DNA from: Moniliella sp. 'wahieum'
Lineage: Eukaryota
Reading direction: 5' to 3'
Length of the DNA stretch: 64,000 nt
Assembly: GCA_003971905.1 (NCBI GenBank)
Contig: RSEE01000007.1
Coordinates: 1 to 64,000, forward strand
The notes beneath the pieces were generated by a model. That model saw nothing but the letters and a program-made list of their open reading frames with translations, was not told the origin of the DNA and searched no databases. Shown here piece by piece: positions 1 to 64,000 of this stretch (its first letter is position 1; every line of letters begins with the position of its first letter). A program made the translations under genes and the position numbers.

Positions 1-97
1 GAGAGAGTTATGCCGAGGCGATAGCTCGCTACGAAATCGTCCGCTCTATGCAGCATATGCCCTCCGTTTTCCCATCCGACGCCCCGTTCAAAAGTTA

Positions 98-306
98 CAC
101 CCACCCACCCTAACCCTCACCCCCTCACCCACCCCACCTAAACCAAACCCCCTCACCACCCCACCCTAACCTCACCCCCTCCCCACCCCACCCTAACCCT
201 CACCCCCCTCACCCACCCCACCCTAACCCTCACCCCCCTCACCCACCCACCCTAACCCTCACCCCCCTCACCACCCCCACCCTAACCCTCCCCCCTCACC
301 CACCCC
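98..306 (+). repeat. Telomere-variant tandem array, ~30-bp unit CCCTAACCCTCACCCCCCTCACCCACCCCA (~7 imperfect copies)
   Basis: Near-identical units at 191-220 and 221-250. The unit contains canonical CCCTAA plus CCCTCA/CCCA/CCCCA variants. The C-rich strand reads 5'->3' from the window start, as expected at a left chromosome end. Confidence 0.8.
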
Positions 307-331
307 ATGCCTGACACACCCCCCGACACAC

Positions 332-468
332 CAAGACCAGGCGTCGCATCACAGTGAGAGTGGTAGGGGTGGATAGCTACAGCCTTGGGCTACTCAAACT
401 AACTCACTCCCGTGGTCTTCCAGTCAAAAGTTGTCTCAACCTGAATGGGTGGGGTGGGCATGCCCTTG
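332..468. repeat. Subtelomeric direct repeat, copy 1 (~137 bp)
   Basis: Aligns by eye to 1012-1148 (offset 680); TACTCAAACTAACTCACTCCCGTGGTCTTCCAGTCAAAAGTTGTCTCAAC is identical in both. Confidence 0.9.
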
Positions 469-1011
469 AACCCTAAGTATCAGGTCGTACCCCAGGTTCA
501 ACTCCACCTCGGTCGGTCAATATTGGTCCGACCGGAATGAAACTATCAGGCCTTCTAGACCTCGGTAAGGACTAGAGGCTGCACGAAACAGATCTGGAAT
601 AGGTCGAGGTTTGAGCCCTGTAGGTCGAGTAGAGGGTGATGTCACCGGTCAGACTTCCCACGGACGGTACTCGGTCAGTATTGGTCCGATTGAGATCCGG
701 ACCGGTGCTATCGCTTCTCCTGACCCAGCTCTACACACTGAGGTACTTCGATTGTGTCCTGGGGTCGGCGTTGAAGGGTGATGTTCACTCAACGATATAC
801 GGTGACCGGTGATGTATGTCACCCACTTCTCTCCTATGACAGGTACCCGATTCCACAAGGTGATCATGGATCGGAATACTGTGAGCTCATCTACTGGACT
901 GGGACTAGTGCTGTGGGAAGTGGGAGCTGGAACGGGTCAGGTCCCAAGTTGGCATGGTCACATCCATCCTGGGTACTATGGGTGGGGTCAAGTTAGGGCG
1001 GCGCTGCCCAA

Positions 1012-1148
1012 CAAGGCCAGGCGTCGGATCGGAGTGAGAGTGGTATGGGTGGATAGCTACAGCCTTGTACTACTCAAACTAACTCACTCCCGTGGTCTTC
1101 CAGTCAAAAGTTGTCTCAACCCTGAATGGTGGGGTGGGCATGCCCTTG
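1012..1148. repeat. Subtelomeric direct repeat, copy 2
   Basis: Near-identical to 332-468. Confidence 0.9.
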
Positions 1149-1902
1149 TAACCATTAAGTGGTCCGGAGTAAGGTTAACACAGCCTTGGTCATGCGCATC
1201 GAGGCAAGAAACCCATGGCAGATGTCAAAGGTTGAAACCAATATCACACCAACAACAACACGAGGACGCAACACGAGAAACACATTAACAATTGCAAGCA
1301 AGTGTGGGACCATGCAGACCATGCCTCATAAGCTTTACCAGGTCCGGCGGTGGGCGCAAGTTCAGGCGTTACGACGGGGGTAAAGAACACGGTGTGCGAT
1401 AGCCGGAGATGCACACTAACGAAGACTCGGTTCACATCGTTGATGATTTCGATCTATTGCCGGAGTTTTCATGAAAAACCGTCGGCACAGCCATCAGCTC
1501 CATTTAATGCTCTTTCGCGCATCACTCTATGTCTGTAAATCTATATCCAATGCGTTCTACTCGCCTCAAGCGGTCTGAGATCGGAGATCTGATGCCGTTC
1601 AAGCTCCAAGATGTCCTGTTATAGTTACCTAGCGTGCTATATTAAGCTTATCAGCCCGCAAGCGGGTCCTGTCCCTCGGTGGCGGCGCCCGCATATTCGT
1701 CTCGGCGTGTAAGAGTGTACGGTCCGTGCACATACATATGTTTTTAGAGTATCCCGTGCTCCGAAGCGGGGGTGGCCTCTCAGCAAGTACAACTGCCCAC
1801 AAAGTATATATTCCCCGCCACCAGTAGTGCAGAGCACAACATCCCACCCCACCCTCGCCTCCCCACGCATAGCCTTCACACATTGCACTTCTCCCGCCTA
1901 CC

Positions 1903-2962
1903 ATGCCCCTCCCGCAACGCAAGATCGGCACGACGTCCGTACCCAGTTTGGGTGCCGGTCTGATGTCTTTGGCCGCCTTCTATGGCGCGCCCAAGGCCGA
2001 ACCTGAGGTTGACGCCGTCATGGCCCACCTCATCAAACAAGGTGTCACACATATCGACACGAGCAACTCCTACAGCACGCGCCCGTCGTTGGGAGAGAAT
2101 GAGGAGCAGATCGGTTCATTTTTCAACCGGCATCCCGAGGCCCGCGACCAATTTTTCGTAGCAACCAAACATATGTTTACTATCGCCGAAGACCGCACCA
2201 GAGGAGTTGCTACTCCTTCTATTGAGTACACGATTCATTCACTGGATGACTCCCTCCAACGCCTGCATACCGACCATGTGGACATCTTTTATGCCCACCG
2301 TGCAGTGCAGCCCATCGAGCCCACACTCGAAGGATTGAAGGCACTCAAGGCTGCAGGTAAAACCAAGTACGTGGGCGTGTCTGAATATACGCTGGAGCAA
2401 TTGGGCGCGCCGAGAAAATTGTCCACATTGATGCGCTCCAGGTCGAGGCCAGTCTGTTTACACCTAACATATTCTACAATGGCATCTACGAATGGGCGAA
2501 AAAGAACGGCACCGCGATCGTCGCGTACTCGCCGCTTGGACGCGGCTTCCTCACGGGCCACATCAAGTCCCGGGATGATTTTGTGTCGGATGACTATCGT
2601 ATCCACAGCCCACGTTTCAGCGAGGAAAACTTCCCCAAGAACTTTGTTCTGGTTGACAAAGTCAAGGCGGTGTGTACGATCCCACACTCAATAACCAGAC
2701 GCCATTACTGACGGATGAATTACAGATTGCAGACAAGTTGGGCTACACTCCTGGACAGGTGGCACTCGCTTGGCTCTTGGCACAGGGAGATGATGTGCTA
2801 CCCATCCCGGGATCAACCAACATCCAGCACATTGATGAGAATGTGGCGGCAGCAACGATCACTCTCTCAAAGGAAGAGCTGAAGGAAATCAATAACGTAC
2901 TTGCTACGTTTACAGCCGAGGGCGAGCGCTACGCGACGAACGTGCTGACGCTGTCGTTCTAA
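1903..2962 (+). CDS. Aldo-keto reductase (YakC/pyridoxal-reductase-like)
   Basis: LGAGLMSL, IDTSNSY, FVATK, SLQRLHTDHVDIFYAHR, GKTKYVGVSE and QVALAWLLAQG..PIPGS motifs. Frameshift near 2400; intron 2670-2725 (GTGTGT..TACTGAC..TACAG). Confidence 0.92.
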
Positions 2963-3383
2963 TGTTGTGAACGACCTTTAGAGTAACCACTCATGGGCGG
3001 GCACACATAACAATCGATTCAATGTCCTTTTTTGAATACCCTCTCAAGGAGCCACAGCTAGTACCGAGTCAACAGCTATGTAAGAGATCGGCAACCACTA
3101 CATTGCCAGACTGTCGCGCTCACCAAATACACAACGTAGAACCTTTGCAGCACCTGAGGCCTGATGGGCTTCTTGGCGTGTGCAAAGAACGGTATGATGG
3201 AGAAGAGGTAAGACTGAGGAGGGTGGAGGGAAATCAGACTTAACCCACGTACAGCTCTTCCTGCACCATAGAGCATCAGCATCATTCGCATTCTGATCGG
3301 ATCGCGAGTCGAGTATATGAGTTCAATCGAGGAGTAACATGCACGATGGTGCGAGGGAGGGCTGTTTGCCGAGTGGCATGGGC

Positions 3384-5310
3384 TTAGGCTTCCCTTGAGG
3401 CTGGTGCGTGCATAGCCGCCTCCTCGGCGGCGGCGGCGGCAAGCAGCGGCGCGAGGCCCGACAAGACGGGCTCCTCAGCATCATGTGTTTCCAACATGGA
3501 GGGAGCAAACTGCTCATGGGCGGAGGAAGGTTGCGGCACTTTGAGTTGGGCCAATAGGTCCGCAACCCTGCCCACACTATGCTCCTGGCCTGGGGCCACG
3601 GTACGAGCCAAGTAAGAGAGCATGGCTGGCGATGTTACGCCCTGCACGGCGCAAGGTAAACGGTGATCGAGCACGCTCCATGGGGTTGATTGGTCTTCAG
3701 AAGATGCGTGCGTCGGGTTGTCGACCTCAGCTCCTTCGTCGGTTCCGTCGGGGAATCCGTCCCCATTACCATCCTTGCACACTTTCCTTCACCCATGAAA
3801 GTTGTGCTGCATGTCCCACGCCAATCGACCGAGGGGGATGACGCAGACACACCCTTGCTGTTCGACCCTTCATCGCGCTGGTTGAGATGTGGTCCACATC
3901 CAGCTGCCTCCGAGTGGTTGTGGAGGAAGGCGGGAAGAATCCCTCTTGGGTTAAGCGCTGCGTGACGACCGCACGAGCTCGCTGGTCCCGGCTTAGTGAA
4001 ATGGGGGGGGAAGTCGGAGACGTGGATTGTTGATAGACGCGCATCTTACCCCAGCGTGCGCGCTGCACGTCCGATTCGGCCTTGGTGCATAGCCAGTTGT
4101 CCGGCACGAAGGCGGGCGAGCGTGAGGGCCCACATGCCGAAGGGGGCAGAATGGCCCAGGCCGAGGCCAAAGCAGGAATGGGTACTGGTCGCCGCTGAGA
4201 CGCCTGTTCTACACCCTTGTCTTCCTTTCCCAAAACGAAAGGGACAGAAGGCGAGGAGGAAGGTACAGGGGAATATTCTTCACCACGATCCGGGGGCAGG
4301 GCAGGAGAGTGGTGGTGGGAAAGGGTATAGAGAACAGCGTTGACCTGTTCGCTTGTTGAAATGCCCCCTCTATCACGGCGACTCGAGACTGAATCTAACC
4401 CCCTGTGCACCCATTCGGGAAGATGACCCAACGCGGCCAAAACATCGGCTTCGATGGGGATTGGCCAAGCACGTCCGATGCGGTGGCGAAAATCTGAGGG
4501 GGGCAGAGAGGGAGACGGGGGGGCATGGCCAAGCCCAGGGACCGGACGGTGAGGAACAAGCCCATCGGGTTCACCTGCATGTAAGACCGTCTCGTCCAAA
4601 ACGGGGGGAGCTGTAGCCCAAAATATGTAGAGAAGAAAGAGGACGATGGACGCGTTGAGTACCGGCTCAGTGGGGAAACCACGATTGGAGGGCGCAGTCG
4701 ATAGGGGAGCAGGGGGACAAAGACATGATAGTCTCATCCAGATGAGACGCCAGGCGCCGAACCAAGTCGCGAGTGAGCGTGTCATAAAAAGAACGGCGGG
4801 TGGCTGGGTCTTCCCCGACGGCCACATGCACATACGCCCAGCCGGCGGCCCGCCATTGGTGCTCGACAAGGTGAAGGAGCGACGGCAGCTCTGGGCCGGG
4901 TGCGCCATTCCACTGCGCTCGGCATTGGTCCAGCAGAGCATCTAGGTCGGAACGCAGGCGCGTCAGAAACAGGGAGCTAGTGGACAGGCGCGGGAAGGCA
5001 GTCGTGGAGAGGGAAGCATTGACCTTGGGCCCTTGCGTTGCCGCCCCCTCTCGTTTGCGCTTTGTGCGGGTTCGAGCAGCAAACGAAGGGGGAGCTGCGC
5101 TGGTGGAGGGGTCCGAGCCGGGGTGCGTACGTGGCCAACAGTCAGGGAGGAGCCAAAGCCACGCTGGGCAAAGGGCATGCCCGAGATGGAGGCGAGCTCA
5201 AGGGCTGTTGCGTACGGGACATGCTCGTCCGGCACGGAGGAGGCGGAGAAAAGAGGCGGTGGGATGGACTGCTCGCGTTCGGACTCGAGGCCTGCCGCAC
5301 TGGTGGCCAT
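3384..5310 (-). CDS. Putative snRNA-activating protein complex subunit 1 (SNAPC1/SNAP43-like); several frameshifts
   Basis: Joined minus frames give LDALLDQCRAQW..LVEHQWRAAGWAYVH..RRSFYDTL.RDLVRRL / IVLFLLYIFWATAPP / IPIEADVLAAL..AVLYTL..WAILP, which resembles the SNAP43 N-terminal domain as I recall it. Recognition by eye only. Confidence 0.45.
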
Positions 5311-5818
5311 GCGGCCGGGAAGAGGAGGGGTAGGCAGCAGCAGAGATGATGGCCGGCAGACGCCATCGCCCAAATCCGCAATCAGTCCAATCCAATTCAA
5401 TCCAATCGGGCGCCGCGTCTGAAATCTTTCACATAGCGAGCTGCGCTGCCCGCTTGGAGACGCCGATTTCAAATGGATTCTCGAGACCAGCTAGTGTCAC
5501 GGCTCCATATTACAAGTCGCTTGGCTTCGGTGCCTGCCGCGAATGGCAGCATACACACTCGCACGCATCCGCCATCTTCCCACCAAGCGCCGACCTGCCC
5601 TACCCACAACCTACCCACAAAACACTGCATCTGCCCGAAGAGAATCAGTCGTAAGACCCTAGTGAAGTCTAAATCAGTGTCCTACCTCTCGTAAACGATG
5701 GAAATACAGCCATAATCATGCAATCAGAGATATGAGAGGGGCTTTTTGATGCCCGCCGCGAGGGGTTAGACGGGGGCTCAACAACGAAAATACCTCGATC
5801 CGCCTCCTTGCCTCCTTC

Positions 5819-6931
5819 TTACTGCGTCTTCTTGTCCTCTTCACGCTCCACAGCCGAATCGGGGAGGTTATCCGCAACCTGCTTGGCACGGAACTTGGCC
5901 TTGATCACGTCGAGCATGGGGTCGTCCTTCTCCATGGGCTGACGGTAGGATCCTCCAAGTCGGTCAAAGCCAGTAAAGTACTGTCCATAGTTGACAGTAA
6001 AGGCCATGTGGTGCAGGGTATGGTGGGCCGGACCGTTAATGACCTTCTCGAAGCGGGTGTTGGTGATCATGTCACTGTCGTGAATCAAGATACTCCACAT
6101 GTTTACAAAGCCAAAGAGGCCCATGTAGAGCATCTTGTGCAAAGGAAATAGGTACACGAAAATGTGGTAGGGCAAAGACTGGTTGTATCCATCGAGTGTG
6201 GTGGAATGCGTGCGAGGCAAAGGGTGTGGGCACAATCCACTTGTGGTGCGGCTTGTGCAGCCAGTAATAGACCGAGGGGTGGTGTTCCAGTCGGTGGACC
6301 CAGTAGATGCAAAAGTCGGTAAACACAAGGAACCAGACAATGGAGAAGAATACGTATGTCCATCCGCCCAGCCCCCAAGGCTTGTCGGCCCATGGACCCT
6401 CGGAGATGGAAGAATACAACTTGGAATGGCCGTTCACCTCGCCAAGGAACCACGGCACGGTGAGGAGGTCAAGTACTGGAAACGCCGCCAGGGACGAGCG
6501 AATTTCACGCATGACTTGATTGGGCAAGAAACGAGGATGCCGCATCATCTCCCTGTTGTACACCCATTGGAAACTGGCCCAAGCCATGCTGAAGTAAAGC
6601 GCTAGGATTCCAATGTAGGTGAGTGTATAGAGCGAAATGCATTGCCGGATCCAGTTGGATCGAGGCAATGCACTCAAACCCGAAACCTTCCCCCAGTCAA
6701 GCGCACCCTGGAGCGCAGAAGCCCCATTGGCCCTGTGGAAGTAAGGAGCTTGGTGCCATTTATAGCAGCTGGTGATGCGGAAAGAGCAGCTTGAGTACGT
6801 TCATCGCGAACAAACGCCTGCAGTAGCTTGGGGCTACGAGCGAATATAGGGGATTGGGGTGTGGCCGGGAGGAGTCGTGCGTAAAGCGAGTCGAGTAGAT
6901 ACTCGTCAGCGGTCGCAAGAAGAACGTCCAT
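5819..6931 (-). CDS. ERG3: C-5 sterol desaturase (lathosterol oxidase)
   Basis: Start MDVLLATADEYLLDSLY; HPRFLPNQV; histidine boxes HRLEH, HKPHH, IHD, HHTLHH; NYGQYFT..DRLGGSYRQP. Frameshifts near 6680 and 6200. Confidence 0.95.
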
Positions 6932-8071
6932 GATGAGGCTGAAGCAAGTGTGTGGACCACGTTCCGGCGCTGGTAAGGCCAACACAAAAAGACAAAGAGA
7001 AGGTGTTGAAGACGGACTGCGCTTCCGCGAGGTGGATGGTCGCGGTGGAGGAAAGGCGAGAAGGCGAAGGTGGTGGGGAAAGTAGGATGGAGGTGGTGAG
7101 CCAGTAACTGGTGGATATAGATGAACGAGCAGGATCGGCGCTTCCAGTGCAAACTCTGGCCATTGGCGAGATTAATTAAAAGAGACTGGATGGTCTGACG
7201 TTCGAGGCTTGAGATACACTGCCCCCCTTGCACCCTACCCCGCGCGCTTCAACATTGGTGGGCGAACGAGTGGCGCCGACAATAATAACCTGGCCTATTT
7301 TCGAGAGGTCGCAATCGCCCCATCTGGCAGCGGCCAGGACCTCCACCGCAGCCCCGGTCAGAGTGGTGATATGCTGACACAATGACACATCGTGTCATGC
7401 TAACAGTGCTGTACTACAGCACCCATCAGGTGGATACGCGCTAGCTAGTCAACGTACTTGTGCGGTTTGGCAGTGCGTCCCTGATGCGTCCACTGTGGCG
7501 GCCTGACCGGCTGACCAATGTAGGACGCATGTGGGTCCAACCCCCGCCGCCGATAATCGATAACCGGTAACCCACAGTAGGCCCCAATGGCCCTATTGGG
7601 TCCTCAACAACAACTGAGGAGAGCAATTTCGCAGCATCCAAATTCAATGTGGACGAGACTGCGCTTGTTCGGGCGGCGTGACGTGGAGGCCAGAGGCTGC
7701 GACGGGCAGGCTAGTAAGGCTTACTTGAGCGTTGACGTTGACGCTCAAGAAACCAACCGAGGAAGACCTGCTGCCGCCTCTGCGAGCGAGGAGCGTTGGT
7801 TGAGCAAGGAGAGAGACTTAGCTACAAAGGTTTGCCGTGCTTGTGGTTACATGTTGTTGGCCGTTGGCAACAGCGGCACCACCCGCCTGGCCCGACCTTC
7901 CAGCTTCAATTACGGGTCGATCTGGGGCGGAATGGGCGGAATGGAGACAGCGCGGAATGAAGGAGGCGGATGAGCATCACGTGCTGACGACTCCTGTGGC
8001 TCACGATTGCCTTCATCTTAGCCCAACGGACCTTGCTTCTTTCCTCGCCTGTCTCCTGGTGCCAGGAGAGG

Positions 8072-8557
8072 ATGCGCTCTGTGCTCTGCTCTGCCGTACT
8101 TACCTCCCCGCGCCTGTCGCTTTTCCTTCCCGCTCGGACGGTTTCTGCCTTCCTACCGGCCCTGCCTGCACCTGCGCACCTCACCGCCCCCGTGCGCTTC
8201 ATCTCTCACTCGCTCCCCACGATGTCCGTCGAGGCTTCGATGCAACACAAGCTGACCGCTCAGTTCGGAGAGCGTGTCAAGATCCGCAACGACAGTCACC
8301 TGCATGCTCATCACGCGGCTATGGTTGCTGCCCGTGCTGCTGGCCACCCAGGCGCGACCGGCGAAGGCGGCCGGATCGAAACCCACTTCTTTGTGGAGGT
8401 GGTGTCAGACCAGTTCCAGGGAATGCCCACCATCAAGCGTCACCGTGCCGTCAACACTATTCTTCAGGACGAGTTTGATGCGGGCCTGCACGCCCTCAGC
8501 TTGCGCCTCAAAACACCTGCCGAAGTGGACCGCGAGCAATCGCCCATGCAGCAATGA
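8072..8557 (+). CDS. BolA-family protein with probable mitochondrial presequence
   Basis: IRNDSHLHAHH, ETHFFVEVVSDQFQG, RHRAVNTILQDEF..GLHALSLRLKTP. The in-frame ATG at 8072 gives an Arg/Ser/Leu-rich N-terminus; alternative ATG at 8222. Confidence 0.92.
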   Translation: MRSVLCSAVLTSPRLSLFLPARTVSAFLPALPAPAHLTAPVRFISHSLPTMSVEASMQHKLTAQFGERVKIRNDSHLHAHHAAMVAARAAGHPGATGEGGRIETHFFVEVVSDQFQGMPTIKRHRAVNTILQDEFDAGLHALSLRLKTPAEVDREQSPMQQ

Positions 8558-9597
8558 AGACCCGCACCGCTGCTAAAGGTTGGAGATTCAATGGCTCTCT
8601 CCCCAAGGCATGTCAGCGCGGCATCCTTTTCGCTTCGCTAGATTGCTTTCTCAAAACTCTTTTGGGGACCAATGGATCAATGGACATTTCGGTCCCAGTT
8701 GGAACGATTTGCAATGAGGATGCGATCGGGTGCCAACTGTGCGCTAAATCCCCCGAGTGGACGAAGACAGACGAAACGTTATTGCAATGCACAGAATAGA
8801 TGCGCACGCGGTCTCATGATCCTCTTCAGCTCTCTACAACTGGGCTAAAAGCCATACCTTTAAACATACCGGACGCCTGAACCTGGCAATAACCCCGAGG
8901 GCGGTAACTCTATAGCAACAGTAAATTGGTTTGGCATGCAGTGTCAAATTGCAGGAAGTAGGAGAAGAAATGTGGGGACATTGGGTGATGTGAAAAAGCT
9001 TGGGGCAGAAGCACCAATTCACGACCTTTTTGTCCCTCTTCGCATCCAAGGCGTGTTTTGGGCAACTTTTGACCCGGCCCGTCATGGCTTCAATCGACCT
9101 CCATCGACCCGCAACACGAGGAAGAGGGGAGGAGAGCGAGAAACTCGGGGCGAGCTTCGAAAGTGCCGACTCGCATGTCTCGCTGACTAGTAGTAGAACG
9201 CACCACAGAACTGGTAAGTAAATAATAGGACAGACCATCCTCCTTAGGAGGCGTGCATGGGTGGCGGGAGGCCAGCACCAGCGACGCGCAGGTGTGAGGA
9301 AGCGTGGTAGTAGTGGTGGTGCATGTGAGGCTGGTGCGTTTTGCAGAAGAATCGGCCATCCTGCTCGTTTTATTGTCGAAAAGAGAATGTGGAGGCACAA
9401 GAGACTTGCGAACCCTAGCGCCCATCAACCTGATTGCAGTGTCCAATGTTGCCGCAGTAGGCCAAACCGCGCCGACCGGGGGACCGGTGACCGGTGACCA
9501 ACAGAGACGACGGTCGTCGACCTCCCGACCCTCGTCACGTGGTGTGCCCTCCACATCGCGCATCTCACGTGCACGTTGCACACGTATCTCGTGAATC

Positions 9598-10815
9598 TCA
9601 TGCATCATGCATCATGCATCATGCGCGACGCGAGTGACACGTGACGTGAGTCACTAGCTCAAGCGAGTCCCCAGCAAGTCAGTTAATGCATGTGCATGAG
9701 CGCCATGGGCGCTTTGGGCATACGATCTACGACCTCGTGACCGGTGGCCGGTGGCCGGGCACCAGTGATGCAGCTGATGCAGTGACGTCGTCGGTAACAT
9801 TAGGCATCACCCGTCACGCGTCACGCGTCACTCATGAACGCGTAACGCGTAAGGCGCAAAGGTCAACGCGTTACGCGTTAACGCTTAACGTGTAATGCTT
9901 GGCGCTTGATGCGGAACCAGGCTTGAAACATAGCGTCTAACGTTTAACGTTTAACGTTTTAACCTCGGCCTCATTCATCATGCATCAGCGCCATCAGCGC
10001 ATCAGCTTAAACCGGTAGGGCCGGTAACTCCGGTAGCTGGTAACCGGTAACCGGTAAGCCTTACCACTAGGCTGTAACTGCAACCGATAATCGAATGGCC
10101 GCCACGGCCGGTAAATGCTACCAAGCGCTAAGCTGCAACGGGGACGCTGGAACCGGCAATGTTCGGAGATGCTGAAATTCCCTCAGGCCCTCAGCGCCAG
10201 CGCCTCAGCTCAGCGCTCAGGCTCAGCCTTCAACCGGAGACCGGTGAAGCTGAAGCTTGAAGCTTGAAGCTCTTGAAGAGCTTGAAGCTTAAAGCTTAAA
10301 GCTTGAAGCTAGCGAAGTTTCAAGCTTCACGCGTCACCGGTCACCGTCACCAATCACGCTTCAAGAATTTATGCAGTGATCTCAGCGCCTCAGCGCCTCA
10401 GCGCCTCAGCTCCGAGATGTCAGATCTCAGGATCTCAGAAGCGTTAACGTACTGAGAGCGTCCAAGACCCCCGACTAAGTTCTGGGACAGAGTGGCACCG
10501 GGATCTGAGAACTGACTTGGATTTGTTGGGTCCGCCGCCGCGGCAGATGGCCGGTGGACATTGGACAGGCCATTGCACAAATCCCAACATTCGACGCACG
10601 TTGAACGTACCGAGAACTGAGCCCTGGGGCCTCCTGAGTAAGTACTGGACGTACTGAACTGAGTACGCAGTGAGATCCTGTGCGGTACGTTACATGCTAC
10701 GCACTACTATGCAGAGCAGGCTGCAGCCGAATTGGGGCGCTGCGTGTGCAGGTGACCGGCCTGACACCAGTGACTAGTAGCTAGTAACTATAAGTAACTC
10801 GTAACCGGTGACCAC
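9598..10815. repeat. Patch of heptad TNA-[4-bp palindrome]-TNA micro-repeats (patch 1)
   Basis: TCA(TGCA)TCA x3 at 9598-9621; TCA(CGCG)TCA x2 9814-9830; TTA(ACGT)TTA 9944-9953; TAA(CCGG)TAA x2 10041-10057; TGA(AGCT)TGA x2 10251-10267; TCA-AGCT-TCA-CGCG-TCA-CCGG-TCA 10320-10343. Confidence 0.9.
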
Positions 10816-11850
10816 GGGGAGGAACGCCGTATGCGCGGTATGCGCCCTGGGGCGGCCGAATGCCCAGCGTACGTAGGTGGCACCAGCACCCAGCCTGCTG
10901 CGTCGAACCATATGGCGCAGGGAGACAGGGCGCAGCCAGGCGAAACACCGGGGCACAGTGGAGGCAGCGCCTTTGAATCGGGTGTTGCCGGCGCACGCTC
11001 CATGGCACTGCTGCAGCGGGCAGCATGGCGCTAGTGTCGGTGGACCCTCGCACCAGGCCACTCCTGCAGGGCCCAGACCCGCCGAGTCGTCCAAATCACT
11101 CCGGGTGGGGGGGGCGGGCAGGGCAGCAGTGTGCGCTGCTGGGTGTGCGCCTGGCAGCCCGAGCAGGGCGATGGGATGCGTGAGACTCATCGCTGCGCTG
11201 CACGGAGCGGCGGGGGGCTGGGCAGGCGTGCCGGCTGCGTCGCTGAGCAGCAGCTGCGAAAGCCACCAACGCGCAGCAGCCCGCGCGGCGTCGCGGCTGG
11301 GCTGGTTGGGCTGGGCTGGCTCTGGCACACTCGCCCTGCGCGGGCGCGGGCAGCGTGCACCCTCGCGCCGGCGGTGTCTGCGACGTGGCAGCCAGGGCCA
11401 CCGGCATGCGGGCTGTGTCGCGCGCTGGTTGGAACACACCGCGTGCGTGTGCCCGGCGCACAGCCCGCCAGTGCCGCGCCCTGCACCACCCAGCCCGCTG
11501 TGTGTGCCCGGGTGCCACGGGGGACAGGCACACGAGGCTGCTTCAGCGCGGGTGCTGCTGCCCCGCACGGGGCCAGTGCCAGCCCGCCGCCCAGCGGGCC
11601 CTGGCGCCGCACGCACGCGGGCAGTGTGCGGCGCCTCTAGCAAATTTCGGACGGCCCCTCGGCCCCACCCGCACCAGCGGCGGCCACACTGCCCGCGTGC
11701 GCCGCCCTCGCCCCGCCCGCCCGCTGCGGCCCGGCGCCCGATGCTTCTCACACAGCAGTGCGACCCAGCCCGGCTGAATCTGACAGCGCTGGTCTTGGAT
11801 CCGTCGCCCGTCTTGCTTCGTCCTCTCCGCCTCCTCCCCCCACACGCGCC

Positions 11851-13587
11851 ATGTCCTACCCGTCCGCCGCCTTCTTCCCCGGCGCCTCGGCCGACGCCTC
11901 CTTCGCGCCCCACCCCTCCGCGCCTCCCAGGTGCCCGCCTCCTCGCCCCGCCACAGCGCTGGCACGCGCCTCCGCCCGCCATGCAGAGCTCCTGGGGGTA
12001 CGCCGTCCCGCCTCCTTCCGACGGCACCGCCCTCCCCCCCCACGCGTCCCCCGCCCCCCCGGCGTCGCGTCCGACCCGGCCTTGGCGTCCGGCAGCCTCT
12101 CGGCCCAGCCGGTGCTCTCCGCCCCCTCTGCCCCCGGCGTCGGCAGCCCCACAATGGGCGAGGTGCGCGCCATGCCCTTGACGCCCATGACCGGCGGCGA
12201 AGGCGCGCCCCTTTCCATCCGTCTTACTCTCCCCGCCAACGCGCTCGAACCGCGCCTGCCCGGCCAACCAGACCAGGGCCAGTTCCATATTGTCTTTGGT
12301 TCCTTTCTGGTCGTGCCCATGTGGGCATGGAGCCGCCGCCGGCACAGGGCATGGCGTCCATTGTCCTCTCCACCAACGTGCCCATCCTCACCGATCTGCC
12401 TGGAGTGAACCCCGACAATGTTGGAATCCGTGTCAAGCGCGTCTGGCTGGCTCCCGCACTCCTTCGCTTATCACTGTCGGGTCCTACCGCATGCGTACGT
12501 GTTTTTCCTTCCGTCTCACCCCCTCGCGCCCTCATGCGCTCGTCCCCTCGTCCCCTCTCCCCATGATGCTTCGTTTTCCTGACTTGCTTTTGTTTCTTGG
12601 TCTTTGCAGTTCCCAAGACGGCAGCGCACATGCGTCCCAACGGCACCCCTACCTCGTCGCCCGACCTGTGGAATATGCCACCGCAGGCCAAGCTAGAGTC
12701 ACAGTATGGGCCCGTGCGGACTCAAAGCGGCGGTCGCCGCGAGTTGGGTTGGGACCCGGCCAACCCTTACATGCGTGGCCGATACTCTGAGCACGCGCCC
12801 GGCCGGCCTGGCTCTCCCAGTCGGGCCATGGTCCACCGCACTTCGCAGCCGATGATGATGAACGGCGTGCCGCCCAACATGAATGCGCCTGCGCTCGTGC
12901 GCGCGCCTCAATCGAGCAACCCGAACGACAACAGTTTCATGACCAATCCTCTCTCCAACCGTCCCCGGGCGCAACTCAAGTTGCAGGGTGATTTGGGATC
13001 AATGGCTTACGGATGGGCCGTGGATGAGTTGCAAGAGGGCCGTCGCTTGGTCCAATTCTGGCGCAAACAAGAAGGCACCACCATCCACGCCACCTTCCGC
13101 CCCATTTTGTTGGACCAATATGTGAAGAACTCGATTGTCGTTTCGTGCATCTTCCGTGCCGACCGCAACGAGTGCTACATCCTCTGTCGACACCATCCTT
13201 TTGCTCGAGGCCCTCGTCGCCAGCCGCTTCTCGATTGAGGAGAAGAACCGCATTCGGCGTAACCTGGAGGGCTTCCACCCCGAGACGGTGCGCAAGCACT
13301 CGGGTGGGTCGGAGGACTTTTTCAAACGCATCATGAACTTCAAGGACCCCAAGCCCCGCACGATCGCCAAGGACGTGAAGACCTTCTCGTGGAAGGTGCT
13401 GGAGCACGCGCTGTGCAAGGTGATTGAAAAATATGTGGGTGATGTGCCGGAAATGGATGCACACGCTCCCGTGCCTCCTGCTCGTGCCCCCGAGCCGGGC
13501 ATGCACTTTGTCCCAGGCCAGCCGCCAGCACATGGCTTGCCTCCGCACGCGATGGGTGCGCCGTTGCCGCCTTCTGGGCTGCAGTAA
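11851..13587 (+). CDS. medA: Medusa (MedA/Acr1-type) developmental transcriptional regulator
   Basis: LKLQGDLGSMAYGW..RRLVQFWRKQEG..IVVSCI, then SVDTILLLEALVASRFSIEEKNRIRRNLEGF..FFKRIMNFKDPKPRTIAKDVKTFSWKVLEHALCKVIEKY, the conserved MedA C-terminal domain. Intron 12495-12609; frameshifts; start approximate. Confidence 0.85.
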
Positions 13588-14450
13588 AGTACCGGGATGC
13601 AGTGGTGGTGCTGCGCGCCCAATTCCTGTCCTTCCTGATTCATTTTCGTTCTGTCGGCCTCCTTTTATCGTTCCCCCGCACCGCCGTCGCGCCGGTCCCG
13701 GTCCTCTCCCACCCCTCTCGCCCTCGCGCTCGCCCGTACCGGAGCCTCACAAGCCCGCACCCGAATCGCGCTGTCGTTGTCCTGACTGCAACGCAATTGT
13801 CCTTCGATAATCTCTGTTCTTGCACTTTTGTGTCCGGTTGTTGGGGATCTGTGCTTTACTCTGCACCAGCCCCCTTCCCACCTTCATCCCTCTTATCCTA
13901 TCCCGTCCCCGTTCGTCCCTGCCTCTCTGTTGCGCTCTCCTCTGTTAAGCTAAGCTTGTTCACCCTTACTGTACTCTTTTGTCGGCCGGAGAGCCTCGGG
14001 CCGGGCGAGGGCGAGGGCCAAGCCGCACCCCCCTACCTCTGCGACAAGAAAAAGAACGAAGAACGCGTCTGGGCATGGGGTCGTGCTCATGCTGGCCTTT
14101 TGAGGTGTTGGGGCCGACGCTCTGTGCTGTTGCTTCTCCCCCTCCCCTATCCCCCCCCCCCCCCATCCTCTCCCTTCTCCCTTCCCCTCTCCGCACCCGT
14201 TTCCGCACCCGCTCCCGCACCGCTCCCGCTCTCGCCCTGGCTCTGGCTCTGGCTCCGGGCCACGCTTCCGGCGCTAGCCCCAGCGCGATAGACGTGCCGA
14301 AGCATGAAGCTGCCTGCGTGACGCGCACTTGTCCCGTCTGTCCCCATAGCATCAGCTCGCACGTAGTACTACTCCCCCCTTGGCGCCTCGTGGAAAGAGG
14401 CGGTGTGACGCGTGGTTAGTGACTGGTTGGGATCGCATGCTTCCGAACAT

Positions 14451-14850
14451 GTCGATGATCGATGATGGACGAGATGTGTGATCGATGATCCACCGATGAT
14501 ATCGATGATAGAACGTTGACGTTGATTGTGAACAGTTTGAGCGAGGGCTCGGCGAACGCCGCTCCGGCGCTCCGGCGCTCAGGCCCAGGTCTTGATGCTT
14601 AACTCAATACTCAGGTCTGGGATTCTGAGACGTGAGCATGTGAGAGAAGAGAGTACCGAGTACTGAGTACTGAGTCCTCACTGAGTACTGAGTAGGACTC
14701 AAGCCTCAAGGCCTCAGGCCTCAAGCTTCAAGCTTCAAGATGGGAGGACTGGGCGCATTGGATATTGGACGCTGAACGTGCTGAACGTACTATAAATCTC
14801 CTGGTGCCTGCAGCCTGCACCTGGGGCTTGAGGCTCACCTGAGATCTGAG
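14451..14850. repeat. Heptad TNA-palindrome patch 2
   Basis: TGA(TCGA)TGA 14456-14465; TGA(GTAC)TGA 14664-14673; TCA-GGCC-TCA-AGCT-TCA-AGCT-TCA 14714-14737; TGA(GATC)TGA 14840-14849. Confidence 0.88.
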
Positions 14851-15432
14851 ACGAGTAGTGCCATGTGCGCTAAGTACACTCCAAGAGCGATCAAATGTTC
14901 GTGAGACCGACGATCTGACATGCTGGCACACGATTAGCTCTTGGGATCCTGGGTTCTTGGGACATGGGAGCACCGGCCGGAGGGGTGAGTGTACGGCGTC
15001 AAGCTTCACAAAGTCAGGACAGAGTTGCGGAGCTCAACAGGCGGACCTCTGAGCGGTGATTAAGATTGTGTGATTACGATTGTGCGCCATGGTGTCGATG
15101 ATTGGTCGAAGGTTCACACGTTCACATTCATATGGAGCTGCTTGCTCTCTACGGCCTACGGCGAGGAATAGGACGCGTGGTCTCGGGTGTGCTGTGGACG
15201 AGGGCGCGTAGCATGGGATGAGATGAGGGCCCAAGCCTTGGGCCGATGGTGACCGTGGGCGCTGTGGGCGCTGGGCGGAGGTAGGTGTTCCACTCGGATT
15301 TGTGTACAGCACAGGGCGAAACAGGCGCGACAGGCGAAACAGGGCAGATTCAGAGGTGGAAACGAAGACAGGCGGACGGCGCTGAGGCGATGAGGCTGAG
15401 AGGGGCTCTATGTACATGGTACACCAGGCAAG

Positions 15433-15846
15433 AGAGTACGTGACTGAGTACGTGACTGAGTTGAGACTGAGTACACGTGGTACTGAGTCGAGTGGGGTCC
15501 AACGTGCATGTTCCATGCGCAATTCACTACGATTAAGAATGCACGCCACCGTAAAGCAGTGCATATTCCATCCAAATGTTCAAACCCGGTGGCTGCAACA
15601 GTCGAGCTGCGATCTGCGACGGCCGGTTGAAATACTAAGACGAGGATGAGCCGATGAGGGTACGTGGAATACATAACAGTGAGGCCTGAGGTTATGTAGT
15701 CTGCATCTGAGATCTGAGGATCTGAGCCCCATGTGCTGAGACTAATGCATGAGATGCATGAGATCGAGACCTGAGTCACTAGTCACGCGTCGCGAGTCAC
15801 GCGTCAGTGCCTACGTGACGCGTGGCGCGTGATGCATGATGCATGA
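15433..15846. repeat. Heptad TNA-palindrome patch 3
   Basis: GAGTACGTGACT x2 near 15434-15457; TGA(GATC)TGA 15708-15717; TCA-CTAG-TCA-CGCG 15776-15789; TGA-CGCG-TGG-CGCG-TGA-TGCA-TGA-TGCA-TGA 15816-15846. Confidence 0.85.
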
Positions 15847-17224
15847 TGGTGCTGGATGGTCCAACCTCTTCCAGGCGACACGACAGGACACGACGCGACG
15901 CGTGTGCAGTACGCAGTCTATTTGTCTCTCGGCCGTGCGCTGTCTGCCCACCGCCATTGGATGGTATACATGGCATGCGGCCAAGTGTCATTAATCCTTC
16001 GAGACAGGTCCGCGGGCCATGTGGGGCTCCGGGGCGGATGGGATGATTTGGATTGGGCCTTTATAAGCTTTAAGCTATAGGCGGGGGTATTCGATGACGG
16101 GGACCGCGCGGGGTGACCCAACCAGCGGGATTATTGGAGCCACAGCCTCAGACTGAGTGCTCATTGCATCAACAGTTTTCCTATGCTCAGGAAACACATG
16201 CTATGGTTTAGTAGTTCTGGCATCCAGTGGTTGCTTGCCAGAGGCTCCCACAAACCTCCGTCATGCCGACACTTCCACCTGTCGAGTTGCGTTCCGCTTC
16301 AGAGGAGAGCGTTGAATACACTGAGCAACATTATGTGTACAAGGGCATCATGTGCCGCTTGGATGGAAACCCCTGGTCCCTACGCCATGTTACTGGGCTT
16401 GTCACGTACACACGGTGCAGCCCAAGGAGAGGGTGGCTACTTCCAAAAGTTCGCCCTATAAGTGCTGACACCTCGTTGATGGCGTGCGTCGATTGCGTTC
16501 AACGGAACTTCCCTTGCTCAACGTAAGCTGCCCCGGCTGATTGGCTGCCTTTCAAAACGGTCAGACAGGTTGGAGGGACAAAGATCCATTAGGACTACTC
16601 ACCATAACGGGTTGCCGTGAGTCAGCCTCTCCTAGCACTTGCTCCTGTCGTCGATCGTGTGTGCAGTTAAACAAGGCTCTACAAGCGCCCCCATTCCCGC
16701 CCCCCTCCTCTCCACCGACTGGGAAACACCATCGAGCCGATCTTGTTTCCAATTCCTATTGTTCTACATCTGCTCCTGCCTATACTCCTGGTCGACGGGG
16801 ATCCTTTTCCCCGCCAACCATTCTTGTCATCCCCCTCTACCCTCTCGCCTATCTTGTCCGACTCCTGCCCGTTTTCCAGCCAATTGATTCAGTGCAGGGA
16901 ACTTCATCTTGTTAGCGTCCGACTCCTCCTCCGACCTCGTCCTCCCTGCAATCTGTCAGTCCAGTCGCGTGAGCCCTCCTCTGGCCGCGTCAATTCCCAG
17001 TCTCTATCCAGTCTCAGTTGAGACGATGTTGGTTCCCCTCTCCGGCCTCCCGTCCCTAAGTCCCGGAGGCTTCAGACACGTTACTACGGCCGAAAAGCCG
17101 GTGCAGACGCAGCCTTGCCACACGAGCAGCCGCCCCACCAAGGGCCTCTCCTCGTCCCTATAGCTCCGCTCGGATCCACCAACCAGCCCAAGCCCGAAAC
17201 TACTGTGAATCGACCTACCGTCGC

Positions 17225-17632
17225 CTAAGGGATTGTACCCCCAAAACCCCGGGCGTGCCCCCTGGCGAAGCCCGCCCCATGACAGAGTCCGTACTGCCAG
17301 ATCAGGTATGCCGACACGCACGTTCGGTTGCTACCATTGATGTTGTACTGTGGCATATTGCCTCCTCGAAAAAGCTGTCGTCGGGAAAAAGCTGTATAGG
17401 TGATCCCAGCAGATTGGCGGTAAGTGAAGGAGTTGTTGGCTGGGTTGTAAAAGTTGAGACCCGCTAAGACAAGTCCAGCACGGTTGCTTCACACCATGCA
17501 CACTAACGCTACATTGTTTTCGCTTGCCCGATGCCGGCACCCTTCGATGGCACAACCAAACACTGGGGCTGGAGAAGCTACGAGTACCACCACCAGTCCA
17601 GACAAGGCCATAAGCAGCGCCGGCGAAAGCAT
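17225..17632 (-). CDS. Candidate small secreted protein (frameshifted, tentative)
   Basis: ATG at 17632 gives a signal-peptide-like MLSPALLMALSGLVVVLVASPAPVFG followed by Cys. A downstream segment reads LNFYNPANNSFTY..YNINGSNRTCVSAYLIWQYGLC with N-x-S/T sites. Needs frame repair. Confidence 0.25.
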
Positions 17633-18140
17633 TGCAGCCACAAAAACGCGCCACGGGGGCCGAGGTGGTGGCGCGACGCCGTGCTGGGAGCCGCAGGGGG
17701 AGAGAACGTGTGGGACGTGCCTTTTTAGTAGGATTCATAATTGGTGCAGCTGGAAGAGATGGTGTATCGGGGGGGGGGGGCAGGTTACTTGCTTCTCCTG
17801 CCGTCCACGTCGGTTTGGTACATTCAGACATACTTTTCGCTTTCCTCTGGTCGGCGTAGTCGCGACGACATGCCGAAGAGAGGGCAGGACAGGCCAGGGG
17901 AGGCCAGAGGAGGCGAGGAACCTGTAACCAATCCTCTCTCCCTTGTCCCCCCAACACGGCCCCCGTGCCCCCCCACACGTAAAATGAACATTTTACAATT
18001 CGAAAGCTGGAAGGAACAAGGTGCATGGCCGCGAATAGGCCCCGCATACGTAATCCTGCCAGCCCGCATCGTTGTTCTCGCAGCCGCCTAACCACTCGGC
18101 GCTGCCCACAACGACGACGACGACGTTGAATCTGACAGCG

Positions 18141-18585
18141 ATGCTGGGCGCTCCTCTCCGTTCGCTTATCCGCCCTGTTGTGCACGCCCACGCTCCGTCT
18201 ACGTCTTCTGTGGCGCTGCGCAGCGTGCACACGCTCCGCGCCGCACCGGCTCCCCCTTTGCGAGCCTCGACCCGCATCCACGCGCCCCTCGCCACTCCTC
18301 TTGCTACCCCAGCCCCCGTCCACGCTCACGTCCACGGTCACGGTGCCGTCGTGCCCGGGACTGAGCGCGGTATGAAGGTCCGCACTTCGCTTGAGAAGCG
18401 GTGCAGCTCGTGCCAGGTGGTGCGGCGGCGGGGGAAGACATTTATCATTTGCAAGGCCCCCCCCGACACAAGCAGGTACGATTTCTTGCTCTTCCCCCAA
18501 AGACTGAGACGTTCATTACGCTTCTGTGAGTTGAGGTACTGATCCTTTCGTTTCTGGTTTTTCTGCCCAGCGCACACGCAACTAA
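18141..18585 (+). CDS. Mitochondrial ribosomal protein bL36m (L36/RTC6-like)
   Basis: Presequence followed by GMKVRTSLEKRCSSCQVVRRRGKTFIICK.xPRHKQ. 1-nt slip in the C-run near 18460; intron 18476-18570; last exon RTRN*. Confidence 0.9.
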
Positions 18586-19289
18586 GCCGGTGCGTGTCCT
18601 GCCGACACCCTGCGACCTATTCGCGTGCGACGCACTGCCCATTAACATCGACATGCGCCTTTTTTGGGTTTAGTAGTCCGGTGACATTAGACCACAGTCT
18701 GTTTAGTAATGCCGTGATAGGAAAGCGCATTCATGGAGTGGTCAATGCAACCGCGCTACCATGGTCTCTCGGCTGCTGGGAGTGCGGCAGAGCTAGTCAT
18801 TTCAGTGCCTGCTGCTGCTGGCGGCGCCCGTTGGGAGGCAGCTTGGGCTGGTGTACGCAGAGAGAGAGGGGCGTGTAGGCAACTGCTGGGGCAGGCCCGG
18901 AAGGAGACCTGACATGGGCTAACCCCATCTGGTGTTGAGCTGACAGCGGGTACTCCCATCACCTGCTCCGTGCCGCAGCCTGTCTATGACCCACATATAT
19001 TAGCCCCTCGTATTGAGCAAAGTCCTCCGGCGCCGAAATGGACGACTCGATTTGATGTGCCCAGCACGTTCTGGATTGGCAGGGGTCGGAAGCAGCAACA
19101 CGATGCTAAGCGCTGCCGTGGAAAAGATGCCAGGTCATCCCGAGGAATCGAAGAGCACAAGCGATGGGAGGTTGCTGCAGATTGCTGCTCTTGAAGGCAT
19201 GTTCTTGGCAAGGCGCAGACAGGCTATTAATTGGGAAGGCGGGGGGTGCGGAGCGGAATTTGCGTGTCCCGTCGGCGCGCGGTTTTCCG

Positions 19290-19340
19290 CCGCGTCTGGC
19301 CGCGTCACGTCACGCGACGCGCGCCTCGCCCACGCGTGTT
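19290..19340. promoter_or_regulatory. Cluster of MCB-like (ACGCGT/ACGCGA/CGCGT) elements upstream of RPA2
   Basis: CGCGTCTGGCCGCGTCACGTCACGCGACGCGCGCC..CACGCGT lies 100-150 bp upstream of the ATG. MBF/MCB control of replication genes is established in yeasts. Confidence 0.55.
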
Positions 19341-19440
19341 GGGCCGACAGAAACGAGCGGCGGCGGCATTCCATCGTCCTGCTCCATCCACATCAACTTC
19401 CCACCCCGCTCAGCTCGCCTCTCCCACCCCCATCTCAGCA

Positions 19441-20652
19441 ATGAACTGTGCGTGTTGCGCCTTTCTCTGCCCCTGCTACCCCTCCCCCCCAGTGCGGGAT
19501 GGCCATGCTGACCTTCTTCGTCTCACCTGCTCCAGTCGACATGAGCGGAACCCAAGGCGGCGGCTACTTTGAGGGTAGCGGTACGGGTGGTGGCGATGGT
19601 AACCCGGACCGGCGCAAGGTTTGTTCCCTCTGATTCCCACATCTTAGTGCGCTCTTACTGACCCCCCCCCGTCTGGCCTCTAGGACAATGAGCTTGGTCT
19701 CCGTCCTGTCACCATCCGCCAACTAACCCACGTCGAGACCAGCAGCGTTGACATGCCCATGATCATCGACGACAAAGAGGTCAAAATGTATGCTGAGCTG
19801 ATATGCTTACTGCCCCTCGCCTTGCTTTCATACTGATATATCCTTCATTTCTCCTTCCAGGTCACGTTCGTCGGTCGAGTTGCCGAAGCCAAGGGCGGCG
19901 AGCTGTTCAGTTCATTTGTCATTGACGATGGTACGGGTTCGATTGAGTGCAAACTATGGAGCAACGAATCCAACCCCATTCCGGTAGAGCAGAACGAGTA
20001 TGCCCGGGTTCGTGGGGTGGTCAAGCAGTTCCAAGGCACCACCACCATCTCCGCCACCACCGTACACAAGGTCACCGACCCCAACGAAATTGTCTTTCAC
20101 AACCTTCAGGCCATTTGGGCCCACCTTTACCTCCGCAAAAACAGTGACGAGCCCATGGGCGAAGTCGGACTGTCGACCTCCGCTCATACCTCTACCCCGA
20201 CCACGCGCGTTTCCACTGCCTGCAGGAGCTGATCAAGGAGAACCCAGGGGGTGTTTGGCTACCCAGATTCAGAAACGGGTGTCCACCATGGGCATGGATG
20301 AGATTAGTATGTTTTCTTCTCCCTTTCCCCTTTCTCTCCCCTTGCTTGACTGAGCAGGCACCTGACCTTACCGAAAACAGCAATATCCTCACGGAACTCG
20401 AGGAGGCAGGGACGGCATACATGGTTCAAAATGCCGACGACAAGGAGGTTTACTTCCCTATGGAGACTTAATCCCCACGTCCTTACCTTCCGCCTGAGTC
20501 CCCTTCCTCCGCTTTTTCCCGCCTCATAAACGCCGATGCTCAACGACCCATGATGGGGTTCGATCCAGAGACATCCCTTGTCTCGCTCCATAGCGCTTAA
20601 TGGTGGCGAGGATGGCGTCTTGGCGCAGTACACCTTTGTGTCCAACACTTAA
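19441..20652 (+). CDS. RFA2: Replication protein A 32-kDa subunit
   Basis: GGGYF N-terminus, LRPVTIRQL, VTFVGRV..VIDDGTGSIECKLW..EYARVRGVVKQFQG..VTDPNEIVFHNLQAIWAHL (OB fold). Introns 19448-19535, 19619-19683, 19788-19860 and probably more in the 3' part; 3' end approximate. Confidence 0.9.
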
Positions 20653-21325
20653 ACTTCTCTCCATCTCAATTTTACCGAACTGTGGATAGTCTCCTCGCAC
20701 CAGGCGCGAGGCCACAAGTGGTTCTAAGGGGCGCGAATGAATGATGAACGGTCCAGGCAGACGTCAACAACTACTATAGTAGGCAGCTGAGGTACCCGTG
20801 CGTGGCAGGCGCCACCTCACTGTGTCAGCTACCCTCTGCGCATGCATTCGACCCTGCCCCGCCACAACATGCATGGGCCCAGGGAGAGGCATGCGCCCAC
20901 CATGCCCGCGGCGTGCCTTGACAGTTGCCAGACGACCCCACCCCACTGCCACGTGCCTCGACTGCCTGATGTCCATCCGTCTTTAGCGCCGCCCTAGCTC
21001 TCTTTCCTCGGCAGGATTGGACCAACGCGCCAGCTTTAGCCTACGAAGCTGGTAGGCTGGCAGTCAGCGGGGCAACTAGCACGTTAGGTGCTGTACGCGA
21101 GATAGACGCGGCTACTTTTCAAGCGACGTCCTATTGATTTGCAATGCGTTGGCCTATTAAATTGAGAAGCATTGCTTCTGGGCAGGCATTGCACCGAGTT
21201 TCAGATTTTGCCACTGGCGAAGAATGTTGGCGAGAACAAGAAATAAGCCAACGCGGCGCCTCGGCTGATCATCCCCCCGCCTCCTCTCCACCTCCACTGC
21301 GTGTCCGCTGCTGTGCGCGACGAGC

Positions 21326-24300
21326 ATGCGCTTCCTCTCTGCGCCGGCATGGCGGCTGCGCGCCTCCGCGCTCCCCCCTCTCTCGCCCCTCTGTCCGCCC
21401 GCCTTCTCCCCCGCCGCCCTCTCCAGACTGCCGCCGTCGCCCGACGCACGCACCGCTCCGCCGCCGTGACCCCGCCCACTACGGCGGCGCAGCGTCCGCA
21501 TCCAACAGCGTCTCCGACGGCGCCGACGCCTTCCCTGCTGGCCGTCGTCCGCGCGTCGCAGAAGTCCTGGCCGAACAGCCGGGCGCTGCCTATACGCCCA
21601 GCGCAGAGCAGGCGGAGGCCGATCTGGCTGCTCAGTACACACACTGGGGCGACGCCGAACCGCTGGCAGACGACGAGCTTTGGCCGGACCGCGGCGAGTC
21701 GTCCAACTACTATGGTGCGGAGGCAGACATTGGGTTTGATGCTCCGGTGGGCCACTCGATGCGCCGCCTGTCGCCCCGCGGCGCGGTATGGGATTGACCA
21801 GCGGGGTCTGCGATCGATGCTGCCTTGGGGATTTATCAACGGCGTGCGGTACCTGCGCAAGCAGGTGCCCAACAGCGAAGTCCGCAGCGAGCTCAAGATT
21901 TGGAAAACCACCCAAGCGGTCCAGATGACCAACCACCAATTCTCTGCCCCGCGCGATGAGTTGTACATCAGCCGGAAGCGCGCGGCGGCTGCCTTGGTGG
22001 CGTACTACGGTCCGAAGCGCCCGGACGGTACACGGCCATCCATGGAGTTCTCTCCACGCTCAAGAAGCGTCTGGCTGCCGAGCAGGCCGAGGCCGAGGAA
22101 GCCCACTCTGACCTACCTCCCGCTGCGTCCCAAACCCTTTAACCCCACCCGTCTGGTCGAGTGGGATTGCGCGGGGCCGAGGGTGCCTGGGCGTTTGCCG
22201 ACGTGTTTGATCCGCCTCCTAAGCCGGAGTGGGAGTCGGACGAAGTACAGGATCCCACTTGGAGTCGCCCCGCGGCGCCTGGCCCAACCACGAGAAACGT
22301 CACCCGCTGTGCGGCGGGTCGAGGACGCGCTCGATACTGGGGTGCGACGGGGGACATCAAGCGGATGAACGTGGCGGCGGACATGCTGGCGCAAACTTCG
22401 TCTTGGGAATCGATGCGCGCTTGGCGCGGCAAGGTGAGCCGGTTTGACACGTGGGGCCGCTCGCACTCGCCCCCCATTCACACCCACATGTACGACCGTT
22501 TGATTGCCACCCTCACCTTTCGCCCTACCAAGCCTTCTCGGATTGTGGTGCCCAAGCGCCTATACCGTGAGGTGCGCCGCGCCGAACGCGAGCTGGTCTG
22601 CTCGATCTGCCAACCGATCCGACCGGCAGCACTTGCGCGACGTGGCGCGCTGTCGCCGAGAAGAAGCGTACATGGAAGCAGCCAAGCAAGGGGAGGGGGA
22701 GGAGGAGAATGAGAATGAGAATGAGGAGAGGATGCAGTTGAAGTGGAGTACGAGCATCTACCACCGAAGAAAGTGAGGCTCTGGCCAAGGAAGAAGCCAA
22801 GGCAGCCAAGCGGCGAAGAAAACAGTGGTCGCAAGAAGACGATGACGATATCAAGCTGGAGCCGGAAGATCAGGCTGCGTACGACGCCTACCTTCATGCG
22901 GCAAGCCCGAAACTACCTTGAAGGTGCCGACCAGTTACCCGGACAAGAGCAGATCAGCCGCGCCAACAAGGCTGCCATGGAGGGTGAGCTGGAAGGATGG
23001 CATGAGACCCCGACCAAAGACACCATCCTCCTTTCTGCCTTCCGTCTCTCTCATCTTGCCAGCGACCAAGAGCGGGTAGACTATGTGACACGGATGTGGA
23101 AACAGAAATGGGCCGAAGTCTTTGTGCTGATTGAACGGCTGATCGCGTGGGTTTGCCTGTATCGCATCCGCTCGTGCACTGCTGCTTCGTCTGGGTGCCA
23201 CCACGCATGCCCCGAGCAAGTTGAGAAACGCAGGAACGCTGCGTGAGGGAGGAGATGAGTTGACGATCGATGGCGAGACGTTTTATGAGGTGGACACCGA
23301 GGCGGGGCTGGCGGAAGCTACTGAGACGACGGAGCAGGCTGCTCCCAAGATGGTTGGGGCTCATGTCGTTGCGCCTTGCCCACGACAAGCCCTGCCCATT
23401 GCTGCATCCCTTTGCGCTTGTACCCGAGGTGAACCGGATCAACTGAACAACGATTGCAATCGACACGGGCAGTGTGCCGGTTCAACACCGAATCGGTTGC
23501 CGCGCGAACATGCTCAGCTTTTCAACCTGCCCAAAAGACGAACTCTCGAAGGACTACGTACCTCAATCGTTCGACGTGGCCCCCGCCCGTCGCTTGATGC
23601 GGCCAGGAGGATCTGCGGCAGGAGGTGGCGGTAGCTGCCGAGCGGGAGGCCATTCAAACCGCCATGGCTGCCTCGGCCGAGGAGGCTGCGCAAGTCGCCG
23701 CCGAGGCGGCGGAGGAAGTGCCTGACTGCGCGAGATGGCGGAACGCACCAAGACGGTGAAGTGGAGTGGATGCGGCGGCAGATGGAGCGAGACCGGGCGG
23801 CGCACGAGGGGAAGAGGAAGGCGCAACCCACATCCTTACCGCTGAACAACTTCAAGAGGCCATCAGTCGGCTGGAGAGGGATGAGGAAGAAGCAGCCGAG
23901 GCGAAGGAAGTGCTCGACTCGCTCATCCCCAGCGTGGTCCAGCACCTGCGTCAGCAACACCCTGAAGCGTATGGCGAGCTGACGGACGAGGAGGTGGAAG
24001 AGCTGGTACGGCAAATGCAGAGCGAGACGCGGTCAACTGAGGCACCAGCCCAGGAGGAAAAGGAGCCGAGGGAGCCTTTGACCCCCGAGCAAAAGGCCAA
24101 CGTGGCTTCGGCCGAGGCTCAGTACTATCGCGACATGTGGCCCGAAGAGGCTGCGATTCTCGACGAAGTCTTCCCCGACCAGCCGGAAGGTGCGGGAGAA
24201 GAGGGCGAGGGGCAACACGCTAAGGGTTCGGAGGACGCTACGATCGAGGTGGATATGCCTCCGGCGCTTGGTGGCCGAACTCCAATTCCTGCTCCCCCAG

Positions 24301-25400
24301 AACTGGCGCCGGCCGACTATGCAGCGATGCAGATCGAATCCTACTCGTGGCCCCGCCTGCTGATCCCGTCGAGCAAGAAGGGGGGGCACGTGTTGTTGTA
24401 TGGTTGCACGTCGGAGGGTAACATCAAGCGGTTCGTGGTCCCCCACAAGGATGTGCAAAAGTACCAGGACGCTCGCAAGTCCGAAAGGGGACTTGTTCCC
24501 TCATTTCCCTGACACGTCCATCCGCTCTACCCTAGTGGAGCGAGCGCGGGCAGACACGAGCGAGCTGATCACACCAGCTGCCTTGCGGGAGCGGACAAAG
24601 GCCAGGGCGGTGCGGATGAAAAAGACTGTCGATGAGAATGACGACTATGAAGTGGACCGTGGAGAGACGGGCGGGACGGACACGATGGGAGCCGAGCTGG
24701 ACGAGGAGCAGGTGCAGCAGATCCTAGAGCTGGAGCGCTTGACGGACTATGCGGCCGGATTGGATTCGCAGGTTGGCAGGGAAGCGGAAGACTTGTTTGA
24801 CCCCTATGCGTCACCGCGGCAGACGTCCACGGGGGCAGTCAGGCAACGCAAGAGAAGCAAGCGACGCTGCAGCAGCGCCAAGGCTTGGACCCCGACGTGG
24901 CCGCGTACGGTGCGATTGGGCCGGATGCGATGGCGATTGTCAACCAGGAGCGGCTCGCGCCTCCCTCGGCACTCGTCACGCCCGTTCATGGCGACGACTC
25001 TTTCCTGCCGTCCATCTCGGCCGGGCTGAGCCAGCGCGCGCGCAAGGCACGTGAACTCAAGCGCAAGCAGACGCTTCAGCTCCATGCTCAAGTCGACCCA
25101 GCGTTCGACATGGAAGATCTAACCACGGCCGCGCGACTGCACCAGGCACGCGTCACCGAGGTGGCCGGTGGGAAGAAGGCGCGGGATGATATTCCGGACC
25201 AGATGGAGCTGCCGCGACGGGGAAGGCAGGTTGCTGCGCACGCACCACAAGGTTCACCTTGACTTCCGCGACGATGACCCCGAAGCGGGCTTCCGTGCGC
25301 TGGAGCGGCACCGTCGGCGTGCCAGTCGCCCGCGTCGATGGGCGACTATGACTTTGGCTTGGATTCGGACATTGTGCGCGTGCCGCGCAAGACCAAGTGA
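21326..25400 (+). CDS. RSM22: Mitochondrial small-subunit assembly factor Rsm22 (methyltransferase-like); many frameshifts
   Basis: MRFLSAPAWRLRASA presequence; LSAFRLSHL, EVFVLIER, HVVAPCP; C-terminal WPRLLIPSSKKGGHVLLYGCTSEGNIKRFVVP..YQDARKS..GDLFPH signature. Ends approximate. Confidence 0.8.
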
Positions 25401-26621
25401 GCGGCCTATGTTGCTTGAACTGCATTGCACTGCTTGTGAACGATTCTGTGCGGTAGCATCCATAGACCCATGTAGATCGCAACCCAAGCCACGGTAGGAG
25501 TGCTGTGGTCCGTCAGCCCCATCCGCCCGCCTTGTTGTGTGAACAAAAGGCCCGACATTAACATAAGGCAGGCCATCGAGATGGATGAACACCTTTTCAT
25601 TAGTAGGTTACCCCATCCCACCTTCTACGAGGTCACCTCGGGCGGGCAATGGGTCAGAAGGTGATGTAACGGCCTCTGGTGGGCAAGGCGTACACTAGTG
25701 AAGGGGAAAGGCTACATGTATGTCATTGCCTTTCCGTCTGGGTCATGGAGCCGCCAGCAAGGAGTCAACTAGCAGCCCCATTGAGCGTACTAACTTTGCA
25801 TCGACGCCACAGCCTCGAGGGTGCCTCAAGTTCCCAACCAAGTGCCTCGGAGCCTTCAGCTCGGCAAGCTTGCTGCGTTGCCCAGGGACCAGCCGGAGTC
25901 CGATGCCCAGCAAGAGCACATGGAGCAACTGAGCGTCCCAGGGATCATTCAGGTCGATCGGCTGCAGAAGGGACACAAGGCACTCACAAGCACCGAGCTT
26001 ACCCTTTTTACTGCCGTGCTGACCAGCTCTCCACAATGAGGGCCCCTACCCCCCCTTCTCCTTTTTCCTCTCTATCACCTCCCCATGGCCTACGGGAGAC
26101 CGGATCAGGGCCTACATTTGACCATTCATGTCTTCTCTCTAAGTCCGCCCAGTTCCAACCAAGCCTCCACGCCAGAGAGGCTGGTCCATTCCTGGACGCG
26201 ATGGCCACTCTGCTGGCCGCGCTGCCTCGCCTCTACTATGCCGCGTCGGCGGTACCCATCCATGAAAACGACGGGCCTGCCCTCAGCCCCCTCGACACTG
26301 GTTTTTTGTTGGGAGACCTAGTAGCCGAACGCTCTGGTCCAGTAGCACCTCCTATTCCCTCCCTCGCGGGAAGGGGAAATGCGTGCGGGCAGTCCCAATG
26401 ACACTTGGTGAAGAGGGGTATCAAGCGTGGAGGGGCGACGTGCCCAGTGTCCCATCGCACGAGAACAAGATGCCACGTTGCAAACATAACAAAACGCACA
26501 TTGGTCCGTTGAGTGGAGTCGATGCGATCGATGGTCGAGGCAGATAAGATAAACGGGTCGAGGCTATGCCTGCATCGGCCACGTGGTGTAAGACAGAAGT
26601 GCAGCGGGCATCAAGACGCAG

Positions 26622-27650
26622 CTAACGACTGGGGAGGAAGAGTGTGCAGATGCTGCATGATGAGCTCGTATCTGAAGAGACAGAAGACAGGCGCATTAGG
26701 TACACTGGTCTGCGAGCACAAAGGCGCCGGGGGGCGGGGAGGGGGACGTACGTGAGGAGAGTCATGGCAGAATTGGGCAGTGTCCTGACGAGGTTGATGC
26801 CCATGCCCTTGTAAAACCCGACCACACCATCGTGTTTCCAAATGGTTTGGATCATGGCCATCATGCCTATCCGCGGGGGTACAAAGCCGGGGGAAGGCAG
26901 AAGCGTGGGTGTGTGAGGGGACAAGTTGTACGCATCTGCAAGCGGGTGCGGAGCACTTCGTGGGGGTATGTGAGGCACGAAGCGACCATTTTGGAGATGG
27001 TGGAGCACACCAGGATTTCTTGGGGTGAGAGAGGGTCGGTGAGGCGGGGATGGCGGTACTGGAGAACGAGTTTCTTGAGATTGTCGTAGAGGGGGAACTG
27101 GACAGCGACATGGGCCGTGCCCATCAGGGAAGGCACCAGTCCCTTGTAGAACGCAGTGAAGCCCTCGGTGCGCGCAATGCGGACAAATGCGTCGAGGGTG
27201 TGGCGGTAGGGCACCTCGCCGGGACGCGGGAGGGCCTGGAGCATAAAACGCGTCTTGACGACCCAGATGGGCGAGGAGATGGTGGTTGTGGCGACGCCGG
27301 CGAGCATGGCGCTCATCACGTGGCCGCCGAGCTGGACATTGAGGCCGAGGTTGGAATTGATGAGGTGGCGCTTGGCGTGGTCGTAGAGGGTAAAGTAGAT
27401 GGCCCAGGTGGGCAGATAGCCGAGGATGGTGGGGCCGAGGCCGTGGTAAAAGCCGCGGATGCCGTCGGCGCCCAGATCTGGACGACAATGGCGCGGAGCG
27501 GGGAGGGCGGGGTGGTGGAGGCGCGGGGCGGCGGACGGATGGGCGGATAGGCGCCCTGGGCCTGCAGCTGCGTTTTGACCACGTCGAGGGGCATGTGAGC
27601 ACAGACGAGGCCAGGCCGGCACATGCGCCTGCCACAGCCGTGTCCCGCAT
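26622..27650 (-). CDS. Mitochondrial carrier, NAD+ transporter (Ndt1/Yia6 type)
   Basis: AGACAGLASSVLTCPLDVVKT, GIRGFYHGLGPTILGYLPTWAIYF, SPIWVVKTRFM, HVAVQFPLYD, TYPHEVLRTRLQ, GFYKGMGINLVRTLP. Two introns near 26.67-26.75 and 26.87-26.93 kb; start could lie further upstream. Confidence 0.9.
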   Translation of the reverse strand: MRDTAVAGACAGLASSVLTCPSTWSKRSCRPRAPIRPSVRRPAPPPPRPPRSAPLSSRSGRRRHPRLLPRPRPHHPRLSAHLGHLLYPLRPRQAPPHQFQPRPQCPARRPRDERHARRRRHNHHLLAHLGRQDAFYAPGPPASRRGALPPHPRRICPHCAHRGLHCVLQGTGAFPDGHGPCRCPVPPLRQSQETRSPVPPSPPHRPSLTPRNPGVLHHLQNGRFVPHIPPRSAPHPLADAYNLSPHTPTLLPSPGFVPPRIGMMAMIQTIWKHDGVVGFYKGMGINLVRTLPNSAMTLLTYVPLPAPRRLCARRPVYLMRLSSVSSDTSSSCSICTLFLPSR

Positions 27651-28154
27651 GGGGGCGGGGCGGGGGGGAGGAAGGTGGGGGGAAGGCGAGAGCGAAGACA
27701 ACGACGAAGACGAGCGAAGGACGAAGACGACGACGACGACGAAGTGGAAGTGGAAGTCGAAGACGACGCGCTCGGACGGAGATGGTGGCAAGAAGACTGC
27801 GCCGCCAACACCCAGCGTCGCGCCGACTTTTTGGATGGGAGCGCCGGAATGATGTCAGCGGGGGCCGGGGTGGCTCAGGTGCCACGCGGGCCGCACGCCG
27901 ATCTGTCCCGGGTGGATGACATGATGACAGGCACGTGCTCAGCCTGAGCGCCCCCCTATCCCTATTTGAAACACTGTCTTTCCGCTTCCGCTTCCGCTGC
28001 CCACAGCCCCCCACGCACCCTGCCCCTCCCCCGCTCTACCCCAAACAGCTGCCATGCGACTGCTTCCCCCACCTCCACTGCCCAGCTACCAGCGCACGCC
28101 ATCACACATCACAGCACAACGAACCCAGTCACCAGCCGTCTGTCCTGCCCGCCG

Positions 28155-29015
28155 CTACGCCTCGAAGAACAGCGCCGCGCCCACCTTGTGCGCTGGCGTG
28201 CCCGTCTCGGTCGCCGAGAAGGCCTTGGTGTCCAGCGCCAGGCCCAGCGCCGCCTGACCCCAGGACGGAGCGCCTGGGTGTAGCCAGGCCCAGGATGCCA
28301 TCGTTGTTGATCTTGGCCTTGACGAACGCCGCATTGTCCAGGTACACCTTGCTGCCCAGCTCGAGCTTGGTCGTCGGCACGGGCTTCGACCCGTCGTAAT
28401 GGATCCGCGCGCCCGTCTCAACGTCGGCATGATGCGGTGGTAGTACGACGCGACATAGTGCGTGAGCTTCTTGGTGCTCTGCAAGGTGATCGAGTAGTCC
28501 GGCCATACACGCCGCGCCCACCTCGTAGTTGGTCAGCTCCTTGGTCTGCGTGTTGACCACCGCCGAGTAGCCAGCCAGCAAGCCGTCCCGCCCGGCCACA
28601 CTGTCGTGAACAATAAAGGGGCCCCTGCTGAGATCAATCAACGTGCGGGTGTGCAGGCGCGGCTGCTTAAGGTGGTGTTGATGACACCTGTCTTGGTGCC
28701 CTTGTCGGATGGAAGGTACCAACAAAGTCCAGCTTGAAGCCCTTGACCAGGTAGTTCTCTGCCTCCAGCGTCTGCGCACCTGGTTCGACGAGGTGACGAC
28801 GGTCGAGGCGGTGAGGCCCTTGGCCTTGTTGGCCACCTTGACCTCCAAGTCGCCAAACAGGCCGTCTTGCCATTCAGACGGGAGCCCTGGACATGGAAAG
28901 TGGCGCCATTGGGTGCGACGGTCTTGAGTCGAGGGTGCGCTGCCCAGGGGGTAGTCCTTGCCGAGCAGGTCGGTGGTGGCCTTGCTCAGGTCCTTCCAGG
29001 AGGGGGGACAGCCAT
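28155..29015 (-). CDS. POR1: Mitochondrial outer membrane porin (VDAC)
   Basis: MAVPPSWKDLSKATTDLLGKDYP, YVASYYHR, LELGSKVYLDNAAFVKAKINNDGILGL, LGLALDTK, AHKVGAALFFEA*. Many frameshifts. Confidence 0.92.
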
Positions 29016-29415
29016 GGCGGGGAGAGAAGGTGCGGGGGCGGCGAGCGGCGTGCGGGGGGCAGAGGAGAGGGGGAAGGGGGCAGGTGGTAGGCTCAAGAGG
29101 GCCTGAGGTGAGGCCGGACGCATGGCAAAGGCAGCTCACTGGCAGCACCCGGGAAGCGCCGTGGCCCGGAGCCGAGGGCGACGCAGTGGCTGCTGCGCTG
29201 AGACACTGCTCCTGCGCCGTGCCGTGCGGCTCCAGCGCATGGATATTTCAAAGCCAGCGCCAGCCGCTGCATCGGTGCAATGCCCAGCATCATGTCCGGT
29301 GTCCGATGCGAACGAAAAACGCTTCGGAGTAGTTTGGCGTGGACCGCCGTAGCAGCAGCAGCAGCACCCACAGCATCCCCCACATCCCCTCCTCCACCTC
29401 CATCTCCATCTCGCC

Positions 29416-30664
29416 ATGGTGTCTTCCATCTCCATCCCCCGCCCGCCGACTACCACGTGCATGTCCGCCAGGGCCCCATGGCGTCTCTGATTGCGCCCCA
29501 TGTGCAGCAAGGCGGATTTGCCCTGGGCTATGTCATGCCCAACACCACGCCCCCCATCAGCTCGGTGGAGGAGGCGCTGGCGTACAAGCAGCAGCTGCTC
29601 GCCCTGGCGCCCGCGACAGAATGGGTGATGACCCTCTACCTCTCCCCCTCTCTCACCCCGGATGAGATCCGCAAGGCTGTCCGCGCCGGCATCCGCGGGG
29701 TCAAGTCCTACCCACGCGGTGTGACGACCAACTCGGACGGGGGCATTGAAAACTACGAGATGCACTACCCTGTTTGAGGCCATGGCGCAGGAAGGATTGG
29801 TGCTCAACTTGCATGGGGAGATTCCAAGTGACCCCGAACTAGTACGTTTGTTGTTTCCTCTTTTGGCCCCCGATCCCCCGATCCCTCTTCCCCGTAGGCT
29901 TCTGCCAGCCCAAGGGATGTCGTACGACAGCTCTGCCACCTGGGACTGACATTTCCATGTCCTCACCACACCAGGGAATTTGCGTGTTGAACGCTGAGGA
30001 AGCGTTCCTCAAGCAGCTCCACAAGATTCATGCTCGCTTCCCCACGCTTAAGATTGTGCTGGAGCACGCGACGACAGCTGCTGCGGTGGAGGCAGTCAAA
30101 CAATGGTCCGACCGTTGGCTGCTCCATCACCGCCCACCATCTTGCGCTGACTGTTGACGACTGGGCAGGAAAGCCATTGAACTTTTGCAAGCCCGTGGCC
30201 AAGTACCCGACGGATCGTGCTGCGCTGCAACAAATCGTGCGTTCGGGCCACCCGCGGTTTTTCCTTGGCTCCGACTCGGCTCCGCACCCGTTTACCAACA
30301 AGATGCCGTCGGCCTCCTCGCATGGCAGCTACGCTGCCGCGGCCCAGTGTGCGTGTGCGGCCGGGGTGTACACGTCGGCGATTCTGCTGCCGCTGTGTGC
30401 GACGTTGCTGGAATCGTTTGGTGCGCTGGAGCAGCTCGAAGGGTTTGTCAGCCGCAACGGTCGTGCGTTCTACGGCCATACACTCCCTTCCAACCCATCC
30501 ACCGTCACCCTCGTCCGAACGGGAGCGCAGAGGCAGGCGATGGAACGGTCCCGGCTGAGTACGTCTTGGCCGACCACCAGAGCTGGCCCGACACCCAGCC
30601 AGGCAAGATCGCCGTCGTTCCCTTTATGGCTGGCAAGCAGTTGAAGTGGAAGATTGCTGCTTAG
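29416..30664 (+). CDS. URA4: Dihydroorotase, homodimeric type
   Basis: DYHVHVRQG, VMPNTTPPI, MTLYL, GVKSYPRGVTTNSDGG, VLNLHGE, IVLEHATT, TAHHL, FCKPVAKYPTDRAAL, FFLGSDSAPHP, AAGVYT. Intron 29842-29974. Confidence 0.96.
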
Positions 30665-31955
30665 TCCATCTCCTGTCTAACCCCAGCCCAGCCCACTCCT
30701 TGCCCCCCACCCTGTACAAAGGGGCGTAACCGCTCAAAATACATTTCTCATCGCATATTAACGTTTCTCCCCTGATGAGTCTGTGAAGGATCCTACTCCG
30801 AGGGGTAGGATGAGAAGAGGAACGGACGTGTTGCTATTCCACGATACGGGTAGGCTGTGCACGACGCGATAATAACGTGCCCGGAGACAGACCTTGAGTT
30901 GCGCTTGTCCGAGGCAACGGGAAGTGTTTGGAAGAGTATGCGTCTGCAGCTCAAGGAAGTGGGTCTGGCGCGGCCGCGGAAGGAATCTTCAGCAGTGCCC
31001 TTCAAGTGTGTCAGCAAACCGACAGCAGCTTCGCCGTGAGTCCGATAAGCGGGGCATCCGAAAAACGAGCGAGCAAGGTAGCAGCAAACTCAGAGTGTCA
31101 GGATGGGACGAGCGGGCCGACCCCGTGCAAAAGCCACAAGCATTGAGAATAGCCCAGTGTGCTCGAACTGAAGCCACGTATTTTGACGGAGAAAATGAGA
31201 GGGAGGAAGCTGGGAGTCGGTTGCGCAGTGGGAGCTGGCCACAGGAAACATGGATGTTTGTTTCCATTGCTCATGTGGCCTCTCGACAGAATATGACCGA
31301 AACGGAATTGCGTTCAGGGGATAGGGAATACTGTCATGGTGGGTGCGGGAATATAGGTTCAATGCACAATGAACTTCCTGGAGTCGGCGTTGTAAGTGGC
31401 ATCCTTAGCAAAGTCGAGGTGTACTATATCATCGCCTGCGGGATAAGGTCGATAGATGTCTTTCCGTCACGCTACGACCAAACACTTGAGCCCACAGTCA
31501 TCAAAAAGTGATTGGCACTCTTCAAGTTAATAGAGGAAAAGAGCCATCGCAGTAAAAACGGTTGGGGGGAGGTCCGACATGAACAAACAAACACAGAAGG
31601 TCCACTGGGATACAGGGACAGGGATAATTACAGGGATAGTTATACAAAGAGAGAGGGCCAATCCCCGTCGGCTTGCACACGACCCAGCCATCGGTACTAA
31701 GAGTTATGTTACGAATAGCCTGACTGGGATGTTGAGTGTGAAGTGAGTGCGTTCTTGTCCTTGAAGACGGATGGCCGCGCTTCCGAATCACGTTACGCAG
31801 GGAGGGTGTAATGCAGCTCTCCCCGCGCAGTCCTATTCGCATGAGGATGAGGAGGGGTAAGACTGGATACGATACGGATGCATCCGTGGCATGGGTGGCT
31901 GGTTCGTAATAAAGCCTGGTGTAAAACTCAGTACTCACGAGGCGTGCACGCTCTG

Positions 31956-33623
31956 TCACGGAAGAGCCTGAAGCAGGATCCACGGTAGCCGCAACGGTAA
32001 CCGCAGTGGTTCAGTTGGCGGCGCCCTGAGACCCAGAATACGCAGTTCCACCGCGTGTCTAGAGCCGCGCGGCCTACGCACAAACCCTCTGCCCTGACTC
32101 ACCTCACTCCACTGGGAAGAACCACTGCTCCAGGACGAATGGGGACCGGAGGAAAAAGAACTCTGACGGGACGCAGGGCGAAGACGCGAACTGCGTCCAC
32201 TTGCGCTCGGGATAAAGGACTGAGTGGGCGTCGCGACCCGACTCGTGATCAACATCAAAAGACCATCATAGTCTGCATGAGGGTTGCCGGCGGCAAAAGT
32301 AGGATCGTGGAGACCATTGAGCAAAATGGACCGTAGTACCCAGTCAGGGAGGGGTTGACGAAAGCGCGCGCGCAGTTTGTAAGCGAGGTTGCGGTGCCGT
32401 TCAACATATGCCGCCCCTGACGAAGTCCCAATACTAAGGTCAATAAGTTGCTGAAGAAGGGCAACTTGCTCGGCCGGTGACGACTGGCCATAGCGTTGAA
32501 CCAGGATGCGGAATAGCTCGGAAGCCATGCTGCCAGTCTCAGAGGATGGGATGGTGGAGCTAACATCGCGGTGTAGATGGGCCAAGAGCGGAGCGTGGAG
32601 TTTATGATCCAGAAGACTGTTGTAATGAGGATCGTCTTGGCCGTCCTGAATCAACGCACGTGCACCGTCCACCGCATCGTCCAATCGGCCCAGGGCCAAA
32701 TCCACCCAGGGCCAAAAGAACTCTTGTCCGAAAATGTATTTGTCCTCAGCGTTGACGCTGCGCGTAAGTTTGGCCAGAGACTGGAAGGGCTCAGATTTGG
32801 GCCCCGCCAAATCCAATGTGGGGTGAGTGTTGCGATTCTGTAAAACTAGAAAAGCAGCACGGCAGCCCACATCAGGACCCCAACACGCCTTTGCCATGTC
32901 CACCAGATTGTCCGGGCTTAAATTATGAGCGCTTGCCTTCGTCAATGCGGCAATAACTTCCTCGTCGACAGGAGGAGGCCCATCAGAATGTGCAGGCACA
33001 GGTACAGACAAAGGAGTTGTGGTGGATGCAGCCTTCGGAGTCTGACCCGAGGGTGGGATCGTAACGGGGTCCCGAAGGCCAGGGGCGTCTTGGGATAGGT
33101 CGGAGGAACCTTGGGATGGGTCGGAGAGACCTTGGGATGGGTTGGAGAGACCTTGGGATGGATCGGATGGATCGGATGGATCTTGGGTTGGGTTGAGTGA
33201 GGGCAGGAGGACGGAAGGGGAAAACAAATCTGCCATGTCGTAGTCGAGCATGTTGTCGTACAACAGCCTACGCAATTCGCCGTCCTTGCGCACGATGAAC
33301 CGGCGAAGCAAGGACTGGTCGCTGCGCACAGGCTTAACAGATTCCCCGACAATTTCCACGATATCCTTTTCGAGAGATGAGAATCGATCCGAGAAAGCGC
33401 CTAAAAGGATCTCAAAATCAAGATAGTTGTCATCGGTGACCTTGGAATCCTCAAGGCCATTCTGTCGTTCAAGAGCAGTGAGAAGAGAGTGGTATTGGTG
33501 GAGCTGATCCTTGACCTGTTGAAAGTCACGTTCGAGGGTGAGTGCTTCGGCAGGAAGAGGAGGCGGAAGCAATTCTTCTGCGGTCATCGGAAGCGGACGA
33601 GGTAGCCTTGGAGTGTCACTCAT
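31956..33623 (-). mobile_element. Ty1/copia-type Gag-like ORF (555 aa) with no recognisable pol
   Basis: The C-terminal ASELFRILVQRYGQSSPAEQVALLQQLIDL..YVERHRNLAYKL..LPDWVLRSILLNGL matches the copia Gag (Retrotran_gag_2/UBN2) pattern. N-terminal coiled coil. It lies in a block (~30.8-34.3 kb) that looks less GC-rich than the flanking genes. Confidence 0.6.
33090..33186 (-). repeat. 21-bp and 9-bp coding tandem repeats inside the Gag-like ORF
   Basis: CCTTGGGATGGGT(C/T)GGAGAGA repeats and GGATCGGAT repeats encode DPSDPSDPSQGLSNPSQGLSDPSQGSSDLSQD. Confidence 0.85.
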
Positions 33624-35794
33624 GGTTGCCGAAATACGCCAGAAGAAGGGGATGGAAATAAGGAAAGTGTGGGCTGGGTTCGCGGTTGCTTGCTGGCCGA
33701 ACGCTCATCCATGACTGATGCTGGTCGTCATGCTGGCCAGAGAGCATGAGTCGCAAGACGAGTGTGCCGGCGTGGGTTTGGGTGCTGTCCGCGAACGGTA
33801 GTGCTAGCCTTTGTGCTTGGTATCGATGAGCGAGGGCGCAATGCCTTGGTGCACATGCCATACATTTGCATTTGCAATCCTGAGGATATTATGAGCTCGA
33901 TAAGCGCGGCTACTTTCAGCTCCCGCTCTCTTAGGAGTGGTAGCATCGTCACTCGAGATTAATTCAGCCCTGGTAACCGAAATCCATTCTCGAGGGATAT
34001 GCCCAGTGACTGTGTGGCGGACCGTCGCGACATTCTCAGAGAAAAACACAGCAAGAACAAGAACAGAAACAGGATGAAAACCGCAAGTCGCCAGAAACGG
34101 GGTACAACTACGAATACCAAAAAGACGTATAGACAAGAGGCGCAAACAAAAAACAGTTGCGTGGCTATCAATGTAGCAGGAGGATGGACTGTGTGTTACG
34201 ATTGTAGACTCACAGGGGAGGAGCAAGGGGCTAAACACTGAATGCGGTAAAAGGCAGATTCTCTGTTACAGTCGTCTTACCTCACTCGTTCGGATTCGTC
34301 TTGCCTGCTTGCTCTTCCTCGTTTGGGGAAGAATCAATGTTGCAGCAGAGCAAGTCGGTCAGCCAGAACCCGCGCGTCGTGTCCTCCGTCATTTTTTGCT
34401 TGCTCTCGTCTCGGCGCGCTTCTTCCACTGGGGTATGGTCTGATACCTTTCGGTCGGTTGTCCCAGCTGCACTCGTCCGCATACTCCTTACCGGCGCAGG
34501 GCCGCGCCGTCACAATGGGACGAACGGCAGGCGTGCGAGTTTTGCTCGCCTCGGTAGGGCGTGGTGGGGAATTTGGCTCGTTGGATAAAGGCGATGTCCC
34601 TTGTCGCGGCCTGGAACATGTTTACTTCTTGATGATCAATCAGACTTGCACTGTTTGAGCCGAAGGCGGGTGTGCATTCGTCGGAAACGCCAGTACGTTG
34701 AACCTTCGGTGAGGGGAAAGCGGAAGGGGGAGATTCGTGCTTGTCGCGGCACTACTCCTTCCACTGGGATCGTTCACCGCGGTGGAGGAGAGAGAGTCAT
34801 CGCGATGCGGGTATGGCCTTGGTTACGACGACGGCGGGTCGACATGCGTCGGATGGGCGCGGTGAAGCCAGTGGCGACGTCGCCCAGAGCCTCGGCGCGG
34901 CGAGCTTGACGGACAGACTTGCGACGCTTGGTCTCAGCCTGGGACCAGCTTTCCAGCGTTGCATTGACGGCAGCCGTCCATCCTCTGCGCCTGGGTCTCG
35001 GGGCCAGCGGGGAGGGATGACGAGGGCGTCGAAGCATGGACCAGCGGCGGAGGGGCGCGCGGGGCAGGGGGTGTACGACGGTGGCTCGGCGGCGGAGGGG
35101 GGCTGCGGTGCGTGGCATATTAATGCGAAGGTGGGGTGGGCAGGCGCTCCTAAATCGGGGGGGGGGCAGATTGGATGGTGGTGTGGGGTGCCGTGGCGAT
35201 CAATTTAAACCCGAGACGGTTCGATTGTGGGGGGAGAGCACAGGTGCGAGGCGGGGAGGCAGTGCCAGGCAGTGCTAATAACCCCCGTGCATGGAACCTG
35301 GTCCTGAGGCCTCAGCCGGAGGCTCAGGTATCGCACTAACGGGGACGATCAGCATGTGATTCCCAGCCGCGCCACCACTGTTCTGCTGTGCGGCCAGTAC
35401 CTCGTACGCAGCGCCCACCACTCTCCGATGGCGCTGCGCCCCTTTCGTGTGCCCGCCCACCGCACTCTCCAGCATATACATCTACCCGGCGGCCAGCGCG
35501 TCTATTACGCGTCCACCGCGCGCACGCTGAGCTTCCCGTGCGCCGCCCTGCCCGCTGCGCTTTCCCTTCCCAACGCAGCCCAGCAGCCGCCCAGCAGCCG
35601 CCGATCTTTCGGATACCAACGCAGAGCCGGTGGCGGGCCACCCTGTAGCGAGGCGACTGGTGGCCGCACTGGCCGAGAGGCACCGACGCGAAGGGGGGCG
35701 CGCCGAGGCGGGGTAGGCACGGGAGGCATCACGTGACTGCGCTGGGTATCGTCTGGCGCTGCCGCTTGTGAAAGTTGAAACTGGGACGCGCTCC

Positions 35795-38700
35795 ATGGGC
35801 CACGAAAATTTGCAGCGATCCGAACCCCCGCCTGCCCTGATTTTTTTTTTCGAGGGCAGGCTTGCCACGCTTCTCCACCACCGCACCCGGCCAGATGGGC
35901 AGAAAGCCAGGCTCGAAGTCCCGTCCCTGGGGCCACCCGCCCCCTCCCACCAACAACCACAACCACAACCACCTGCGCGCGCGTCCACCGTCCATGCATC
36001 TTCCCGCCTCTACGTCCCCTTCCGTGCCATTGGGTACATCTCTGGCGCGGTGCCGTTTGCGCTGCAGGTCCGCCGCGGCGGTAAAGACGCCAAGGCGGCC
36101 GATGTCACCATCGTCACCGCTCTTCCCGGCGCCGGCGGGCTGGACACATGGTCTCTGTGGGACGCAGCCACCATGCGCCTCCTCTTTGTCGGCCCCCCTC
36201 CTCCACCCGAGTCCCAGGGCGGCGGTCCCATTGTTGCCCTCGCCCATTCGACCAGCCGACGGTCTCCTGGTAGCGTACCAGGGCGGCTCCATCTACCGCT
36301 TCAATCGCTCCACATTGTTGAGAAGTACAACACGTGGCTCTCGGAGAGGATAAGCAGCAGATTGCTCTTACTCGCCGTGCCAACGCCGCCAAGGCCGCCC
36401 GCCGTGCCCAGGCCGCGGATTCCGACTCGGCCTCAGGCTCGAGCTCGAGCTCGGATTCCGACTCCGACTCTGACTCTGATTCAGATTCAGACTCGAGCTC
36501 CTCTTCGTCTGAGAGGACGAGGACCAAGCGGTCACCCTTCCGCACAACTTGCTCTACATGGAAGAGCAGCTCGACACCCCACCCCCCTTGGCCCGCATGA
36601 TTGTCTTTGGCCACACTGTTTGTGCCTTGTCGACGGACGGGCGGTGGCTTTTTACATGGGGTCTGTTGGAAGGTACAGTGAGCGTAAAGAGGTGGACTTG
36701 CTTTTGGGCGCGGCAGAAACGGAGCGGAGAGCCACCTCGCTGGTTCACCAGACACCCATCTCAACAAGGTCCTTGTGGCTTCTCTGACGGCAGCGTGGAA
36801 GTGTGGAATGTGCGAAGCGGGAAACGCGTGCACGCGTTGGGGCCGACCATCTCTATGGCCTGGCCAACCTCAACGCCTTCAAGGTCCTGTCGAAGAGGCC
36901 GGAAAGCGGGTGGTTGCCCTGGAACAAAGCCTGCGCTGGACATTGTTGCGATTGGGTATGCCAGCGGTCACGTGCTGATCCACGACGTTGTCTCGATGAG
37001 CCAATTTTCCATCTCCGCCTTTCCCCCTCATCCGACCAGGGCGCCGAGCAAAGTCTGACGTCGACGTCTTGGCCCGAGACGGGATTTCGTTCCGGAGCGA
37101 CTGGAAGCAGCATACTATTGCCCTGGCCGGTACGAACGGGTCCATCGCCATCTACAGCCTGGACGGAGTTCACGCTCCTGTTGCATCGTCCGACCCAGCT
37201 GCTCAAACAGCGGTCCCACGACCTGCCCGCGTGTTGCACGTCATTCGCAATGCTCATGAGCGTGCGGTGGGAGGGCTGGCCTTTGTTCCGGGGCAACCAT
37301 GCTAATTTCCTCGTCGGCGGACAACTCGTACAAGCAATGGTTCTTTGATGACCCTGACGCTGCCATCACCGACTCCAAGTTGGGAGGGAATGCGGCGCTG
37401 GATGGCTCGACGGATGCTTCTGTGGGAGGCCCCCACCACGGCTCCTCAAATCGCGCGGGGGTCACTTTGAGCCCCCTCACATTGTTCGCCACTATGGCGA
37501 TAACGGCAAGAACTTATTGACCGCTTCGCGTGACCTGTCGGTGCGCTGCCTATCAATTGTCCGCGATAGCAGGAGCTTTGAATTGAGTCAAGGTGCGTGT
37601 TGGATTGTCTTACCTCTTTCCCGTTTCCATCTTTCTGACTTTGTACCCTTTTGCAGGTTCGATCCAGCGTCGCGCGCGCCAACTCGGTGTCGACCCGCGC
37701 ACTCTCAAACTACCCGTGACGACCAATTTGTCCTTCAGTCTGACGCGTTCCCGCGACTGGGCCGATGTTGTCACCCACAGCGGTTTCTCCCTGGGCTCGG
37801 ACTTGGACCGTATGGGACAAGCGCATGACCAACCAGTTCTCAGCACGGGGCAAGCCGAAGCAACCACCTCCTTGTCAGTGCGTGCGGAAACTTTACTCTT
37901 GTTGGCACTACGAGAGGTAAGGTGGAGCTACTACATGCAATCGGCGCGCAGGCGTCGCGTGTTGATACTCGGCCCATCAATCAAGCCGCATGGAATGCGG
38001 CGCAAAAGCTACCTGCTGGACCTAAGCGGACCAAGGCAGAGTCCGATGCTCGTATCGGTCTCGGTGCTCGCGTGACTGGCGCTGTGATGGACAACAAGAA
38101 CCGCACGGTTGCCATCTGCACTACGGACCGTTACGTGCGCTTTTATGACTTTTACTCGGGCAACCTGCTCGAGACGATTGAGCTGGAGGCTGAGCCAAAA
38201 GGTTGTGTATTCGCGCGAGGCCGACCTGATTGCCATCTCGCTGGCAGACTTGACGGTTGTTCTGCTGGACCTCGAGACGAGGCGGATGGTGCGTCAGTTT
38301 AGTGGGTTCCGTGCCAAGGTGCTCGACATGTGCATCTCGTCCGACTCGCGCTGGCTCGTTACCACTTCGAGGACAGTGTGGTGCGTACGTTTGATATCCC
38401 CACCTCCACCCTCGTCGACGTCTTCCGTACGCCTTCGACAGCACCAGTGTCAGTCTTCACCCACCCTCGACTTTTGGCCACAACCCACGTGGGGTGTTGG
38501 GCGTGTACCTGTGGGCCATCGGTCGCTCTTTGCCAATGTGGCGCTCAAGGCGATCGATGAGGATGCGTTGGTGGTGCAGGAGGTGACGATGCCTTCGTTG
38601 GCTGGCGCGGCACAAGAACCCGCGCTGGGCCCAGCGAGAGAAGGCGAGCAGTGGGGTGGCCAGTGTACACCAGCCCGCCGCAGATGTTTGATCAGGACGA

Positions 38701-39385
38701 GCCGCTGGTCACATTGAGTACCATGCCTCGCTCACGCTGGATGACACTGTTGAACTGGACATGATCAAGGCGAGGGACAAGCCTATTGAAGCACCCAAGG
38801 CGCCGGAGAAGGCACCTTTCTTCCTGCCCCAAGTGGCGGGAACCACCTCGTCGTGGGTGGACTGGACGAGGCCAAATCCCGCCCGGGCCTCGGGGACGAA
38901 GGCGGCCGAATCGCGCATCACGACCGGCATGTTTGATGTTGGAATCGGACTTGTGTGCGCCGTCTGAAGCAGGCGCTGCATGAGGGAAAGTCGGGTGCTT
39001 CTTCCTTTACCTGAATGCGTTGACACCACCGCAGCTGGACGTGGAGCTGCGCTCGGGTGCTGCCGGAAGAGCTGCGTTGGTTCCTTCAAATCTCACGCTG
39101 CGCCTTGAGGCGGGGCAGGACTTTGAGGCGGTGCAGGCGCTGCTCGCCGTGTTCCTCAAGCTGCCATGGAAGCTGATCCTCCATGGCGCGACGGTGGACG
39201 CCAATGGGGATGTACAGATGGACGAGGCCGCGGCAGGCACGGGCGACGGGGAGGCCAGTGCCTTGCTGCGCGCGGCGCTGCAGCAGCTCATGGTCCAACT
39301 CCACACCCAGGCCACGCGCGTGATGGATCTGCTGGACTACTGCACTGGCACGCTGGCCTTCCTGCGCGACATGCCGCTCGTGTAG
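35795..39385 (+). CDS. UTP21: U3 snoRNA-associated protein 21 (WD40; WDR36 orthologue); many frameshifts
   Basis: SRLYVPFRAIGYISGAVPF, PALDIVAIGY, ISSSADNSYKQW.FD, RSFELSQG, SDSRWLVT, and C-terminal IKARDKPIEAPKAPEKAPFFLP, DFEAVQALLAVFLK. Intron near 37593-37656; start codon uncertain. Confidence 0.92.
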
Positions 39386-39785
39386 GAAGGCCCGTCGAGA
39401 AAAACAAAACTGCATTGCCATTCTTGCCATTGCCATCTTCATCGTCATCATTATAGCCATCACCATGGCCACCATGCCATCGTCTTGGCGGCTGCCGGCG
39501 CTGGAGCAGACGAGGCAGATGAGGATGAAATCGCTATAGGGGACGAGACTGATGGGCAGGTACTAATTAATCAACGCCAGTGCACAGTTTGGACAAGGAA
39601 AGGCCAGGCGTGCCAATCGGTTACGTAACCCATTCTCGAATCCCCTCGCCTGGCCAACGCAGCCGCACAGACGCAACCACGGGCATTCCGCCGCTGCCCC
39701 GCCCCGCTTCGCCCCCTCCACCCAGTCCACCACCACCACCACCACCACCACCTTCGCGTGCCAGCTGCCTGCCGCCGTCCCCGCC

Positions 39786-41714
39786 ATGGTCCTGGGTCCG
39801 CCGCCGCCCCGACCGGGCCTCCCCGCTCTCTCGCTGACCAGCTCCGGAGCGCCGTTGGCCGCCCGCGCTCCTCCGACGGCAGCCTGCCCCCTGATGGCCC
39901 CGGCTCCCCCCGCTCCATGACAGCGGCCACTTTGACTCGACCTCTCCACGCCCTCAGACATTGTCCCCATCAAGGCGCTCGGCGAGGGCATCAGCGGGCA
40001 AGTCTACCAGGCTGTGCATCGTCCGACCGGCTTTGTCCTGGCCAAAAAAACCATTTCGACCACCCCTGAGCCCGAAGTGTTTGCCAAGATCTTGCGCGAG
40101 CTCGACATCAACAGCCGTTGTGTCAGCCCCTATATTGTGCGCTACTATGGCTCCTTCCTCGAGGCGGAAGACACGGTCATATCCATCTGCATGGAGTACT
40201 GCGCCGGCGGCTCACTCCTGGCCATCTCGCAACGGTACCACAAGTTGGGGGTGGTGCAGATTTCGGAAAAAGTATTGGCCACCATTTCCTTCAGCGTTCT
40301 TTCTGGTCTCGACTACCTCCACTCTCAGGGTGTGGTCCATCGCGACATCAAGCCTTCCAACATTCTTCTCACAGCCGATGGCCAGACCAAGCTGTGCGAC
40401 TTTGGGGTGTCGGGTGTGCTGGTGGACTCGATTGCCGGCACGTTCACGGGAACCAGCATGTACATGGCCCCCGAACGGCTGGAGGGCCATCCGTGCGGGA
40501 TCAACGGTGACGTTTGGTCCTTGGGTCTGACCATCTACCAAGTTGCTACGGGAAACAATCCGTACCTGGTCGGTAACGAAGCTCACTTGAGCCCTGTGGA
40601 GATGGTGATGATGGTTCTCAATGATCCCCACCCACCTTGCCGCCTGACACGGCGCAGGTCAAGTGGAGCAACTACTTTCGCAGCTTTCTCAAACATACGC
40701 TGAACAAAAATCCAGCGCTGCGTCGGACGCCCCGCGCTATGCTCGCCCACCCCTGGCTCAATGTCGCGCAGAGCAAGGGCATGCAACAATCAATGGCCCA
40801 TTTTGTCGCAGGTGCTTGGGGCTGGGGCCCCGAAGGACCTCCGCCAGTCAAGATTCCCAAACATCCCAACCGTCTCTTATTCCAACCCCAAGCCGGGATG
40901 GTCTTACCTCGTGGCTCCGATGGCCCTGCGACCCCCAGACCTGGACGACCGGGAGGCATGTCTTCCCTTACCGCGTCCGTCCCGACCCTACTACGGCACG
41001 GCCACGGGGGAGAATGGCGTCCAACGCGACGCATCTAGGTCATGCTTCTTCCTCTAGTGTCAGCGAATCGGAAACCGAGACGGAACCCTCTGTGCACCCC
41101 ACCTCTGACCAAGGAAGAGGCTGCCCTTGACCTGGAGCCGTCCCGGCGCCGATTCGGCCAAAGCAGAAGGGACGAAGTAAAGCTTTGGCTCAAGGGCTGG
41201 TCCGATTGACCATTGGTACCTCCAGCCCAGTTTGGGATGAGCCTGCGAATGCGAGAAATACGGCTCGTCCTGCTCGCCTGCCTACCCTGCCCCGGCCTAT
41301 CCTACCCCAGCCTCCACCAGCTCTCTTGTGACACCACCTCCTCACCCCCAGTCGGCTCCCGCACCCGCCATGCCTGCACGTCCCAAACTTTCTTTAGCCC
41401 CGATCGCATTGGGTACCTCGACTCGGCCCAAACCTCGAGTGCCCGCCTTATCCCTCGCGCCATTGAGTTTGGCGCCTACACAAGGAGCGGGTGCCAGCCG
41501 AGGTGCCAGTGCCGACGACGACGAGGTACCCGACTCCCCTCGGACCCTGGCTGCCGCGCGGGCGCGAGAAAGTGCGTTGGGCTTGGTAGGTGAAGGCGAG
41601 GAAGAACCGTTTGCGCCAGGGATTGGCTCAACTACAACTGGTCCCGCAGTTGATGGTTGCACATTCTTTTTGTTGTTGGGTCCCACCTTCTCGTTCTCTC
41701 CCGCACGTGTATAG
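39786..41714 (+). CDS. MAP kinase kinase, Mkk1/Mkk2/Pek1 (cell-wall integrity) type
   Basis: LGEGISGQV, LAKKTI, ILRELDIN..SPYIVRYYGSF, MEYCAGGSL, HRDIKPSNILL, KLCDFGVSGVLVDSIAGTFTGTSMYMAPERLEG. Start and 3' tail approximate because of frameshifts. Confidence 0.85.
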
Positions 41715-42950
41715 TACCAGTACCAATGTTAGTTGTGACCAATATCAAAAGCTTGCAGACCCCGTGAGCTGCAGTGTGCTTTCCAAAGGCACGACACAAA
41801 CTTCATCTAGAATCGGCGAGAACGAGATAGGGACACACGTGCTATGCCACCAACGCGCACTTAGAGTCTCGGCCATAACTTAACCGACATGTGACGACCA
41901 TCGCTTGTCATCCTGCCCACGGCCTCGTGGTCTTATAACGGTGGAGTGCGTGAAGGCATAACAAGAATGGGGTGGTAGTAAGAGCATCCAAGGGAGTTAG
42001 TGTGTGAGAGGAGGATTCAACGTTTTTGCACAAATCACGGGTTTCTTACCACTGCATATGCTTCCATCATCTTGGGGCAGTGGCAGGCGAGCAAGGCTGG
42101 GGAAGAGATGGTGTGGATGCAATCAGGGGGTCGGAGGCGGCCCGAAGGCGCAAACAAAAGGAGGGGTGAAACAGAGGCGGGACGGGGCCGCCGCCGCCCA
42201 CACATCTCTTCTACCCACGTGACCAAAAGTACATGATCATGAGAGATGCCATCAAGATCGCCTACAGGACTCCTGCACATTTTGAGACTCTTTTCCTGAA
42301 GTTATCAAGCAACACATGGAGGATGAACGGGTCAGTTTATCCGCAGCGTTTCTTTGTCCACAGCCTTAAGCTCTATCAATGATATGGTTGCAGAAGAAGA
42401 GGAGTCTTATTGCTACAGACACGATGGTTCATCGTCCACATGTCTGCCACCCTTAGTATCCACTGGCGCAACATTCGGCCTTCGGAAAAAGCGAATGAAG
42501 GGGGTCCAGACCTGCTCGCAACCCCGAGCCTCTCTTGCATGGGTGGAACGATGAGACCAGCTAAGCGCTCTAACAGAGCACACGCCGGATGAGCAAACCT
42601 GGTAAGTAGGCGCAGCGTTTCTTTGTCTCTTTGTCTTCAATAAGTTTTGATGAACGCGACAGAACTCGGTGGGCGGAGTCTTCCAAACTCCCGCACACGC
42701 GCTACATGATGCCAGTTGAGGCCTGAGGTCCCCACAAAACTTCTCTCCCCAAATGGATGTCGGTACCGGTCATTGCCGCACTGGCACAGCTGGTGCTGCG
42801 GTACCGTCCAACCATCCCTCATGCACATCATGCATCACCTTTACCGACGGTCAACACCTCAACGCGTCAACGATCCCCATCAGGATCATGTCCGTCGTGA
42901 CATGCATGTGTGACAAATGTGAAGGCAAGTGCGGCTTCGGCTCCGACAAC

Positions 42951-43030
42951 CTTGAAGCTTGAAGCTTGAACCTTGAACCTTGAACAGCTTGAACGTTGAA
43001 CCTTGAACGTCTTGAACGTCTTGAAGCTTG
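42951..43030. repeat. Heptad TNA-palindrome patch 4
   Basis: TGA-AGCT-TGA-AGCT-TGA-ACCT-TGA-ACCT-TGA..TGA-ACGT-TGA at 42953-42999, plus 9-bp variants TTGAACGTC. Confidence 0.9.
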
Positions 43031-43639
43031 GCCGGCCGGCTTGACCGAACATACAGGAACATACAATACACCCGAACTATGTGGAATGTGAGACACTCGC
43101 GCTGACATATGTCTCAGATAGAACACTCCCCCCACACACCTTCCTCGCGGACTGCAAAACTACAAGTGGGACGTTCGGAAAGGAGTCCGAGAGTTAAAGG
43201 AAAGAGCCGCAGGAAAATGGGCGAAGCGGAGCATGCATATCTCAGTTGCATTAATCAAGTCTTCTTTCGCCGTTGTTGTGTTTCTCATGTCCGCACGCCC
43301 TCTCGGCACGTCCTATAGTTTTGGGACGATTCCCAAGGCACCGACAGACTGTCGTGCTGCGACGAAGATGCAACGAGGTGTGAGAATGTTGGCTCTGAGA
43401 ATCTGATGTACGGGAATGAGCAAGGTGTGCCGTAAATATGTGTATGATATGTGGGATACGATCTCTGACACAGACAGAGAAGGAGCCCGGAAGGAAGGAG
43501 AACGAAAAGCGACCAAAATGGGGCACAATAAAGAGCACACCACACTCCTGCCACGGCCTTCTTCTCAAGCTCTCAAGTGCTATTGTGATTGATATTTGAT
43601 GTTGATGATTAGTGTTAGTGACTGGCATCTGTCACTCCC

Positions 43640-43985
43640 ATGTCACATGTCACACATGTCCTGGCGTCTGCCTCCAGAGGCCAGCGGACGGTGAATGTTC
43701 CTGGCGGGGTTCGATGGGCGAGGATGCAGTGACTGCCCACGTACTGAGTCAGTCCTCCGGGGTATTGGAGGCATTGCCATCACCTTCGTCAGGACCAGGC
43801 ACATTGGCAGTGTCGGAGACTGCTATTCTGAGATCTCTGAGTGCGTCTGGGGATCTGAGATCTGGGGCCGGTGAGTACTGAGTACTGTCAAGCTTGTCAA
43901 GTACGAATACTGAGTTCAGAGCCCTGCCTGAGGACTGAGGCACTGTTGCAACTCGTACGCATGCATCATGCATCATGCATCATGC
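43640..43985. repeat. Heptad TNA-palindrome patch 5
   Basis: TCA(CATG)TCA 43643-43652; TGA(GTAC)TGA 43872-43881; TCA(TGCA)TCA x2 43966-43982; TGAGATCT variants. Confidence 0.85.
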
Positions 43986-44529
43986 GACAGGCGGGACGCA
44001 CTGCGCCTGGGCTGAGATTGAGCTGAGACCGCCGTCTGGGAAGAGTGCGAGTGATGGGGATGCATCGTTTGGGACAGGCGATGCATGATGCGGAGAACCG
44101 AGGTTCAGCGGGGGGCGACTGTGCCGCGCCTGGGCGGGCCGGAGTCTGGGCCCAGTCTGGGCCGAGCGCCCATCGGTCTAGGCCGTGCGGCGGCGGGAGC
44201 GCGCGGACACTGGCCCGCTGCCCGCCTGTTCTCACACAACCACACGACCGGCGTTTGTGCCGTCGCACCGCCGTCGCTCTGCTTTGGGGGCCAGCAAAAA
44301 AAACAAGGCGGGGTTGGACGTGCTTCGTCCTTGCTGGGTGATCGCTGTTGTCCAGCCTTGGTGGGCGCGCGGTTATAGGCGCGTCGTTGAGGCCCACGGC
44401 AGGCGCTGCCCGAACATCTTCCCTCGCTGCACCGCCCTCTGGTCACCTCCAGTCCCTTATTCCCACCTCGTCCTGGCCTCCATTCCGACCGCCACCACCA
44501 CCACTCCCCCCTCCTTTCTCCTTTGTGGG

Positions 44530-46419
44530 ATGATGCAGCAGCCATCCGCCGCCACCGCATACGTTGCGGACCTTCCCCTGTCCTACCCCTCCTCCCTCCC
44601 GCCGCCACAATCACCGCACCACCACCACCAGCCAACCACCTTGCCCGACATCTTCCTCCACACCCAACACTCCCTGCCTCAAATGCACCAGTCGCTCGCA
44701 CCTTCTACCTTTCCCTCTGCTGCCTTGTTCCCGCCCTCTCCCTCTGCGCAAACGGCACCACCAGCTTCGGCTGCCATCGCTTCTGCACTTCCCACCTCCC
44801 CCCACACTCAGCAGGACCACGACGAGCTTCACTTTTTTCTTCATGGTCACCGCGATGGTCCGATGGCTGCTGATCTTTCGCTTGGTGCCCTCGCACACCA
44901 AGCCACAGAACTCACTCACTTCCCCCCGTCCCACCCCCACCCTCTCTCTCTCTCTCCAAGCGAGCCGATCTCGTCTCCTCGCACGTCCATCCCATCCAAC
45001 CCCATCCCCATCCGGCGAGGCAGCAAAGGCGTCAGGAAGTCCAGCAAGCGCAACCCGCACTTTGTTACCAAGCTATTTTATATGTTGGAGGACGGATCAT
45101 GGAATGATGTGGTACGATGGTCCTACGCCCGCGACAGTTTCATCATCGTGGTACGTCCCCCCCTTCCCCGATCTGCGGTGTTGTGAGAGAGGTGTACAAA
45201 TGAAACTAGAGAACTGACGTTGGGCGGGACTTTTTGTTGTGTTGTGGGATTGTGTGGGCACAGAGCATGGACAACTTTAACAACCACATCCTTCCCCATC
45301 ACTTTAAGCATTCCAATTTTTCTAGCTTTGTCCGCCAACTGAACAAGTACGACTTCCACAAGGTGAAGAAGAACCCAGTTTTGCTGGCAAAGCTCTTTGA
45401 CATGGAGCCAGACCAGGCCCAGCCAGCCATGTTTGAGCAAATGTGGGAGTTTAAACACCATTCGTTCTGTGCTGGTCAACCAGACCTGCTCGACTTGATC
45501 CAGCGCAAGCCTCCCACCAATTCGGTCGCTGCCCCTGGTACCATCACGACTAGTACCGCGTCTGGATCTGGAACGGAACGAGCCTCCCCTCTTGCCCCTG
45601 CGGCCGAAACTATTTCCGACCCGCTTGTCTCTCCACCTTGATCCCCCCCGCCACAGAGTGTGGTGGAAGAAATGTCCGACCTCAAGCACCAACTGAGCGG
45701 GTTGCAACAGGTCCAGGACCACTTGGTCCAGCATCTCGGCACGCTCTCCAAGCAGTACGAGATGGTGGTTACGGACATCGTGCAGGTGCAAGAGAATTTG
45801 GTGCACCAGGGCAAGCTGATGCAGATTATCGTTGGCCACCTGGCCACCACCTCCTCTTCCTCCACCGCCATCAAACCGAGTCCCACTCTTTCCGTCCCAG
45901 TGGATCTATCGTCGTTGGCGTCCAGTCTTGCGCTTTTTGGTCGCTCGCAAGCCGAGCTGCCAGACAAGAAGACGAGGAGCATGTCGCTCCCGGAAAATGG
46001 AACTGCTGGGTCCTGCTTATCGCTCTCCCGCCAGTGGTGCAGCATCTGCAGCAACCCCTTGTGTCTAGCTCTTCCTTGGCGCTCTCCTTTGTTCGCACCC
46101 TGCACAGTTGCTCTGCGCCTCGGACTCGGGCATTGGGAGTGGTGCGCTGAAGCAAGAGGAGCCTAGCTTGCTTCCTCCCACTTATGCGGCACAGCAAGGA
46201 GAGTCCCCTTCAAATGGTGTGGTGGGTTGGCAACAGGCTCAGCAGAATGAGCTCACCTCGCCTGGTTCGGTCGGAGGGAGTTGCGTACGATCTACTTGCA
46301 TTGGTTCGGCTCCTCCTGTGCACTCCAGCACCATTAGCCCACTCAAGCGCCCTTGCAGTAGCGTGTCCGCTGCACCCGAGTTTGGCTCGCCCCTCCACAA
46401 ACGGGTTCGGATCGCTTGA
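44530..46419 (+). CDS. HSF-type DNA-binding transcription factor, Skn7/Prr1-like DBD plus coiled coil, no receiver domain seen
   Basis: FVTKLFYMLED..VVRWS..DSFIIV | FNNHILPHHFKHSNFSSFVRQLNKYDFHKVK..WEFKH. Intron 45151-45263; coiled coil at 45660-45840; ends KRVRIA*. Confidence 0.85.
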
Positions 46420-47438
46420 TGTTCCCTCCTTGCTCTCCCGGTTTCCCCCCTGGCGCCGTGCGTGGTTAGCACAGAGGCAGGGGAGCTCTGTCTCATCCAC
46501 AGTCAATTCGTTTTTTTTGGTATCTATCGTTTCTCCTGTTGTTCCCTTTCTTTGCTGTATGGGGTTGTACGTTCTCTGTTTACTTTGGGTTCAAGGCGGG
46601 TCTGATCTTGCATTGCAATCCTTTTCCCCTTGGCAAGGCGAACTGGATTTTGCAATGGCTTTTCGTCACGGGTTTTGGTTCGGGCAGAAATGGCCCTTTT
46701 CTTCGTTCAATGGATCCGTCTCACGTTCACCGTTTCGAGGGACGCAGGCTGGGGCCAGTCTCTTCCCCCCTCGCACGTCCCCGGTTGATATCTGTCATGG
46801 TGTTTATTCTTTTTTATGTTCTTTCCGTCTCCTCTTCCTCTTCCTCTTCCTCGCTCTCGCATCGATCATTGCGCCTCATCCCTCTCTCTGCCTTTCCTTT
46901 TTCTCCCTTGCAAAACCTCAGTCGGTCTTCTCCGGTCGGTAACCCTTGTCACCTGTCATTTGTCTCTGCCATCTCCACTCGCATGCATATGTTATTCTCC
47001 ACTTCCCCACTGTCTTGCGGTACATATCATTTGTTCATATGTTGCCGTCACTCTAGCAGTCGCTGTCTCGCTCGATTGTAAACTTGCCATAATACCTGTG
47101 CGGAATCGCAGAGAGAGGAGATGCGGCAGATTATCAGGAAGAAGACGGCCATGCAAGCGGCGAGTTCAGTCCGGTGAATGGAGTTCAAGTGCTGGGAGCA
47201 TACCGACACAAAGGGAAACCCCAACCGAGAACAGACCAAGGGCCGAGAGTCCACCTGGTGAGCATGTATCGCCAGATGTGAATGGGTGGGTGCGTACGTG
47301 TAAGTTGGATGCGGGTGTTGCGAAACCACGGCTATACGAATCGTAAGTCCACCTTCCCTATACCTGGTGCATTGCCAGCCCACATGATGCACATGATGAA
47401 GACGAGCATATTGGATGTGTCTCCATACACGGGCAGAT

Positions 47439-47524
47439 GGGCGGATAGCTCAGTTGGTAGAGCGCACGCTTCGCATCTCCCTTGTGCTTGTGTGAGGTCT
47501 GGGGTTCGATTCCCTATTCGTCCA
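47439..47524 (+). tRNA. tRNA-Ala (anticodon CGC) with a 13-nt intron at position 37/38
   Basis: Acceptor stem GGGCGGA/TTCGTCC with G3:U70; D arm GCTC/GAGC; anticodon stem CACGC/GTGTG with TT-CGC-A; intron 47476-47488; T arm TGGGG-TTCGATT-CCCTA. Confidence 0.95.
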
Positions 47525-47525
47525 A

Positions 47526-47537
47526 TTTTTGTTTTTT
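47526..47537 (+). terminator. RNA polymerase III terminator (T5-G-T6)
   Basis: Oligo-T runs immediately after the tRNA. Confidence 0.8.
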
Positions 47538-47860
47538 GGTTTACCAATTTTCCTTTTGCCATTTTGCACGCCCATCATGCATGTTATCTTCTCGGCTGTC
47601 CCTGCCAAAATGCCAAGTGCTCCGCTAGCCGGCGCACATGGTGCGCGTCTTCCCGCCCGAGCAGCAGCGTTCCGGTGGGAATGCGAGACGCGGGTTGGCG
47701 CAGCCACTTTCATACGTGGGGGGGAAGAGGTGGACTGAAAACTACGTGATGCGTGTCTGCTTTGGGTGCGGAAGGAGCGGTGGCCCTTCTGGGCTCCTAT
47801 TCTGCACCAATAACAAAAACAGGGACACGGAACAGGTAAGCCCAGCCGGCGCTTGTCGTC

Positions 47861-48514
47861 TTAGACCGTTTCGACCGCCGCATACTCGGAGCTGACCGGG
47901 GGCTCGACAAAGATCGCGTGGCCGAGCACGAGCAAGGCGGAGGATCCGATGAACCAAAACACCAGCAGGAACGGGCTGGCCCCACAGAGCAGTGGGATGC
48001 CAATCACGAGCAAGGCCGTGTAGAGCGAGCGCTGGGTCACGACATGGCTGCCTACTTGCAAAGGTTCTGGGGCGAATTTGTTGATCGCCCAAAAGCCAGC
48101 GACGAGGAACGCAATGGCAAACAGCAGCAGTTCGCTCGTCAGCATCCCGTACACCCCCAGCACCAGCACGATGGCCAGGTAGTTGCCAGCAAAGTAGCGT
48201 GTGTTGTAGGTGATGCGCTGGGCGGCCTCGGTGGCGCCGCTGGGACGGCTGATGCGGTTGGGATCGAGGAACTCGCGCGGACTGCGAAATCCCATCAGGA
48301 TGGACTTGGCGCGCATGACCATCCCTGTGCCGGACGAATCCGAAGGCGATTCGCCCCCGCCGAACCGAAGCAAGTCTGGGACTGGAGGAGGCGCAGGAGC
48401 GAGGAGCAAGGCGCGGACAGGGGGGGGGGGGTGAGTGGTCCGCATGGAGCAACGCAGCAGGCGGGGGGAGGAGAGGAACGTACGCCTGCGTGCAGCATCC
48501 AGCAGCTGCGCCAT
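47861..48514 (-). CDS. YIP3: Prenylated Rab acceptor PRA1/Yip3 family protein
   Basis: FRSPREFLDPNRISRP..AAQRITYNTRYFAGNY..SSALLVLGHAIFVEPPVSSEYA. Probable intron ~48382-48482 (GTACGT..CACTCAC..CCAG). Confidence 0.92.
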   Translation of the reverse strand: MAQLLDAARRRTFLSSPRLLRCSMRTTHPPPPVRALLLAPAPPPVPDLLRFGGGESPSDSSGTGMVMRAKSILMGFRSPREFLDPNRISRPSGATEAAQRITYNTRYFAGNYLAIVLVLGVYGMLTSELLLFAIAFLVAGFWAINKFAPEPLQVGSHVVTQRSLYTALLVIGIPLLCGASPFLLVFWFIGSSALLVLGHAIFVEPPVSSEYAAVETV

Positions 48515-48542
48515 GGTGGGGATGGGAGGAAGGAGGAGGAGG

Positions 48543-48600
48543 AGGTGGTGGTGGTGGTGGTGTGGTGGTGGTGGTGGTGGTGGTGGTGGTGGTGGTGGTG
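48543..48600. repeat. (GGT)n/(CAC)n microsatellite upstream of YIP3
   Basis: Direct reading. Confidence 0.95.
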
Positions 48601-50050
48601 GCGCTGGTGGTGGCGCTGGCGCTGGCGTTGGCGCTGGACGCTGGCTGGCGGCGCGGGACCAAGTGACGAGAGCCAAGTGACACGTGGCGGCCGTCTCACC
48701 GCCGCACCGCAGCTACCGCAGCTGAGCGCTGGACGGCCTTGAGCGAGCGAGCTGAGGGCTGCCTGGAGCCACGTGACACTGTGCGCCTCCATGGGCGGAA
48801 CGAGGGGGTTCGGGCGGAATGCGAGCGCGGCATGTGCACCACTGCGACTGTGAAACCAATTTTTGTGCGCGTGCGGTGGAGGCCTCCCAGCCAACCACCC
48901 AGCAGATCGAGCACATCGGGCACATCGACATTTCTGGTAAGCAAGCCCGTTCGCCACAGCTCTGGTTCATCGTTCACGTTCATCTGGAAAAGCCCACATC
49001 CCGCAGGGCGCTCAGCGCTCACAACGCGCTGGATCCCTAGCTTGGCGGCGCGGAGCTTGGAAGCTAAACTCTGTGCGGCAGCTGGCCTCTATAGGTCTCT
49101 GGTGTTTTTTGGAGTCGCAATTGCGAGCACAGCGTCTTTTGAGTTATAGATCGGTGGCCCCCTCGGATCGCCCATCTGGCCAAGGCCCTTTCCATGGCCG
49201 CGAGGCTGTGGCTGGAAATGGGCGCTGACGTGCGGCGGGCGTAAGGTGTAAGGCCTAACCGGCTAACCCCCGTGACAGCGTGACCAGCCATGACGCGTGG
49301 CTGCCCTTTGTTATGTGGTGGTTGGTGTACGCGGGATTATGCGCTTGTGACTGGGGCGCTTCCTTCTGGCCCACAGCCAATCAAGTCGTGGGCCTGCCTC
49401 GACTGCGTTGACCAAATCTAATTCCCATGGGCTGTCAATTTCCTCTCGTTGTTGCTGCCTGGCACACCCTTTGGGTGTGTGGGGCAAAAAAGGAGGCGAC
49501 AATACGTCGATTGTACAATTGGGTGCTCGATTTTGTGGCCAGAGTCGGTCGGGTGTTGTTTGGCAGGAGAGAGAGAAGCGGAGGCGGCCACAGTGGCCCA
49601 GGCGCGTCCATCTCGATAGACAAAGCCTAGTAGAAGAGAGTGCCCGTGTGGATGGCTGTGGAGGGTTGGCGGGGGTTCTATTGGCGCTGAGACCTGAGCG
49701 GATTGTGCGTCGGCGGCAGCAGGCCGCAAGCAGCCGCGCCGTGCTGGCTGGAATGGCGGTGGGGCTGCCCGCTGCAACATCCAATGTTCAACCAGCCGGG
49801 GCAGGCGAGCGCACGCCAGCGGCCACGTGATGTGATTGTGGGCGCCGGCGGGGCGCTGGGCGTAGAACCAACCGGGAACGCACAAGTGCGGAAGCGTGGC
49901 CGGTGATCACCGCCGGGCCAGGCGGTGGCCAGCCTCCACCCGCCTGCTGCCTTTCCTCCCGCCCGCCTTGCCCAGCACGCCGACGGAGCCCAGTCGGCCT
50001 GCCCGCTCCTCCCGCCTGCCCCTCCCCCTCCCCCCGCGGCCCTGCCCGCC

Positions 50051-53000
50051 ATGTCCCCGCCCTCCCCTCCCCCCCCACCCCCCCCCACCCTCCAGCGCCG
50101 ACCGCACCTTCCACCGCCTGCTCGATGAGTTTGTCGTGCCCGACTCGTCTCCCTGCCGCCGCCTGGTCGGCGTTACCGTTGCGGGCATGGGCCGTGTTGC
50201 CGTCGCTCCCGAGCTCGCCGTCGCCGTCTCCGCCTCCGCCTCTGCCTCCGCCTCCTCGCCCTCCACTCCCCCCCACCATCGTCTCCCGTCCGCGCCCTTG
50301 CGCCGCCCTCTTTGCCCCCGCCGTAGCACCGCCGGCGTCCTCCTGCTCCTCGTCCGCAGCCGCAGCTCCCGCTCCCGCTCCCGCCGCCTCCTTCCAACCC
50401 CCGAATCTTCCCTTCTTTCTCGCGCCCCCCACAGCCCCGCCTGCGCGCTCTCCCTCGTTGCCTTCGTTGCCCTCGTGCCAGCGCCCACCCCAAGACAACT
50501 CTGCCCCCCCCAAAACCCATCCGCAGCCGCATGCACCGCCCCCTCCGAGCATGCTCCCCCCGCAGCCTTGCTCCTTTTCTGTCCGCCCCGTCGATCCTTT
50601 TCCCGGCCTTCTTGCCCGCCCCAGTGCCAGGGCGCCGCTGCTCCCGTTTGCCTCTTCTTCTTCGTCCAATGGCGACTCGCGCGCCTCCACGTCCGATGCC
50701 GCTTCGTCCCTTCCAGCCAGCCCACCTCTGGCCCCACCACGCTGGATCCCGAATTCCGGCCCACCTAGCCCACCATGCTCCGGCGCTAAAGGCGTTGGTC
50801 TCCCGCGCGCGGCAGGAGCACAAGCGGCTCGTGCACCCCACCGAGCCTGGTGCTGCCTTGTTGAACTGGCCAGACCTTGCCGATGGCCCTTGGCAAGCCC
50901 GCTCGCCCGCCGCACCTTTGCCGCCCGCGCGCGCTGCTGCCCCTCTCGTATCCGCCCCCACTTCGTCCGCCACTCCAATTTCGGAGGCGGAAGATGAAGC
51001 GAAACGAGAATTCTGCTGCGGTGGCTGGACGAGCCCTCGGAGAGCGACGAAGAGGACGAGGGGGAGCCGCCGGTGGGGCCATCCCAAGGCTGACGCGCAC
51101 ATTCAAGGAGGAGGATCAGTGGCTGCACTTGTCCCGCGTTGGAGGAGAAGGAAGCGGCGGCGGCAGGGACGCCGGATCGACTCCCGCTGGCACCCGATCT
51201 GAGTCGCGCCGCTACCCATCTCGTTCCCTCGCTCGACCCGGCTGTTCGCTCTACCCACCCGATGGTCCGCTGTGCCTTGTCCCAGCGCGCTTGGAAGGGG
51301 CGCCAGCGCGCGCTGGCGTGCCACTCCTCTCTCTTGGTTCACCATTTGGAACGCATGGTCCCAGTCGAATGCAGCGGCTGCCTTGCGGCAGCCACGAGTA
51401 TCCGACCACCCGCGTGCATTCCCTCCTCTCCCCGGATCGGCGCAGCCCACCTGGACGTCCGAGCAGCTGCGGAGGGCGCACCGATGCTGCCCCCTCCCAC
51501 CATCGGCTGTGGTCTGCCGCTGGTGCCCCCCATGTCTGTGCTTCAAATGGCTGAAATGCCAGGCATGCATCTCCCACCAGATGCGATGAGCTTGCTCCAG
51601 AATGCAGAGGCTTGAATGCTGCCGGTTCTGAAAGCGCCCCTCCGCTCGCCTCGAGAGCTGAGCGCAGAATGCCCGTTGTGCCCGTTACCGCCAGCCAGAC
51701 AAGCCGGACTCTCAAGAAAAGAGCAAGGACAAGGACACGGGCATGAGGAGAGTACGGACACTGACACCGACATGGACAAGGACAAGACAAGGATAAGGGC
51801 AAGGACAAGGACAAAGGCAAGGTCCTAAGCCGGACCACCGACCAGGACCAGGACCAAGACAAGGACAAGAGCAAGGCCAAGCGTAAACGCCAGTCGACTC
51901 CGATCCTATCTGCTGCTCCTGCAGCTTCTCTTGTCCTTCCTCGCGGCCAAACGACGCCGGACGACTACCCCCAGTGAGTTGGTGGCGGAGGTGCCAATGC
52001 GCTTGTCCGTCGGGCCCGAAGAGCTTCAGCTTCCCGCTCCACGCGGCGCAGCCTGCCACGCAAGTCAAAGGAACCTGTGCGCGGTTCCGCACGCCTGCTC
52101 ATGCTGCCACTTTGCCCGGCCCACCTTCCCACTCCAGCACGGGCAAGCGCGACTCGCCTGCGCTCGCATCGTGCTTCTGTGGCTTGGGCGCCGATGGCGG
52201 GCCGGAGGTACAGTGCGGATCGTGCAAGCGGGTGTACCATCAGGCCGTGTGGGTACCGTGCCGTGCGAAGCAAGAAGGAGTGGGTCTGTCATGCCTGTAC
52301 CGTCCGCTTGGCTGCGGGCACACCGACGTCGAGTCAAGCCGAAGTGACCGAGGCAAGAAACCGATGCGTCAGCGGTACCTGTTCCCACTGCCCCTCGCCG
52401 CTCGCGGGGCCGAGAGGCGACTCGAGCAACAGGTCTGCGCCGCTCGACACGCGTGTCAAGTCGAAGCAAGACCCCGGCGACGGCGGCGGTACAGGTCCGT
52501 GCCGAGCCTGAGCCCGAGCCCGGCACGGGTCTGGACGAACCGATGAGCTTGGACAAACCGTTGGGCGATGTGGAGGTTGTCGCTGAGTTTTCGGGCGATC
52601 CACGCGCGTTGGCATTGCCTGCCCGATCGGGTGCGGCCGCCTCTGGCTCTTCGTGGGGCGGGATAGCGCCCGCACCAGTACCGATCCCACTCCCCCGACC
52701 AGCCAAGAGGGCGGCAGGCTTGCGTACGCCGCCTGCCCAAAAAGCACCGTCGCGTGCTCGCGCCCATCGATACGGGATGCGTGCTCTCGATCCAGGCTCG
52801 CCGCTGGCACGCAAGTCGGGCCCGGGGACCATGCTGTCTTCGCCCACGGGGTGCTGACTTCAGGCCGAAAGCCACCTTCCTACCTATCGGGACCGGCGAT
52901 GATTACGCCCCCCAGCAAGAGGTCGCTTGGAGGGGAGGAAGGCGCGCATGACAAGCAACAGGGCGATGGGGACGAGGTGGACGTCTGGTCCAAGGGCGAC

Positions 53001-53573
53001 GGCCTTTCGCCACGGCGTGGATCTGGGTTTTCGCTCGAGTTGCCCTTGTCGGTGAATGCGCAGAATTGTCGGATGCGAGCGTTGGCCTCGCCGAGCGCGG
53101 CGGGGCCTCGGATGGGGCCGGTGCTTTGGCCCGAATCCCGAGCCGGGCCAGTAGGCTGGACGCCTTGACGACCCAAGCTGCTGACGAAGAAGCAGCGGCG
53201 GCGTTTACGTGGTCGGGCCAGGCGCGGCAGGCAGCAGGACTAGGCACACCTCGACTGGTGGTAGGTCCCCCCCGCGTGGTTTGGGATCAAGGGGGATCCC
53301 CAGCACGCCACCTCCCCGACGCGAGGGGCTGGCGCTGCTTCCGTTTCGCCTCCGCCTCGTCCGCCCGAGCTGCTCTCGACCCCTTCCCGCCTCGACACGC
53401 CCATGGCTGTGGCCGGGCGCGAGTTTGGGCTGGATATGGGCACGCCCGGCGGCGCATTTGCCACCCCTCGCGGATTCCCTTCGTTTGGCGCCACGCCCAC
53501 CGGACTGGGCGGTACGCCTGGCGTGGGCACCACACCCGGAGGACGTTTGGTGGCCACCCGCGTGCGTTTGGTC

Positions 53574-53604
<31 letters not shown>

Positions 53605-54017
53605 CAGCTTACCACCGCTGGGCCTGGGTGGTATGTCGATGGCATGGGGCGCGGGCGGACCAACGTGACGCCCGGCCCTGGTGCCGGACTGCCGCGCGAA
53701 GCGAATGCGGGCTGGTCCATGCCCTCGCTCGTGTCGACTGGTGGACAGGCCTTCTCGGGAGGGAGACGGGTAAGTCCCACGCCGCACGAGGTCGCTACGC
53801 CGCTCGGTTTGGCCACGGCCAACCGACTGGGATGGAGACCGACGATGGCGTCGGCAGCGCGGCGCCCGTGGCGCCCGCAGGACCCAACCCACGGCCATGG
53901 TACGCCGACTCACCTTCGTCCACGCGCAAGTCGCAGCGCCTGGTGCCCTACTCTTCCTCCCCGCAGGGCCTCTCCCCGCCCGCCCGCGCGCTGCCGTCCG
54001 ACGCGAACGCGAACTGA
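50051..54017 (+). CDS. Large low-complexity protein with a PHD-type zinc finger (frameshifted; bounds approximate)
   Basis: CFCGLGADGGPEVQCGSCKRVYHQ..C..C near 52170-52300. Pro/Ser-rich N-terminus, DK/QD hexamer repeats at 51720-51880, TPG-rich C-terminus. Confidence 0.5.
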
Positions 54018-54396
54018 CGCCCCATGCCGAGGCCGCAGAGCCTTGGTGACGGGCGCAGGCGTGAGTGGGCCACGAGTCCCCCCCACTCTGCTGGGCGTGG
54101 TCCTGTGCCTCTGCCTCTGCCTGTGCCTCTGCCTCTGCCTGTGCCTCTGCCTCTGCCTTGCCCCCGCGCCTCGTTTGCTTCATTTGCATAATCTGTCTGC
54201 GTGGTTCCTGCGAGGGCTGCCTGTCCTCTGTGCGTCTGCTTTGCTCTTTCCCTGTGCGCCCTCTGCGTTTGCCCCCCGTTCTCCGCACTCTCTCGGAGCT
54301 GGTCGCCGCGCTGGCGTGGGCGCTGTCCTCCGCCCAGCCATGCTTCTTCTCCCGGCTGCGAGCATGTATACCTTCCTTCTTCATGGCTTATTTGCA

Positions 54397-54420
54397 TGTG
54401 TGTGTGTGTGTGTGTGTGTG
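54397..54420. repeat. (TG)n microsatellite
   Basis: Direct reading. A (GCCTCT/GCCTGT)n hexamer run also lies at ~54105-54157. Confidence 0.95.
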
Positions 54421-54769
54421 AGTAAGGGCATCGGCAGTTGGCGAGGCAGCAGGACTAGGTGGGGCCTTGGGACGACACTTGTCTCTGGCGATTGCAGCAC
54501 AGACGGCGTAGTCAATCGTGCACGTGCAACATTCAACACTTGACTTTCAAATTTCAACCGGCGCTTGCCAGTCGGTCGTGCGTACGTAATGCTTACCACA
54601 TAGGGCACGCATGTCACATGTCACATGCCACATGTCATGATTTGAGGATGGGTTCATCGATCCTCCGATCACCGCACCGGCCAGGCTGGGGCAGCCTCCT
54701 CGCCTCGCAGCCGGTGCCTGCCACCCTGAGCATTGCCACCACCACCATCGCCCTGCTCATCCGCCAGCC

Positions 54770-56146
54770 ATGAAGATTCTGCGCAAAGATGTGGAGAAGG
54801 ATGGGTCGGGCACGATCAAGATTATCCCGGAAGAGGAGTACGTGCGCCTTGGCTTTCGGCTTGCGCTTGCGCCCGCGCTGACCCTGGGTGCGCTACCACG
54901 CTAGCGAAGACATGTACCAGCTCTACAACCTGATTGAGCGAGGCGACCGTGTCAAGGCATCTACCGTGCGTCGGTTGCAGTCCGAGTCGACCACGGGCTC
55001 GATCGAGTCGCATCGTGTGCGCCTGGACTTGACGCTGGCAGTGGAGCGGGTGGTGTTTGATGCCAACGGTTCCTCTTCCTCCAGCACGCCGGCGCTGGGT
55101 GCCGAGGCGGCCGGCTCGGGCGCCGCAACGCCGACGACCGCCGGGGGCCTGGGCGGCGGATCGGGCGCAGATGGCGCAACGCTTTCGATCAGTGGCAAAG
55201 TGGCAGAGGAGAACAAGCATGTCAAACTCGGCGCGTACCACACCCTCGACATTGAAGCCCATCGCGCCGTGACAATTTGGAAGGAGACGTGGGACGCGGT
55301 GCATCTGGCAACGCTGTCAGAGAGTGCGGATGTCGGGCACCGGGCTGAGGTGGGCGCGGTGGTGCTGGGCGAAGGGACGGCGGTGGTATGTTTGTTGACG
55401 GAGAGCATGACGGTGGTGCGACAGCGGATTGAGGTGCCGGTACCGAGGAAACGTAAGGGCATGCCGAGCACTGCGGCCGACAAGGCGACACAGCGATTTT
55501 ACAACCAAGTGTACACGGCCGTGGGCAAGCTGCTGCAGCTGCCGCCGCCATCCGGCTGATCATCCTGGCCAGCCCAGGCTTCACCAAGGATGCCGTGTAC
55601 GACTATCTGTTTGCCGAGGCGACCCGGCGCGGGGACAAGCTCTTGCTCGGCTCCGACACCAAACGCAAGTTCCTCCGTATCCATGTCAACTCGCCGCATG
55701 TTCATGCGTTGCAGGAAGTGTTGCGCAGCCCGGAAGTCATGGCGCAGCTGAAGGATACCAAGTTTGCCCGCGAAGCGCTGTTGCTGGACAAGTTTCTCAA
55801 AATGCTCTCGGCCGATGAACTGCGCGCGTGGTATGGCGTGGACCATGTCTTTCTTGCTGCGGAGCGCGGCGCGGTGGGCGCACTGCTCATTAGCGATGCG
55901 CTCTTCCGCTCCGCCGACCCTGCGCAGCGAAAACGGTTTGTCAACTTGGTCGACCAGGTTAAAGCCCAAGGAGGCGAGGTGGCCATCTTCTCTTCGATGC
56001 ATGAGACGGGGAGGCAACTCAATGGCCTGACGGGCATGGCTGCCATTCTCACCTACCCGTTGGACATTGAGGTTGTGGAGCGCGAGGAGCAAGAAGAAGC
56101 TGAGGCACGAGCACGGAGCGAGGCCAACGCCCCTTCAGAGGCCTAA
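54770..56146 (+). CDS. DOM34: Pelota/Dom34 ribosome-rescue factor
   Basis: [22 protein letters not shown] | [92 protein letters not shown]. Intron 54838-54904; frameshift near 55550. Confidence 0.96.
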
Positions 56147-56794
56147 TATTTTCGTGCGGCAGACCTAGACCCGCCATCCGGACCAATGGGGCGGGACGCT
56201 TTGGAGACGGCATCAGGACTGTGACAAGGTACTTCTGATGTGCAAAATGTGCATAGACATCCGCAAAGGATTGATGTGGCAGCTTGGCCAGCCAACCTGC
56301 TGGGCATCTTCGCATCGACAAGTTCTTGTCTCACGCTTTTTTTGTTGGAATGAGCGATGTCTTGTGGCTACTCGATGCGATTCGCCGACCTAGATCACCC
56401 CCATTCCCTCCCCTCCCAGCCCTCTGTCTGCGAGCGAATAGGAATAGCGGCCAGGATGGACTGCAATTCTAACCTGCCCTAGTCATAGCAGTGTAATTGG
56501 AGAAGACGAACAAGACGATGGCATTCAACTTCAATGGTGACCGGTGAGGCTGTGAGGGCGAAAAACTGTATGCTGACAAAAAGGCTAGCTGTAGCGATGT
56601 GTTACGGCAGGAAGTAGATCAACAAGCAGGTGGTAACGAGTTGAGGAGTTGAGCGAAGAGGTGGCGCTAGTGCGGAAGAATAGAGGAATGCACCAGCGGT
56701 GTCTACTACACGTGCGACTTTCAACCTCAACAAGAACAAGATGGAGAGGCGTCATGTGGGAGCGCGGCGCAGACCAAATCTAGACCAAACGTCC

Positions 56795-58054
56795 AACTAG
56801 GGCAGTGCCACTCCCAGCACCCACGGTGCAACAGATCTCCCTCCTGTAAGCTGCCGTAGGAGACAGAGATCGAGGGAGAAGGAGGGGGGTATGGTGGTGG
56901 TGGGCCTTAGCGCAGGGGTGGGAAAGTGATGTTGGTCTGGGAGGGGACGGAGCCACTTAGCGTGGGCGGCCCCGTCGACGACAAGCCCCTGAACGTCAGT
57001 GAGGCATTAAGTCAGGCTGTCGGAGGGGCCAGCCACACTGGCTAGGCCAGCGCACTTGGGGGCATGTTGGAGAGAGGGACCCGGGTGCGCTTAATCAGGA
57101 GCCTCTCTTGTGCGGGCTGCGCATGACCCAGGGCTGCTCCAGACGGAGGGCGCTCTGGATGTCCTTGGTCAATTGTGTGTGCCAGTCCCAGAACTTGTAC
57201 CGATAGTCACTGCTGGCCAGAGTCAGTGCCAGCCACTGTGGGAGCTCGCGGTTGACATGGCTCATGATGGTCGTGGCCATCGCCTCGCCCAGGAGGTAAA
57301 GTCGTTGCGAGCCTGGGAAGCCAAGTCGAGGCGCGGGAGGGTTCTGTAGTGCTTACCGTTCAGGACCTTGGTCCGGTGTTGCTCGAGAGCTGCCAGGGGG
57401 TCGACGGCAGACGCGAGGGCGATCTTGATGTTGTGCCAGCACGGCTTGTGGACACCGGGCTGGATGATCATGGAGACGGTGATGCCGATGCGCCCAATAG
57501 CTTCCTGGGCCAATGCGGCGGAGAGTAAAGAGAACTGGTTAACGCCGTAGGCCGCAAAGATCGTCTCGACGTTGTTTGCCCAGTAGGGCAGCTCAAGCGC
57601 CTCTTGGGACCACTCGGGGAGGCGGACATGCGTGGCGCGGCTGATCATGACGTTGTCCGTGTGCGCGTGGCTGCCATCGGGGATCATGGGCTTGTTGTGG
57701 AGCTGGATCCATGGCGCAAAGACAGCCGGGACGCCGGGTGGGGCGACCGGAGGAGCGGGTTCGCGTGCGGGCGCTGCAGCGGTCGGCGCGCGCAGGTTGG
57801 TCAGCAGCGAGGCCACGCCCTCTGGAAGCACCATGCCTCCGAAGGCGGCGCGGGCGTTGGCCCAAGCAACCAACATGCTCTTGGAGTCGAGGTCGGGCTT
57901 CTCAAGGAAGGGGTGCGCGTTTGCCTCATCAAGGGCCAAAGCCCTGAACAGGTCGATGGTGAAGAGGTTCTGCGGACGGGGTGAAGGGGCCCGGGATGGT
58001 GACCTGCACGTCGTGAGGGGCGGGCGCGTCGCCAGGTTCACCGGTGGTTGCCAT
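56795..58054 (-). mobile_element. Degenerate Gag-like ORF (capsid-like helical domain, possible zinc-knuckle remnant), no pol
   Basis: LPEWSQEALELPYWANNVETIFAAYGV..CWHNIKIALASAVDPLAALEQHR resembles a retrotransposon capsid pattern. Downstream Pro-rich linker with stop codons and GCWEWHCP near 56800-56825. Confidence 0.4.
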
Positions 58055-58430
58055 TGTGGGCGATGGGGCGGGAAGCGGAAGCGAGGGCAGCGCTGCGGGC
58101 GCCCAACTGGGTAGACCTGTCGCGACGTACTACAGGCCGACGGCGCGGGTAGTTGTTTGTTTGTCCCAGCCGTAGGCCTACGCGCGAAGGGTAGCAAGGA
58201 CATTATATGGACGGTGGATCAGCCACTGGTCTTGTCTTTACATTTCAGATTTCAGATTGCAGCATCGGCGCCGCCGCGCTTACGTAGTGGGGCTCCGCTC
58301 TGCCACCGACCCGCCCTCGTCCCACCTTGGGCACGCCTTCTGGCTTCAAGCTTCACTTGAAGCTTCACGCCGGGAACTTGAACCGAACGGTGCTGCGTGC
58401 GCCGCCACCGCTCCTCTGCCTCCACCCGCG

Positions 58431-59390
58431 ATGCCCCGCCCTGCGCAGCCATCCCAGTCCCGCTCGTCCAGCGCGCCTGCCGCGTCCGCCGCCGCCCGCC
58501 GCGCCGCGCGCCAACCCGCTGGAGCCCCATGCGTTCCAGCGGCTGCCCAGTGCCAAGGTCCATACCTTCCAGCTGCTCGCCATCCTCTTTTTCCAGGCGG
58601 TCGTGCTGGTCCTCACCACGCTCTACCTGCCCCAGGGCATCTTCCGTGCCGATGGGCCCAAGCCCACCTCTTCTCGGGCGTGCACGCCTTCCTCTCCACC
58701 GGCATGGTCCCTGAGCAAGACCGCGCGGCCCAAGTGCAGTCGCTGCGCTACCGCTTCCTGCTCTCGCTCCAACTCGCATTCATTGTGCAGTCGCTCGTGG
58801 TCAACCGCCTGGCCTGGTGGTTTGCCGTCGGCGACCGCATCGCCAAGGACGAAAGCATTGCGCGTCTGCGCAAAAACGAAGGGCTGATGAAGCAAGGTGA
58901 AAACATGGTGCTGACGACGCTTGCCTTGCCGGTGCCCCTGGTGGCGGCAACAGTGGGTGCGATTTTGTTCGGGGCACCCGTGTCCTGGGTCCCGTACGAA
59001 CTGCTGCAGACCGTTGTGCTGGGTGCGTACCTCACCCTCTTGGCGCTCTATGCCCCGCTGCACATCCTCGGCGACGACTGGGCGGCATGGGTGCGTCTGT
59101 TTGTGTTGCTGCGGCCGGAAAACGCTCGGGAACGGATTCTTCCGTTGCAATCCTTTTCCGTTGTGGCGGGGGCGATTTTGGGCTCGGCAGCGTTGGCGCT
59201 GGACTGGGACCGGACGTGGCAAGCGTGGCCCATCCCGCCCGTGCTGGGTGCGCTGGCAGGCGCCGTGGTGGGCAACGTGCTGGCTGGCGCATCGTACGCT
59301 TTCGCGCGTGCTGGCCCGCGTGCCAAGCCGTGGGTGCCCAAGAGCGGGCCGGGACATCTTCGTAAAGCGGTCGTGGCTGAGCAACAATGA
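58431..59390 (+). CDS. GPI11: GPI biosynthesis protein PIG-F/Gpi11
   Basis: ILFGAP, GAILGSAALALDWDRTWQAWPIPPVLGA; multi-pass hydrophobic. Frameshifts in the 5' half. Confidence 0.9.
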   Translation: MPRPAQPSQSRSSSAPAASAAARRAARQPAGAPCVPAAAQCQGPYLPAARHPLFPGGRAGPHHALPAPGHLPCRWAQAHLFSGVHAFLSTGMVPEQDRAAQVQSLRYRFLLSLQLAFIVQSLVVNRLAWWFAVGDRIAKDESIARLRKNEGLMKQGENMVLTTLALPVPLVAATVGAILFGAPVSWVPYELLQTVVLGAYLTLLALYAPLHILGDDWAAWVRLFVLLRPENARERILPLQSFSVVAGAILGSAALALDWDRTWQAWPIPPVLGALAGAVVGNVLAGASYAFARAGPRAKPWVPKSGPGHLRKAVVAEQQ

Positions 59391-59644
59391 TCTACCTCGA
59401 TGCTCTGCTCTGGTCGATGGATCCTTTGCTTGTGTCGCCTCTCTCCCTTTCTCTCTCCCTACACATACTCTCTTTTTTCTTTCTTTCTCTGTCCCTCTTG
59501 CTCACACACCTAATCCATCCCTCGCTTCGGCGCAATGTGGTGGTCAAGGTGGATGGAGACCAGGCAGAGATAGAATGCGATAACCAACAGCCAAAACGGC
59601 CATTACCAACGGGAGGAAACGCTCCCCCTATAGAAAAGAGGGAC

Positions 59645-60233
59645 CTACTGGGTATCAAGAGGGACGGCGGGCATGACAGGGGGCAGGGCGCTTTTGGCCC
59701 CCGCTTCAGCCTCGGGCTGGGGCGAAGGATCGTCGGTGACAGTGGGCGGGGCATCCTGGACGTCGGGCTGAGCCTGGACTTGGAAGGCAGAGGGAGGAAG
59801 CTGAGCAAGTTCGTTAAGGAACCTGGGGCAGGCCCAACGGGGATCATCAGCCATTGGCTCGGCACCGAACCAAAGCGAGCGGGAGAGCGAGCGTACCAGG
59901 AAACCGCCGCCCAAAGGCAAGAAGCAATGGCGAGGAGAGCGAGAAAGTGAGGGTTGCCGCGGGTCAAGATGGACAGCGCGGTCAGGGTGAGGAGGAGGAG
60001 GACAAACGTAAGGTCCATCACCCTGCGAAGCGGCGTGTTGAGCCCGGGCTGGAAGAGAGATTGGATGACGGCATCGGCTGCACCGCCGTTGCCTGCGGGC
60101 GCGGCGGGAGGGGCGGACGCGTCGGCGGACGGGGTGGGAGACACATCGAGGCTGGCAGCGCCAGGGCGCTGGCGTAGCGCATCGTTGCCCGAGGATGGGA
60201 GGGGGCCGTGGCGGTGGTGGTAGCGCTGGCCAT
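59645..60233 (-). CDS. PKR1: V-ATPase assembly factor Pkr1
   Basis: IQSLFQPGLNTPL..TFVLLLLTL..NPHFLALLAIASCLWAAVSW|FLNELAQL. Intron 59823-59896. Confidence 0.85.
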
Positions 60234-60354
60234 GGCGATGGTGAGGCCGCAGAAAGAGAGCAGGGAGACGGGCGGTGGCGGGCTGGAGGCTGCTGGAGGC
60301 TGCTCGGGCCACGAAACGCGGCAGGGCGGAAGGGGAAGAAAAAGGCGGGTGGTG

Positions 60355-60375
60355 CACGTGACCGTCAGTCACGTG
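60355..60375. promoter_or_regulatory. Paired inverted GTCACGTG E-boxes (Cbf1/bHLH-type) upstream of PKR1
   Basis: CACGTGAC at 60355-60362 and GTCACGTG at 60368-60375, ~120-140 bp upstream of the ATG. Confidence 0.5.
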
Positions 60376-61387
60376 GCATGAGGGCCAAGGAGCGTGTGCG
60401 ACAGGAGGAGACTGGAAACGATGGACCTATGCTATTAGTCTATCCGGATCGGCCAGGAGAAGACACCACTACCTCTTTGCCACTGATGGCAGAGCTCTCA
60501 TAGACGGGCATCCATGCAGTCTATCATGGGACGAGCCCCGAACCCGCCCCGACCTGTACTTTAGGAGAACAAGCGCTTATTGGACAGCCATCGGAGTCAC
60601 ACGCATGTACGATAGCAAAACTAACATGGAAGCCAACTCTCACCCCCCCCTAATACTGACGGAGGAGCAGGCTCGGCATGAGCACGTCTAAATGGTCGTT
60701 CTTGCTAGCCCAACGGAGGTCCACATCTTACCACAGATTCGTCCGAACCCCATACAAAGGAAACCCAATGTCTGCCACAGCACCTCATCCCGCTCGTCTT
60801 CCAACTGCACGGAGCGAAGCAGGTGACGAAGCCTCATCTGAGTATAGTAGGAGTGCCCCTCCTCAAAAGACGCCCGTTTGAAGGGTAACGCCATCCAAGT
60901 TGAGCATGTGCTGTCGCAGCTCTGTGTCGCCCACCTAATCCCGAACACAAGTCCGACGATGATCGATTATTCTTTTTGCTCCTCAAACGTCCGGGATCTA
61001 TCGTCCCTGACCCGTTGCCACACTCGTTGCCACACTCTTACGTTTGGGGAGAAGGAGAGGCAATGTGTCTTCATCCTGAGACGCTATATTCCACACACAA
61101 GCGCCAATTCCCGCCTCCGTTTCCCAAGAAGATATCAGATTCAAGCAATGTATACGAATTGGCAAACGAAAGTAGATGCCGTATATCTCAATACCAGCCC
61201 ATCAACTGCAAAGGGACAGAGGGACAGTCATGCAGAGGCTGAGAAAGGGGCTGGACTTTGCGAGTTCTGTTGTACATCACACAATCCCGGGGTTGTGTGT
61301 GTTATTGAATTAACGACAAGAAACCAGAATAGGAACAAGGAGCGAAATGATATAGTGAGTGTGTAGTGTTACCGTGACCAGATGAAA

Positions 61388-62689
61388 CTAAGCGTACCGA
61401 CCCGCGGTTTCCGCGCTAGAGGCAGAAGCGAGGTCCTGGGCAGACAGCGCCGATCGGGCGGGGCCGAGTCGTAGATTGGCTTCTTCCTCCTCGGCCTCCG
61501 TGTCGGCCTTGGGTTTGTCCGCCTCAAACTCCTCGAGCGACGGCCGAGACGGATTGAGGCTGCCGCGTAACGCGACTGGGTCGGGGCTGAACTCTTCTTG
61601 GACGGTGGTGATTTGGATGACGCCTGGTGGTGGTCCCCTGCTCTGGGTCTCGCGTGTGTGACCGGGGAAGCCAAAGCCTTCCTTGTGGCTTGGAGTGAGA
61701 GAGGGGAGGGCAAAGGCCGAGCCGTCTTTGGTCGCTGCAGAGGGCCGCATAAAGGAACCAATTTCTTTGGCCATACTCTTGCGGAAGGTGCCCAACATGC
61801 TGCTTCCCGGAGAAGAAGGCTTGGAAACTTCTTGACCAATCAATTCTTGATGGCTCCTCCGCGTGTTGAGCGTGGACAGGAGCGAGTTGCTCACTAGCTT
61901 TGGCGAGATGAGGTTGAACATCAAGTGCACATCCGACATGGGCTGGGATAGGAAGAGAGGGAATAATGTTAGCTGCTTCGTCCAACGAAGGCAACCCGTT
62001 TGCAGTGGCCACAGTGAGTGGGACAGATACGTACATGAGATGCAACAATGCTCATATGGCAAACGTCGCAAATCAGGGTCAAAACGGAGGTCTGCAGAAT
62101 GAGGTTCTTGAGTTCAGAGATGCGCGAGTCGGTGGCAGAGAAGCCTGTCAAGGCGCGGCGGAGGGTGACGTAGAGCGCGATGGTTTCCAGCAAGTCACAG
62201 CTGACGATGCAGCAGCTCATGACCAGCACTGCGGGCTGGACCGTGTCGAGAGCATCAAACCGCTTGAGAATACCACAGCCGACCATGGTGGCCGTGCAGC
62301 CAACGATGCCACCAAAGGCCAAGAAGAGAATGATAGAGGTGAGCCACCACTGGCGCCGTAGAGAGTGAATCCTCCATGCCAAAAAGCATTCGACAATAAA
62401 GCAGCTAATTGCGCCCGACTCCATCGAGCCAATAAAGCTGGAACCAATATAAGCCAGATATTGAGGCTCTCATAGTGCCTCACAAGCCACCCCGACAAGG
62501 AATTGCAAGCGCACACCGTGTTCGTGATCTCAGCCATGGCTACAAGCGCGACGACGAGCTTCAAGCCCCAGGGGTCACGCACAAACCTGTCCAAAGCAGC
62601 CACAACTGGCAAATGGTAACGCCAAAGAGGATGAGGTTGACATAGAGCCCAATCAGCAGGTAGCCTGTGGTATTGGCGACAGACACCAT
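61388..62689 (-). CDS. Basidiomycete multi-pass membrane protein (DUF6534-like)
   Basis: GYLLIG, RFVRDPWGLKLVV, IVECFLAWRIHSL, CDLLETIALYVTLRRALTGFSATDSRISELKNLILQT, KLVSNSLLSTLNTR; probable intron near 61955-62032. Confidence 0.7.
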
Positions 62690-63054
62690 GGTGCAGGTAC
62701 GAGAAGAGGGAGAGGCAGGGGCCGGGGCTGGCGGTACAAAGAGCTGGAAATATGAAGAGGGATCGTGATGAGGTGGTGTGTTTAGGACGTTGTCGTCGAG
62801 GAGCGTGGAGAGTTGGTGGGGGTGGTTGGGAAAGGTAAGGGGGTCGTCATGAGGGTGGAGCGAGTTTTAACGTTAGCCCCCGACGAGAGGACCCCAATGG
62901 TCGTGAAACGGAGGAAGAGAGCGCAGAAGAGTAAGCTGTGTAAGTTTGATGCATGATATTCTTAGTCAGTGACCAGTTCGCTCCCGTCTTGTAGGTGGCC
63001 AGCACTACTTACCGGTTGCTAGGTACTCGTTATCCCCGTCTTATTGCGTGAGAG

Positions 63055-64000
63055 AGAGCTTGAGGCCTGGCTTCGAGATTGAGAGAGGACTCAGAGTACT
63101 GAGGCCGAGTACTGGCGGTACTGAGTACTGACGCCTTGAGCGAGCCTTCGGTGGCCGCATCCATTAGTCAGTGGCGACAAGGAGCCACAGAGGTGCCACC
63201 CTCAGGCCTCAACGTCCTCGTCGTTGCAGCCGCCAAGCCCCAGACCCTGTGGGGCGTGGCCACACTGGTGGGGGCAAACGCCGACCTGCGCCCGCTCGTG
63301 GAGCTTGGTGGAGCGCATCCTGCATCCAGGCCGGCGTATACACCCCGATCGCAATATTACACGCTTCAAATCTCAGATTCCAGATCTCACATTTCACGCC
63401 TCACAGCCTTCGCAGAAGCCTCTGTCGCACATCGACCCTCTGTATGTATCGACCCTCTGTATGTATCGACATGAGTGCAACATAGTCCGCGGAGCCGACG
63501 CCGGCGGCTTCAAGAAACTGAAAAGGCTCAGGCGCTCAGGCAAAACCTTGGCAACCTCCTGCTTCAACGTTCAACCCCGCCGATCCAGTACGTATATTAT
63601 TCCGTACTTCGCCCAGGTGGGGATCCAGACAGAGAGTATAATACAGCCCGTTACTAGTTACTCGGAGAGGCTCAGCGAGACTAGGCGGCTCAGCAGCTCA
63701 GCACCCCCTGCGCCTGAGAGGACCTGAGGATCTCAACGAGTAGTACGTAGTACTGGGCCTCAGGGCCTCAGGGGCTCGGGGCTTGGGGTAGAGTTGTGAC
63801 CGGTGTGACCTGAGGCTTCAAGCTTCACTAGCTTCACTGAGGTACTGAGGACTCGCCTGGGCGGCATGAAGCTTGAAGCTTCAAGATGAAGCTTGAAGTT
63901 TGAAGCTTGAAGCTTGAAGAGCTTGAAGCCTCGTGGCGCGTGACGCGTGACTAGCATAGATCGGATCATCGATCATCGATCATCAGGATCGATCATCTCG
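63055..64000. repeat. Heptad TNA-palindrome patch 6 (runs off the window end)
   Basis: TGA(GTAC)TGA near 63122-63131; TCA(AGCT)TCA near 63818; TGA(AGCT)TGA runs 63867-63925; TGA-CGCG-TGA-CTAG 63941-63954; TCA(TCGA)TCA x2 63966-63982. Confidence 0.9.
63431..63470. repeat. 17-bp tandem duplication ATCGACCCTCTGTATGT x2.3
   Basis: Direct reading. Confidence 0.9.

Follow-up and report, generated by a model that had tools for sequence, protein, structure and literature searches.

The window, that is, the whole 64 kb stretch of DNA analysed here (one assembly, one strain), carries six non-coding patches of short repeat arrays. The largest, patch 1 (9450..10850), is a mosaic of heptamer arrays upstream of a DUF7082 gene and contains the units TCATGCA, TCACGCG, TAACGCG, TTAACGT, TAACCGG, TGAAGCT, TCAGCGCC and others; its 78 TSA trinucleotides are arranged in single-orientation blocks, and its mean DNA fold z is -2.48. 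The longest perfect array, (TCATGCA)3.9 (9598..9624, + strand), begins exactly at the T of its unit. Patch 2 (14400..15000) lies downstream of the DUF7082 gene, with the units TGATCGA, TGAGTAC, TCAGGCC, TCAAGCT and TGAGATC, and patch 3 (15380..15920) is made of TGAGTAC variants, TGAGATC, TCACTAG, TCACGCG and TGATGCA. The 15814-15848 segment at the end of patch 3 matches, in inverted orientation, the start of patch 1 (9598-9632). Patch 4 (42780..43060) holds the series TGAAGCT, TGAACCT, TGAACGT, in which the single-base variant TGAACCT stands between two palindromic units. Patch 5 (43560..44120), upstream of the ORF at 44182-45183, contains TCACATG, TGAGATC, TGAGTAC and TCATGCA, and patch 6 (62900..64000), truncated by the end of the window, contains TGAGTAC, TCAGGCC, TCAGGGCC, TGAAGCT, TGACGCG and TCATCGA. 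Two small arrays, TCA-AATT-TCA and (TCACATG)n, are found at 54545..54637, immediately beyond an ORF that ends at 54540, and a small double array TAATCGA / TAACCGG occupies the spacer ahead of a BolA gene (7551..7575). The host is a little-sampled smut-like fungus, and its intergenic spacers are filled with 7-base repeats that obey one rule.

The sequence-only reading of this DNA had proposed that a T-N-A triplet is repeated directly around a 4-bp palindrome. T-N-A followed by four nucleotides and the same T-N-A occurs 118 times in the 64 kb window, and the spacer is palindromic in 69 of these matches, against an expectation of 1 in 16. Palindromic matches numbered 2.0 ± 1.4, with a maximum of 7, in 200 dinucleotide-preserving shuffles. 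Both the rule and the enrichment of palindromic over non-palindromic spacers are thus real. All the array positions quoted in that reading (9598, 9814, 9944, 10041, 10210, 10251, 14456, 14664, 14714, 14840, 15776 and 43643), as well as the small array at 54614, are in our match list, and its six patches were recovered as peaks of relaxed-motif density at 9.5-10.5, 14.5-15.0, 15.5-16.0, 42.5-43.0, 43.5-44.0 and 63.0-64.0 kb. Its inventory of palindromes needs one correction: the 12 types containing G/C are present as described, but all-A/T palindromes are not absent, as one occurs once at 54547 (TCA-AATT-TCA), which brings the types with TNA flanks in the window to 13. Comparison of the match list with the domain hits by eye placed no TNA-palindrome match inside the Pfam-matched coding stretches.

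The middle base N of the palindromic matches is C in 32 cases, G in 27, A in 7 and T in 3. Across the palindrome, N is the same in 69 cases and different in 9, of which 3 are complementary, so that the flanking TNA is a direct repeat. Among the 41 perfect period-7 runs of at least 14 nt in the window, the unit is a 6-bp palindrome plus one nucleotide in 30, of which 28 take the form A-NNNN-T + N. As a control, we used 121 metagenome loci (425,753 bases), each carrying the same (TGAAGCT)3 array. Matches with a palindrome other than AGCT have a density of 0.066 per kb there and of 0.84 per kb in the window, and each of the 121 loci has at most two other palindrome types.

The arrays follow a sharper rule, (TNAxy + y'x')n + TNAxy: the duplicated piece is the 5-base direct repeat T-N-A-x-y, and y'x' alone is new. 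This filler repeats, in reverse complement, the xy with which the left TNAxy copy ends, and any palindrome is possible because x and y come from the target. The anatomy is visible in isolated minimal events such as TGAGG + CC + TGAGG (42717..42728, + strand), a 5-base repeat plus its last two bases inverted, with unrelated flanks. Others are CCTGA + GG + CCTGA in the mirror orientation (3153..3164, - strand), ACTCA + GT + ACTCA immediately beyond the end of the ORF at 31959-33704 (31926..31937, - strand), and GGTGA + CC + GGTGA downstream of an eRF1-like gene (56536..56547, - strand). Between TNAxy copies, a 2-base gap is dominant (54 and 53 cases on the two strands, vs 4-22 for gaps of 0, 1, 3 and 4), and the two bases reverse-complement the end of the left copy in 37/54 and 44/53 cases; two inserted bases from the TN end are rare (4 and 7, vs 37 and 44 from the xy end). 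An unbiased scan, which assumed no motif and took in all 5-base repeats at distance 7, gave an inverted-dinucleotide filler in 24 of 85 cases, vs 6.25 ± 2.6 (maximum 13) in 100 block shuffles; 15 of the 24 begin with T, and 13 have A as their third base. No excess was seen in the window for the corresponding patterns of period 5 or 6. Variant 8-mers, among them TCAGGG+CC and TCAGGC+GC, retain two inverted bases with a repeat 6 bases long, and TGAACGT followed by TGAACCT shows a mutated site with both a newly matched filler and the old one.

Orientation also persists. Consecutive TSA trinucleotides share their middle base in 140 of 169 pairs in the patches, vs 210 of 403 outside (p 9e-13). Outside the patches, TNA-palindrome-TNA matches have the same N in 13 cases and a complementary N in 2, vs 23 and 16 for non-palindromic spacers (Fisher p 0.049).

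The array boundaries are phased as well. In 27 period-7 runs the first base coincides with the T of a TNA-palindrome unit. Of these, 14 stop directly behind xy, at the palindrome centre, and 5 extend one base further, where 3.9 of 27 are expected for a single phase (p 4.6e-6). Among the 58 motif-holding runs, the commonest boundary class is (0,2)/(2,0), with 14 runs, vs 10 in (1,2)/(2,1). A 3-bp duplication predicts (0,0) and a 7-bp duplication predicts (2,2), classes that contain 2 runs and 1 run respectively; (1,1) is empty. Period-7 match lengths of 3, 4, 5 and 6 were found in 2, 6, 11 and 11 runs, and the 11 runs with a 5-base match fall without exception in (2,0) or (0,2), none being (1,1) (p 0.012). 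Ordinary slippage microsatellites have unconstrained units and end at any phase; with their unit rule and phased ends, the present arrays fall outside that class.

The start and stop positions of the arrays suggest that they are piled-up scars of a cut-and-reseal reaction passing through hairpins rather than ordinary microsatellites. Our tentative model, to which we give slightly less than an even chance, is a T-N-A-anchored cut with a 5-bp duplication and a hairpin opened two bases off its tip, followed by growth through slippage. A seed event would convert T-N-A-x-y into T-N-A-x-y + y'x' + T-N-A-x-y, with 7 bp inserted. It would start from a break with a 5-bp stagger, or from a 5-bp target duplication that a cut-and-paste element leaves behind; one end would close as a hairpin, be nicked two bases off the tip to give P nucleotides, and be resealed, with T-N-A as the fixed edge of the cut. 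Artemis-type hairpin opening has this same two-base offset. We infer that there was a hairpin, that it opened two bases off its tip and that a T-N-A-directed transposase or nuclease exists; this enzyme could be of the hAT/Transib/RAG type or of the Mutator class, whose transposases also form donor-site hairpins. Events would pile up locally because each one recreates the site twice, and once a point mutation had changed x or y, the next event would write a new perfect palindrome, so that every palindrome can appear. Ordinary repeat slippage would then lengthen the seeded arrays; in the window data, growth by slippage and repeated enzymatic events are indistinguishable. From the sequence-only reading, this model keeps a recurrent process adding 7 bp per step at T-N-A sites and the hairpin-derived P nucleotides, and abandons the 3-bp TNA duplication of PIF/Harbinger elements.

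Several observations go against the hairpin-scar model. The inserted bases are almost always one-sided (xy end); a symmetric transposase would give both ends. The T-N-A-x-y site is itself asymmetric, the inverted-filler signature shows little or no excess at periods 8 and 9 (5/26 and 6/16), and an extra base before the T matches x' above the chance-extension prediction (the 10 runs in (1,2)/(2,1), vs 14 in (0,2)/(2,0)), which the model does not account for. A scan of 130 of the window's 194 ORFs with a length of 130 aa or more (the other 64 being mostly overlapping frames) gave no transposase domain, whether of the DDE_Tnp_4 type, RAG1-like or other, and neither CAC-type inverted ends nor an inverted-repeat element flanked by TNA repeats were seen in the 64 kb. 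On a bolder reading, which we judge less likely than not, this fungus, from a deep branch of Ustilaginomycotina, would possess, or until recently have possessed, a T-N-A-directed hairpin-chemistry cutter (Transib/RAG- or hAT-like, free-living or domesticated) that re-cuts its own 5+2 scars, makes microsatellites of every palindromic flavour de novo and so fills the spacers.

A serious rival, though in our judgement an unlikely one, dispenses with the enzyme and considers the arrays as hairpin-prone heptamers, each a 6-bp palindrome plus one base. Folding of their near-self-complementary single strands during replication would make these arrays expand faster than heptamers of other kinds, and template switching inside the fold would restore palindromes after mutation. 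Single-stranded DNA folding agrees with this proposal (mean z -1.30 in 105 patch windows, down to -12.8, vs -0.17 in 212 control windows), as do the homogeneity of most arrays, the adjacent units that often differ by one substitution or indel, the non-palindromic intermediates between two palindromes (AGCT, ACCT, ACGT; GGCC, AGCC, AGCT) and the local inverted arrangement at 9804-9912 of TAA-type vs TTA-type ACGCGT arrays. However, it leaves unexplained the A...T outer pair of 28/30 palindromic heptamer units, the signature at period 7 and not at 5 or 6, and arrays with one end at T and the other at the palindrome centre. A hairpin would moreover favour complementary TNA flanks, whereas the flanks are direct (69 same, 3 complementary), and in the 121 loci of other organisms the same heptamer array does not have other palindromic heptamers alongside.

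The remaining alternatives have much lower standing. An excised transposon with a 3-bp TNA duplication, PIF/Harbinger or Tc4/Tc5-like, would leave TNA, two bases per inverted end and TNA, and its inverted ends would yield the palindrome automatically. Accessible passages of the literature describe TNA duplication as the classic Harbinger pattern (PMC12477816), duplication of TNA within CTNAG by Tc4 (bioRxiv 10.1101/2023.11.06.565293) and Mariner/Stowaway-type excision leaving the duplication plus end bases; mPing-type excision, in the same passages of the latter source, is precise (PMC4561436). Against it, the repeat is 5 bases long, class (0,0) holds only 2 of 58 runs, the thirteen palindromes would need equally many families with different end dinucleotides, and a TIR + TNA scan found no such element in the 64 kb window. 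Run lengths reject the 3-base core (chi-square 125, p 6e-27), because duplication of TNA alone predicts mostly 3-base period-7 matches in single events; the earlier picture of a 3-bp TNA duplication around a free 4-bp palindrome is thus dropped, and this transposon reading is disfavoured and, in our view, very improbable. Slightly less improbable would be functional arrays under selection, either dimeric bZIP-type TGA/TCA half-sites or hairpin-forming transcripts, in promoters or 3' regions. The patches do sit in long spacers beside gene starts and ends, and the TGA/TCA of the units resemble bZIP half-sites, but these half-sites are direct and not inverted, and between patches the arrays themselves are the sole common sequence. 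In addition, almost all palindromes turn up in the variable part and the arrays are free to decay, so the protein-binding array offered earlier as an alternative is left without support. Finally, an assembly or base-calling artefact is scarcely credible: no sign of one was seen, the grammar is diverse, degenerate and position-specific, Pfam-matched coding stretches are avoided, and isolated 12-mers occur within otherwise ordinary sequence. We know of no artefact that would write such a rule.

If the 5+2 reading is true, the patches amount to a natural archive, in a fungus, of cut-and-join events that form hairpins, with the chemistry of V(D)J recombination and hAT/Transib transposition; to our knowledge, no such activity is known in this fungus. 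Repair by hairpin opening would be legible in the sequence itself, and microsatellites would arise by a route not described before, in which an enzyme creates and diversifies them and does not merely disturb them. A process countable base by base would then shape how long the spacers of this genome are and what its promoters contain, and the unexplained intergenic short repeats of smut fungi, effector clusters included, would gain a mechanistic reading. The rule predicts that a single T-N-A-x-y site becomes a 12-mer between strains.

Among known systems, PIF/Harbinger and Tc4/Tc5 share T-N-A as recognised or duplicated target. The unit duplicated here has 5 bases and not the 3 of TNA/TWA, and excision leaving both duplications plus end bases does not agree with what PMC4561436 describes, in the passages available, for PIF/Harbinger: mPing generally excises precisely through TSD-derived overhangs, without footprint, and with matching duplications was never seen leaving both. 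Tc4 is reported only from nematodes, arthropods and tardigrades, according to the accessible text of bioRxiv 10.1101/2023.11.06.565293. Palindromic microsatellite repeats proposed to be mobile are described in Fusarium mitochondrial DNA and resemble the present arrays in being short, palindromic in arrangement and located in fungal spacers; unlike these, they are mitochondrial and differently organised, and nothing in the available part of that source resembles the TNA + palindrome rule (PMC7218506).

Closer in phylogeny are the '10-bp repeats' of Ustilago maydis, for which transposon footprints were suggested and of which 26 lie in one gene cluster (excerpts of PMC4081816, citing Laurie et al. 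2012 and Schirawski et al. 2010). That fungus belongs to the same subphylum and, as far as those excerpts go, has numerous short intergenic repeats; TNA + 4 + TNA is exactly 10 bp, and the density is of the same order (26 in one U. maydis gene cluster vs about 1 per kb here). As a lead, and by description only, these repeats may be the same thing as the present arrays. A MAP kinase kinase of the present organism is only 54-60% identical to Ustilago-group proteins. Like hairpin-forming expandable repeats, the arrays are nearly self-complementary, fold as single strands and likely grow by unit gain; unlike in self-complementary microsatellites, the T.A frame is fixed, only one period occurs, many different units adjoin each other and the array ends are asymmetric.

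The scars of hAT (Ac/Ds), Transib and Mutator-class elements and the P-nucleotide coding joints of V(D)J recombination share with these arrays a target duplication joined via an inverted-complement insert of the flank, and the insert of two bases is that of Artemis-type opening. In the passages available, Ac/Ds footprints are palindromic sequences derived from flanking DNA via hairpins (PMC4561436), and the hairpin flanks of hAT, Transib and RAG1 undergo end joining, often leaving footprints (PMC5499845). In contrast to such scars, those seen here are stacked in tandem arrays by the hundred. The 8-bp duplication of hAT differs from the 5-base repeat, and the symmetric, GC-rich Transib target (cCASTGg) differs from the T-N-A-x-y site with its one-sided P bases (4 and 7 at the other end). 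Transib was found in one basidiomycete, soybean rust, and, in the text available, no other superfamily of eukaryotic DNA transposons has 5-bp duplications (PMC1131882 for these features of hAT and Transib). As in Transib/RAG, a 5-base direct repeat is the modal unit here, and flank-templated P bases are present (37/54 and 44/53; 24 vs 6.25 ± 2.6).

In the window, a T-N-A triplet followed by four bases and the same T-N-A occurs 118 times, and the four-base spacer is palindromic in 69 of these cases against 2.0 ± 1.4 in 200 dinucleotide-shuffled sequences, which bears out the rule proposed by the sequence-only reading. Every coordinate quoted there is found in our list of motif matches, although the four palindromes made of A and T alone, described as not seen, include one that is present once (AATT, at 54547). 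All counts come from a single 64-kb window of one assembly. The six patches of the window (9450..10850, 14400..15000, 15380..15920, 42780..43060, 43560..44120 and 62900..64000; 4,486 bases) contain 60 TGA or TCA trinucleotides (TSA) per kb, versus 24 per kb elsewhere. The commonest spacing of consecutive TSAs in the patches is a 4-base filler (n = 69), palindromic in 49 cases, while the 5- and 6-base fillers are mostly a 4-bp palindrome with one or two additional bases. Perfect period-7 runs 14 nt or longer number 41; in 30 the unit is a 6-bp palindrome plus one base, and 28 of these 30 read A-NNNN-T plus N. The TNA triplets on either side of the palindrome are the same in 69 cases and complementary in 3, meaning that they are direct and not inverted. 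Orientation is held over blocks of 5-14 units, and neighbouring TSA pairs share their middle base in 140/169 cases in the patches versus 210/403 outside. Blocks of this kind fit a series of repeated events, or else slippage acting on an oriented unit.

The patches occupy long spacers: some flank the DUF7082 gene or the DUF6534 gene, and others fall between the kinase gene and the ORF at 44182. Comparison by eye of the match list with the Pfam matches of the window placed no motif inside a Pfam-matched stretch. Scans for tRNA and Rfam families gave no match within or between patches.

Array boundaries were read from 58 period-7 runs, each the longest stretch in which every base equals the one 7 positions further along and which contains the motif. 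Match lengths of 3, 4, 5, 6, 7, 8 and 9 were obtained for 2, 6, 11, 11, 4, 6 and 3 runs, with a peak at 5 and 6. A 3-base (TNA) duplication extended by chance predicts that length 3 dominates, and was rejected (chi-square 125, p 6e-27). In all 11 length-5 runs the match reaches two bases past the TNA pair on a single side and stops at the pair on the opposite side; in none (0/11) does it reach one base past on each side. When runs start exactly at T, 14/27 end just past xy, the first two palindrome bases, and 5/27 one base further (p 4.6e-6 and 8e-6). Classified by the number of bases gained beyond TNA on each side, the runs include 14 of (0,2)/(2,0), 10 of (1,2)/(2,1), 2 of (0,0), 1 of (2,2) and 0 of (1,1). 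From these lengths and boundaries, the array is therefore (TNAxy y'x')n TNAxy, a 5-base direct repeat separated by a 2-base filler, and since slippage leaves array ends in place, this anatomy reflects the birth of the array.

Repeats of TNAxy are dominated by the 2-base gap, and the filler is derived from the left copy's end in 37/54 and 44/53 cases but from the start of the right copy in only 4 and 7. Because T stands upstream of NAxy...NAxy in 62/76 leftmost cases, it belongs to the site, and a 4-bp repeat with three inverted bases is less likely. An unbiased scan, which imposed no motif and took every exact 5-base repeat whose copies lie at distance 7, found 85 repeats versus 52 ± 7 in block shuffles. 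In 24/85 the 2-base filler is the inverted complement of the two bases next to it, versus 6.25 ± 2.6 in the shuffles (maximum 13), and once these 24 cases are oriented, T is at position 1 in 15 and A at position 3 in 13. The same inverted-filler test on the window showed no excess at periods 5 and 6 and little at periods 8 and 9.

Other splits of the heptamer were considered and rejected. A 4-bp palindrome used as target, with TSA brought by element ends, is opposed by the constancy of the middle base over blocks and by the few isolated palindrome-TNA-palindrome cases (6). A symmetric 7-bp duplication y'x'TNAxy would end as class (2,2), the class of 1/58 runs. Fold-back copying returning at T is opposed by 6-base fillers that are palindromic in 0/25 cases and by 8-mers that retain the two-base inversion.

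As a control, and not as relatives, we used 121 loci (425,753 bases) obtained by scanning metagenome contigs for (TGAAGCT)3. In these loci, palindromes other than AGCT account for 28 motifs (0.066 per kb, close to the chance level), versus 54 (0.84 per kb) in the window, and none of the 121 loci shows the multi-palindrome grammar, with at least three other palindrome types. On this comparison of sequences, we take the grammar to be lineage-specific and not inherent to heptamers. Patches as copies of one long element were rejected, patch-to-patch BLASTN giving array-level matches only. One array, together with the first bases that follow it, is present at three places (9598-9632, 15814-15848 and 43960-43993), once inverted; the first two are 93% alike over 30 nt. 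This recurrence could come from short-range copying between patches or from convergence of the process. In patch 1, the ACGCGT arrays at 9804-9912 make up an inverted repeat whose 47-nt arms (74% complementary) are separated by a 15-nt centre; the spacer base is A in the left arm and T in the right.

In composition, the window is nuclear DNA of a fungus, about 59% G+C, with long ORFs nearly devoid of introns and Pfam matches that include Pkr1, PIG-F, DUF6534, DUF7082, eukaryotic porin, Utp21, BolA and an eRF1-like protein. At its very start (98-324), an irregular tandem repeat of 28-30 bp containing CCCTAA looks like a degenerate telomere-associated repeat, so that a chromosome end probably lies there; the subtelomeric stretch also carries a 145-nt direct repeat in two copies (329-473 and 1009-1153), 90% alike and 680 bp apart. 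G+C reaches 75% at 10877-14288, where frames are open in several phases on both strands, and the DUF7082 matches at 12567-13584 (+) are spread over two frames, suggesting an intron or a frame shift. The single tRNA-Arg at 47438-47525 (anticodon TCG) probably carries an intron, judged by its 88 nt, which exceed plain tRNA length. The longest inverted matches of the window come from long (CCA)n (39727-39752) and (GGT)n/(TGGCGC)n (48544-48654) runs, which lie on opposite strands and are probably low-complexity repeats in coding sequence. A 582-aa ORF without Pfam match (31959-33704) contains, at 33089-33182, 3.8 copies of a 21-bp repeat and then a 9-bp repeat. A MAP kinase kinase fragment shares 54-60% identity with Pseudozyma, Thecaphora, Testicularia, Tilletia, Ustilago, Sporisorium and Tilletiaria proteins and 82% with one protein from a read assembly, and the porin shares 35-37% with Tilletiaria, Malassezia and Parajaminaea proteins; we therefore assign the source, on protein identity, to a deep branch within or close to Ustilaginomycotina that has been poorly sampled. 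Two window proteins, P0001 and P0023, have their closest relatives (59% and 82% identity) only in read assemblies, all named genomes being far more distant, so that no collection of named genomes seems to include the lineage.

We propose that the heptamers are hairpin scars. The two filler bases, the inverted complement of the flank end, would be P nucleotides left by hairpin opening, and the direct repeat on both sides would reflect a staggered cut or a target-site duplication. As x and y would be target bases from which each event rewrites the palindrome, every palindrome could occur, which removes the main puzzle of the rule as first formulated. A site that mutates and then undergoes a new event would receive a new palindrome; in patch 4, TGAACGT stands beside TGAACCT, mutated-site units with the old filler adjoining units with the new one. 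The agent favoured by the sequence-only reading, a transposon with TNA duplication of PIF/Harbinger type, draws on a duplication known for PIF/Harbinger (PMC12477816) and also for Tc4 (inside CTNAG), but we hold it very improbable: the duplicated piece here is 5 bases, mPing-type elements are described as excising precisely, and the thirteen palindromes would require equally many element families.

Several points weigh against hairpin scars as well. No transposase domain was found in the 130 of 194 window ORFs of at least 130 aa that were searched, a window scan for inverted-repeat elements with TNA repeats gave only array-internal or chance pairs, and the base before T agrees with x' rather more often than chance extension predicts. 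Slippage may account for array growth in full, and since single strands of the patches form good folds (mean z -1.30 versus -0.17), an enzyme-free origin by hairpin slippage is a serious rival, yet it leaves unexplained the fixed T.A frame, the single period, the direct TNA and the phased array ends.

A full-text literature search, whose reach did not extend to the original U. maydis repeat reports, found no account of the rule or of the 5+2 anatomy. Its sole lead was the U. maydis "10-bp repeats", named in PMC4081816 and without mention in the 11 of 15 supplementary files searched. As TNA + 4 + TNA is also 10 bp, these repeats may belong to one and the same phenomenon, seen there in a distant relative; part of the finding may already be in print, and the U. 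maydis supplements may bear directly on novelty. Among transposases, according to PMC5499845, the hairpins of hAT, Transib and RAG1 are, once opened, joined by end joining, with footprints as a frequent outcome. According to PMC1131882, a duplication of 5 bp is peculiar to Transib/RAG, and Transib is reported from one basidiomycete. The Transib targets described there are symmetric, whereas the site here is asymmetric and its inverted bases one-sided, which a symmetric transposase dimer should not give. Filler and direct repeat together match the donor-site scars of transposases that form hairpins on flanking DNA.
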